Source of the DNA: Scyliorhinus canicula
Taxonomy: Eukaryota
DNA: 64,000 nt
Direction: 5' to 3'
Assembly: GCF_902713615.1 (NCBI RefSeq)
Contig: NC_052154.1
Coordinates: 80,641,072-80,705,071 of the forward strand
The notes below the pieces were generated by a model. It did no database searches and was not told the DNA's origin. It saw only the letters and a program-made list of their open reading frames with translations. Below are positions 1 to 64,000 of this stretch, piece by piece. Position 1 is the stretch's first letter; each line of letters starts with the position of its first letter. The translations under genes and the position numbers were made by a program.

Positions 1-2792
1 TTAGAGATAAAGGGGGGACCTCGGTGCGAAGTGCGGTGGGACTAAACGGGGTATTTAGAGACTTTTATGAGGGGCTGTATAGGTCGGAGCCCCCGACAGA
101 GGAGGGGGAAGATGCGCCGGTTTCTGGACCGGCTGAGGTTTCCGAAGGTAGAGGGGGGCAGGTGGCGGGGCTTGGGGCACCGGTAGGGCTGGAGGAACTG
201 GCTAAGGGGCTGGGGAGTATGCAGGCGGGGAAGGCACCAGGGCCAGATGGGTTCCCGGTGGAATTTTACAGGAAGTATATGGACCTGCTGGGCCCACTAC
301 TAGTAAGGACTTTCAATGAGGCAAGGGAGGGGGGGATCCTACCCCCGATGATGTCTAGGGCGCTGATCTCGCTGATCTTGAAGTGGGACAAGGACCTCTT
401 ACAGTGTGGGTCGTATAGGCCAATCTCGCTCCTCAATGTGGATGCAAAACTGTTAGCGAAGGTGTTGGCTACTATAATTGAGGACTGTGTCCCGGGGGTC
501 ACCACGAAGACGAGACAGGTTTCGTGAAAGGAAGGCAGCTAAACACCAACGTGCGGAAGCTCCTAAATGTAATCATGATGCCGGCAGTGGAGGGGGAGGC
601 GGAGATAGTGGCGGCTATGGATGCGGAGAAGGGTGATAGGGTGGAGTGAGGGTACCTGTGGGAGGTATTGAGGAGGTTCGGGGAGGGGTTCGTCAGTTGG
701 GTTAGGTTACTATACGAAGCCACGGTGGCAAGTGTGGCCACGAATCGGAGGAGGTCGGAATTGTTTCGGCTGTACCGGGGGATGAGGCAGGGGTGCCCCC
801 TATCCCCCCTACTATTTGCGTTGGCAATTGAGCCTTTGGCGATGGCTTTGAGGGAGCTCCAGGAACTGGAGGGGGCGGGTGCCGGGGGGAAGGGGGGAGG
901 AACACCGGGTATCGCTGTATGCTGACGATCTGTTATTATATGTGGCGGACCCGGTGGGGGGGATGCCGGAGGTGATGCGGATCCTCAGGGAGTTTGGGGA
1001 CTTCTCCGGGTATAAGCTCAACATGGGGAAGAACGAGCTGTTCGTGGTACACCCAGAGGGCCAGGGAAGGGGGATAGATGAGATTCCACAGAAAAGGATG
1101 GAAAGGAGTTTTAGGTACATGGAGATCGAGGTGGCCAGGAGCTGGGGGCCCTACACAAGCTCAACTTGACGAGGCTGGTGGAGCAAATGGAGGAGGAATT
1201 AAAAGGTGGGATATTCTACCGCTCTCCCTGGCGGGTAGGGTACAGTCAGTGAAGATCACGGTGCTCCCGAGGTTCCTTTTTATATTCCAGTGCCTCCCCA
1301 TCCTGATCCCTAAGGCCTTTTTTAAACGGCTCAGCAGGAGCATTATGGGGTTTGTATGGGCTAAGACCCCGAGGGTGAGAAGGGTGTTTCTGGAGGGGAG
1401 CAGGGACAGAGGAGGGCTGGCATTGCCTAATCTGTGCAGGCACTACTGGGCTGCCAACGTGGCGATGATACGCAAGTGGGTAATGGAGGGGAAGAGTGTG
1501 GCATGGAAGAGGCTGGAGATGGCGTCCTGTGTGGGCACGAGCCTGCGAGCGCTGGTGATGGCGCCGCTGCCGCCCTGCCAACAAGGTACACCATGAGTCC
1601 AGTGGTGGCGGCGTCCCTCAAAATTTGGGGGCAATGGAGACGCCACAGGGGGAAGGTAGAGGCTTCGATATGGTCCTCTATCAGAGAGAACCATCGGTTT
1701 GTTCCAGGGAGAATGGATAGGGTGTTCCTGAGCTGGCACAGGGCAGGTATTAGAAGGATGGGGGACCTGTTTATAGATGGAACGTTCGCGAGCCTTGGGA
1801 CATTGGAGGAAAAATTCGGGCTCCCCCTGGAAATGCCTTCAGTTACATGCAGGTAAGGGCGTTTGTAAGATGGCAGGTGAGGGCATTCCCGCTGTTGCCA
1901 GCACGCAGGATCCAGGATAGGGTGCTCTGGGGGCGTGGGTTGGAGAGGGCAAGGTCTCGGCGATCTACCAGGAGATGCAGGAGGAGGAGGAGGCCTCGGT
2001 GGAGGAGCTAAAAGGTAAATGGGAGGAGGAGCTTGGGGAGGAGGTAGACGAGGGTACGTGGGCGGACTCCCTGGGTAGGGTAAATTCTTCCTTCTCTTGC
2101 GCCAGGCTTAGCCTGATACAATTTAAGGTTCTGCACAGGGCGCACATGACTGGGGCAAGGCTGAGCCGGTTTTTTAGGGCAGAGGACAGATGTGCGAGGT
2201 GTTTGGGGAGCCCGGCAAACCACACCCACATGTTCTGGGCGTGCCCAGCGCTGGATGAGTTCTGGAGGGGCATTGCGAGGACGGTGTCGAAGATGGTGAA
2301 CACCCGGGTTAAGCCGAGCTGGGGGGCTCGCAATATTTGGGGTATCGGACGAGTCGGGAGTGCAGGAGGCGATATTCTGGCCTTTGCGTCCCTGGTAGCC
2401 CGGCGGAGGATTCTGTTGCAAGGGAAGGATGCAAAGCCCCCAAGTGTGGAAGCCTGGATCAGCGACATGGCAGGGTTTATTAAATTAAAGGGGGTCAAAT
2501 TTGCCTTAAGAGGATCTGTGCAAGGGTTCTTCAGGCGGTGGCAACCGTTCCTAGACTTTCTAGCGGAGCGTTAGGAGATGGTCAGCAGCAGCAGCAACCC
2601 GGGGGGAGGGGGGTACTCTGTGTTTACTATTGTATTTATTATCGTTTATCGTTTAATGGGGGGCATGTAGTCTGGGGGAATGTGTGATATAGCTATACTC
2701 TGTTTATTTATGCGTTTTTTGTTGTTTCTCTTATTTTTGTTTGTTCTTGAAAATATGTGAAACATTTTGAATTAAAATTATTTTAAAAAAAA
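1..2792 (+). mobile_element. L1/Tx1-clade LINE, ORF2 RT and C-terminal region, frameshifted, with 3' UTR and A-rich tail
   Basis: ORF pieces [41 protein letters not shown] and CARCLGSPANHTHMFWAC lie in different frames; A-tail near 2785. Confidence 0.92.
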
Positions 2793-2823
2793 GAATCTTG
2801 CCATTCAGCATGGACTGCGCATA

Positions 2824-3158
2824 GGGTGGCATAGTGGCACAGTGGTTAGCTCTGCTGCCTCACAGTTCCAGGGACCTGGGTTCAATTCTGACCTTCGGTG
2901 ACTGTGTGGAGTTTGCACTTTCCCCCCGTGTCTGCGTGGGTTTCTTCTGGGTGCTCCGGTTTCCTCCCGCAGCCCAAAGATGGTTTAGATGGATTGGCCA
3001 TGCTAAATTGCCCCTTAGTGTCCAAAAGGTTTAGTGGGGTTACTGGGTTATGGGGATAGGGTGAAGGATTGGGCTTAAGTAGGGTGCTCTATCCAAGCTC
3101 TGGTGCAGATTTGATGGGCTGAATGGCCTCCTGTATTGTAAATTCTATAATTCTGTGA
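2824..3158 (+). mobile_element. tRNA-derived SINE (HE1/V-SINE-like, type A) with CR1-like 3' tail
   Basis: tRNA-like head (gtggttagc...ggttcaatt), core gggtgctccggtttcctccc, tail gggctgaatggcctcc...aaattcta; many copies in the window. Confidence 0.85.
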
Positions 3159-3386
3159 TACAAAGAAAAGTACAGCAAAGGAACGACCTTCAGAAGATGT
3201 CCTGTCGCCAGAAATGGATGAGCTGGAGGAAGGTAATATGGAGCCTGATGCTGACATACTTCCTGGTGTAGCCCTGCAAGTCCAGGCTCCAGCTGATGCA
3301 AGGGCCATTCAGAATAGGCTAGGAGGCGCTGCTTTTGGACGTTGAGTTTGTAAATTAATAACTGATATATCAATAGATGTAGATAT

Positions 3387-3955
3387 TGAGAAATTAGCAA
3401 AGCAATGTACACGGTGCCAGAAACACCAAACGTTCCCTCCAGCAGCTTCAATGCACCCATGTGAGTGGCTGGGCCGACCATGGTGCCGCCTCCATGTGGA
3501 TTTTACAGGAACTTTTAAAGGGGTGATGTACTTAATCATTGTGGATATGCATTTAAAATGGATGGATGTTCAGTGAATGACTTTGACGATATCATGAGCC
3601 TCAATCCTTTAGTGTTCATGGGTTTCTCAAGGTACTGGTCTCAGACAGTGGCACCACTTTTACAAGTTTGGAGTTCACCGATTTTCAAAAAAAAAAAAAG
3701 AGGTCCACCATGTATGAACCTCACTTTAGCACCTGTTATCCAATGGATTGGCAGATTGAGCAGTGCAGATGTTTAAACTCGGGATGCGGAAACAGACTTC
3801 GGGTTCCCCAGAAACCCGCCTCGCCCATTTCCTTTTTTACCATTGACCACTCTGAACACAACCACTAGGGTAGCACCCGCAGAGCTTTTGGTGGGACGTC
3901 GACTGCGCACACAGTTGAGCCTCATTTTACTGGACATCGGAGAAAGGATCCATGA
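3387..3955 (+). pseudogene. Gypsy/Ty3 LTR retrotransposon integrase remnant
   Basis: Degenerate reading resembles CQ..PP..HPWEWPGRPW.RLHVDF.G.FKG.MYLIIVD and TTP..TTRVAPAELLVGRRLRT.L, typical of Gypsy integrase cores. Confidence 0.7.
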
Positions 3956-3974
3956 CCATCGGAGAAAGGATCAT

Positions 3975-5860
3975 GGGAATGGACACAGATCCATAAGTGG
4001 AATCTGACCAGCCTGGCAGAGGAAGTCAAAAAGGACCTGCTGAGATGGGACGCACTCCCGCTCTCCCTGGTGGGGAGGGTGCAGACAATCAAAATGAACA
4101 TACTACTGAGGTTCCTCTTCCTATTCATATCCACACCTATCTTCATCCCCAAGGCCTTCTTCCACAACAAAGACAAAATGATCATGGCATTTGTGTTGGG
4201 AGAGGGGGAGGGGGGGGGGGGGGGGGGGGGGAGGTGAAGAATCCAAGAATCCCCAAATCAACACTGGAGAGGAGAAAAGTCATGGGCGGCGTGGCACTAC
4301 CTAATTTACAATACTACAACTGGGCAGAAAAGGCGGAGCGAGTGAGGAAATGGATATGCGAACCCACCATGGAATGGGGCAGATGGAGGAGTCTTCCTGC
4401 AAAGGAACGACCCTCTAGGCGCTTGCCACGGCAGCGCTCCCATTCCAATCCCCCGCTCCCCTGACAAAACTCACATGCAGCCCAGTGGAGGTAGTTACAC
4501 TAAGGACATAGAGCCAGATGAGACAACATTTCAGTCTGACAGGGATGTCCCCCATGGCCCCCATCTGTGGAAACCACAAATTTCCACCAGCCATGCTCAA
4601 CACCACTTTCAAGAAATGGAGACAAGATGGGGGACGTTAACAGTTAGGGCTTTTACATGGGAGACAGACTAGCGATACTGAGCGAACTGACGGGGGACCT
4701 AGAACTACCGACAGGACAGGAACTTAGACACCTTCAGGTAAAGCACTTTCTTTGCAAGGAGACAGTAGGATACCCCAGGACCCTAGGAACCACATTACTA
4801 GAGGACCTGATGAATATGGACAATAAGGAAGGGGGAAACAGTGGGAAAATCTACTAGGCAGGGAGAGACTGCCACTGGACAAAGCCAGACGGAAATGGGA
4901 AGATGAACTGGGGACAAAAGTGGGCTGGGGACTCTGGAGCGAAGCCCTGAGCAGGGCCAACTCCACCTTCTCCTATGCAAGGCTCAGCCCCATGTAGTTC
5001 AAAGTGGTGCACAGAGCACACATAATCAGAACCCGAATGAACAGGTTCTTCCTGGAGGTGGAAGATAAATGTGAACGGTGCCAGTGAGGGCCGGCCAACC
5101 ATACCCACATGTTCTGGGCCTGCCCCAGACTTGGAGGGTTCTGGACAGCCTTCTCCGAGGCGATGACCAAGATTGTGGGGGTGAGGGTTTAGCTGTGCCC
5201 GAGAATGGCAATCTTCGGGGTATCGGAGCAGCCAGAGCTACACATGGGGAAGGGGGCCGAAGCCCTAGCTTTCGCTTCCCTAATCGCCCACTGGACAATC
5301 CTGCTCGGCTGCTGATCAGCAGCATCACCCACAGCTGCAGACTGGCTGACAGGCTTGGCGGAATTTCTCCACCTGGAGAAGATCAAATACACCATCCAAG
5401 AGTCGGACGAGCGCTTGCACAAAGCATGGGGACCATTCGTCAGCCTGTTTCAAGACCTGTACGAAGCCAACAATAACTAGGGAAAAAGCGATAGATGGGA
5501 GAAAGCAGAGATACAAAACTTCAATCGGAAGGATGAGGAAGAGAGGAGGAAACAAAGGGGAAATAAGGGAAAATGTGGGGGAGAGAGAGGTGGAAATGCC
5601 TTCCAACCCACATTGCCGACAACAGAAAAAATAAAGGGAAGGGGGGGGGGAGGGGGGAATCAGAGCTGGGGGACAGAACACCCAGAACGAAAGAGGGGGA
5701 TACCAAGGAGGGGACAGGGAGGCCAGGGAAAGTGGAGGGGGGGGGGGGGGGGGGGGGAGGAATCACCAAGAACAACTGTATGTACATCCGTGCTGTAACT
5801 ATTGAATGTAAAGTTTTACTGTGTATAATTGAAAATGCCAATAAAACTATTCAAACAAAA
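3975..5860 (+). mobile_element. 5'-truncated L1/Tx1-clade LINE (second, more diverged family), ORF2 C-terminus and 3' UTR
   Basis: Fragments LSLVGRVQTIKMNILLRFLF, GGVALPNLQYYNWA, FKVVHRAH and CERCQ..PANHTHMFWAC; ends aataaaactattcaaacaaaaa. Confidence 0.85.
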
Positions 5861-6149
5861 ATGTCGATACTGGTCCCGTAATGACTACCGGATGAAGTAC
5901 AGCAGAACCACTCAGACGATGCCCCCGGTCCGTTATAACCCTCCAGACCCAGAACAGCGGACACTAGGCAGCCCCGGTCAAAGAGAGCAAAGGATTTCCC
6001 CCTCCCACCGTGGAAATGGGACTGGGGGGGGGGGGGGGGGAGCGGGGGATGTCATTCTTCAGGAGGCCGAGGAATCTGCAACCTCAGAGCCTCCCTGTGG
6101 CCTCACCTCAATACGATCAACCCCTTGCAACCAGAGACTTCTGAGACAC

Positions 6150-6312
6150 AACAATAACTTTTTGTCACAAGTAGGCTTCAATGAAGTTACTGTGAAAAGC
6201 CTCTACTTTGCCACGCTCCGGCGCCTGTTCAGGGGGCCGGTACAGGAATTGAACCCGCTGCTGGCATTACAAGCCAGCTGTTTAGCCCACTGTGCTAAAC
6301 CAGTCCCGCTAT
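6150..6312 (-). mobile_element. SINE (type C: alternative tRNA-like head, L2-like gtgacaataa tail)
   Basis: Matches copies at 8259-8441, 30830-31010, 38891-39077 and 58190-58352. Confidence 0.75.
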
Positions 6313-6392
6313 AAACAGAACAGACCACCAGCCTGAAGGGAGGGAACCGAGTGGACATCACGGCTCACTCAACCCCAGGCTAACAGCACAAA

Positions 6393-6400
6393 CACTTCCT
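6393..6400 (-). promoter_or_regulatory. Candidate ETS/PU.1 site (AGGAAGTG on the minus strand) in the putative promoter of the IgSF gene
   Basis: cacttcct about 290 bp upstream of the ATG, in a repeat-free, CpG-containing stretch; motif match only. Confidence 0.3.
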
Positions 6401-6681
6401 CCCCTCTCGCATGGCGTGACCTTTGATTTCAGCTTGAGATTAAAAAAAGTGTCAAATTTGGTGAGAGCGGAACCAGCGCAATTTCTGCTTAAAGCTCAGC
6501 GTGGTCTGTGGACCCCACGTACCAAGTTCACCCAGTATAGAAACCGCAAGATTGCAAGTCTGACATTGAACTACTGCACATCGAGTCAACTGGAAAACAA
6601 AAGTTACCCTCCTCCACCAACGCCCCGCCCAAACCAGCCGAGGGCCTGGTGCCCAGACGGGATTCAGCTCCAAATATCAGT

Positions 6682-6736
6682 ATGTCTGGAAGAACCTCAC
6701 TTCGGCCCATCCTCATCCTGGCCCTTTCTTTCACAG
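6682..6736 (+). CDS. Exon 1: signal peptide MSGRTSLRPILILALSFT
   Basis: ATG with A at -3, basic N-region plus hydrophobic core, donor ag|gtactg, phase 1; 236-bp intron to the V exon. Confidence 0.85.
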
Positions 6737-9700
6737 GTACTGTGTCTTCAGTTTAACAACACAAATTAAGATCACAAAAATCATCAGAAAGTATGTAAGT
6801 TACATCGCAATTTAGAGCTTGGGTAGGTTTCTATTGTTCTTTACGTAGTTCCTCTGCTCTGGTATTAAAAAGGGCAATATTTCGAATTGTTGGCGGTTGT
6901 TTCCCCAAAAATATTCCACTTGCCCTCTTCCTCCCAGAAATAAATAATTTATTTTGTTTTTGTTTGTAATAGTAGCGGACACAGCCGACAGAGTGGGACA
7001 AATGCTTGATGTGAAAAATGCAATCGCAGGAGGGACGGTGAATTTTTACTGCATGTTCCCGCTGTTCAGGGACAAATCTAAAATCGCAGTGCAGTGGTGG
7101 AGAGGTGGCGAACGGGAATTCCTGAACCCGCAGGAACATCCCCGATTAAGCTTCCACATTGAGAGCAAAGCGAGCGCCATTCTGCGGATTCACAAAGTGC
7201 GCTTTGAAGATGCCGGATTTTATTATTGTAGAGTGCAGGGCGAAATTAAAGGGAATGGAACCGGGGAAGAGCTGACTGTGAGCGGTGAGTGACCTTTCAC
7301 AGCGACCGGGGAAACACAACAATGTAATTTACAAGTTATACCAATCGGGGCTACTTAGGGATCTGGGACAGAGGGATCGCGTCAGAAAAGGGCTGGGATG
7401 GACACAGCTAATTGCCGTTAATTTCTCACTTGTGACCTTCCATTCTGGTACATTTCCAGTGCACAGCTGGCCATTGCTTCCATTCTGGTACATTTCCAGT
7501 GCACAGCTGGCCATTGCTTCCATTCTGGCACATTTACAGTGCACAGCCGACCATTGCGACTGCGGTAGGAAGCTGGCAGAATTTGAGACATCGCGCACTG
7601 GACACGGGACGTCGGCGCTTTTGTTGCTGAAAGTTCAGAACAAAAAGGCAAAGACCCAGTATTGCGCAAAGCGGCTCCGTGCTCCGCTTTATTCTGCTAT
7701 TTCGTAATCATTTACTGCAGAAAAAACAAAGAAACAGAGACATAGAAAATAGGCGCAAGAGTAGGCCATTCGGCCCTTCGAGCCTGCATCACCATTCAAT
7801 ATGATCATGGCTGACCATAGCAAATTCAGTATCCCACTCCCACTTTCTCTCCATACACCTTGATCCCTTTAGCTGTGAGACCCACGCCCACCTCCCTCTT
7901 GATTATATCCACCTACCTGGCCCCAACACCTTTCTGTGGTAGATAATTCCACAAATTCACAACTTTTTGAGAGAAGAGGTTCTTCCTCAGCTCAGTCCTG
8001 AATGTCTTACCCCTTATTCTTCAGCTGTGACTTCTAGATCTGGACGTCCCCAACATTCATTTTAAATATGCATTTCACAATCTCCTCTAACAATTGCAAG
8101 GTGTCTATGTGGAATGTAACAAACGTTTGCTAATTTCTGTTACCTCCAGTCCAGTGAAATCACCCCATGTCAGTGAAATCATTATTACCTTCTGTATAAC
8201 TATCACCTCATGTCCAGTAAAATCACTACAGTATCACCTCATGTGCAATGAAATCATTAATAATAATCTTTCTTATTGTCACAAGTAGGCTTACATTAAT
8301 ACTGCAGTGAAGTTACTGGGAAAAGCCCCTATTCGCCACATTCCGGCGCCTGTTCAGGTGACCGGCACAGGAATTGAACCCGTGCTGCTGGCCTTGTTCT
8401 CCATTACAAACCAGCTGTCTAGCCCACTGAGCTAAACCAGCACAAATCCAGTGAAATCACCATCACCTCACATGCAGTGAAATCATTATCACCTCCTGTG
8501 TTACTGTCCCTCATGTCCAGTGAAATCACTCTCACCTCTTGTCCAGTGAAATCACTGTCGTCTCATGTGCAGTGAAATCACCATCGCCTCATGTGCAGTG
8601 AAATCACTCTCACCTCCGTCCAGTGAAACCACTAACTAATCCTTCAGCCTTGAATCGTTTATTTTTTGATCAAAATCCGCTATTTACAACGCGTTTAAAA
8701 CCTTTCATTTTTGTTAACTCCACCCCCCCCCCCCCCCCCCCCCCCACCTTTAAAAGGGTATTCTGGGGCTTTTAGAAATGAAAATTGCAGCCTTGGCAAC
8801 ATGGAAGTGTAAACCTTGTCCAAGGTTGCGGGTTGGAATCTTTTGTAGAATAAAAATGAAATTTGAAGATGTTAGAAATCTTCAGCCGGCCTCTGTGGTG
8901 AGAGAAGCGTGATTAACGTTGAGAATTGAATATGACTTTTACTTCGGAAGAAGATGAACGATATTTCCAAAGTTCTTGCTGATAATTTGGAGGCATTGTC
9001 AGCGGAACTGGGTTAAAAAAGGGTCTGATTAACATGGAAACTTTCGAGTGAAGAATTATTGACTTTACAGAATGTCGCGTATAATTTATCCCGTCAGGTT
9101 GACGGGATCTTAAATCATTGGGTGCCTGGAGCGAAATGGTTGCTTTGTTTGAACGAGTTTGCTCCAGTTATCCAATGAGTAGATTTCCCCAAAGACACAG
9201 TGCAATCCCAGTCGGGTCAGAAAGATTTTCTAGATGTGCAGCGGATTACAACCGGATTGTGATATCCCGCCGACTCGAGTTAGTATTGGATTCTGGAGCA
9301 TCTTCTGCCTTTGTGTGTTTTTAAAAAATGCTCCGATTATGTTATAAAATCCGGCGGACCCAACATGGTCCATTTTACACATTAGTGGGAAATTAAATGA
9401 CTCTGTAGTCAGAGGTACACCTTTGGAATAAGAGAGATGATAAGTGAATCGCCATGTCACACCTCTCCCAAGTTTTAATATTGATATCACCCGTTAAGCG
9501 CTATTGCCAAAATCACTCCCAGTCACCCTTAACTATTGTTGCGAATTATTAATTAAACTGCAATTTACTGGCTGTCCATTCCCCTGTGTTAACTGATCAT
9601 TTTGTTTGAAACTCACGGGCCACATATAAAGAATCACAGCACTAAACACCGAATTTCCAGCATTACACAGGAAAAACATCCTCTCTAAAAGGCGCGAAAG

Positions 9701-12700
9701 AACTATCTGAAGGCGTGTTGACTATACAGCTATTATTTCACCAGTGATCTTCAACAGGAGTCTCCCCAAGGAGAAAGGGTTGCAAGGGTTGGTTCGCCGC
9801 ATCGGACCCCATCCGGCTCGAACGTGTCTTCCTTTGGTCTCGGTATTGTCCATCTCTAATTGCCCATGGGTAGAAACACTCATTAGATTATGGGCAAATC
9901 TCCAGAACAAACGTTTCTGTCCTTGAAAATCAATAGGTAATAATAATCAAATCGGAACATCATTGTGCCAACGGCATGGTCTTCCCAAGCTAACTGTCAA
10001 TTCAGTGGGTTCAAACCCAACCATTCACTATGCATTCACGTTCCAAACCTTGGCCCGAAACAACTCGTATTCGGGGAAGAAAATGTAAGGTCTGATTCTG
10101 AGACTAATCCTTAATCGCCGTTTGAATTAGGGGTCAGCATTGGGATGTAATTTGTGACACACACTGTGCCCTTTAATGTCGGCGGCACGGTAGCACAGTG
10201 GTTAGCACTGTTGCTTCACAGCTCCAGGGTCCCAGGTTCAATTCCCAGCTTGGGTCACTGTCTGTGCGGAGTCTGCACGTTCTCCCTGTGTCTGCGTGGG
10301 TTTCCTCCGGGTGCTCCGGTTTTCTCCCACAAGTCTGGAAAGACTTGCTGTTAGGTGAATTGGACATTCCGAATTCTCCCTCTGTGTATCCGAACAGGCG
10401 CCGGAATGTGGTGACTAGGGGATTTTCACATTAACTTCATTGCAATGTTAATGTAAGCCTAATTGTGACAATAATAAAGATTATTATATGATCTTTGTGA
10501 ACACCCATCATTTCTCACTTGAGTGTAGTTTAAAAACAGCTACTGGCCTAAAATTGCACAATCCTTCCCCCACTGGCCATTGCAAATGCAAAGAGCATAA
10601 CGACTTTTATCCAGTCATTTTCTTCAGCATTCTGGTTTTGTCACAAGGTTCAAAATAGATGGAAAGGCAGAGAATTGACAGTCTCAGCTTCAACCCAACC
10701 ATTTAGACAACAAACACCAAGCTATTGTTTAGTCAATGCTGCATGTTGCTGAACATAAATTATTTACAGCATAGAATTTCCATCGGTATACCGAGAAATA
10801 GGCCATTAAGTCAGTGTTTTTTTAACAAATGTAGAGCACCCAATTCATTTTTCCAATTAAGGGGCAATTTAGCATGGCCAACCCACCTAGCTTGCACATT
10901 TTTGGATTGTGGGGGCAAAATCCACACAAACACAGGGAGAAATTACAAACTCCACACGGACAGTGACCCAGAGCCAGGTTCGAACCTGGGACCTCGGCGC
11001 CATGAGGCCGCAGTGATAACCCACTGCGCCACCGTGCTGCCCACCATTTAGTCAAGGTTAAGAACATAAGATAAGAACCTGAGAAATTGGGGCTGGACAA
11101 AGCCATTTGATCATTCCAGCATGCTCCACAATTCAACTAGATCTGACTGACCATTTCCGTCAACTCGCCTTCACAAACTATCCCATATCCCTTTATTCCT
11201 TGTTCAATATCCCTGAATTTCCTGTCCCAATATCTCTTAATTCCCTCCCTCATATCCCTTAATTCCCTATCCCGATAACCCTTCAGTCCCTCGGCACCCC
11301 AAAATCTATTGATTTCTATCTTACTATAATCAGCAACTGGGCAACCACCTCTCACCGGGCTAAGGAATTCCAAAGATTCACAACCCTTTGAGTGAAAAGA
11401 TTAGGCGGGTTAGGTGGATTGGCCATGCTAAATTGCCCGTAGTGTAAGGTTAATGGGGGGATTGTTGGGTTACGGGTATATGGGTTACGTGGGTTTAAGT
11501 AGGGTGATCATTGCTCGGCACAACATTGAGGGCCGAAGGGCCTCTTCTGTGCTGTACTGTTCTATGTCTATATCTCCCCATTTTATCCCTGCATGAATGT
11601 GAGCCTACTTGTGACACTAAAAAAGATTATTATTATTCTCAACCTTTATTCTGATTCTGTCGCTCCTTGTTCTAGATTCCCCTGAGCAAGAACATTTTCT
11701 ACCCTGTCAAGCCCTTTGTTTAAAAATATTTTATATGTTTCAATTAGATCAACTCACACTTTTCTAAATTCCAAGAAATGTAGCATGAGTTTACTCAACC
11801 CCTCTTGATAAGACAATTCCGTCAACCCATTCTGAACCCTTATCCATTATCGTTTTAAATCCCTGGGATGCAGTTTGTGGGGTCCACAGACACCGCCTTG
11901 TTGTTCCCTCTCTTGGGCAAGTATGTCTTTTTTTAAGTAAGGACTATACACAACTAAAGCTATACACAATCTTCCAGGTGCGGCCTCACCAGTACCCTGT
12001 GCAATTGTAGTACTTATTTTACTTTTATACTTCAATCCCTTGGCCACAAAATCTCACATGTCATTCGCCTTTCTAATTGCTTGTTAACTTTCTGTCTTTC
12101 CAGTACATCCAGGTCCTCCGAATGGAAACATTTTCCCAACCTCTCTATATTCAAAAAAAATCTGCTTTTCTACTTTTCCTACCGCAGTGGGCAATTTCAT
12201 CTTCACTATATTGCATTCCATTTTGTCAAATTCTTATTCACTCACCCAACTTGTTCACGTTTCCTACAGCCTTCTTACATTCTCGTCTTGGCTTACTTTC
12301 CCATCTAACTTTATATCATAAATTATATTATAAATTTGATACATTAAACTCTATCCCCTTATCTAAGTAACCAATATAGATCGTAAATAGCTGAGGTCCA
12401 AGTATTTACCCTCGTGGTGCTCTCAACAGAATTCTTACACACAAGTTTCCTTTCATAAATCCATCTGCTTAATCATATTATGATTTTCTAAATGACCCGT
12501 TACCATGCTTCCAATAACAGATTCTCCATTCTGCCTGCCACTGATGTTAGAATAATTGGCTTAGTCCTGAGATTTAAAAAAAATATCCTCATTTATTAAA
12601 TAGCAGGGTTTATGTTTGATGCCTTCCAATGCTTGGGAAATGTTTTCAAATATAACAAATTCTGGATGTATTCATTATCGCTTTAAACCCCAAGAATGCA

Positions 12701-15700
12701 TTTTGCAAGGCAATGCGGCACGGTAGCACACTGGTTAGCATTGTTGCTTCACAACACCAGGGTCCCAGGTTCAATTCCAGCTTGGGCCACTGTCTATGCC
12801 GAGTCTGCACGTTCTCCCCGTATCTGCGTGGGTTTCCTCCTGGTGCTCCAGTGTCCTCCCACAAGTCCCGTAAGACGCGATGTTAGGTAATTTGGACATT
12901 CTGAATTCTCCCTCTATGTACACGAACAGGCGCCGGAATGTGGCGACTAGGGGCTTTTCACAGTAGGCTTCATTGCAGTGTTAATGTAAGTCTACTTGTG
13001 ACAATAAAGATTATTATTATTATATTGGCCATTCCTTTCAATGCGTATCCAGCCTCTCTTTTATTTCCTTATTAATTTTTCGGTCCTCCTTTTCTGAATT
13101 CTAATATTGAACCAATTTGCAGGCTTCCTGCTTATTTGTAACATTGTAAGCTTCTTTTGAACTTTTATTATCATTAACTCCTGTTGTTAACCAGGGTTAG
13201 ACCACTTTTTTAATACATTCTTTGTGCCTTAAATGAATGTTGAAAACAATGTCTTAATTCTTGAAATGCTAGCCATTGCTTGCCCACAGTCATAATGTTT
13301 AATGTAATTTCCCAATTTATCTTGGGCCGCATATTTTATTTTAAGATTTAAGACCCTAGTTTCAGACTTAACAAAATCAATGGCCACTCTTCCCAAAGGC
13401 CCCTTTGCTACAAAATTATTAATTAACTCGTTCTCATTGCACAAAACTAGATCCACGATAACCCATTCCCTAGTTGGTTCCTATTCATAAAACTATTTTC
13501 TTAGACATAGAATTTACAGTGCAGAAGGAGGCCATTTGGCCTATCGAGTCTGCACCGGCCCTCGGAAAGAGGACTCCACTTAAACCCACACCTGCGTCCT
13601 ATACCTATAACCCAGCAACCCCACCCAACCTCTTTGGACACTAAGGACAATTTGGCATGGCCAATCCACCTAAGTTGCACATTTTGGACTGTGGGAGGAA
13701 ACCGGAGCTACAGGAGGAAACCCACGCAGACACAAGGAGAATGTGCAGACTCTGCACAGATAGTGGACCAAGCTGGGAACCGAACCTGGGACCCTGGAAC
13801 CTGTGAAGCGACAGTGCTAACCACTGTGCTGCTGTGCCACCCTTCTACACATTCAATAAATTTGCCCCTTCCACACTATTACTATAAATTTGGTTTGGCC
13901 AGTCTATACCAAGATTAAAGTTCCCCCAACTACTGTATTATCTTTACTCTATACACCTCTAATATTCTGTTTTATAATCTGCCTTACACCACAATTAAAC
14001 CTAAGCAACCTACAAACAACTCACACCAATGTTTTCTGTCCCTTGCTGTATTTTCATACTCCCTCCCCCTTCAGCTATCCCTCCCATGGTGACCATGGGT
14101 TTCCATTGGATTGGTCCATGATTATGCTTGGCAGTGTATTTGCTGTTGGCCTTCTGCAGCAACAATGTACTAGGGCACTCTCCTGCTCTTACCACTGCCA
14201 CCAGGCATATTGGATGAATTAACCTTTTTGGCCACGTTCTGAACATGTCATGTTCTTAGCTCCTTCTAAACAGATTCCACTTTTTAATTTTTCTGACCTA
14301 AGATCCATTTTGCTCGACTCACTTCACCCAGCCCTTTATTGTCAGGACCATCCCTCTTCCTTTTGTATTTTGTCTACCTCATCTAAAAATGAAGTACCTT
14401 GAATATTTATTTGCCAACATTGGTCACTTTGCAACTACTTCTTTGTCATAGCTATTTGATCAAACCTAGGAATTCTTTTGTATTTTCTGTCCTTTGACTT
14501 CAACCTTTCACTTTCAGTCAACAATCTTTAAATCTTGGTACTAGACTAATTGATTATAATTGCATACATTTGCTTTAATTGTAGATTGGGATGTTGTTAT
14601 TTAACACACTTTGTTCAGTAGCAGCACTCTTGGTTTTGAATCCTGATGGAACATTAAATCAAGTTCACGACTATCCACTTAGGTGAAAATATAAGATCTC
14701 GGCATACTTTTTCAAGAGGAGGCCAGTGTCCTGGCTAACAAATATCCCTCCAACAAAATCATTAAAAAATGTATCTATTTGTTTATGGAAACTTGCTGTG
14801 GTCAACTACGTTCCTGTGTAGCTTGTTGGCATGCAAAGTGCTTTGGATCATTGTGAAAGTGGTTAAGTAAACGGAAGTTCAACTTTGATAGTAATGTGTG
14901 TATTTTCATCACACTTTGGACACAATTAGATGCAAGTATTTTAGGGTTAGCTCCTACAATATGTAGCAAAATATTCTGCAGAATACAAATCTTCCCATTA
15001 GACACCCAGTGTTAGCCCTCCATACCTCATTCTGGGAGTGATGCACCACCCAGATCAAGTGCAGAATGGCCAAATGCAGTTTCACTTAGACAGTGGAAAC
15101 TAAAATTCCATCTTTTGACCTGCTTTAAGGCCATTTATCATTAATTTTGTGAAGGTGTTTAAATCAAAATTAATTTACCTGTTTGTATTGTAATCCTGCT
15201 TGCATGCCCCTGGACACAAAGTGATGTGAAGCAGAAAGATAAAATTAATATGAAAAGGTAAAATATCTGAAAAACAGCCTGAGTTCCATTTTAAGCAAAT
15301 TGGCAGGACCGAAAATTACTGTGGCCTTTGTGTTGCACCATGTAAGCTTAGTCATAAAGATTTGCTGTAGTTGATAATTCTAGTGAAGTTGCAAATAATA
15401 TATTTATGATTTTAGTAGAAAGTTTGACCAAGAGAAATGTTTCCCCTCAAGGGAGAATCTAGAATTAGGGGCAGAGTTTTCCTGTAAGAGGTCACCCATT
15501 TAAGACAGAGCAGAAGAGGAATTTCTTCTCTCAGAGAGTCATGAATCTTTGGAATTCTCAACATGAGAAATCCGTGGAAGACAAGCCATTAAGTATACTC
15601 AAGGCTGATACAGACAAATTCATGAACTATAGGGAAGCCAAGGCATATAGGGAACAGGCTGGAAAGTGTAATTGAAATCTGGTCAACATTTAATGGCAGA

Positions 15701-18700
15701 GCAAATTGGAAAGACCATCTAGCTTCCTGCTCCTAACCCTTATGGTAAGAAGTCTTACAACACCTGGTTAAAGTCCAACAGGTTTGTTTGGAATCACGAG
15801 CTTTCGGAGCATAGCCCCTTCATCAGGTGAGTCACCTGAAGAAGCAGCTACGCTCAGAAAGCCCGTGATTCCAAATATACCTGTTGGACTTTAGCCTGGT
15901 GTTGCAAGACTCCTTACTGTGCCCACCCCAGTCCAACGCCAGCATCTACTCATCATGGCTATCCCTTATGGTCACTGAATCCGTACTATGGGATTGTGTG
16001 TAAATGGTTTAATGTATTTAATTGAACTAGATTCACATGAAAGCAACAACAATGCTGTAATGCATAGCAACCAGCAATTTCCTCTTTTACGACCTTGTAA
16101 CAGCAAAATCTGCCATTACTTTAAAAAGATAGCAGCGTTACCTTTTAAGGAAGGGTTGATGCAACATGAAGAAGAGAATAGAGAGATTTAAGGCAGACTG
16201 GGAAGAAGGTCTTGAGGTGTATAAACACCAGCATAGACTAGCTTGGCCAAATGACTTGTTTCTGTGCTGTAGATTCAGTGCCGGATCTTCTATTGGGATG
16301 TTATATGTGGCAGCATACATTAAAGTTTGAAATTAGTGATTACCATTCTTGTTGAAACAATGGTGAGAATTCTCCAGTTGTCAGGATTCACTTTTCCCAC
16401 TGGCAACGCCCTCCCAGCAGCTGGTTTTGGGATGGGGTGGTTTCAATGGGAAATCCCATTGACAAGCGGTGGGAAGATAGAGAGTTGCCGCCAGCAAAAG
16501 GCACGGGTCCGAGAAACACACAGCTTGGGGACCAGGAAGCCTGTCCAATATTTTGGAAAAAAAGTCAGAATTAGCTTAAAGTTTTTATTGATCTCAGCTA
16601 ATTTGAATTTAAAACAACAGAATAGAATCTTAAAATGATTATGACACAAAAGGATATTCATAGGTAAAGTGCAACTGCAATATTGTGAAATGGTGCTCAG
16701 AGCAATATATCAGAAAATTATACCAACTTGGAAATTAAGAAATGCCTTTGTTTTTCATTTTTTCTATAGTTCCTCCAGATCCTCTGAAGATTTTACCAGT
16801 GTCCTCTGCAAATGGCTCTCTAACGTATCTGTGTCAAACTTCTGAGTTCTATCCTGATGCTTACAACCTTGTTTGGCTTAAAGATGGTAGACGCCTTACT
16901 GCTGGAGTAAAGACATACAGCAAGAAAAATGCCAAGGGACTATATGAAGTTTCCAGTTATTTGAAAGAACCACAGCCTGGTCCAGCTGGGACTGTTTATA
17001 TCTGTGAGGTATCTCACTCGACTCTTAAGATTCCAACTCGAGTCAGTTACACTGTTGAACTTGCAGGTAGGAACAACACCAGGTTATTTCCGATACATTG
17101 TATGTTGTGGTTTCACTGCAATTGATGGGAAATATTTTCACTGTAATAATGTCAGAAATGCAGTGAGTGCAGGGTGGTAATTTTTGAGAAATTGTGGAAT
17201 CAATAGAGCTGTTCGATAATGGCAAAGTGAATCAGCTGCAGCTCCTGAGCTCAGTGATGTGATTTTACTTCATTTTTGAATCTTACTAATCTTACGGAGC
17301 GTGCATTCCGTGGGATACCTCCGGCACCATCAAGATCTTCCATGCCTAGTTGACACCGCCGGGATTGAATGTTATTTGGTTAACTAAATGAAGCAGACGC
17401 GTGCACACATCCACACAAACCCATGTGCATCTATCACTGGAAATGAGTTAAGAATTTTGGCTGGTGTATTTTTTTATTCTCCTTGGAGGACTAGTATTGA
17501 GTCCATTTGTAGCACATAAACAGCTGCTGTCACTGGTTAACCTAACACAGGGCAGGATTTAACAAGGGTAGTAGTGAAAAGACTGAAGGAACAAGAATGC
17601 AAAAAAGACAGTCACACAGACCTGATAATGCATAGTGATTTATAGTCAGCAGTGGGTAACTGAACACTGTCAACCCAAGACAGACAATTTTAAAAATTAA
17701 TTTCCACAACGTGGGCATCACAAGAATATTTATTGTCCATCTTTAATTGTCCATGAGTCGGTGATGGTGAGTCACATTCTTGAATATCGCAGGCTTTCCA
17801 GTCTATACCAGAGACAGTTAATAGCTACATTTCACTGGGTCACATATGGATTAGCCTGGGTAAGGATGGCAAATTTCCTCTTGTATAGGACATTAGGGAA
17901 CCAGATGGGTTTTTATGACAATCCAAAAGTTACTTGGTCATCATCATTGATTTTAGATTTAATTAATTATATGAATTTTCTTTTTCCAGAATCTGTGGTG
18001 GTGTTATACCTCTGGATCATTAGACCATGCTTATGGGTTACGTCTCCACAATGCCACCATTACTCATTGTCACTGCCTGCCTTTTGAATTATGTGGTTAT
18101 GCTGGCGTTGGGCTGGGGTGAGCACAGTAAGACGTCTTACAACACCAGGTTAAAGTCCAACAGGTTTGTTTCTATCACTAGCTTTCGGAGCACTGCTCCT
18201 TCCATTCAACCGAGGAAGGAGCAGTGCTCCGAAAGCTAGTGATTTTAAACAAACCTGTTGGACTTTAACCTGGTGTTGTAAGACTTCTTACTGTGCCTTT
18301 TGAATGATTGAAATACAATTATTAGATCCTGGGTATTGAGGCCCACAAACGAGAAATAACATGGTAAATTGTTAATGGTAATTATAAAGGTTTAAGTTAT
18401 CTAGTGAGAGTAACACCGAAACATAGGACCAGGCAGCTGGCAGTCAAGGACATTGTCCATTCTGACTGTCTGCCACTCTTCTGTGGCTAGGTTTGCTGCA
18501 GAGTTTCCCTGGACGGGAGCAGGCATTCTGCGGGAGTCTGCTGGCCCCATAGATGTCTTCCATGCCCAGTTGGCACTGCCGGGATTGGGTGTCTGAAACA
18601 TGGTTGATTCACTACCCCATCAATTGTTTCCATGTCACCAGAAGTTCACTTGTTGGAGAGGTCAATGGACGATGGTCCTTCATGAGTTTCCATGTGAATG

Positions 18701-21700
18701 GACAACTCTGCCTTCCACACATCACAGTGACATGAGCAGTGATACCTTGCTGATATTGGCTTCCCTCTTTGTTCTGCACAAATTGTTTCACGACAAAGGG
18801 ATCTTAGAAAAGATAACCTAATATTTTAAAAATAGAATGAATTCTCATTGGTAGTAGCCTCCTGTTTTTCCTGTTCTTCTTTTTCTGAGGCCACAGACAT
18901 CTGCCACACCACCAGTACATCATCCATATGTAAATTTAGACACTGTCTGTTAGCCATTATTTAACCCACAGGAGCCAAGCAATTTAATCTATCCTCTCAG
19001 GTGGCTGTGAAATATTCCTTGACACTTTTGGAAGAAGAACAGTGTAGATTTTCCAGCGTCCTCGCCATCATTTATCTCAACCAAAACTGATGAATCAGCA
19101 AATAATTCGATTGGTGTTTTGGGGACCTCTCTGTCCATAAATTTGGGAAATCCGCGTGTGCTGCCGGCAAAGCAGAGGATCCCGCCGACAGAGAATCTGG
19201 ACCATTATATTTTTAATTTATGTTTGGGGGAATTTTATTGTGATCTGAACTAAATAGGTTTATGGAGAAGAACATTGGACGTTTTTTTCCATCGGCTGAT
19301 GCCGGAATCGCAATTGGGTGGAGAATTGGTTCCGATGCCGAAATCATGGCATGCGCCAATTATATGAGAAATTGCAATTCTCCGTTGCCTCTACAGTGGC
19401 ATCAATGTATTTCACAACACACATACAGTAAACACGATTTACATATAATTCGCGGGCGCAACCCAGAATTCTCTGGGGCGTTCATGAGTCTCTGCCTCCG
19501 ATGGGCCGAATTCCCAATGTGTTTCACATATGTTTTTAAAAATCATGAAACCGGTGTCGTGGATGCTGAGGGAGAGAAAGAGGGTACGGAAAGTGTCCAA
19601 TATTGCCATAGTTTGCGAATAGTTGTGCCAATGGCAGGGGGGCTTCTGCCTGGGCTGGGGGTGGGTTCGCAGGAGGTGGTCAAGAGGTGGGCCGTAGGGT
19701 CGGGGTGGATGGGCATGGAACACCATTGCCGCACCAACAAGGCAGCCATGCAGCGGCGCATGATGCTGACTGTCCACTGTGAACTTAGGGCCACAGGTCA
19801 TATGGGTGTCTCCCCAGGGCACTCCCCTAAGAACCCTCTGGCCCCAGCCAACCTATCAGCGGGATGGGCATGCTCCAGCACAACTAGTGCCACTTTATTG
19901 GCTGGGCTGAGTGTGTGTGGGCATTGTAATGTGTATATGCGGCTGCAGCTTGTCAGCCTAACGAGTGTCAATCACGGACCCAGCAAATCCGTACCGTTTT
20001 TCTTTGAAATCCATTGTGTTCCATGTGGTACTGATGGTACTCACCCCTCCACAATCAATGAATCACAGGTTCAGCGGCAGTTTTACTGTTGTGAAAATCG
20101 ATGAATCTTGCCCCGGCATCAAAACCTGGTCTCAGGAACGGAGAATCCAGTCCCTTTCCTTTGTCAAATATTTTCAAGTCCAATTGAAAACACAAAGACA
20201 CATAAAATAGGAGCAAGAATAGACTATAGAGCTCATATACAGCTCATAGAGCCTGTGCTGCCATTCAAAATGATCAAGATCGATCTTGGGTTCAACTCTA
20301 CCCGAGTAAGATGCCGAATAAAACGTGTTTAACTCCATGTTTAGAAGAGCACCATCAACTATAACCATGCCATCGTTTTCACTTCTTTTAGCCAAACTTT
20401 TGGATTGTTTAATTGATCTAACCTATTATTGTTAATCTGAACTGAATCATGGACAGTTTTGACCCATGTCGAGCAGGAGCAGATTAAGACTCTCACACTG
20501 GTGAGAAGCTTGTGAGTTGTAATTTTACGGGGTCAACAATCGTTATTCAAACTGTTTAATGTAGGAGCAGTAATTGTAATATTGGGTGTTTGTATTTGTG
20601 CAGGAAGATTACATTCATATTATCACCTATACTGAATGACTAGGTTTTATTCTGTATGTATCTTGCAGGCATTGATTCCAGTGGCTTTCTTGCTTGGTGG
20701 ATCTACCTCTGTGGAGCAATAGCTTTACTGCTTCTGATTATTGCACTGGTGCTTTGTTGTAAATTCTGTTGTTGCAAAAAACCTAAAGGTAAGGGAGCCA
20801 TCTTATTCCATTAATGGCTGAACTTCTAGATTTAATATTTATCAATTATAAAAATACAGAAATTATAATAAATTGAAAGAATATGTGAACTAATCTTATT
20901 CATCTGCAATAACTAAACCGTAGGATTAAAAATACTACTTCAATTCTTCAATGATATTTTATGCAATTTGAGCTCAGAAAGGTGAAGGATGTTAATTTTG
21001 TAGATTGGAACACTTCCCTTTTAGGCACCAAGGCTTTCCCGATTAGGTATAACATATCTAAAGTCAGGATGAAGTTCCTCCGACCCTCCTACAGAAATAT
21101 GGTACAATTTAGGGGTTGGATTTTCAATCGCCCATGAGGAGCAAGATTGGGTGTGGGTGCACTTTGAAAATGGTACACCTAGCTGGCGTGTTAATCTGTC
21201 AATGCTTCTCAAATATGTTTCAATATTCAAAACAAGAGTGAGGGTGGTAGAAACTGGCAACCTGTCAGCCTGCAATTAAGATAACATGGAATAGGAAGAG
21301 GAGTAGATCTTACTGCCCTTGAGTCTGCACCATCATTCAATATGATCATAGTTGACCTTGGGCTTCAACTCTGCTTTCCTGCCTGCTCCTCATATCCCTT
21401 GATCTCCTTCAGTTTTTTCTATGTTTCAATTAGTTACCTCTAATTTTTCTAAACTCCAGAAAAGATAGGCCTAATTTACCCAACCCTTTGTCCTTCATCT
21501 TCAGGGGCCAATTTAGTGACCACTCACCAGCACCTCCAATGCAAGTACATCCTTCCTAATATGTAGATTAAAGCTGCACAGTATTCCAGATGTGGTCTTG
21601 CCAAAGTTCGACAGTTGCAGCAAGTGGGTTTTAAGGCCCCACCATACAATTCCTATTGGGTGAGCTTCCGCCCGCTTAAAAGTGAAATTCATATTCCACG

Positions 21701-24700
21701 GGCAGATCTTTTGACAATCCTTTGTGGCGACCATAATAGCCCTCCCACCTCAAGTCCATTTCTCCCTTAGTACTCCCACGGTAAGGAGGTCTCTTCTGCA
21801 TTTTCGCAATCCGTCTGAAGTCCGTCGAGGGTGGAACTGGATCTGGAGGTGTGAACCGAATTGGAGATCTTCGCTTCCAGAGGGATCGTTGAAGAGTTGC
21901 TGACACGGGTTCCTCCTTGGTGCCTGCTTCAGTCGGAAGCCAGCTTCCTCTGCTTCCATCTTGGAATCCGAGTCCATGCTATTAGAGGAAATGGGTGCAG
22001 GATTCCCTTCTGGATGTTTCCCTACACTCGCGGCAGCCACCTCTGTGGCTGGTAGTGAGGCTTGTACAGGGATAGACCCCCCTACCTCTGAGATGGTCCC
22101 GGTGTTCCCTCATGATCTTACCCTGGTCCTTTACTTTGTAGGACATACTGGTTCCTTTTTCTCCATTATGACTTCAGGGATCCAGCTGGAGTCATCTTGG
22201 AGATTCTTCACATAGACCAGATCACCTGTCTTGAATATTCTTTCTGTTTACGCAGAACCATAATTTATTTTCTGGTTCTCTTGTTGGGACACCATCCTCC
22301 CTGCCAGGTTTGAGAATAGTTGGCTTAGTTTCGTGCAAAGCCGTCGGCCCATTAATCGTTCCACAAGGGAGATTCCTGTTGTTGTATGAGGAGTGGTCCT
22401 ACAATTGAATAAAAATCGTACCAATTTGGTCTTTATTGACAATGCCGGTTGTATTTTCATGCTGATTATAAAGGTTTGCACCGCCCATTCTTCCAGCCCA
22501 TTTGATGATGGGTGTTAAGGCACTGTTCTAATGTTTCTGAAACCATTAGATTGCGTGAAGCTTTGGAACTCACCACTGGTGACGGTATTGTCATTGTTGG
22601 AAACCAGGGTTTCCTGTATGACATGTGTGCACAAGCTCTGTCATAGTTTTTCGCTCGTAGAGTGGGAGGCCATGAAACCTATGTGGAGCGTGCATCTACC
22701 AGGATCAAAAATATGGAACCTATTAAAAGGCCCGGCAAAGTCCATGTGCACGTGAGCCCACAGCCTGCCTCCCACTCCCAAGGGTACAGGGAGCCTGAAG
22801 GAGGGACGTTCTAATTATCCTGGCATAAATCGCAGTGCTTCACCAAGTCTGTGATGTCTGAATCGAGACTGGGCCACCAGACATAGCTCTTGGTAAGCAT
22901 TTTCATTATAGATACCCCAGTGTGGCCATTATGTAGTTCCAGTCGAATTGGGCACCGTTCTGGGCAGGGGCCAACTACCTGAGACCCCACAGAATGATAC
23001 CATCCTCAACACTGAGTTCATATTTCTTGTTCAGATAAGATTTCGTTTCTTCAGGAGGTTGTCCTTGGATTCTGCCGTTCAGGATCGTGTGCTTCAATTT
23101 TGAGAGTCTTTTTGCACTCGAGTGTGGATTTGTTTTACTGGTAAATTCTCTAAAAATGTAAGGCCATCAAGACCTCTTCCAATGCTGACAGGGAGCCAGG
23201 CTATTGGGCATCGGGAGGCAAATCAAGTATAAACATTAGCTATTAACTTTCCTGGGCTGTGCTCTAATAGATATTCGTAAGCTGCAAGTAACATGGCCCA
23301 ACGTTGTATCTGGGCGGAGCCAAAGGGGAGGCGGGGGGGATTGCTTTATCCTCTTTAAAATGCCCCAATAAGGACTTGCGGTCTGTCACAATTAAAAATC
23401 CGTCTGCAGTAGAAGTATCGGGGAAATCTTTTTACACCAAACATGACAGCAATTCCCTCCTTCTCAATTTGAGAATACCTCAATGGATACCTCAGGGATG
23501 GTGCAGGCGGGAGGGATTCAGATTTCTGGATAACTGGGGCTCTTTCTGGGGAAGGTGGGACCTCTATAGACAGGATGGTCTACATCTGAACCTGAGGGGC
23601 ACCAATATCCTGGGGGGGAGATTTGTTAGTACTCTTTGGGGGGGTTTAAACTAATTCAGCAGGGGCATGGGAACCTGGATTGTAGTTTTGGGGTGCGAGA
23701 GATTGAGAGTAGAGAGGTCAGGAGCACAGTTTTGACTTCGCAGGAGGGCGGCAGTGTTCAGGTCTGTGGTTTGAAGTGTGTCTATTTCAATGCCAGGAGT
23801 ATACGAAATAAGGTAGGGGAACTGGCAGCATGGGTTGGTACCTGGGACTTCGATGTTGTGGCCATTTCGGAGACATGGATAGAGCAGGGACAGGAATGGT
23901 TGTTGCAGGTTCCGGGGTTTAGGTGCTTTAGTAAGGTCAGAGAAGGGGGCAAAAGAGGGGGAGGTGTGGCGCTGCTAGTCAAGGACAGTATTACGGTGGT
24001 AGAAAGGATGCAAGATGGGGACTCTTCTTCCGAGGTAGTATGGGCTGAGGTTAGAAACAGGAAAGGAGAGGTCACCCTGTTGGGAGTTTTCTATAGGCCA
24101 CCTAATAGTTCTAGAGATGTAGAGGAAAGGATGGCGAAGATGATTCTGGAAAAGAGCGAAAGTAACAGGGTAGTTGTTATGGGAGACTTTAACTTTCCTA
24201 ATATTGACTGGAAAAGATATAGTTCGAGTACATTGGATGGGTCGTTCTTTGTACAATATGTGCAGGAGGGTTTTCTGACACAATATGTTGACAGGCCAAC
24301 AAGAGGTGAGGCCACTTTGGATTTGGTTTTGGGTAATGAACCAGGCCAGGTGTTAGATCTGGAGGTAGGTGAACACTTTGGAGACAGTGACCACAATTCG
24401 GTAACCTTTACGTTAGTGATGGAAAGGGATAAGTATACCCCGCAGAGCAAGAGTTATAGCTGGGGGAAGGGCAATTATGATGCCATTAGACATGACTTAG
24501 GATGTGTTGGTTGGAGAAGTAGGCTGCAAGGGTTGGGCACACTGGATATGTGGAGCTTGTTCAAGGAACAGCTATTGCATGTTCTTGATAAGTACGTACC
24601 AGTCAGGCAGGGAGGAAGGGGTCGAGCGAGGGAACCGTGGTTTACCAAAGAAGTGGAATCTCTTGTTAAGAGGAAGAAGGAGGCCTATGTGAACATGAGG

Positions 24701-27700
24701 CGTGAAGTTTCAGTTGGGGCGCTTGATAGTTACAAGGAAGCGAGGAAGGATCTAAAGAGAGAGCTGAGACGAGCAAGGAGGGGACATGAGAAGTCTTTGG
24801 CAGGTAGGATCAAGGAAAACCCAAAAGCTTTCTATAGGTATGTCAGGAATAAAAGAATGACTAGGGTAAGAGTAGGGCCAGTCAAGGACAGTGGTGGGAA
24901 GTTGTGTGTGGAGGCTGAGGAGATAAGCGAGATACTAAATGAATACTTTTCGTCAGTATTCACTCAAGAAAAAGATAATATTGAGGAGGAGAATGCTGAG
25001 ACCCAGGCTATTAGAATAGATGGCATTGAGGTGCGTAGGGAAGAAGTGTTGGCAATTCTGGACAAGGTGAAAATAGATAAGTCCCCGGGGCCGGATGGGA
25101 TTTATCCTAGGATTCTCTGGGAAGCCAGGGAAGAGATTGCTGAGCCCTTGGCTTTGATTTTTAGGTCATCATTGGCTACAGGAATAGTGCCAGAGGACTG
25201 GAGGATAGCAAATGTGGTCCCTTTGTTCAAGAAGGGGAGTAGAGATAACCCCGGTAACTATAGGCCGGTGAGCCTAACGTCTGTGGTGGGTAAAGTCTTG
25301 GAGAGGATTATAAAAGATACGATTTATAATCATCTAGATAGGAATAATATGATTAGGGATAGTCAGCATGGTTTTGTGAAGGGTAGGTCATGCCTCACAA
25401 ACCTTATCGAGTTCTTTGAGAAGGTGACTGAACAGGTAGACGAGGGTAGAGCAGTTGATGTGGTGTATATGGATTTCAGTAAAGCGTTTGATAAGGTTCC
25501 CCACGGTCGGCTATTGCAGAAAATACGGAGGCTGGGGATTGAGGGTGATTTAGAGATGTGGATCAGAAATTGGCTAGTTGAAAGAAGACAGAGAGTGGTA
25601 GTTGATGGGAAATGTTCAGAATGGAGTTCAGTTACGAGTGGCGTACCACAAGGATCTGTTCTGGGGCCGTTGCTGTTTGTCATTTTTATAAATGACCTAG
25701 AGGAGGGCGCAGAAGGATGGGTGAGTAAATTTGCAGACGACACTAAAGTCGGTGGAGTTGTAGACAGTGCGGAAGGATGTTGCAGGTTACAGAGGGACAT
25801 AGATAAGCTGCAGAGCTGGGCTGAGAGGTGGCAAATGGAGTTTCATGTGGAGAAGTGTGAGGTGATTCACTTTGGAAAGAATAACAGGAATGCGGAATAT
25901 TTGGCTAATGGTAAAATTCTTGGTAGTGTGGATGAGCAGAGGGATCTCGGTGTCCATGTACATAGATCCCTGAAAGTTGCCACCCAGGTTGATAGGGTTG
26001 TGAAGAAGGCCTATGGTGTGTTGGCCTTTATTGGTAGAGGGATTGAGTTCCGGAGCCATGAGGTCATGATGCAGCTGTACCAAACTCTGGTACGGCCGCA
26101 TTTGGAGTATTGCGTACAGTTCTGGTCGCCTCATTATAGGAAGGACGTGGAAGCTTTGGAACGGGTGCAGAGGAGATTTACCAGGATGTTGCCTGGTATG
26201 GAGGGAAAATCTTATGAGGAAAGGCTGATGGACTTGAGGTTGTTTTCGTTAGAGAGAAGAAGGTTAAGAGGTGACTTAATAGAGGCATACAAAATGATCA
26301 GAGGGTTAGATAGGGTGGACAGCGAGAGCCTTCTCCCGCGGATGGAGGTGGCTAGCACGAGGGGACATAGCCTTAAATTGAGGGGTAATAGATATAGGAC
26401 AGAGGTCAGAGGTGAGTTTTTTACGCAAAGAGTGGTGAGGCCGTGGAATGCCCTACCTGCAACAGTAGTGAACTCGCCAACATTGAGGGCATTTAAAAAT
26501 TTATTGGATAAGCATATGGATGATAAGGGCATAGTGTAGGTTAGATGGCCTTTAGTTTTTTTTTTCCATGTCGGTGCAACATCGAGGGCCGAAGGGCCTG
26601 TACTGCGCTGTATCGTTCTAACCTTCTAAATCCACTTGGCATCCAAGAGAGTGCTGGATGCACAGCAATGGGCCTTTCTGTCCAGCAGTGTGAAAGTACC
26701 TCCCAACCCCGTAAGGGAAAGCAAAACGTGTCAGGATGAGTTCCTTTTAGAGGTTGAAATGGGCCAATAAATTGGACACATTAGCTGCCCTTTTACGTTC
26801 TCGAGGGCCTCCTCCTGTGGCGCCCACCAAGATCATTTCTGGCACTTTCGCAGTAGTATGGAGACAGGAGACAGCAAGGAGGCCAAATTCGGGATAAACC
26901 TCCTGTAATAATTTACTAATCCCAGGAAGGATTTCAATTACATTGTATTTCTTGGAGTTGTTGTTTCCTGATGGCTATTGCCTTGTCTTCCACTGTGCGT
27001 AGCCCCTTTTTTCTCCACCCAATAACCCAAATAGATCACTTTGCTTGCTTGGAAAACAATTTTCCTCTTTTCTGATGTGTACCAGCTTTTGAAAATCACT
27101 GCCAGACTTCTAAGTTTGCCAGGTGCTCTCGTCTGAAGTCGCCATCAGCAGAACGTCATCCAAGTACACTGGCATTTTAGGGAACCCTTGGAGTATGTTC
27201 TCCATCATCCGTTGGAATGTGGTGCATGCCGATGAGACCCCAAAAGGCAAGCGAGTATACTCAGAGAAGCCCTTATCCATGTTGATTTTAACATGTTTAG
27301 GGGAAGGCTTGTCTAATTGAAGATGAAGATAGGTGTGGCTCCTATCTAGCTTAGTGACTGTCTGGCCACCTGGTTTTTGTCTATTCACGGCAAGGGGTAC
27401 TCATCCAGTTTGGAAAGCAGGTTGACCATTAATCATAAGCTTAGAATTCCCACAGGGATGGAGCAATTTGTCCTGTTTAGAACATAGATCATAGAACATA
27501 GAACAGTACAGCACAGAACAGGCCCTTCGGCCCTCAATGTTGTGCCGAGCCATGATCACCCCACTTAAACCCACGTAACCCGCAACCCAACAATCCCCCC
27601 ATTAACCTTACACTACGGGCAATTTAGCATGGCCAATCCACCTAACCCGCACATCTTTGGACTGTGGGAGGAAACCGGAGCACCCGGAGGAAACCCACGC

Positions 27701-30700
27701 ACACACGGGGAGGACGTGCAGACTCCACACAGACAGTGACCCAGCCGGGAATCGAACCTGGGACCCTGGAGCTGTGAAGCATTGATGCTAACCACCATGC
27801 TACCGTGAGGCCCCGTTTAAGGATGGGAACGACAGAGAGTACTGCACACTCTGCGCATTACAAGGGTCTTATTATACCTAGCATTGGCGCCGGTCCCACT
27901 GCGCATGCGCAGACCTCCGGCGCCCATCTGATGCCGGGGATCGGCAGCTGGAGCGATGTGAGTCGCTCCAATGCCGTGCTAGCACCCTGTAGGGGTCAGA
28001 ATTGCTGCTCCTGAGGGCATGTTGACGCCGTCGAGAAACACGACAGTGTTTACAACGGCACCAACACTTAGCCTCATGATCAGAGAAACCCGCTCCCTAT
28101 TTCCCTACACACTTGGCAACGAATGCAAAGTGCCTGAAATGGCTTTTGAACTATCTCAAGACTTTCTGAATTTTTGTTGCCTATTGTGCCAGTGTGTTAT
28201 TTACATCCCGTTAAAGTTACAGACAGCTTTCCTTTCCCACCATTACTGACCTTGCTAGACCTCTTTGACTCTCCACCTTTTCCTGTAAACAATTATACAA
28301 ATGAGTTTACGACAGAGCATTCAGTTCAAGAAAATAAATAAATTACTTTCAACTCTTTAGAGAGAGACATTTTTACTTTCAAATAAACCAACAAGTTTAA
28401 CCTCTTATCATTTATTTATCTACTTTAGCCACTGAAACTCATATTTCACCACTAAATGTTGCCTACAAGAAGACTGATATGTTGTTTAAGACTGAGCAAT
28501 TCTCTCTGTCTTGCCTCATCTCTCTTTATTTTAAAGATACCACAATGGTCATTTATATATTGAATTTTCCATTCTTATTTTCACTAAGTTCCAAATAAGT
28601 CATCATACTCACTGCACCACCTTCCTGTAACATCATTTTAGTGAAATTAAGACTCATAACTCAACCACTAATTGCAGAACCCCTTACTTCCAAGAGTTTC
28701 CACTTCCTCTACAAGTCTACAGGAAATTGAAAACGTTTGTCACTGGTTGACTACTACTTCTGGAATTTGACTTTTTCCCTTCTGCACTCTTCAAACTTGG
28801 TTTTATCCAACACTGAGCCCTGGTCTATAACTTAGTTTCCTCAATTTGTAAAGAAGTCTATCTCCTCTTAGAATATAGTTATGAATTATATTTTACATTC
28901 TATCAAAATATGAAACAAAAATTGCCTTGTGAGAAAAAATGGAAACTAGTTCCCAAGGTTGTCTGTCACTGCAGCTGTAAATTAATTTTCAACCAACATT
29001 ACAAATATCAATGCTCTATGTGTCTTTGGCCAAAAGCTCAGCAGTTTCAATTTAATTAGTAAGTGCTGATTTAGTGTTGATAAATGAGATGGAGCATAGA
29101 ACATACAGTGCAGAAGGAGGCCATTCGGCCCATCGAGCCTGCACTTAAGCCCTCACTTCCACCCTTTCCCCATAGCCCAATAGTGGCATGTGGTGCAGTG
29201 GGTAGCACTGGGATTGAGGCGCTGAGAACCGGGGTTCGAATCCCACCCCTGGATCACTGTCCGTGTGGAGTTTGCACATTCTCCCCATTTCTCTGTGGGT
29301 TTCACCCCCATAACCCAAAGATGTGCAGGTTAGGTGGATTGGCCACACTAAATTGTCCATTAATTGGAAAAAATAATAATTTGGATACTCTAAATTTTGG
29401 GGCAGCATGGTAGCCTAGTGGTTAGCACAATTGCTTCACAGCTCCAGGGTCCCAGGTTCGATTCCCGGCTTGTGTCACTGTCTATGTGGAGTCTTCACGT
29501 TCTCCCCGTGTGTGCGTGGGTTTTCTCCAGGTGCTCCGGTTTCCTCCCACAGTCCAAAGGTTAGGTGGATTGGCCATGGTAAATTGCCCTTCGAGTCCAA
29601 AATTGCCCTTAGTGTTGGGTGGTGTTACTGGGTTATGGGGATAGGGTGGAGGTGTGGGCTTCGGTAGGGTGCTCTATCAAAAAAAAGAGTCGGTGCAGAC
29701 TCAATGGGCCGAATGACCTCCTTCTGCACTATAAATTCTATGAAACCCCATCGAACCTTTTTGGTCACAAAGGGCAGTTTATCATGGTCAATCCACATAA
29801 GCTGCACGTCTTTGGACTGTGGGAGGAAACAGGAGCACCCGGAGGAAACCCATGCAGACACATGGAGAACATGCAGACTCTGCACAGACAGTGACCCAGC
29901 GGGGAATCGAACCTGGGACCCTGGCACTGTGAAGCATCCACCTGTGCTACCGTGCTGCCCACCACCGTGATTTATGCATTAATTTTTTCTTAGGACTCTA
30001 TTGCAACTTCAAGTCTACATTCCGGAGTTATGGAGGTTGCTGGATGAATCAAGTCTGGCATATTCTTAACATATTTTAGTTCCAAGTTTGGATGGTGTGT
30101 AGCTTGGAGGAGAGGTGGTGGCCATGCCTCTGCTGCTTTTGTCCTTATTGTTTGCAGAAGTTGCAGGTTTGAAAGGTGCTGTTGAGTTTCTGCAGTGCAT
30201 CTTTGGTACACAATGCTGTCGGTCTGTGTTAGTGCTGGAGGGAGTGAATATTCAAGGTAGTGGATGGCAACTGATCAAGTGGGCTACTTTGTCCTGGATG
30301 GTGTCGAGCTTCTTGGATGAAGATGGAGCCACACTCATCCAAGCAAGTGGAGGGAATTGCGTCACACTCTTGACTCGTGCCTTGTAAATGTTGAGCAGGC
30401 TTTGGGGAGTCAGGAGGTGAGTTACTCTTGCAGTCACAGTATTTATAGCGCTGGTCTAGTTCAGTTTCTAGTCACCAGTAACCCCCAGGATATTGGTTGG
30501 AATTCTAATCTTTAATTTTTTATTAGTCTCACAAGCAGGCTTACATTAACACTGCAATAAAGGTACTGTGAAAATCCCCTAGTCACCACATTCCGGCGCC
30601 TATTTGGGTACACAGAAGGAGAATTAAGAATGTTCAGTTCACCTAACAAGCACGTCTTTTGGGACTTGTGGGTGGAAAATGGAGCACCTGGAGGAAACAC

Positions 30701-31669
30701 ACGCAGACACGGGGAGAACGTGCAGACTCCACACAGACAGTGATCCAAGTCGAGAATCAAACCCAGGTCCCTGGCGCTTTGAAGTAACAATGCTAATCAC
30801 TGTAGCTACTGTGCTGCCCCAATGTTAATGGAGCTGGTTTAGCACACTGGGCTAAATAGCTGGCTTTGAAAGCAGACCAAGGCAGGCCAGCAGCACGGTT
30901 CAATTCCCGTACCAGCCTCCCCGAACAGGCGCTGGAATGTGGCAACTAGGGGTTTTCACAATAACTTCATTTGAAGCCTACTTGTGATAATAAGTGATTT
31001 TAATTCATTTCATTTTATTAATGCTGTTGAATGTCAAAGGGAAATAGTTATAATCTCTCTTGTTAGAGATGGTCTTGCATCAAGGTTACTTGCCACTTAT
31101 CAGCTGAGTCTGAATGTAAAATTAAAACGTTCCCCCTTTTACAGCCTAAAGTATTGGTATCTGGTTTGTAGGTTAAGGTACACATTGGCTAGATTTTCTG
31201 ATCTACAATATACTTTATCAGACTATTGTAGTTTTATGGCATCTCTAATACTATTTCAATTTCATATTCTGTGTCTATTTTGCTTCAGTGGAGTGGTTGA
31301 TTCCGTAATGTATAGTTTTATGATGAATATGATGACTTATTTTAAGCAATAGATTAATTCAATAATTTGACAAATAGAAACTTCCTGTTCAATGCCACTT
31401 CAATGCTGACTCAACAGGGTATTCCAGCATTTTTGAACTCTTATATTTCATGCGTTTTTCTTACAGCTCGTGAACGCAAAATTCAAATGAGGCAATGTGT
31501 TCGCTGCTTTGAGCCAATAGTGCAAAATCCTAAATGCAAAGAACAAGAAGCAAAGAAAGTCAATACTCAGACACCACAGAGGAACACAAGTAAAGTAGAA
31601 AAAGCTAACAAAACCTCATCACAGCGCAAGAAACATCATAAGAGAGATAAGGACCCCGTGCTTGCCTGA
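6682..31669 (+). CDS. Five-exon IgSF type I membrane protein: leader, IgV (VJ-type), IgC1, TM, cytoplasmic tail; 328 aa; NKp30/SIRP/VJC1-like, orthology unresolved
   Basis: Exons 6682-6736, 6973-7284, 16770-17066, 20669-20788, 31467-31669 (55+312+297+120+203 = 987 nt) join in frame through four GT-AG phase-1 introns, the usual IgSF pattern. Confidence 0.85.
6973..7284 (+). CDS. Exon 2: Ig V-set domain with J-like G strand
   Basis: B-strand VNFYC, C-strand VQWWR, F-strand EDAGFYYC, G-strand GNGTGEELTVS; T-rich acceptor ending aatag, donor g|gtgagt. Confidence 0.95.
7441..7560. repeat. 40-bp tandem repeat, 3 copies
   Basis: cattctggtacatttccagtgcacagctggccattgcttc twice identical, then one diverged copy. 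Confidence 0.95.
7738..8055 (-). mobile_element. CR1 LINE 3'-end fragment
   Basis: catagaaaataggcgcaagagtaggccattcggcccttcgagcc is the reverse complement of a CR1 3' UTR; degenerate RT C-terminus follows. Confidence 0.75.
8145..8635. repeat. Degenerate 25-27-bp minisatellite (about 11 copies of cagtgaaatcac core), interrupted by a type C SINE at about 8259-8441
   Basis: Repeated (t)cacctcatgt(c/g)cagtgaaatcac on both sides of the SINE. Confidence 0.85.
10181..10488 (+). mobile_element. SINE type B (type A head, different body, gtgacaataaagattatta tail)
   Basis: Near-identical to 12712-13020, and to 30505-30820 and 42025-42240 on the minus strand. Confidence 0.85.
10785..11043 (-). mobile_element. 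Short V-SINE-like element (type A', ends gcccc ttaattggaaaa)
   Basis: Same family as 29182-29400, 33300-33870 and 56654-56881. Confidence 0.8.
11060..14600 (-). mobile_element. Decayed CR1 LINE fragments (RT, then endonuclease region) with inserted SINEs at about 11400-11570 (+), 12712-13020 (+) and 13505-13838 (-)
   Basis: CR1 tail taagaacataag; reverse-strand remnants such as DLVLCNENELI and degenerate CR1 ORF2 motifs. Confidence 0.65.
14600..14880 (+). mobile_element. Ancient degenerate DeuSINE (SacSINE1/AmnSINE1-like)
   Basis: gtgtcctggctaacaaatatccctccaac resembles the Deu-domain core as I recall it; tail gcaaagtgctttggatcattgtgaaag; second fragment at about 19010-19140. Confidence 0.5.
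15747..15962. mobile_element. Palindromic Penelope-like-element (PLE)-derived non-autonomous element, copy 1, with hammerhead motif
   Basis: Arms 15745-15830 and 15832-15917 are inverted repeats; flanked by 10-bp direct repeat cccttatggt (15737-15746, 15963-15972). Confidence 0.8.
15794..15830 (-). ncRNA. Minimal type I hammerhead ribozyme motif
   Basis: Minus strand reads TCAC-CTGATGA-A-GGGGC-TAT-GCTCC-GAAA-GC-TC-GTGA: stem I UCAC/GUGA, CUGANGA core, 5-bp stem II, GAAA, palindromic AGCU helix III, CUC cleavage triplet. Confidence 0.65.
16365..16570. mobile_element. Degenerate short MITE with Harbinger-like termini
   Basis: Begins tggtgagaattctcc, internal aatgggaaatcccattg; related fragments at about 19140-19203 and 33985-34030. 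Confidence 0.4.
16770..17066 (+). CDS. Exon 3: Ig C1-set domain
   Basis: LTYLCQTSEFYPDAYNLVWLKDG (C-x4-FYP...W) and YICEVSH (C1 signature Y-x-C-x-V-x-H); acceptor tttctatag, donor g|gtagga. Confidence 0.95.
18090..18293. mobile_element. Palindromic PLE-derived element, copy 2 (opposite orientation to copy 1)
   Basis: Arms 18122-18203 and 18214-18296 are near-perfect inverted repeats; 12-bp direct repeat tgccttttgaat at 18078-18089 and 18294-18305. Confidence 0.8.
19277..20154. mobile_element. Non-autonomous Harbinger derivative (MITE, about 0.88 kb)
   Basis: Left part is homologous to 44288-44570; right part is homologous to 48230-48454 and 63570-63806; ends ggagaatccagtccc. Confidence 0.75.
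20669..20788 (+). CDS. Exon 4: transmembrane segment and Cys-rich juxtamembrane (GIDSSGFLAWWIYLCGAIALLLLIIALVLCCKFCCCKKPK)
   Basis: Acceptor tcttgcag, donor g|gtaagg, phase 1-1; more than 20 hydrophobic residues followed by a basic stop-transfer segment. Confidence 0.92.
21700..23490 (-). pseudogene. Gypsy pol remnant, RNase H (3' half) and integrase
   Basis: Reverse strand reads YSQIEKEG..., HMDFAGPF, HPSSNGL.E.AVQTF and FLFNCRTTPHTTTGISLVERLMGRRL; purine-rich PPT-like stretch near 21750. Confidence 0.8.
23493..26620 (+). mobile_element. Young CR1 LINE, 5'-truncated within ORF1 (esterase C-terminus), with complete ORF2 and 3' tail
   Basis: ORF1 end GWCRREGFRFLDNWGSFWGRWDLYRQDGLHLN; tail gagggccgaagggcctgtactgcgctgtatcgttcta. 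Confidence 0.95.
23636..26539 (+). CDS. CR1 ORF2: APE endonuclease plus reverse transcriptase, uninterrupted
   Basis: 967-codon ORF: YFNARSIRNK, AISETW, GDFN, SDHN (APE); KSPGPDG, QHGFVKGRSCLTNL, DFSKAFD, GVPQGSVLGPLLF, FADD (RT). True start codon is uncertain. Confidence 0.95.
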   Translation: MGGFKLIQQGHGNLDCSFGVREIESREVRSTVLTSQEGGSVQVCGLKCVYFNARSIRNKVGELAAWVGTWDFDVVAISETWIEQGQEWLLQVPGFRCFSKVREGGKRGGGVALLVKDSITVVERMQDGDSSSEVVWAEVRNRKGEVTLLGVFYRPPNSSRDVEERMAKMILEKSESNRVVVMGDFNFPNIDWKRYSSSTLDGSFFVQYVQEGFLTQYVDRPTRGEATLDLVLGNEPGQVLDLEVGEHFGDSDHNSVTFTLVMERDKYTPQSKSYSWGKGNYDAIRHDLGCVGWRSRLQGLGTLDMWSLFKEQLLHVLDKYVPVRQGGRGRAREPWFTKEVESLVKRKKEAYVNMRREVSVGALDSYKEARKDLKRELRRARRGHEKSLAGRIKENPKAFYRYVRNKRMTRVRVGPVKDSGGKLCVEAEEISEILNEYFSSVFTQEKDNIEEENAETQAIRIDGIEVRREEVLAILDKVKIDKSPGPDGIYPRILWEAREEIAEPLALIFRSSLATGIVPEDWRIANVVPLFKKGSRDNPGNYRPVSLTSVVGKVLERIIKDTIYNHLDRNNMIRDSQHGFVKGRSCLTNLIEFFEKVTEQVDEGRAVDVVYMDFSKAFDKVPHGRLLQKIRRLGIEGDLEMWIRNWLVERRQRVVVDGKCSEWSSVTSGVPQGSVLGPLLFVIFINDLEEGAEGWVSKFADDTKVGGVVDSAEGCCRLQRDIDKLQSWAERWQMEFHVEKCEVIHFGKNNRNAEYLANGKILGSVDEQRDLGVHVHRSLKVATQVDRVVKKAYGVLAFIGRGIEFRSHEVMMQLYQTLVRPHLEYCVQFWSPHYRKDVEALERVQRRFTRMLPGMEGKSYEERLMDLRLFSLERRRLRGDLIEAYKMIRGLDRVDSESLLPRMEVASTRGHSLKLRGNRYRTEVRGEFFTQRVVRPWNALPATVVNSPTLRAFKNLLDKHMDDKGIV
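26621..27480 (-). pseudogene. Gypsy pol remnant, protease, RT and RNase H 5' half
   Basis: Reverse strand reads YTRLPFGVSSACTTFQRMMENILQG..VYLDDVL; degenerate ELIL.(D)A.PYGVG and RP.A..S.TL next to the CR1 tail. Confidence 0.8.
27481..27814 (-). mobile_element. Full-length V-SINE-like element (type A2) whose tail matches the adjacent CR1 3' end
   Basis: Tail gagggccgaagggcctgttctgtgctgtactgttctatgttct versus CR1 gagggccgaagggcctgtactgcgctgtatcgttcta. Confidence 0.88.
27815..28092. mobile_element. Right half of a Harbinger-type MITE
   Basis: Homologous to 57290-57545 (gttgacgcc...aaacac...gtgtttac...caacacttagcc); ends agagaaacccgctcc. Confidence 0.6.
29090..29965. mobile_element. Cluster of four V-SINE copies or fragments in mixed orientation
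   Basis: (-) tail 29090-29180, (+) 29182-29400, (+) 29399-29745, (-) 29750-29965. Confidence 0.8.
29985..30500 (-). mobile_element. Old non-LTR retrotransposon RT C-terminal remnant
   Basis: Reverse strand LTPQSLLNIYKARVKSVTQFPPLAWMSVAPSSSKKLDTIQDK resembles LINE RT thumb sequence; clade not resolved. Confidence 0.55.
30505..31010. mobile_element. Head-to-head SINEs: type B (-, 30505-30820) and type C (+, 30830-31010)
   Basis: Both share the body gaacaggcgc(c/t)ggaatgtgg...tagggg..ttttcaca. Confidence 0.8.
31467..31669 (+). CDS. Exon 5: terminal cytoplasmic exon (A)RERKIQMRQCVRCFEP...RKKHHKRDKDPVLA*
   Basis: Strong acceptor gcgtttttcttacag, phase 1 compatible with exon 4; followed by about 1 kb of repeat-free AT-rich sequence with poly(A) signals. 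An unseen small intermediate exon cannot be excluded. Confidence 0.72.
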
Positions 31670-32630
31670 TGGTGGAAAAATAAATCTGAAAAGTATTTTG
31701 TGACAATCATAGTTCTCTTTAAAGAACTACCTTCATTGCATACTTCATAAATGAGTGAACAAGAGAATTCGAACATCATAAAATTACTGCATTTAACCAT
31801 ATTTGTTCACTCATAAAACATTATTTCTGATCTGTGAATTAATATTTCTGAATTGAGAATATTTATATCTGATCACTTTTGGTACTTATGACAGGGCCCT
31901 CGGAAGGGTGTTCATATTTCACCGAAGATTGTTGTGAGAAAATTAATTTCTGAAGGATTCCACATGTGGGAAAGTGTGATAAAAGCAAGTATAACTCAAT
32001 TCCAGTACTCCAGCCACACTCAGCCAGAGAAACCTTTGTGTCTATTCACTTACTGTTTATAGAATAAATTGCCTCTTTCATATCCCGTATATGGAATTTG
32101 AATCCACCCATTGACAACCAGGATATAACATTTCCCTCTCCATTTGTACCCTTTCTATGGAATACAAGGCCATATTGGTATCTGATTGGAGCAATCTCCA
32201 ATTTGTGTGCGAGTTAGTATAAAATGGGTGATAGGGAATCAACACACTGCTTTACATCTCTTCTAATTTTTTATCCACCCCACTATGCAGAATTTTAATG
32301 CCTATATCCATCTAATACATTACATTTTATTGGCTCTTTATTTAACTGCTGTTTCAGGTACTGTACATTTCATAACATTGCAGTGCCCTAGTCACATACA
32401 CTATGTAGAATTTTCATTTCCTTTTTACAGTCAGTGGACTGAATTCCAATTCTGATTCATACTATCGCACAGAATTCTTGTTCTCATTTGTATCCATTGT
32501 CCAGAATTCTGTATCATTTATTTCTAGTTTGCAGGGTTCCAGTTTATATCCAATTTCCATTATAATCTCTGTCAATATGTTTAATCATATTCTAAACTTA
32601 CATTATGCAAGTGCTTATCTTGTTATGTAA

Positions 32631-32644
32631 AATAAAGCAATAAA
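32631..32644 (+). terminator. Tandem AATAAA poly(A) signals, probable gene end (further AATAAA at 31679 and 32063)
   Basis: aataaagcaataaaa at the end of the repeat-free putative 3' UTR. Confidence 0.5.
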
Positions 32645-33299
32645 AGTGTACTAACGTAAAAGTGGTAGAAGCTGTGGGACAACCAGGTAACATTTAAAAT
32701 AATAAGAGGCCTAATTGGAGTAATTAGGGACAACCTACTTATTTTTAGCAGAGGGATCAAAAACCAAAGACCATGGATTTAAAGTCATTGGTAGAAGGTT
32801 GAGGAGGGAGATGAGGAAACATTTTTTCACCGAGAGGATGGTAAGGCTGTTGGAATCACTGCCTAAAGGAGTGATAGAGGCAGAAACTCACAACGCATTA
32901 AAAAATATCTGAATGTCTACTTGAAGTGATGTGCTACAGGACAAGTGCACGAAGGTGGAATTAGGCTGGGTAACTCTTTAATGATTGACACAGACAAGAT
33001 GGACCGAATGGCCTCCTCTGTGTTGTACATGTTCTATGAGTCTGTTTTTATTAATCTCATATTCCAGTGACTGTCGAGAATAAGTTATTTACCTGCATCA
33101 TATACCATTTGTTATAAAGGACTGTGTTCTAAATATATACTTTTGTCTGATACTGTTACGATAATTGATCTAAAAAAATATATACAACAAATTCCTTTGG
33201 TTAAAAAATGTGCAAATGGTGAAGTACAGTAAAAGAGGTCACACCAGTTTATTGGTTGCATTAAATAGTCCCTCAGAGGCTTGTGCTACTACGTATTTT

Positions 33300-33870
33300 G
33301 GAATTAAAAATAAAATAAAAATTTAGAGTACCCAATTATTTTTTTCTCCAATTAAGGGGCAATTTAGTGTGGCCAGTCCACGTAACCTGCACATCTTTGG
33401 GTTGTGGGGGTGAAACCCCACAGACATGTGGACAATGTGCAAACTAGAAGAAGGTTAAGAAGTGACTTAATTGAGGCATACAAGATGATCAGAGGATCAG
33501 ATAGGGTGGACAGTGAGAGCCTTTTTCCTCGGTTGGTGATGGCTAGCACGAGGGGACATAGCTTTAAATTGAGGGGAGATAGATATAGGACAGATGTCAG
33601 AGGTAGGTTCTTTACTCAGAGAGTAGGTAAGGGCGCAAAATGCCCTGCCTGAAACAGTAGTGGACTCACCGACATTAAGGGCATTTAAATGGTAATTGGA
33701 TAAACATATGGATGATAAGGGAATAGTGTCGATGGGTTTTAGATTGGTTTCACAGGACGGCGCAACATCGAGGGCCGAAGGGCCTGTACTGCTCTGTACT
33801 GTTCTATGTTGTTCCACTCGGACAGTGACCCAAGGCCGGGATTCGAACCTGGGTCTTCAGCACCACATGC
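33300..33870. mobile_element. Type A' SINE (-) interrupted by a short 3' fragment of the young CR1 (+, about 33446-33810)
   Basis: SINE sequence gtgcaaact|ccactcggacagtgaccc is split by RRRLRSDLIEAYKMIRG..., which is near-identical to 26255-26620. Confidence 0.85.
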
Positions 33871-34894
33871 TGCCCTCTTATTTTGGAATATTGACCTGAT
33901 ACTAACAACCAATGAGTAACTTACAAAAAGAAAAGCCATATTTCAATTTAGAAATATACTTGATGAAATCCTACTTTAACCATTTTTAGTGTGTTGGATT
34001 TTCTGGCTTTTCCCGCCGGCTGGTCCAATGGGAATGCTGAGATATATTGTAGGTGGTGATAGCCAATAGAGCACAAACGAGTGATTGAGGCTGGGTGTTC
34101 CCTTTGCTACCCAGGTCCCCACCATAATATGCAATGTACAACTCTGTTAGATATATTGTTGCAACCCAAGACCATAAGGCAGGATTTTGCAGATGTTGAG
34201 GTTTCTTGTTCTGTCCCTATGGTGTCACCTGGGAATGCACCCTGCCGATACAGGATAGCCCTCAACCGTCTAACTCTCCAAGAAGCATTAATTTATTGGA
34301 GATGGGAGTTCCATCCCTCATCTGGCCAGCAGCTCTGTAGTCTCAGCAATGCCATTAGCAGCAGTGGCTAGGACTGGGATTACCAGCAGTCCCCATGTTC
34401 AAAGGACCAGTTTACGCACTTGCTCACATGGTAAGATGATCAACTCTTTTGAAATAAAATAAGGCATTCTTTGACCAAGGGAATTGGGGGTGGGAGTTTC
34501 TGATCCGCATACAAACACAATGGGTGTGGGCAGTGATGGGGGTCTGCTCACAGAAGAAAACAAAGAGGCAAAGAGGAAACTCACCTCGGTTCGGTATTTC
34601 ACAGTATGCCCTTGGGATAAAGTTAAAAGGTATTACTTAAGGGATAAACAGTTAAAATAAGGGGAAATCCCTTAACTGGGCAGGGCCCTTAGTTTGGTGG
34701 GAGACTACGGGCATGATTCTCCGATTTTGCAGCTAAATGCCGATGCCGGCATAGTAACAGTTTTACGATGCCAAAATCAGCGGCGAACCCTCACCGATTC
34801 CGGTACCTGTGAGGGGCTAGCAGCAGCGCTGGGTAAATCGCCCGGCTCCCGCGCCAAGAATGGTCGGTCCATAGCCACGCATGCACACGCCGAT

Positions 34895-37800
34895 GATTTG
34901 AGTTGATTTGATTTATTGTCTCATGCACCGAAGTACAGTAAAAAGTATTTTTCTGAAGCTGAAGAACGTACACAGTACATACATAGTAGATACAAGAATA
35001 ATCAACAGAGAACATTGACAAATGGTACAGCGACAAAACAATGATTGGTTACAGTGCAGAACAGAGGGCCAAACAAAGCAAATAAATGAGCAAGATCAGC
35101 ATAGGGCGTCATGAATTGTGTTCTTACAGGGAACAGATCTGTCTGAGCGGGAGTCATTGAGGAGCCTTGTAGCTGTGGGAAAGAAGCTGTTCCTATGTCT
35201 GGATGTGCGCGTCTTCAGACCTCTGTACCTTCTGCTTGATAGAAGGGTCTGGAAGTAGGCAATTCCTGGGTGGGAGGGGTCTCTAATAATGCTGCCTGCC
35301 TTCCTGAGGCAGCGAGAGGTGTAGACAGAATCAATGTGGGGGTGGCAGGTTTGTGTGATGCGTTGGGCTGAGTTCACCACAGTCTGTAGTTTCTTGCGAT
35401 CTTGGACCGAGCAGTTGCCATACCAGACTGTGATGCAGCTGGCTAGGATGCTCTCTATCGCACATCTGTAGAAGTTTGTGAGAGTCGATGCAGACATGCC
35501 AAATTTCTTTAGCTTCTGTAGGAAGTAGAACATTGTTGGCTTTCTTGATTGTTGCACCAACGTGAGTGGAGCAGAACAGACTGTTGGCGATGGTGACCTC
35601 CAGGAACTTAAAGCTATCGACCATCTCCACTCCGGAGCCATTGATGCAGGCGGGAGTGTGTCATGCTGCGTTTCCTGAAGTTGATGATCAGTTTCTTGGT
35701 CTTTCCAACATTTAGAGAGGTTGTTTTCGGTACACCATGCAACCAAGTGATTTATCTCCCTCCTGTAGTCTGATTTGTCGTTTTTTGAGATGCAGCCCGC
35801 CACAGTCGTATCATCCGCAAACTTATAGATTGAGTTGGAGTTATATCTTGCCACACAGTGTTTCGGGAGTACAGTAGAGGAATGAGCACACATCCTTGCG
35901 TGGCTCCGGTGTTGAGGACTATTGTGGAGGAGGTGTTTTTGCCTCTCCTGACAGATTGCGGTCTGTTGGTGAGGAAGTCAATGATCCAGCTGCACAGGGA
36001 GGGGTCAAGTCCAAGATTGCAGAGTTTCGTTATTTAAAAAAAAAAAAAAATTTTTATTGGAATTTTTTACAGAAAATATAAAACATAACGACAAACAATG
36101 AAATGCAACAAAATAACCCATAATAACTGTAACACCCTCCAGACCGTATCGACGCATGTATCACATCCCCCACCCCCCCAACCCCAATGAACAACAAAAG
36201 AACTTAAAAATAAATTAAAATTAAATAAACAAACATAGTCATCGTCCCCCCCCCCACTTTTCCCTCCCCCTTCCCCCCCTTCCCCCCCGGGTTGCTGCTG
36301 CGACTGTCCCTGTACCCTATCATTGAGCCAGAAAGTCAAGGAAAGGTTGCCACTGCCTAAAGAACCCTTGTACCGACCCTCTCAGGGCGAATTTGACCTT
36401 CTCCAGCTTAATGAAACCCGCCATGTCATTGATCCAGGTCTCCACGCTTGGGGGCCTCTCATCCTTCCATTGTAGCAAGATCCTTCGCCGGGCTACTAGG
36501 GACGCAAAGGCCAGCACACTGGCCTCTTTCGCCTCCTGCACTCCCGGCTCCACCCCAACCCCAAAAATCGCGAGTCCCCATCCTGGCTTGACCCTGGATC
36601 CCACCACCCTTGACACCGTCCTCGCCACCCCCTTCCAGAACTCCTCCAGTGCTGGGCATGCCCAGAACATATGGGCATGGTTCGCTGGACTCCCCGAGCA
36701 CCTGACACACCTGTCTTCACCCCCAAAGTACCTACTCATCCTCGTCCCAGTCATGTGGGCCCGGTGCAGCACCTTGAATTGGATGAGGCTAAGCCGCGCA
36801 CACGAGGAGGAAGAATTAACCCTCTCCAGGGCATCAGCCCATGTCCCATCTTCGATCTGTTCCCCCAGTTCCCCCTCCCACTTAGCTTTCAGTTCCTCTA
36901 CTGACGCCTCCTCCGCCTCCTGCATAACCTTGTAGATATCAGATATCTTCCCCTCTCCGACCCAGACCCCCGAAAGCACCCTGTCACTCACCACCCTCGC
37001 GGGAAGCGAAGGGAATCCCTCCACCTGCCATCTAGCAAATGCCTTTACCTGCAGATACCTGAACATGTTTCCCGGGGGGAGCCCAAATTTCTCCTCCAAC
37101 TCCCCCAGGCTCGCAAACCTCCCATCAATAAACAGGTCCCTCAGCTGTCTGATGCCCGCTCTGTGCCAACCCTGAAATCCCCCATCAATGTTCCCCGGGA
37201 CGAACCTATGGTTCCCCCTTAACGGAGCCTCCATCGAGCCCCCCACTTCTCCCCTATGTCGCCTCCACTGCCCCCAAATCTTGAGGGTAGCCGCCACCAC
37301 CGGACTAGTGGTATACCTCGTAGGAGGGAGCGGCCACGGCGCCGTTACCAGGGCCCCCAGGCTTGTATCTCCACAGGACGCCCTCTCCATCCGTTTCCAT
37401 GCTGCCCCCTCCCCCTCCATTACCCACTTGCGCACCATCGACACATTGGCTGCCCAATAATACCCCGAGAGATTGGGTAACGCCAGCCCCCCCCCAACTC
37501 TACCTCGCTCCAAGAAGACCCTCTTCACCCTCGGGGTCCCATGCGCCCAAACAAAGCTCATGATGCTGCTAGTCACCCTTCTAAAAAAGGCCCTAGGGAT
37601 AAAGATGGGCAAACACTGAAAAAGGAACAAGGACCTCGGGAGAACCATCATTTTGACGGACTGCACTCTACCCGCCAACGATAGCGGCACCATGTCCCAC
37701 CTTTTAAATTCCTCCTCCATCTGCTCCACCAGCCTGGTAAAATTAAGCTTAAGGAGAGTCCCCCAACTCCTGGCCACCTGCACCCCCAGGTACCTGAAAC

Positions 37801-39125
37801 TCTTCACTGCCCTCTTAAATGGGAGTCTCCCAATTCCCTCCTCCTGATCACCCGGGTGTACTACAAATACCTCGCTCTTGCCTAAATTTAACTTATAGCC
37901 CGAGAATCCCCCAAATTCCGCTAACAGCTCCATCACCCCCGGCATTCCCCCTTCTGGATCCGCCACATACAACAGCAGGTCGTCCGCATACAGCGATATC
38001 CGATGTTCCTCCCCACCCCGCACCAGACCCCTCCATCTCCCTGACTCCCTCAACGCCATAGCCAAAGGTTCAATCGCCAGTGCAAAGAGCAAGGGGGACA
38101 TGGGCACCCCTGCCTGGTCCCACGGTAGAGCCTAAAGTACTCCGATCTCCTTCCATTGGTAACTACACTTGCCATTGGAGCCGCGTAGAGCAGCCTCACC
38201 CATTCGATGAATCCCTCCCCGAATCCGAACCACTCCAGCACCTCCCACAGGTACCCCCACTCAACTCTATCAAACGCTTTCTCCGCATCCAGCGCCACCA
38301 CTATCTCCGCCTCCCCCTCCACTGCCGGCATCATAATAACATTTAGCAGTCTCCGCACATTCGTATTGAGCTGCCGTCCCTTGACAAATCCTATCTGATC
38401 CTCTTGTATCACCCCTGGCACACAGTCCTCTATCCTGGTGGCCAGGATCTTCGCCAGCAACTCAGCGTCAACATTGAGGAGCGAGATAGGCCTGTATGAT
38501 CCACACTGCAAGGGGTCCTTATCCCGCTTCAGGATCAGAGAGATCAGCGCCCGCGACATCGTCGGGGGCAAAGCCCCCCCCTCCCATGCCTCATTGAAGG
38601 CTCACACCAACAGGGGGCCCACCAGATCCGCATACTTTTTATAAAATTCCACCGGGAACCCGTCCGGCCCCGCACCGGGAACCCGTCCGGCCCCGCAGAG
38701 TTTGGTTATTAGTCTTGTTGGGATAATGGTGTTGAAGGCAGAGCTGTGGTCTATGAACAGCAGTCTTACATAGGTGTCCTTGTGGTTCGAGTGTTAATTG
38801 CAGAGCCAGTGAGATACCGTCTGCTGTGGACCGGTTGCGGTGATAGGCAAACTGGGAGGCTGGCAGCGATCGTCTCATGACGAACCGCTCAAATGAAAAT
38901 GAAATGAAAATTGCTTATTGTCACGAGTAGGCTTCAATGAAGTTACTGTGAAAAGCCCCTAGTCGCCACATTCCGGCACCTGTCCGGGGAGGCTGGTACG
39001 GGAATCGAACCGCGCTGCTGGCCTGCTTGGTCTGCTTTAAAAGCCAGCGATTTAGCCTGGTGAGCTAAACCAGCCCCTGTTTCATGATGTCATGATTTCA
39101 TGATAACAGATCTTAGGGCCATCTA
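34895..39125 (-). mobile_element. L2-clade LINE 3' portion, in pieces 34895-36034, 38697-38890 and 39078-39125
   Basis: RT motifs YKFADDTTV.G, LTNFYRCAIESIL and VALRSVIMK..ERFVM; tail gacaataaatcaaatc. Confidence 0.85.
36035..38696 (-). mobile_element. Young 5'-truncated L1/Tx1-clade LINE (ORF2 RT to C-terminus, one frameshift near 38100)
   Basis: ORFs 38050-38571 and 36320-38107 (595 aa); 16-bp TSD gcagagttt(c/g)gttatt at 36019-36034 and 38695-38710. Confidence 0.93.
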
Positions 39126-39788
39126 CAGTGGTCACGCCATACAACATTATGCCAGCAGCATACAGACCCGACCTGCCAGATAGTGCACCCCTAGACCCTC
39201 CCTCGCCACCCCTGGACCACCCCCACCAGCCCTCCCAGTCCCCGCCGAAGCCCCCCAGCAAGCGACACGGCTCCCCCTGACTGTGGCGGCGCTGGACACA
39301 GTCCGCAGCCCCCACGCGAGGCTGACGAAAACTCAAAGCACAAGTGATCTGCGCCGTCATGGACTTGGCCCATTGGGGATGGAGCATCGGGGAACGGTTT
39401 TCAGGTGACATCCTGAGGCCGTCCCAAAGGCCTGTTCCCCGGTGACATTGTTTTGGAGGGGGTGGAGCATCCGAAAACAGGCGCTGCCCCTAATTTCGGC
39501 ATCAATAGGGATTCTCCGCCCGATCGCTGTTGACGATATCAGCGTTGGGCAATGGAGAATCCCGCCCTATGTTCTCCTAGTGGTGGAGGATCACTATAAA
39601 TTGGCACTGCCTCTGGGTGTGCTGGCTATGAGCTATCCAGGGCATTTAAAGAGAACAGCATGTGGGCAATGCACAGCCCGGGCGATTCCTGGCCCTGCTG
39701 GAGTCAGATTTGTTGGGGTTGGGAGCCTGCCAAGCTGGAGCAGCTTTTAAGTGACCCACTTAGACCATACTTTCATTCCAGCAAGAAG

Positions 39789-41300
39789 ATGATGAGTAGA
39801 AGAGCTGCACCTCACTGTCTGGCTGTTGACATTGATAGGCTACTGGCCTCTGTCGACGAGAGGTGAAACTCTTCCCCAGGATGGGGCGGAGACCCAAGCC
39901 TGCCCTTCTCAATCGGGCTTGGGATCAGGTGGCAATCAATGCTGCTGGCATAACCAAGAGGACTGGAATGCAATGCCGTAAAAAAGTGAACGTCCATCTT
40001 CGAGTAGCTCGGGTGAGGAACCAACTCTGTATGTTTGGCATCGCTCCTGTCCCTCACCCCTCACACCTACGCCCAGTCTGTATTAACACCCTACATGCCT
40101 GTATTTCTCTTACAGCCCACCCCCTATGAACCCCCACCACCTGTATTACCCTCTCTGGCTCGGAGTCTTGCACACGCATTCTAACAGCTGCAAACTCCCC
40201 CATTAAACTGACGTCCCAGCATCTCAATTTGTCCTTTCTGTGTCCCCAAGGATTAATATGGCCAGGTTTGGGAGAAAACTAGAGTGGGTCAACCACATCT
40301 ATGGGTCCAAAACCCGTTTGAAGAAAAGGCACTCCAAATCGCAGGGGAGGTCTAGGAGAGGACATTTGTCTGCAATCGAGTTCTACATGAGGCAAACCAG
40401 TGAGAAGCCAATGCAACACAGATGTTCCTATAGCAAAGTGAGTCTATCATCTCCCATAGACCTGTCCTTCCCAACACCTCAACCCTTGTTTTATGTCTTC
40501 AGGATCACCTCCAGACAAGGCTGGGCCATCTGGGGTCACTAACCCCCCTCCTCAGCCGAAACCCTCAGGGCATCTCGGAGCATGGCTCGGGGAAGAGACC
40601 GACATCTCTGCACAACTGTCACCTGCACTATCCACCATCGCAGAGACTGTCACCTCGATGGGTAATGTTAGCAATCAAGCTCCTGGGTCACCATCTGGTA
40701 TACACCACACACAAGCTGCAGCATTTAAGGTGGAGCCAAGGGCTCCTGACAATCGGAGGGCTGCCCAAATCCAGAGAACAGCTGTCACCCAGGCAGATGT
40801 TTAGCTTCTGGAAAAGGTGATCCCAGCACTCGTGTAGATGCAGGCTCAGAGACAGAGTCTACAGGAGGGGTGCCAGTGACATTACAGTGTCTGCAAGGCC
40901 AGCTGGAGGAGCCCACTTGCCTTCTGGCACAGGAGTTGTTGCCAACAATGCGTGGCACCCGGGCCAACATTTAAAGGATGGCAGCTGCTGTGGAAGGCCT
41001 GGGCCAAAACATCATAACTATGTTTGTGTCAGGACGTCCAAGGCTTGTTCTGTCCGTGTCTGAAGCGCAGGACAGGATGGTGCAGTCACAGGCAGACATG
41101 TTTCGGGCCCAGATGGATATTGCTGTGTCACTTGCAAGAGTGCAAGAGCATTGGCCAGATGCTGAGCGACCATGACCATATACAGAGGGACATGACCGAC
41201 GCACTGAGGGACATGGCTCAACCTCAGCGTGCCTCAGCTGAGGGAATCGAGACCATAGTGAAGATGAGGCCGGCCTCCAGGACTGGCAGCGTCAGGTGAC
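39789..41300 (+). pseudogene. Harbinger Myb/SANT-like DNA-binding protein, disrupted
   Basis: MMSRRAAPH...LL..VDER, then (frameshift) LFPRMGRR...AWDQVA...RTGMQCRKKVN; donor gtgagg at 40013; acceptor gtcttcag near 40501. Confidence 0.75.
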
Positions 41301-42559
41301 AGTGGCGCCTCCAGAGCTCATTCCAGTCTCCCTGCCGTCCCATGGAGTGACCTGGAGGCCAGCGAGCAGCTCGAGGGGGGAGGAAGTAGAATCATAGAAT
41401 TTACAGTGCAGAAGGAGGCCATTTGGCCCATCGAGGCTGCACTGGCGTTTCGAAAGAGCACCCGACTTAAGCCCACACCGCCACCCTTTCCCCGGAACCT
41501 TGTAACCCCACCTAACCTTTTGGACACTAAGGGGTAATTTAGCATGGCCATTCCACCTAAACTGCACATCTTTGGACTGCAGAAGGAAACCGGAACACCC
41601 AGAGGAAACCCACGTGGACACAGGGAGGAAGTGTAAACTCCACAGTCACCCGAGGCCGGAATTGAACCCGGGTCCCTGGAGCTGTGAGGCAGCAGTGCTA
41701 ACCATTATGCCTGGCACCTCCCACAGGGGAGGTACTCGAACACCTCAGCACTTCCGAATCCCCCCCCCACTTGACCTTGATGCATTTGCTAGGCAGCGGC
41801 TGAACAGGCTGATACCTTGTCACCTGTGACACTTGAAAATCAGCCGAGGCCACCCAGGTCCTCCAGAGGACACCTGCTAAGGGCATTAGAGGGCAAAGGG
41901 CAGAAGAATTGGTAAGCCGTCTCCACTTCTGATTTGCTGTCGGGGATCACAGCTCAAAGGAGCAGTACAGCACAAAATGCTAGAAAGATAGATTACACTT
42001 AAGCTGGCACAGCGAATTGGAGACTAAAAATCTTTATTGTCACAGTCGGCTTACACTAACACTTCAATGAGGTTACTGTGAAAATCCCCGAGTTGCCTGT
42101 TCGGGTACGCAGAGGGGGAATTCAGAATGTCCAAATTACATAACAGCATGTCTTTCGGGACTTGTTTGAGGAAACCGGAGCACCCAGGGAGAATGTGACC
42201 CAAGCTGGGAATCAAACCTGGATCCTGGTGCTGCAAAGTATCTTAGAGACAAGAGTCTGACGTTGTGAGACAATGAGAAGCACCAGAACTCATCTCGCAG
42301 CGAGTCGTCATCATACTCTGTGCTGCAGCCAAGACCCGCTGATACATCCAATCCAGGGCCAGCACCCTATGGTGATGCTGGTATGACCCTTGGAGGGGAG
42401 GGTAGATCTGTGGTAGTGGGAAGGAGTGGAAGGCTAGTGGGAAGTGCAGTGAAGTTCTAAGGAAGAAGCAAAGAGTGAGAGGCTCAGATGAAGTTGGATT
42501 ATGTGTGTGTGTGGGGGGCGGGGGAGAGGTGGGTCAGGTTGGTGGAGTTGCTGGTGGCC

Positions 42560-43897
42560 AGGCCTTCTAGTTGGTAATTTGGGAGGTGATGAGCTTGTCC
42601 CTTATGTGGTGGCCCTGGAAGACACGCTGGGTGCCAACTCCAGCTCCATGCCTAGGTTTTCCTGGATATCATCCTTATCCTCGTCAGATGAGGCCTGGCA
42701 TCCTTCCTCCTGTTTCAATGTGTCACCCCTCTGCGCAATGTTATGAAGGCCGCAGCAGGCCGCTACATTGCCCAAGATCCTCTGGGAGCTATCTTGGAGG
42801 CCCCCACCAGAGTGGAGCAGGCAGGAGAAATCCATCTTGAGCACACCAATGTAACGCTCAATGATGCTCCTGGTTGCTGAGTGAGTATTGGTGTAATAGT
42901 TCTCCGCCTTGGTTTGGGCCCTCCGCATGGGCATCATTAGCTATGACCTCAGCGTGTAAGCCTTTTTGACCACTCGCCAACCCCTCAGCTGGGGGAACGC
43001 CGTGAACGTGTCGGGAAACAATGAGATGTCTGCGCTGTGCATGCTGCCTGGGTATCGGGCACAGGCATACATGAAAATGAAAATGAAAATCACTTATTGT
43101 CACAAGTAGGCTTCAGTGAAGTTACTGTGAAAAGCCCCTAGTCGCCACATTCCGGCGCCTGTTCGGGGAGGCTGGTACGGGAATGATGTTAAACTAGAGG
43201 TTGCACACCAACTGCACATTCATGGAATGGAACTCCTTCTTACTGATGAAGGACACAACCTGTTGAGCCGGTGCTCGAAGGACGACATGCATGCTATCGA
43301 TTGCCCCCTCGACTTGGGGAATGCCGGCGATGGTGGCAAGTCCTGCTGCCCGGGCCTGGTCGAGGTTAACGTAGATGATGTAGACGAGCTGATGTAGATG
43401 CCCGGGCGCATAAACCATCTGTAACAGTGTGGCTGTGCCTGTGTGCTGATGACTGTGATATCCCACACAGATCTCAGCTCATTCCAAGAATGAACCAGAG
43501 GTGTAAAGGTTAGTGCGACCATCACATGATGGTTACTGGGAGCTTGTGTCCTCCTCCATACCCCCGTGGTGCCAGGAGTGCCATTACCTGGCACAGGTGG
43601 CGCACATTTCCCTACTCAGCTGGAGTCGTCAGCAGCACACACAGTCCGGCAGCTCCTCGAAGAACAGGTGCCGACTTTATACATGTGACCTGATGCGGTG
43701 TCTCCTTCGTTCCTCTTCCTCGGACTGATGGTCGGCCAGCAGTTGAGCCTCACTGGCTGTCCCCTGCTGTTCTGGGCAGGCACCTCTTGTGCATGGTCCT
43801 CTCTCAGCTGACCTTGACCCTCCCGCCACGGTGCAAATGCAATGGCAGCAGCAGCCAGGTGGATAGCAAGCATTGCTGTTTGTAGTCCAAAATCCAT
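42560..43897 (-). pseudogene. Harbinger DDE nuclease (HARBI1/DDE_Tnp_4-like), disrupted
   Basis: IAGIPQVEGAIDSMHV, FISKKEFHSMNVQLVC, ARYPGSMH, TRSIIERYIGVLK and ACCGLHNIA, with frameshifts, stops and a SINE insertion. Confidence 0.88.
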
Positions 43898-44287
43898 GTC
43901 TCTGCAGGGGGAGGGAAAGAGACAGAGAATGTGAGAAAGCTGAGGATCCCCTTGACCATCCGATGCCACCAGGTTACATGGTCACCCTGAGTTGTTCTGC
44001 TGCGCCACCCCTGTCCCCTTCAAAATGAGGTAGTCCGTACTGCCTACCTGCCCCCATTGGTGACTGGCATCCAGCCTGTGATGCGGGCAGCCTCTGTGCT
44101 CACCACCTGTTCCTGCCAACTGTGGTAACAGTGGTGCCACAATGAGTGTTCCTGAGAGGGTCTGTGGCCTCTGCAATGTCTCCCAGTGGAGTCTACTGTG
44201 TGCCCTCACTGAGTGGACCTTGTGCTCTCCCACCAGATGTGTGACATCTGGTTGTGTGGTGGAGATGTTCCTGCTGTGCAACCCCTC

Positions 44288-47200
44288 GGGCGGAATTCTC
44301 TGATGGCTGGTGCAGAATCTGGGAACACGATTGGGCGGAGAATCGTTTCTGACCCTGAAATCGTGGCGGGCACCGGTTTCACGGCAAATCACAATTCTCC
44401 GGTGCCTCGACAGCAGCGTCAATGTGTTCCACTCTGCATGTGCAATAAACATCATTGGCATATCATTAGCTGGACTGACCCAGTATCCTCCAGGGCTTCT
44501 GCGATTCTCCGCCTCCACTGAGCGAATTCAGGACAGTGAGGTTCACTTGTGCTTTTAAAAATCAGTATTCTTGGCTGATAAGGGGAGAGAGAGGTGTGAC
44601 CATGGGCTGCCTCTTCTGACACTGGCTGGGTTGGCTGGGACGGGGAGGGTGGGGGGGGGGGGGAACATGTCAGGGCTCGTGGGGGAACAGGAGTAAGGGC
44701 TGTGGGGCCAGGGTGACCCCCCCTTAGTACTGTGTCGGTGTCTAGCCAGGGATCACCATTGCCACGGTCTGCAGGGCAGCCATCTTGCTGTCCACCTCAA
44801 TGACCACTCGCCTTGGCACCTGGTTATGCAGAGTGATAACGGCCATACAGGTGTGCCTACGCCTGCAACCCAGCCCCAATCCTTCACCCCATCATCCCCC
44901 TGAACCACACCCTCCACCATACCACCCTGCCAAACCGGCAGACACCTACTGGTTGGGCATCACGTCCAGGGGGACACCCACAGAAGCACCTTCAGGGATG
45001 TGCAGGACAGAAGCCCCAGAGCGAACTGCTGGCATGGGCAGCACCAGTCAATGGTACTCCTGGCAGCAGGTACGGGCACCAGGATCAGGGGCCCCCATAG
45101 TGCCGCTCACCAACGAGGGTGAGGAGAGGATGGGGTTTGGGGAACATGTGGGGGCAGAGACTGCAGTGCCAATGGGGGCCACTGTGTAGCCTGGTGGACC
45201 TGTTTGGGCACAGGGGTACGCACCATGCTAACATGTTGGCCTTTCACCCCATGCAGTCAATGGATTTGGAAGACAACCAGAAATTATAGCCTTCCTCTTA
45301 GTCGTTGCAATCCTGGGGGATGCACTGCGGCTGTACGAGCTGGGGATAATCAAGGAGGAAGCAGAAGCCGCAGATCCTGCCCCAGAGGAACAATGTCTGA
45401 CTCCTGCCCATGGTAGCACTTTGCACCGTCCATCTGGGTGATCCCTGCATGCGAGCTGGCCATTCCATCACACGGTCCCATCAAATCCTTGGGGTGGTGG
45501 AGGTAGGGATGGTGGGGGTGGGGGAGGGAGCTGGGATGGGGGTGGGGCACCAGAGCGATGAACGCTAGCTAAACTACAGTCGCTGAGCCAAGCCCACCCA
45601 CAAAGTCTGCCCTTCACCCACCCCCAACTCAGCTGCCAGCCAAGACAAGTCCACCCCTCACACCTTCTGACAGAGAACCAAGCAGTTTGTAACATTGTGT
45701 ACAAGTGTTAAATGTGAAAACATATATACACGTTTGTGCCCTAACCCCTATCACTGTGCCCGGCACCGGTACCAACTCAACTGGTGTCTACTTTTCTGAC
45801 CTTATGGGCCCTAATGCGACGCCAGGTGGATCTCCAGATGGGACATCAGGAGTGGAGACGGCCCACTGCGACCCATCCTGCGACCTGGGTCCCCTTTGGC
45901 GGGCACCTTCTGGGGCGACAGGGCCTGGATGGGCCCAATCGCTGCTTGGGTAACTCAGGTGGCATGGTGCTGCCCTGGCCTGCCCCCTGCTGACCAGATG
46001 CATCAGGGACAGGAGGTGGGGAGGGGAAACCGAGGTGCTTGGATGTTCCGGCACATCCCCGTCACCGCCTCCTCCTCCCTTGAGGTGCCCAATGGTCCAT
46101 GGGCTACTCCATGGGATGGAGGTGAGAGGGGAGCTACCCCCTGAGGCTCCGCCGCCACATAGCATTGCCAGTGCTGGAGACCCGCTGCCATCTTGACCTG
46201 GGTGTACATTCTTGCGGCCATGGAGCACAGGGAGTGGAATATCTCAGCGTGGGACTGCGCCACATCACTCTGTGACTGTGTCACCACCTTCTGTGTCTGT
46301 GCGACATCAGCCAGTAACTGTGGCATCTTCCTCTGGGATGGGCCATCTCCCCCTTTGTGTACACTGCAACAGCCAGTGGCTCAGCAATGCAGCCAACGTT
46401 CTCAGCCATGGCTTGCTGTGACTGGGCCATGCTCAGGAGCCCCGCTGCAATGTCCCGGTGGTTCCGGTACATGGCTGCCTGTGAGAGGGCAGCCTTGTCC
46501 TGAGTCTCGGCTACTGCCCGCACAGATTGCCCCAGGCCTTGGACAAGCTGATCCACAGTTGAAACCCTCGCCTCGAATGCCTCCACTGCACATGCCACTC
46601 GTGTGGTCTTAACTTGGGTGGCACATATGCTGGCACCACCTTCTTCTCCTGCATGTTGTTGGACTCCTCAACCTGTGCCTGCAGGTGCTGGACGCCCGTT
46701 GTCAACTCCTTATCTCCTCCCTGGCTCTGCAACTGCATTTCCATGGTCAATGGGACAGTCCCTTCCAGAGGCCCAAAACTCATCTGGAAGGCATCTAGTC
46801 CCTGGGGTCAACCCGCTCTCCAACCGTCCTCCCCCTCAGCAATTCCTTTCCGCCACCTGATGTGCTGGAGCAATTGTGTGGTGAGCATCAGATAGCGTCC
46901 CAGGGACCTCTTCATCAAAGTGCCCAAACAAGATGGGTGTCTCTGGGATGGTGGAGAATGTTGGAGACAGCTGTGATGGGAAACCTGTTCCACCCCCGCT
47001 CTCGAGCCTCGGGGTGTCCTGGGTCTTGTGTTCATGGCTCCCACCCGTGTCGGTGCCTTTGTCACTGCTCGACACCTGGGGCTCTGGCTCTGGGTGTGGC
47101 AGGAGCGGAGGACACCAGAAGGGCCCGCCCCATTACCAGCAGGTCCTGCAAGACACAAAACAAGACTGCCCAGGGGCCAGTAGAGCGGTGAGGGTGTGTG

Positions 47201-48454
47201 GAATGGGGGTGAGGGGGTGGTGGGGGTTTGGTGTATGGCTGGTGTGGGTGTGAGGGTGGTGTGAAAATGGTGTGTGGGTGTTGTGATGGTGGTGTAGGGG
47301 TGAGGGTGATGTGCGTTTGGGAGGTGGTGTGCGAGTGGTGTGGGTGTGAAGGTGAGTGTGAGTTTGGGTGTGAGGGTGGTGTGAGGGTGGTTTGGGATTG
47401 ATGTTGGTGTGGGTGTGAGAGTGGTGTGAGGGTGGTGTGCGTTTAGGGGATGGTGTACGGGTGATGTGGGCGTGTGGGTGGTGTGGGGGTGAGGGTGATG
47501 TGAGGGTTGTGTGGGGTAAGGGAGTTGTGAGGGTAATGTGGGGGGTGGTGACACACGTGTCACAGGGAACCACCACTCAGTGGGGTCTCACTTCCTTGCC
47601 TGAGGCCAATCTCCACCCTGGTGACTGCCCTTCCCTCGGGCACACTGACCATGTCCAGTGCCCGCTACTCTGCCACGGTGAGGAGCTGCAGGTCTGGCGG
47701 TCCCCCTCCAGTCATCTCCTGCTCCCGGCGGTTATGGGCGGCCTTCTCCTGAAGCGGGGGTGGGAAAGGAAACAGAAAACAGAAAACACGCAGTCCTACG
47801 CATGCAGCCCAAGGGGTCGGTAGCTGGTGGCTTCAATAGCCAGGACACCTGGCCATGGCGACTGATATGGATGCCGGCATGTTGTGCAGGGTGGGCGTTC
47901 AACCGCCGGCCTGGTGGGAGGGGTAGGGTTACGGGTGTATGGGACAGGGGTTGGTGCCAGGGTCACAGTGCTGCCTACTCACCCTGGCCTCCTTGAGGAG
48001 GTCGTGCAGTTGCTTCCGGCACTGCTGGCTAGTCCAGATGGTGTTGCTTGTGCTTACAGCCTCTGCCATCTGCGCCCAGGCACGGCGAATGGCGGAGGCT
48101 GGCAGCCTCTTCCTGTGCCGGAGTACAGTGGCGCCCACCTCTCCTTCACAGTGTCCAGCAGGGCTTCAAACTCAGCGTCTGTAAAATGGGGTGCCATTCT
48201 CCTCTCTGCCATCTTGTTTGCTGGGATGGTGTGTAATGCGAGTGAAGTGTGTATATGCGGATGCAGCTTGTCAGCATGCTGAATGTCAATCACGAATCCC
48301 GCAATGTTTATTCATTGGAATCAAATGTGTTCCAAGTGGTGCTGGTGGAAGCCCCTCAAGGGCCGCTGAATTGGCCCAGGTGTGGTGCCAGTTTTGCTGT
48401 CGTAGAAGTCCACAATTCCTGCCCAGGTGTCTACAGGAAAGGAGAATTCTGCCA
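44288..48454. mobile_element. Harbinger element 2, internally deleted (nuclease 5' stub + at about 45260-45400; Myb-like pseudogene - from 48212 to about 45790)
   Basis: TIRs gggcggaattctct and ggagaattctgcca (11/14); MAERRMAPHFTDAEFEALLDTVKER and RRAWAQMAEAVS...QQCRKQLHDLL. Confidence 0.8.
47190..47560. repeat. G/T-rich low-complexity repeat (gtgagggtggt-like) in a Harbinger Myb intron
   Basis: Repeated ggtggtgtgagggt and gtgtgggtg units. Confidence 0.8.
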
Positions 48455-51010
48455 CTGATCTCTGGAGTCAATCTAGTGAACTTCCTCTGAACTGCCTCCA
48501 ATGCCAGTACATCTTTCCTCAAATAAGGGGACCAAAACTGTGCACAGTACTCCAGGTGTTGTTTGTACCAATGTCTTATTCAGTTGCAACACTTCCTGAC
48601 CTTTATACTCTATTTCTTTAGTTATAAATGCTAACACTCCATTCACGTTCTTTATTACCTGCTGTACCTGCATGCTAGTTTCCTGTGACTCATGCACGAG
48701 GACACCCAAATCCCTCTGTACTGGAGCACCCCGAATTCTCTCCCCATTTAGATAATAAGTTGCCTTTCCAATTTTTCGACCAAAATGGATGACCTCACAG
48801 TCATCCATATTAAATTTCATCTGGTACATTTTGACCCACTCACCTAACCTATCTATATCCATTTGTATTTCCTCACTGCAACGTACTTTCCCACCTATTT
48901 TAGTTTAATCTGCAAATTTTTGTTGGTGGAACCTTCTATCCTGTGTCCAACTCCTTAATATAGATTGTAAATAGTTGGGGCCAAAGAAATGAGCCCTGTG
49001 GCACTCACTAGTTACATCTTGCCATCAAGAAAAAGAAAATGAAATGAAAATCACATTGTCACAGATAGGCTTCAAATGAGTTACTGTGAAAAGCCCCTAG
49101 TCGCCACATTCTGGCGCCTGTTCGGGGAGGCTGGTACGTAAATTTATTTATTCCATTTATTAATTTTATTTACCCATTTATTCTGACTCTCTGTCTTCTG
49201 TCCGTCAGCCAGTCATCTATCCAAGCTAATAAATTATTCCTAACCCTGTTTGATCTAAGCTTGCTTTTTAACCTTCTGTGCGACACCTCATCAAACGCCT
49301 TCCCGAAGTCCAGATATACTACATCTACAGGATCCCCATTATTTACTTGGCTTGTTACATCTTAGAAGAACTCTAGCAAATTAGTCAGACCTGATTTACC
49401 CTTCATAAAACCACGCTGACTCTAATGGAATGCGTTTTGACATTCGAAATGGTATTACTTCCTTAAGGAAGAATTATACCAATTTCCGAATAACAGATGT
49501 TAAACAAACTGATTTGGAATTTCCTCCACCCTGCCTCCCTTCCTTTTTGAAAAAGGGCGTTGTATGAAAATTTTTCAAATCCAGGGAATTTTGGAATACT
49601 AGAACAAATTGAACCACTATCTCCACCCACTGCCACTTCCTTTAAAACCCAAAATATAAGCCATCAGGCCCTGGGGATTTAGCTGCCTTTAATCACAATA
49701 GTTTATTGAGTACTGTTTCCCTATTGTTGCTGATTGTTCTAAATTCCAACTTTTCTATTATCTCTGAATTATCCATTCCTATAGGGATAGTACTAGTGTC
49801 CTCCACTGTGATACCTGAGGCAAAATATTGATTTAGCATCATCGCCATTTCTGTGTTCCCTACATTTAACTCTCTAGTTTCATCTTCCAAGGGACCAACA
49901 ATCACTTTAGTGACTCTCTTCCCTTTTATGTACTTACAAAAGCTTTTGTTATCCTTTTGGATATTTTGTACAAGCTTTCTTTCATAATTTACCTCAGCTC
50001 TTTTTATTACTTTTTAGTAACCCTTTGTTTATGTTGAAAGTTTCCCTATCTTCCAGCCTGCCACTGGCCTTTGCAAAATGGTATACCTTAGTTTTTGTCA
50101 TTCTATTGTCCTTAACCTTCTTGCTTAGCCATGGATGTATTTTTTTTACCCCACTTCCCATTTTCTTCCTTTCTGGAATATATTTTAGTTGTGAGGAATT
50201 GAGAATTTCCTTGAAGAACTACCACTGCATATCAGCTGTCATAAGAACATAAGAACTAGGAGCAGGATTAGGAGTGGGTCATATGGCCCCTCAAGCCTGC
50301 TCCGCCATTCAATGAGATCATGGCTAATCTTTTGTGGACTCAGCTCCACTTTCCGGCCTGAACACCATAACCCTTTATCCCTTTATCCTTCAAAAAACTA
50401 TCTATCTTTATCTTAAAAACATTTAATGAAGGAGCGTCAACTGCTTCACTGGGCAAGGAATTCCACAGATTCACAACCCTTTTGGTTAAGAAGTTCCTCC
50501 TAAATCAGTCCTAAATCTACTTCCCCTTATTTTGAGGCTATGCGGCCTAGTTCTGCTTTCACCCGCTAGTGGAAATAACTTGCCTGCATCTATCCTATCT
50601 ATTCCCTTCATAATTTTATATGTTTCTAAATTCTTCTAAATTTCAACGACTATAGTCCCAGTCTACTCAACCTCTCCTCAAAATCCAACCCCTACAGCTC
50701 TGGGATGAATCTCCTCTGCACACCCTCCAGCGCCAGTACGTCCTTTCTCAGGTTAGGAGACCAAAACTGAACACAATACTCCAGGTGTGGCCTCACTAAC
50801 ACCTTATACAATTGCAGCATAACTACCCTAGTCTTAAACTCCATCCCTCTAGCAATGAAGGATAACATTCCATTTGACTTCTTAATCACCTGTAAACCAA
50901 CTTTCTGTGACTCATGCACTAGCACACTCAGGTCTCTCTGCACAGCAGCATGTTTTAATATTTTATCATTTAAATAATAATCCTACCAAAATGTATAACC
51001 TCACATTTGT
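48455..51010 (-). mobile_element. Stacked decayed CR1 LINE fragments (at least two copies; second 3' tail at about 50240); SINE fragment at about 49043-49138
   Basis: Reverse-strand QRDLGVLVHESQ, YKVLVRPHLEYCVQFWSP and RKDVLALE.VQRRF; tail cataagaacataagaac. Confidence 0.85.
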
Positions 51011-51419
51011 CAACATTGTACATTTCCTACCTATCACAGCACCAACCTTTCAAGCATCAGTGCCACCCCAGTACCCATGACCTACCACCTGCCCATTCAC
51101 ATACACAGCCCGGGAAGGAAGAGAGAGAGAGCAACCACACGGTCCTAATGGAGAGGCCCCATCTCTTGAACAGACGCTTGAGAACACTAGCTCAGACATT
51201 AACACTGCACAAGACAAGTGTAGAGTTCCGATCACCTTGTGCTGAATCATCTGACCATGAATGATCAAGAGATGGGGCAAAACTGTCCAGCTGAGTGCAC
51301 AGGCAGCTGGCAGAATGGATCAACCCACTCATCCCCATGTTGCAATCATGGTGATGAGGAGAGGCCCGTCTTGGGGTGGCGGGGAGGGGGGGGGGGGGGG
51401 GGGGGGGGGGGTGGCGGCT

Positions 51420-54400
51420 GGAGTTTATAATAAGGTCCTGCATCCGAGCCTGGATCGTCCGAGCCCAAAGTCGTTGAGGAGGTTGGCAGTAGCTAGGGAG
51501 CTGAGGGGGTTCATGGAGCACATGGGGGGGGGGGGGATTTGAGAGGCTGAGGGTGAAGGAGTTCTTCTCCCATGTGCACCGGGTGTATGTGTAGATGTGC
51601 ACTGGCTGGGGTAACTGACTCGGGGTATTCGCCAATCATGGTCTTTGACCACGCATCGCATTGGGTGGATTTGCGGGTGGTTTGGGGGAGGCCGAGCGGC
51701 CACAGTGGAGTTTAGGTGTGCGGCTGTTAGCGGATGTGGGGGTGTGCGAGTGTATGAGGGCTGCCATTCTTGATTATGTAGAAGTGAATGATACAGAGGA
51801 GGTCACAGCCGCCACCTCGTGGGAGGTACTTAAGGCAGTAGTTGGGGGGAGTTTATTTTGATTCGGGCTCACAGGGAGAGAGGGGGTGGACTGGGAAGAG
51901 TGGGCAAGCCTAGTTGAGGAGACCTTGAGGGTGGATAGGAGATACGCTGTGGCGCCGGAGGAGGGGTTGTTGAAGGAGAGACGGTGGCTCCAGATGGAGT
52001 TTGGGTTAGTGTTGACGCAGAAAGTCGTGGGGCAGTTGCGGAGGGACAAAGGGGCAGTATGAATACGGGGAGAAGGCATAGGATGTTGGTCCATCAATTG
52101 AGGAAGCAGACAGTGGCAAGGGAGATTGGTAGGGTGAGGGACGAGGTTGGTAAGGTGGTATGGATCTGGAGGGGGTGAATGTGGTTTTTGAGGCCTTCTA
52201 TACAAAACTTTACGAGTCGGAGTCCCCGATGAGGGAAGAGGGATGAGGCGGTTCTTGAATGGATTTGAGTTTCCCAAGATGGAGGAGAGGTGGGTGCAGG
52301 GTCTGGAGGCCATGATTGGGCTGTGGGAGATGATGGATGGCATGAGGGTCGATGTAGTCAGGGAAGGCCCCGGGTCCGGACGGGTTCCCAGTGGAGTTTT
52401 ATAAGAGGTTTGGAGCGGAGCTGGGGCCACTGCTCGTGAAGGCGTCTAATGAGGTGAGGGAGAGGGGGGACGCCTCCCTACTTTGTCGCAGGATTCTATC
52501 TCCATGATTCTTAAAAAGGATAAGGACCCGGAGAAGTGTGTGTCGTAGATCATAGAATTTACAGTGCAGAAAGAGGCCATTTGGCCCATCGAGTCTGCAC
52601 GAATATCCAAGGAGTTTTAGATGCCTGCAGGTATGGGATTTTGCGAGGCTCATAGGAAGATCACCCTACCTAAGCCCACACCTCCACCCTATCCCAGTAA
52701 CTCCATCTAACCTTTTTTTTTGGACACTAAGGGCAATTTAGCATGGCCAATCCACCTAATTTGCACATCTTCGGACTGTGGGAGGAAACCGGAGCACCCA
52801 GGGAAAACCCGCACAGACACGAGGAGAACATGCAGACTTCGAGCAGACAGTGACCCAAGCCTGGAATTGAACCTAGGACCCGAGAGCTGTGAAGCAACTG
52901 TGCTAACCATTGTGTAAACGTGCCGACCGATATCGTTGTTGAATGTTGATGCCAAGTTCTTGGCGAAGGTGCTTGCATCGCAGCGAGGGGGAGAGAGGGA
53001 GAGAGGATGAGCTGGTGGTGGCGATGGATGCGGAGAAGACTTTTGATCAGGTGGAGTGGGCGCATTTGTTCGAGGTATTGGTGAGGTTCGGGTTCAGACA
53101 GGGGTTTGTGATTTGTGTCCGGTAGATGTATAAGCTACCAGTGGCCAGTGTGCGGATGAACCGAGTGAGTTTGGGGTACTTTGCATTACACCATGGGACG
53201 AGACAGCGGTGTCTGTTCTCCCTATTGCTTTTCACCTTGGCGATAGAGCCACTGACAATGGTGCTTAGGACGTCGAGGGATTGAGCGAGGTGGGTCGAGC
53301 ATAGGATTTTGTTGTACGCAGTTGATCTGTTATTGTATATTTCGGACCCACTGGGCTGCATTGGGGCGATCATGAGGATTCTGGGGAAATTTGAGCCGTT
53401 TTCGGGGTATAAATTGAATATGTGAAAGAGTGAGGTGTTCCCAATCAATGCTAGAGGACAGGAATGGAGGTTAGGGGTGTTGTAATTTATGGTTGTGGGG
53501 ACGAGCTTTAGATACCACCAGGTGGTGCAGAATTGGGCCCAGCTGCATAGGTTGAACTTGGCTCAATTTGTGGAGTGGATGAAGGTGGATTTTAGAGGTG
53601 GGATGTTTTGCCGTTGCCACTGGCATGGCCAGTTAGACAGTTAAAATGACGGTGCTACCTAGGTTTCTGAACCTCCCCATCTTTGTCCCTGAGTCGCTTT
53701 TCAGATAAGTCAATGGATTGATCTTGGGGTTTGTGTGGATGGGGAAGGCCCCATGGGTGCGACGGGCTTTTCTGGAGCGGGGACGAGGGATGGGGCAGGG
53801 GCTTGGGGGGCTGGAGTTATCGAATTTGATAAATTACTATTGGGCTGCAAACATTGCAATGAGGGAATGGGCAGCGGAGGAGAGACCTGTTTGGGAACAG
53901 GTGGAGGCGGCAAGGTGTAGGGGGACGTGCTTGAGGGCTTTGTAGTTGGCGCCTCTGCCATTCTCACCAGCCAGGTATTCCATTAGTCCAGTAGTGGTGT
54001 CAGTTCTGAGGGTGTGAGGACACTTGGGGAGAGAGGGTGCATCGTTGTGGGCACCTATTTGCGAAAACCATAGGTTTGTGCTGGCGTGGCTGGATGCGAG
54101 GTTTGGGGGCTGGCAGCAGGTGGGGATTGACTACTTCAGAGACTTGTTTATGGGGGAAACATGTTCAGGGCTGGAGGAGTTGGAGGAATTGTACGAGTTA
54201 CCCAAGGGGTTTTAGGTCCCTGCAGGTGAGGGATTTTGTGAGAAGGAAGGTGCCGTCCTTCTGGGTTTGCCCCTCGGATGCTGCAGGATAAGCTCCTGTT
54301 GGAGGCTGAAATAGAGGAGGGGACGGTGTTGGATATTTACAAGGAGTTGATGGAGAGGTAGGACACCCTGGTGGAGGATGTTAAGCACAAGGATGAGGAG

Positions 54401-56200
54401 GAGCTGGGAGTGGAGCTGGGGACTGGGATATGGGCTGAGGCCTTGTGGAGGGTGAATATGTCCTCGTCATGCATGAGATTAAGTCTCATCCAGTTTAAAG
54501 TGGTGCATAGGGCCCATATGACTGTGGCGAGGATGAGCAGGTTTTTTGAGGGGGAGGATAGATATGGGCAGTGCGCAGGGGGGTCTGTGAATTACATCCA
54601 CATGTTTTGGGCGTGTCCAAGATTAAGAGGGTTCTGGCAGGGATTTTCGGCGCTTCTGGGGATAAGGTTGATCCCGAGTCCGGAGGTGGCGATATTTGGG
54701 GTGTCGGAAGATCTGAGAGTACAGGGCGTGGTAGAGAGGCAGTTATTGGCTGTTGCCTCCCTCATAGCCCGGAGATGAATTTTGTTATGTAGGAGGGACT
54801 CGGAGCTGCCATAGCGACCTCGCAGAATTCCTGCGGTTAGAGAAGATCACGTGGGGGTTGGGACAGGGGTTCACTTAAAAATGGAAACCAGGCCGGGAAA
54901 CATGTTTAGATATCTGCAGGTAAAGGCATTCGCTAGACGGCAGGTGAAGGGATTCCCTGCGCTCCCCGCGAGGAGGGTGAGTGACAGGGTGCTCTCGGGG
55001 GTCTGGGTCGGGGAGGGGAAGATTTCCGATATCTACAAGGTTATGCAGGAGGTGAAATAGGCGTCAGTAGAGGAGCTGAGAACGAAGTGGGAGGGGGAAC
55101 TGGGGGAACAGATCGAAGACGGGACATGGGCTGATGCCCTGGAGAGGGTAAATTCTTCCTCCTCGTGTGCGCGGCTTAGCCTCATCCAATTCAAGGTGCT
55201 GCACCGGGCCCACATGACTGGGACGAGGATGAGTAGGTTCTTTGGGGGTGAAGATAGGTGTGTCAGGTGCTCGGGGAGTCCAGCGAACCATGCCCATATG
55301 TCCTGGGCATGCCCGGCATTGGAGGAGTTCTGGAAGGGGGTGGCGAGGACGGTGTCAAGGGTGGTGGGATCCAGGGTCAAGCCAGGATGGGGACTCGCGA
55401 TCTTTGGGGTTGGGGTAGAGCCGGGAGTGCAGGAGGCGAAAGAGGCCGGTGTGCTGGCCTTTGCGTCCCTAGTAGCCCGGCGAAGGATTTTGCTACAGTG
55501 GAAGGACGCGAGGCCCCCAAGCCTGGAGACCTGGATCAATGACATGGCGGGCTTCATTAAGCTTGAGAAGGTTAAATTCGCCCTGAGAGGATCGGTGCAA
55601 GGGTTCTTTAAACGGTGGCAACCTTTCCTCGACTTTCTGGCTGAACGATAGGGTACTGGGACAGTAGCAGCAGCAACCCGGGGGGGGGGGGGGGGGGGGG
55701 GGGGGGGTTGGTTTGGGGGGGGGGGGGGCGTTGATTATGTTTGCTTATTTTATTTAAATTTGATTTATTTAATTTTAATTTATGGTTAAGTTCTCTTGTT
55801 GGGGGGGTGGGGGGAGTGTGATACATGTGATGTTACAGTATGGGGGAATTGTGGGTGTTATGGGGCTGCTAGTTGCATATTACTGCTTGTTGCTATACTT
55901 GTTGTTATATTTTTATATTTTCTGTAAAAAATTCCAATAAAAATTATTTAAAAAAAAAAAATGGAAACCATTTATTGATTTGTTCAAGGAGGATTGAGGA
56001 GTCAGCGAGGGGGTGGCATTCCAGGGAGAGTAAGGGAGGTAAAAAAAGGGGAAGGTGGGACATGGTTGGGTGTCGGTTTCAGAAGGGCTGGAGGGTTGGG
56101 GTGGTTGGTTGGGTTGATGTGATGGTCTTTTGAGGCTCTTTGGTTGTTCTTTTGAATACTTATATTTTGTTGAAGAGCCTTGAACAAAAATATTTAAAAA
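51420..56200 (+). mobile_element. Older L1/Tx1-clade LINE (APE C-terminus to 3' UTR), decayed; interrupted by a SINE (-, about 52548-52913) and a young L1 (54891-55956)
   Basis: Degenerate SDHA..., WEVLKAVV, PISLLNVDAK, LSLIQFKVVHRAH and C.G.SVNYIHMFWAC; A-rich end near 56200. Confidence 0.82.
54891..55956 (+). mobile_element. Young 5'-truncated L1/Tx1 copy with TSD
   Basis: Nearly identical to the reverse complement of 36035-37100; TSD aaaaatggaaacca at 54877-54890 and 55957-55970. Confidence 0.92.
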
Positions 56201-57860
56201 AAGAAGTGTGAGGTTATCCATTTTGGACCAAAAAAGGATAGAGTAGAGTACTTTCTAAATGTAAAGAGGTTAGATACAGCTGATGTCCAAAGAGACTTGG
56301 GGCTTCAGGTGCATAGATCCTTAAAATGCCAGGAACAAGTGTGGAAAATAATCAAAAACGCAAATGGAATGTCAGCCTTTATATCAAGAGGATTGGAGAA
56401 TAAAGACACGAACGTTATGCTGCAACTTTACAAAACCCTGGTTAGACCCCACTTGAAGTATTGTGAGCAATTCGGCGCACCACACCTCAGGAAAGATATT
56501 TTGGCTTTGGAGGGAGTGCAGCGTAGGTTTACAAAAATAATACCTAGACTACAGGGGTTAAGTTACGAGGAGAGATTACTCAAATTAGGACTGTTTTCAC
56601 TCAGATTCAGAAAGTTAAGCGGTGATCTGGCCAAAGTATTTAAGGTATTAACAAGGGTGGCACGGTGACCCAGTGGTTAGCACTGCTGCCTCACGCCGCT
56701 GAGGTCCCGGGTTCGATCGGCCCCGGGTCACTGTCCGTGTGGAGTTTGCACATTCTCCCTGTGTCTGCGTGGGTCTCACCGCACAACCCCAAAATATGTG
56801 CAGGGTAGGTTAATTGTTCATGCTAATTTACCTACCTCTCAATTGAAAAAAAAGAATTGGATACTCTAGATTTAAAAAAAATATTAACAGGGAAAGATAG
56901 GGGCCAGGATTCTCCGAGCCCGCGCCGACTCGGAGAATTGGAGTTGACGCCGAGACGGCCCACGACGCATGTCCGACGCCAGGAAGCAATTCTCCGGTGA
57001 CTGGAAAATTGCCGCCAGCCGCAGGCCCAATTGAGGCAGCGTCGGTCGGGGGTCGGTGAAATAGGCCCCTGTGGCGATTCTCCGCGGCCGAGTTCCCGTC
57101 GGCGTGGTTCTAACATGGTTCCAACCAACGGGAGTTCAGACCCAAAGCCGCGGTGGCCATCCTGGTTGGGGGGGGGGGGGGGGCACGGGGGAATCAGACT
57201 CCTGAGGGGGCCTCCATGACAGCCAGGCCAACGATCGGGGGCCACCGATCGCCGGGTATGCGCGATCCGGGGGACCCTACCTTCTTCAGCGCCGGCCCGC
57301 TGTGTGGGTCTGCCATGTTGCGCGGGCCCAGCGCGCAGGTGGCGGCTGCGCACATGCGCGGACCCGCGGCCAGCAATGCAGGGCCTTATATCGGCATCGG
57401 CGCTGCGTGGAGCACTCCGGCACTGTGCTGACCTCCTGTGGGCCATGGAACCGCTGGGCCAGGAGGCCCGTTGACGCCAGCGTAAAACACTCCGGTGTTT
57501 ACGCCGGCGTCAACACTTAGCCGTCGTACTGCAGATTCCAGGCCAAGGTAGATAAAAGATAAGCTATTTCCACTTGTTGGAGATTCTAAATATTAGTGCC
57601 AGACTGTTCATGAGAGATGTTCGGAAGCACATCATCACTCAAAGGGCAGTAGAGGTTTGGAACTCTCTCCCATAAACAGCGGTTGAAACTGGAACAGTTG
57701 TTAATTTTAAATCTGAGATAGATAGAATTTTGTTAAGTCAAGATATTAAGGAATATGGGCCAAAGACAGGTTAGGCCACAGATCAGCCATGATCTCATTA
57801 AATGGAAAGACAGGCTCAAGGGGCTGAAGGGCCCACTCCTGTTCCTATGTTTCTAAATTG
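56200..57860 (+). mobile_element. CR1 3' fragment interrupted by a SINE (56654-56881, TSD tattaaca) and a Harbinger MITE
   Basis: QLYKTLVRPHLKYC and RKDILALEGVQRRF; CR1 sequence resumes after each insertion. Confidence 0.8.
56901..57545. mobile_element. Harbinger-type MITE, GC-rich, about 645 bp
   Basis: Starts gggccaggattctcc and ends gcagattccaggcca; inserted within the CR1 remnant. Confidence 0.75.
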
Positions 57861-58667
57861 CATCTCCATCGTGGGTGGCATCTTGGCCAATTCTGATTTG
57901 CACCTAAATATTTTGGCTGAGTGGAAAAAGTATTGCAGTGTTGCACAGGTTGAAACATGATTGTGCTGCAACTAAAGTAAACCACCTGATCCTGGCTTGG
58001 GTCATTGTTTGAACATGGTCGCATGAGGGGTTATGCAACTGAAATTAATAAGACATGAGAGATTGTGTAACTGAACAATTGTAGGTCAGGAAATGAGGTT
58101 GCTATTTCCTGCTGCTCAGAACCAAAGACAAAGAGATGGAAATTGAATGAAGTATGTTTCTAACATAGAAGGTATACAACAATATTGAAAGATGAAATGA
58201 AATGAAAATTGCTTATTGTCACAAGTAGGCTTCAATGAAAAGCCCCTAGTCGCCACATTCCGGCGCCTGTCCGGGGAGGCTGGTACGGGAATCAAACCGT
58301 GCTGCTGGCCTGCTTTAAAAGCCAGCGATTAAGCCCAGTGAGCTAAACCAGACCCCTTTTGGTGATTATTTTAATAGAAACCTGCATTACATCCCAGGTT
58401 GACTTATGGTAAAGTGAAGAGCATTGTGTTCTTCAAGATTAGCGACCTAATTTCAATCTTTGGCATATATATTAGAAGGAGCATATCAATTTATATATTT
58501 CAGGCTGACGTAGGAACAGTGCTTGTTTTGAGATGAAAGTTTATACACATGTTAAATCAAATAAATAGCAATAATATTGAACTTTCAGCCATACTCAAGA
58601 CAATTTTCTGCAGCTACACTAAGAATCGTTCAATTCTTCAGTCTGCGAACTGAATTTGAGATAATCT

Positions 58668-61600
58668 GGGTCAGATTCTCTGGCTGTGTTGCGTTCGGCG
58701 TCAATCCCACTATTCCCTCTGAACAGGGAGAGCTGCTAAACGGGTTTCACGTCGGGTGTTACGGGCCAGGAACATCGTGATCGGTTCTTGCTGGGCATGA
58801 ACCGGATTTGCATATTTAAATGAGTCTTAAAACTCATTTAAGGATGTGCAGCCCATTCAAGGCTGGAGTCTCCCGGCTCCTGGGATTCACCAGTCCCATC
58901 GGTGCAGCGTGAGGTTAGCACGACTCAGTACCGGTCTCCAATAATGGGGTTCAGAGGCGGTGACCACGCTGGGAGGCATGGAGGCCATTGGAGGCCCCAG
59001 GTGATTGGGTACAAGGCAGGGCAGTGTCCTGCCACTGAGCATGGCACTTGGTCAGTTCCAACCAGGCAGTGCCAAGGTACCAAGGCACCAGTGCCAAGGC
59101 ACTACCAAGGGGTGGGACTTGAAGGGGGGCATGAAGGGCTTGCATAAAGAGGGGCCTGAAGCTGGGAGGCCTGAAGTTGAAGGGTGTGGAGGGTGGGGAC
59201 ATGAAGGGGGGGGGGGGGGGGGGTTGAAGGGGATTATAAAGGGCGACGCCTGAAGTGGGCACATGGCAAACTGAAAGGGGGGTATGGCTGAAAGGTGGGG
59301 AGTGGTGTCCCAATGCCAACGAGGATGGATGGGAGTGGGGTTAGGTCACCTTCTTGCCTGATGGTGTGGCGGAGCTGGGCAGGGAGGGGGGGGGGGGGGG
59401 GGTGTTGATCTGGACATTTAGTGATGAGGGAGGTTGCTCTACCGGGGTCAAAGGTCAGTAGTGTTGCCTATGTCGGTGTGGGAATGAGGGGGGTGGGAGG
59501 TGGTGGGGGTCACGATGACCATGAGTGGAGGACTTTCAACTTAACTTTGAGATCTGGGCACCCTGTAGGCACCTCGATCTCTGAGAAGCCGGTCTTACCA
59601 ACGTCTTTAGTTCTGCACTCCTGAAAAAATACTAGGTTCAGTGAGAACCTCCCAAAAGTGAGAACCACCCCACATTTCTCACCTTCCCAGGGTATGTGTT
59701 ACTTCACTCCAGGCTACTGGGACTGTGTCAGCACTGTCAGCGGGTCACTGTCGAGGCCAGGGGGGTGATGATGAACCGCAGAGACCTGGGTGCTGGTGCT
59801 CCTCAATCTATGCCATAGTCTAACTTCTGCCTGTCACCTGCACATGGTGTGTTCAATCCTGGCCTCGGATCACTCTTCGTGTGGAGTTTGCACATTCTCC
59901 TGTGTCTGCGTGGGTCATAGATCATAGAATTGACAGTACTGAAGCAGGCCATTCGGCCCATCGAGTCTGCACCAGCACAGGCAGCACGGTAGCATAGTGA
60001 TTAGCACAATTGCTTCACAGCTCCAGGGTCCCAGGTTCGATTCTGGCTTGGGTCACTGTCTGTGCGGAGTCTGCACATCCTCCCCGTGTGTGCGTGGGCT
60101 TCCTCCGGGTGCTCCGGTTTCCTCCCACAGTCCAAAGATGTGCAGGTTAGGTGGATTGGACATGCTATATTGCCCTTAGGGTCCAAATTGCCCTTAGTGT
60201 TGGGTGGGGTTCCTGGGTTATCGGGATAGGGTGGAGGTATGGGCTTGGGTAGGGTGCTCTTTCCAAGAGCTGGTGCAGACTTGATGGGCCGAATGGCCTC
60301 CTTCTGCACTGTAAATTCAATGAAAAAAAACAGCCCTTGGAAAGAGCACCTTACCCAAGCCCGCACCTCCACCCCATCCCAGTAATCCAGTAACTCCACT
60401 TAACCTTTTTGGACACTAAGGGCAATTTATCATGGCCAATCCACCCAACCCGCACATCTTTGGACTGTGGGAGGAAACCGGAGCACCCGGAGGAAACCCA
60501 CGCAGACAATGGGAGAACGTGCAGACTCTGCACAGTGACCCAAGCCAGGAATCGAATCTGCGACACTGAAGCCGTGAAACAACTGTGCTAACCACTATGC
60601 TACCGTGCTGCCACTAAACACTATGCTACCATGCTACCTGTAGATGTAGGTAGGGGGTCAACCCAAAGATGTGCAGAGTGGGTGGATTGGCCACGCTAAA
60701 TTGCCCCTTAATTGTAAAATAATTGGGTACTCTCCATTCATTAAAAAAAAAACCTGCATGCGGTGTGCCGGGAGGGGGGGTTGTGTCGTACTGATTGTGG
60801 TGAAGGGTTTTGAATGTTTCACAGGTGTACAGCAATGCCCCACTCTCCCAATGGTGCTGCCATACTCTCCTTTCCACCCTCTTAACCTCCTTGTCCCGAC
60901 CTACTCCTCTCGCTTCCCCCTCCTCCAGTGCCCACTCAATGATCCTTGAAGTGCTCAGTCTTCCTTCTACCGCTACGTCTAGGTTTGTCCCCAGGATGCA
61001 CATCAGAGGTGGCAGGCATTCTCTGGGGACTCTGGGACCGGAGGGCCGCGGCGTATTTGTCGGCGGCACATGCACAGCCATGCCACCCTGTCCCGTGTGC
61101 TGATGCGAGATGCGGCCTCATCAGAGTGGTGGAACTCGGGGAACTGGTGGCCACCATCCCCATTCGCTGGGACGGGTTGTGTTGGCACCCTACGCCCCCT
61201 CCTCCCAGTCGGTGCCCAGAGGGCCCTGGAGTTCACCTCGGGTTGGAGGGGCAGTTGGATCGAGTCCTGTTTGGCCCTCGCCGATGCTCCTCAGTGATTG
61301 GGCCATGCTCTGCAGTGCCTCGGCAATGCCCACCTACGACTGGGACAAGCTCCGCAATGCCTTGGCGATGCCCATCTGAGACTCGGACATGTACTGCAGA
61401 ACTTCATCAAGGTCAGCGTGGTACTGGGTCACATCGGCCAGCAAGTCGAACATTCTGCTGAGGCCCTCAGGCATGGCTGCCACCAACTCTGCCATGCCTT
61501 GGACACCTCCACTAATGCTGCTGTTGTCACGCAGAAGGCTCTCCACTGTGGTCACCACCCGAGCAGTTTTGGCCTTAGTGCCACGCATTGCCGGCGACAT

Positions 61601-63806
61601 CTCCTGCGCCTGTAGTCTCTGGGACTCCTTAATCAGCTATGGACCTGCTGAGGTGTCACTGACATCTCCCTCTAAGGTCGCGGCTACTCCCGAACATCTC
61701 CATCAGCTCCGGGATAACCTGTTCCACTAGCTCAGCATCTGGCTGGGACCCAGCTGGGTCCTAGGATCCAGCAGACCTCTGACATCTGTCTCACCTGGGC
61801 TTTCCTGCCTCCACCTGACGTACATCAGCAGCTGTGTGGTGCTCACCAGGCTGTGCCCCAGAAGCCTGACCACTAACATTGCCTACCGAGATGTGTGTCT
61901 ATGCTGGTGGAGGGTGGGGATGACAGCTGTGACGCATCGATTGTGGCACTCTTGGAGCTCTCCTCTGAGCTGGTCTCCTGGAAGACAGGGGAGTGGCCAA
62001 CCCGGATGGCCCAGTGCCATCAGCTGGAGGACCTGCAGGAGAATGGACATGTGGCCAGTGGAAGGATGGGTCAGACTGTATGGCATTAACAACTCACGTT
62101 TGACAGGTCCTCTAGGTGGGGCTCGGTGGATCCTCATCTCTGCAGCGTGTGCCAACCTCTGCATTGGTGACCGCTCTGTCCTTGGCTATCCCTGTCACCT
62201 CCAGGGCCTGTCCCTCAAATATCATGAGGATTCTTGTGCCCGACACCGCAACATCAGTCTGGGCCCTCTCCTGGAGCTTGTGGGTGAGCTTCTCCCTCGG
62301 AGACACAGAGAGGGCATCATTAGCTGCACGAATGGTTCAGAGTGGTGGTTGGGGGGGAGGGGGTAAAGGAAGGGTTCGGGGGAGTTGAAGATGGGGGTGA
62401 AGGAAGGGTCCGGGGGGCACACTGTGAGTTTAGGGGGGTTGCACACATGGGGGTGGAAAGGTCTCGGAGGGAGGGGGGGTGGTGTAAACTCACTGGCACA
62501 GCGGGGATATGGGGAGGACACCTGCTCCGGTGCCCATCAAGGTGATGGTTGTCTGAACCTTTATGCCACAGGGTCCTTCCAGGCGCCGAGTAGGGACCAG
62601 ACAGGGATCTCACAGACCTCGGTGCACAGGTACGTCTCCGTGCTGTCACGGAGGCCCTATATGCTCAGGCATCTCATTACATCCACTTCAATGAGGATCG
62701 AGCCCATCAGGATGCCCGGGCACCAGGATTCGTCGCCATTGGTAGGATGTCCTGGGTCCAGGGCGTGATCGACAGGATGCATGTCCCCCAACGGGCATGC
62801 TGCAGATAACAGGCTGTTCTACACAACCGAAAGGGGCTCCAAGCAATGAACGTGCAGCAGATATGTGATCATCAGGTGCGCACCAAACATGTCTGTGTTC
62901 AGGACTCAGACAGTGTGCACGACACCTTCACCCTGGCACACACTATGGTTCCTGACATGTTCGACACTGCATCCCAATCCTACACTCCCTCACTCCCCGC
63001 CACCCCCTCCCCGCCACCCCCTGCCTGCAAACTGCCTCCGTGATACAGATCTGTCGCAATTTGGGGTGGGGGCCCTGGGGTGACAGTAACACCAGGTCTG
63101 GTCCATGGATTCGAGGATAATGACAACACACTTTGCGATGAGCTCTGGCGCTCCGTATCGTATGACGACATCTGACTCCTGCTCATTGTCGCACTGTTCA
63201 CTGTCCACCTGGGTGATCCCTGCATGAGAGCGGCCATTCCATCACAAGGTCACATCGGAAACCTGGGGTGGCGGTGGTGGGGGCGGGGCCTGGTGGGCTC
63301 GGTCCACCCACAGGGTCTGCTCATTCCCCATTCCCCCCATCGTCTGCCCATTTCTACACCCCTCCGCCCGCCCAGCCCAGCCCACCCCTCACACCCATAT
63401 ATATATCGCCCAGGCACAGGGAACGGCAGCAGCTGGCAGCCTCCTTCCTGGATCGGGGTACAAAGTTATTCGCCGCTCCTCTACTGTGCCCAAGAGGGTC
63501 TCCAGCTCGGCATCGGTAAACCTCGGGGCTGTTTCCCTCGCTGGCATCTTGTTGGCTGGGATGGTGTGTGTGGGGAGTGAGGTGTGTATGTGCGGCTGCA
63601 GCCTGTCAGCCTTTGAGTGTGAATCGCGAATCCGGTGAATACGGCACCATTTCCCATTAGAATTGATTGCATTCCACATGGTGCCAGCGCTAGTCCCTTA
63701 GCAGTAACGGAATTGGTCCAGGTGTGGCAGCAGATTTTCTATTGTGAAAGTCCACGAATTCTGCATTGGCGTCAACACTTAGTCTCAGAAACAGGGAATC
63801 CCACCC
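58668..63806. mobile_element. Harbinger element 3 (rearranged), with a SINE cluster at about 59860-60750
   Basis: TIR-like ends gggtcagattctctg and cagggaatcccaccc (12/15); Myb exons on the minus strand at 63547-63410, 62330-62100 and 61850-60880; nuclease fragment on the plus strand at 62505-62990 (NLYATGSFQ...GISQTSVHR, MNVQQICDH). Confidence 0.7.
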
Positions 63807-63884
63807 GATATGTGCAATTAAACATGAAAATCCAGAAGATGTTGAACCAAGTTGCCTTGCTCTTCCACAATCTTTGCTGCATCT

Positions 63885-64000
63885 CAAATATAATAGTAAT
63901 AATCTTTATTTGTGTCACAAGTGGGCTTATATTAACACCGTAAAGAAATTGCTGTGAAAATCCCCAGGTCGCCACATTCCGGTGTCCATTCGGGTGCACA
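63885..64000 (-). mobile_element. SINE type B 3' end (cut by the window edge)
   Basis: taataatctttatttgtgtcacaagtgggctt...gtcgccacattccgg. Confidence 0.75.

What the first reader, a model, noticed from the sequence alone, without database searches (positions are those of the whole stretch)
6682..31669. Non-rearranging, antigen-receptor-like V(J)-C1-TM gene with an unusual signalling module
Seen: a complete five-exon, all-phase-1, 328-aa ORF: leader, V domain, C1 domain, TM and a tyrosine-free tail. Established: C1-set domains are largely confined to adaptive-immunity molecules (Ig, TCR, MHC, beta-2-microglobulin, tapasin, SIRP, B7-H6 and relatives). Germline VJ-C1 genes (PRARP/VJC1-type) have been proposed as relics of the pre-RAG antigen-receptor precursor. 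Here the TM has no Lys/Arg/Asp (unlike NKp30, SIRP-beta or TCR chains) and the tail has no ITIM/ITAM (unlike SIRP-alpha). Inference: in a cartilaginous fish this may be an uncharacterised member of the antigen-receptor-precursor-like lineage that signals in a CD4/CD8-like or adaptor-independent way.
Basis: partly seen in the sequence, partly recalled or inferred. Interest (0 to 1): 0.8.

Follow-up and report, generated by a model that had tools for sequence, protein, structure and literature searches.

The report
Conserved shark V-C1 surface receptor gene
This is a real, expressed catshark gene for a membrane protein whose outside looks like one non-rearranging antibody or T-cell-receptor chain. 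It is already in the public annotation and belongs to a large shark, ray and chimaera gene family, but its conserved tyrosine-free, cysteine-rich, basic tail sets it apart and its function is unknown.

Summary
The five phase-1 exons (6682-6736, 6973-7284, 16770-17066, 20669-20788, 31467-31669) splice to 987 nt and 328 aa. That product is identical to RefSeq XP_038662966.1 of Scyliorhinus canicula. Spliced contigs from four public runs show junctions 2-3, 3-4 and 4-5 directly.

The domains are a V domain with a built-in J motif, one C1-set domain, an uncharged membrane span and a 74-residue tail. The tail has no tyrosine and a net charge of +15.

No characterised orthologue was found, and automatic names disagree (SIRP-alpha-like, B7-H6-like, Ig lambda-like, CD276, tapasin-like). 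But the gene is not a lone relic. It is the single-copy, chimaera-to-shark conserved member of a large VJ-C1 receptor family. Every family member whose source I looked up was from a cartilaginous fish. Most paralogues carry ITIM-like tails and lie on the same chromosome.

This scan had already noted family members on other DNA of the same genome: 78 kb upstream, 435 kb downstream and on other chromosomes.

The tail is about as conserved as the ectodomain. Its invariant parts are WW.Y.C at the start of the membrane span, C.RC, and a KH inside a basic C-terminal run. Five other species have annotated isoforms that skip the membrane-span exon.

CD4/CD8-like signalling stays speculative. MHC-paralogon linkage was not established.

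The parts
6682..6736 (+). Exon 1: start codon and 18-residue leader (MSGRTSLRPILILALSFT), ending in phase 1
   Evidence: The leader is conserved in the orthologues. Identical to RefSeq isoform X1.
6973..7284 (+). Exon 2: V-type Ig domain with a germline-joined J segment (Cys45-Cys104, WW at 60-61)
   Evidence: Pfam V-set 9.8e-8. AF2 pLDDT above 90. The end of this exon is joined to exon 3 in an RNA contig.
7251..7280 (+). J-like G-strand motif GNGTGEELTV. The family consensus NGTG(S/T)xLxV matches xGxGTxLxV. It also holds an N-glycosylation sequon.
   Evidence: N, G and G are invariant or nearly invariant across 32 family V domains.
16770..17066 (+). Exon 3: C1-set Ig domain (Cys144-Cys201)
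   Evidence: Pfam C1-set 1.4e-9. PDB sequence hits to Ig lambda C, UrIg2 and B7-H6. Structural match to the HLA-DQ C1 domain, Z 15.1, rmsd 1.1 A.
20669..20788 (+). Exon 4: short stalk, uncharged membrane span (WWIYLC...) and juxtamembrane cysteine cluster CCKFCCC. It is 120 nt, so skipping it keeps the reading frame.
   Evidence: Helix 231-255 in the model. The joint to exon 3 is present in four runs. Isoforms lacking this exon are annotated in five other species.
31467..31669 (+). Exon 5, coding part: basic, tyrosine-free cytoplasmic tail and stop codon
   Evidence: The start of this exon follows exon 4 in an RNA contig. Tail identity tracks ectodomain identity.
31496..31507 (+). Codons for the invariant tail motif C-V-R-C (C.RC in all 11 orthologues aligned)
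31670..33321 (+). Probable long 3' UTR. Its end is inferred and was not mapped.
   Evidence: The 2797-nt contig of run X5 has 1854 nt beyond exon 4. AATAAA lies at 33309, and also at 31679.

Best explanation
Shown: this is the small-spotted catshark gene for XP_038662966.1, a type I membrane glycoprotein. Its parts are a leader, a non-rearranging VJ-type V domain, one C1-set domain, an uncharged membrane span and a 74-residue tail. It is the catshark orthologue of a gene present once per species in sharks, rays and a chimaera. That gene forms its own branch of a large VJ-C1 receptor family whose looked-up members are all from cartilaginous fish; the other members mostly carry ITIM-like tyrosine motifs. 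Inferred: the V domain faces outward and binds a conserved partner, because this subfamily follows the species tree and stays single-copy. The C1 domain acts as the membrane-proximal spacer. The tail does not signal through ITIM or ITAM motifs, nor through a charged-span adaptor. Instead it probably lies against the inner membrane leaflet, held by palmitoylation of the CCKFCCC cluster and by its net +15 charge. It would then offer short conserved motifs (C.RC and the basic KKHxKR-type C-terminus) to an unidentified cytoplasmic partner. In-frame skipping of the 120-nt membrane-span exon, annotated in five other species, would give a secreted form. In function it would be the 'third class' member of a paired-receptor cluster, in the way SIRP-gamma stands beside SIRP-alpha and SIRP-beta, but with a long constrained tail.
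For: Gene model and splicing. Domains. Family and orthologues: the exhaustive V-domain search, named hits, cluster look-ups and the maximum-likelihood tree, in which the C.RC-tail genes form one species-tree-like clade (sharks 99/97, plus rays 91/79, plus chimaera 91/81). Tail conservation about equal to the ectodomain, with invariant WW.Y.C, C.RC and KH. No Tyr in the tail, no charged residue in the span, net charge +15. Isoforms without the membrane-span exon in Hemiscyllium, Chiloscyllium, Heterodontus, Heptranchias and Callorhinchus. Paralogues with ITIM-like tails on the same chromosome-scale contigs.
Against: Every functional step is inference. No ligand, no expressing cell type and no binding partner is known, and palmitoylation is predicted from sequence only. 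The tail is predicted disordered (pLDDT about 40). Exon-4 skipping was not seen in the catshark contigs shown. The homodimer prediction gave no verdict. Relatives in bony vertebrates cannot be excluded: the word-indexed searches are insensitive, and only about 45 of the family-like hits were looked up by name.
Confidence: 0.6

Rival explanations
1. It is a B7-H6 (NCR3LG1)-type ligand rather than a receptor: a V-C1 membrane protein shown on cells and read by NKp30/NCR3-family receptors. The basic tail would be an anchor like those of B7 ligands (that B7 tails are short and basic is my own knowledge, not tested here).
For: NCBI names several orthologues 'NCR3LG1-like'. Human B7-H6 matches the C1 exon at 1.6e-8 over the longest stretch. 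It is also the best immune two-domain structural match: 4zso_E, Z 15.7, 192 residues aligned, 26% identity. Q68D85 is among the Swiss-Prot fold hits.
Against: The Z-scores are tied with Rst/Neph1, BTN, PD-L2 and others. Human B7-H6 is not among the 60 best PDB matches of the V exon. The V domain has a canonical J motif, and the same family includes members with ITIM-like tails, which are receptor features. The tail is far more conserved than a plain anchor needs.
Confidence: 0.2
2. It is an antigen-receptor-precursor-like chain that signals as a co-receptor. The conserved C.RC, and in many sharks a third cysteine, would form a zinc clasp with a Src-family kinase, as CD4 and CD8-alpha do with Lck.
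For: VJ-C1 architecture. C.RC is invariant over the chimaera-elasmobranch split. There is no other signalling motif.
Against: The motif is CxxC, not the CxC of CD4 and CD8 (my own knowledge). The third cysteine is missing in Heptranchias, Hemiscyllium, the rays and Callorhinchus. No test of binding was possible. The family's closest fold matches are B7, BTN and SIRP as much as Ig chains.
Confidence: 0.1
3. It is a member of the PRARP or NKp30/NCR3 lineages already described, so it is a known gene under another name.
For: PRARP and NKp30 are cited as non-rearranging VJ genes (PMC10751288). Nurse-shark NCR3 family genes exist (MT914154-61, cited in PMC12227049). The J motif and the 'YxCRV' F strand recall NKp30 (from memory only).
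Against: PRARP is reported from bony vertebrates, from my recollection of Fu 2019, which is not held here. No non-chondrichthyan was found among the family-like hits I looked up. NKp30 chains are not among the best 60 PDB matches of the V exon or of the V profile. The white-shark NCR3 genes lie in the MHC on chromosome 19 between AIF1 and DDAH2. The longest of them spans 21,268 bp, shorter than the 22,280-bp coding span of this gene's white-shark orthologue. NKp30 has no C1 domain (my own knowledge).
Confidence: 0.08

Closest known systems
VJ-C1 receptor family of cartilaginous fish (annotated only under automatic names such as SIRP-alpha-like, NCR3LG1-like, tapasin-related-like)
   Same: Same exon plan, same V hallmarks (FPLF..WWK.GE.EFL, YYC, NGTG.xLxV) and the same C1 hallmarks. 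Members lie on the same chromosome-scale contigs in each species checked.
   Different: This subfamily has no tyrosine motif and no charged span. It has a conserved C.RC and basic tail, one copy per species, and a species-tree-like phylogeny.
B7-H6 / NCR3LG1 (and B7/butyrophilin ligands in general)
   Same: Leader-V-C-TM-tail plan. B7-H6 has a C1-type domain that matches at 1.6e-8. It is the best immune two-domain fold match, Z 15.7, 26% identity.
   Different: The V domain here carries a canonical J motif. The family includes members with ITIM-like tails. The V exon shows no significant match to B7-H6 among the top PDB hits.
SIRP family (alpha, beta, gamma)
   Same: A V domain followed by C1-set domains. 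A cluster that mixes inhibitory, possibly activating and motif-less members. Fold hits to SIRP-alpha and SIRP-gamma.
   Different: SIRPs have two C1 domains. SIRP-gamma has a very short tail (my own knowledge). Here there is one C1 domain and a long conserved tail.
UrIg / UrIg2 (non-rearranging shark VJ plus C1 genes; PMC12227049)
   Same: A single-exon VJ, C1-type constant domains and no rearrangement. UrIg2 is a top PDB sequence hit for the C1 exon (2.9e-13 over three domains).
   Different: UrIg has three C domains and is secreted. Nurse-shark UrIg2 has nine C domains. They are linked to the MHC and to the Ig/TCR complex respectively. Here there is one C1 domain plus a membrane span, and the gene sits in a different cluster.
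PRARP (Fu et al. 2019, J Immunol 202:1992; paper not held here)
   Same: A non-rearranging VJ plus C domain, membrane span and tail, proposed as a remnant of an antigen-receptor precursor (cited in PMC10751288).
   Different: PRARP tails are recalled to hold ITIMs, and the family is reported from bony vertebrates.

Membership tests
Rearranging antigen receptors (Ig/TCR) | V and J are separate gene segments flanked by RSS heptamer and nonamer | tested here: not met
   V and the J motif lie in one exon that ends at a GT donor. No CACAGTG, CACTGTG or nonamer occurs in 6901-7400.
Rearranging antigen receptors (Ig/TCR) | A VJ-type V domain followed by a C1-set domain | tested here: met
   Pfam V-set and C1-set. 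The family V profile aligns end to end with Ig light-chain V regions including J. Foldseek top hits are light chains.
VJ-C1 receptor family of cartilaginous fish | Shared V and C1 sequence hallmarks and exon plan, with significant full-length similarity | tested here: met
   33-41% identity to paralogues at E 1e-40 to 1e-55. Family HMM scores. Alignments A1-A3.
C.RC-tail subfamily (this gene's orthologue group) | A single-copy clade that follows the species tree, with WW.Y.C in the span, C.RC and a basic C-terminus | tested here: met
   Tree. Tail alignment of 11 species.
B7-H6 / NCR3LG1 | Orthology to B7H6 and binding to NKp30 | tested here: inconclusive
   C1 match 1.6e-8 and fold Z 15.7 with 26% identity, but tied with many other IgSF pairs. 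No V match in the top 60. No reference tree could be built. Binding cannot be tested with these tools.
SIRP | V followed by two C1-set domains | tested here: not met
   There is one C1 exon only. RNA contigs join it directly to the membrane-span exon. No further Ig exon lies in the window.
UrIg / UrIg2 | VJ plus three or more C1-type domains; secreted, or membrane-bound with a long C array | tested here: not met
   One C1 domain. UrIg features are taken from PMC12227049.
NKp30 / NCR3 | A single V domain with no C domain, and MHC class III linkage | tested here: not met
   A C1 domain is present. The white-shark NCR3 genes lie on chromosome 19 between AIF1 and DDAH2, and none is long enough to hold this gene's white-shark orthologue, whose coding span is 22,280 bp. 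NKp30 is absent from the best 60 PDB hits.
PRARP | Sequence orthology to chicken PRARP1/2, and ITIM-bearing tails | not testable with these tools
   The paper and its sequences are not held. The tail has no tyrosine.
CD4/CD8-type kinase-coupled co-receptors | A cytoplasmic CxC motif that binds Lck through a zinc clasp | not testable with these tools
   The tail has an invariant C.RC (CxxC), not CxC. No binding test was possible.

The most novel reading that the evidence does not exclude
The slowly evolving, single-copy C.RC-tail gene would be an antigen-receptor-like chain (VJ-C1) wired to a cytoplasmic kinase or other partner through a palmitoylated, zinc-binding cysteine motif, not through ITIM/ITAM motifs or charged-span adaptors. 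That would be a CD4/CD8-style coupling on a non-rearranging receptor, conserved since before sharks and chimaeras split, with a secreted splice form as a soluble counterpart.
Probability: 0.07. Interest if true: 0.85.

Novelty: new variant of a known kind. Interest (0 to 1): 0.45.

Why it matters
Non-rearranging VJ-C1 genes are the closest living models of the gene that the RAG transposon is thought to have split (PMC12227049, PMC10751288). This one shows that cartilaginous fish keep a whole family of one-C1 membrane forms alongside UrIg and UrIg2. Within that family one member has stayed single-copy with a constrained, unusual tail since before sharks and chimaeras split. That makes it a tractable candidate for asking what such receptors bind and how they signalled before, or beside, ITAM-coupled antigen receptors. 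It also shows that the automatic names in databases (SIRP-alpha-like, B7-H6-like, Ig lambda-like, tapasin-like) are unreliable for this family.

Tried and rejected
- Homodimer prediction of the ectodomain (P0201 residues 19-226, two copies) gave no verdict (score 0.00). It is not evidence either way.
- A C1-region search of the 5.8-billion-protein index found only three orthologues, because the word index is too strict.
- Profile searches of PDB with the family V and C1 alignments were dominated by multi-domain proteins and antibodies. They could not rank NKp30, SIRP or B7-H6.
- The term 'PRARP' in the paper library gave only unrelated papers. Fu 2019, Ohta 2019, Flajnik 2012 and 2023, Ohta and Flajnik 2015 and Kinlein 2021 are not held.
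- The look-up of encoding contigs returned no DNA and no coordinates for the catshark or white-shark genes. The chromosome number and the neighbours could therefore not be read.
- Pseudogene or mis-modelled gene is rejected: the ORF is intact, spliced RNA contigs exist and the RefSeq model is identical.
- Extra exons carrying ITIMs are rejected: exon 4 is followed directly by the start of exon 5 in the RNA contig that runs past it, and exon 5 holds the stop codon.
- Isoform X3 (P0202, a 268-aa frameshifted short tail) could not be explained by a canonical splice site and was not followed up.
Full report
**1. The observation**

I read the five proposed exons directly and spliced them by script. 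The exons are 6682-6736, 6973-7284, 16770-17066, 20669-20788 and 31467-31669, all on the + strand. Every intron is GT..AG and phase 1. The coding sequence is 987 nt and gives 328 aa.

Pfam calls exon 2 a V-set domain (9.8e-8) and exon 3 a C1-set domain (1.4e-9). The whole protein gives C1-set 3e-11. The disulphide pairs are Cys45-Cys104 and Cys144-Cys201. The membrane span (LAWWIYLCGAIALLLLIIALVL) has no charged residue. The last tyrosine is Y234, inside the span. The 74-residue tail has 22 Lys+Arg against 7 Asp+Glu.

The V exon runs through a J-like G strand (GNGTGEELTV, 7251-7280) to its splice donor. No RSS heptamer or nonamer is nearby. tblastn of the product against the window finds no other related exon.

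**2. Transcription**

The C1 exon is held by contigs of 18 public runs from 7 studies. I laid four of them on window:16300-21300: three studies of organism A and one of organism B.

- All four carry the joint 17066|20669 with GT..AG ends.
- One contig (run X1) runs on upstream of 16769 into ..GGAACCGGGGAAGAGCTGACTGTGAGC, which is the end of exon 2.
- The same run's contig runs on downstream of 20788 into CTCGTGAACGCAAAATTC.., which is the start of exon 5.
- Intron bins have zero depth except over repeats.

These are therefore spliced RNA contigs, and three of the four junctions are seen directly. One contig has 1854 nt beyond exon 4. This fits a long 3' UTR ending near the AATAAA at 33309. Junction 1-2 is supported only indirectly.

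**3. Identity**

An exhaustive phmmer search with the V exon against 1.84 billion representatives found a set of single-V proteins of about 320 aa. Word-indexed searches and cluster look-ups gave their names.

P0201 (XP_038662966.1, 'tyrosine-protein phosphatase non-receptor type substrate 1-like isoform X1', Scyliorhinus canicula) equals my spliced product exactly. The window is therefore small-spotted catshark, and the gene is already annotated.

Orthologues with the same tail occur in these species (identity to the catshark protein in brackets):

- S. torazame (88%)
- Mustelus (73%)
- Carcharodon (66%)
- Heterodontus (62%)
- Heptranchias (55%)
- Hemiscyllium (55%) and Stegostoma (54%), with Chiloscyllium plagiosum known only from its shorter isoform
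- the stingray Hemitrygon (45%), with Hypanus in the same 90% cluster
- the electric ray Narcine (a partial model)
- Callorhinchus (38%)

Their automatic names disagree: Ig lambda-like, NCR3LG1-like, CD276 homologue, SIRP-alpha-like, tapasin-like. This shows that no characterised orthologue guided the naming.

**4. The family**

Many further hits share the V hallmarks (FPLF..WWK.GE.EFL, YYC, NGTG.xLxV) and the C1 hallmarks. Their tails differ, and many carry ITIM-like motifs such as LTYAAL. Some lack the C1 domain altogether.

Every family-like hit that I looked up is from a shark, ray or chimaera. In Callorhinchus the locus numbers are adjacent: LOC103185890, LOC103185896 and LOC103185897.

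I built a maximum-likelihood tree of V+C1 from 44 members. It puts all C.RC-tail genes in one clade with one gene per species. The branching follows the species tree: sharks 99/97, plus rays 91/79, plus chimaera 91/81. The sister pair is Heptranchias P0020 and S. torazame P0175 (94/91).

The gene is thus a one-to-one orthologue group that predates the chimaera-elasmobranch split, inside a family that otherwise shows lineage-specific copies.

**5. The tail**

Domain-by-domain identity shows that the tail is about as conserved as the ectodomain:

| Species | Tail | V domain | C1 domain |
|---|---|---|---|
| Heptranchias | 50% | 52% | 58% |
| Stingrays | 39-41% | 46-47% | 45-46% |
| Callorhinchus | 32% | 41% | 38% |

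The invariant elements are WW.Y.C at the start of the span, C.RC, and a KH inside a basic C-terminal run. A juxtamembrane cysteine cluster is also present in all species.

The AlphaFold2 model has V and C1 at pLDDT above 90, a membrane helix at 231-255 and a disordered tail. Conservation of a disordered region points to short linear motifs.

Annotated isoforms in five other species lack exactly the membrane-span exon. In catshark that exon is 120 nt, so skipping it would keep the frame and give a secreted form. I did not see this form in the catshark contigs shown.

**6. What it resembles**

By sequence, the C1 exon is nearest to Ig lambda constant domains among solved structures. Shark UrIg2 and human B7-H6 also match. 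The V exon is nearest to pIgR domains and to antibody V regions, weakly.

By fold:

- Foldseek against PDB returns antibody light chains.
- Foldseek against Swiss-Prot models returns BTN2A2, SIRP-alpha, CD276, PD-L1, NCR3LG1 and Ig lambda.
- A search not biased by redundancy gives Rst/Neph1 D1-D2, B7-H6 (Z 15.7, 26% identity), BTN, PD-L2, UrIg2 (Z 14.0) and SIRP-gamma (Z 13.2). These scores span less than 3 Z units.
- In that same search the C1 domain alone superposes on the HLA-DQ C1 domain at 1.1 A.

The architecture is therefore shared by antigen-receptor chains, SIRPs and B7/butyrophilin ligands, and fold alone does not decide between them. The canonical J motif and the true C1-set domain justify the label 'VJ-C1'.

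**7. Genomic context**

The rest of the window is transposon debris: LINE reverse transcriptases and a Harbinger-type DDE fragment. Synteny cannot be read from it.

The catshark MHC is on chromosome 13. The MHC paralogons are on chromosomes 4, 16, 17, 21 and 25 (PMC10751288 supplement). The white-shark NCR3 cluster is on chromosome 19 between AIF1 and DDAH2.

My gene lies on a 198.8-Mb chromosome whose number I could not obtain. The scan's index places notes on MHC class III and NKp30-like genes of this genome on other pieces.

Earlier notes of this scan, which I did not check, report family members 78 kb upstream (next to OGFOD1) and 435 kb downstream, and a B7-H6-like gene 78 Mb away. I did confirm that catshark paralogues sit on the same 198.8-Mb contig.

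**8. Mechanism**

Shown: a transcribed, conserved type I membrane protein with a VJ-C1 ectodomain, no ITIM or ITAM and no charged span.

Inferred: it binds a conserved partner through its V domain. Its tail is held at the inner leaflet by palmitoylated cysteines and by its positive charge. The tail presents conserved motifs to an unknown partner. A secreted form may arise by exon skipping.

Rivals:

- A B7-H6-type ligand (0.2).
- A CD4/CD8-like kinase-coupled co-receptor (0.1). The motif is CxxC, not CxC, and the third cysteine is not conserved.
- Identity with a described PRARP or NCR3 lineage (0.08). The key papers are not held, so this remains open.

**9. Verdict**

It overstates the uniqueness of the gene, and its proposal on signalling is unsupported.

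The gene is a distinct, conserved variant within a known kind, the non-rearranging VJ-C1 IgSF receptors. This scan has met that kind repeatedly in this genome.

Noticed in passing
window 23636-26539 (+), inside intron 4: An uninterrupted 967-aa LINE ORF2 (endonuclease plus reverse transcriptase; Exo_endo_phos 1.5e-20, RVT_1 1.1e-35). It lies in the same orientation as the host gene and may be a recently active element.
   Followed up: partly
window 36320-38571 (-) and 24-2574 (+), 54371-55651 (+): Several copies or fragments of another non-LTR retrotransposon family. They include a 595-aa ORF holding the RVT_1 C-terminal half (1e-09), which shares long conserved C-terminal segments with the other ORFs.
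   Followed up: partly
window 42602-42937 (-): A fragment of a Harbinger/PIF-type transposase (DDE_Tnp_4, 1.2e-9).
   Followed up: partly
window 18108-18296 (intron 3): A short stretch with very high summed contig depth in all four RNA-like runs, with many different flanks. It behaves as an abundantly transcribed SINE-like repeat.
   Followed up: no
window 15737-15972 (intron 2): An earlier first-reader note (s1-240228) reports a hairpin retroelement with back-to-back hammerhead ribozymes here. I did not examine it.
   Followed up: no
P0202 (XP_038662969.1), exon 4/5 junction at 20788|31467: RefSeq isoform X3 reads exon 5 in another frame (..KKPK LVNAKFK stop), as if the last G of exon 4 were missing. 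No canonical splice site explains it.
   Followed up: partly
P0020 (Heptranchias) and P0175 (S. torazame): The sister paralogues of the C.RC clade keep the WWIY.C span and a related basic C-terminus, but P0020 still carries tyrosines (MVYTAI, AVYATP). This hints that the C.RC lineage lost tyrosine motifs.
   Followed up: partly
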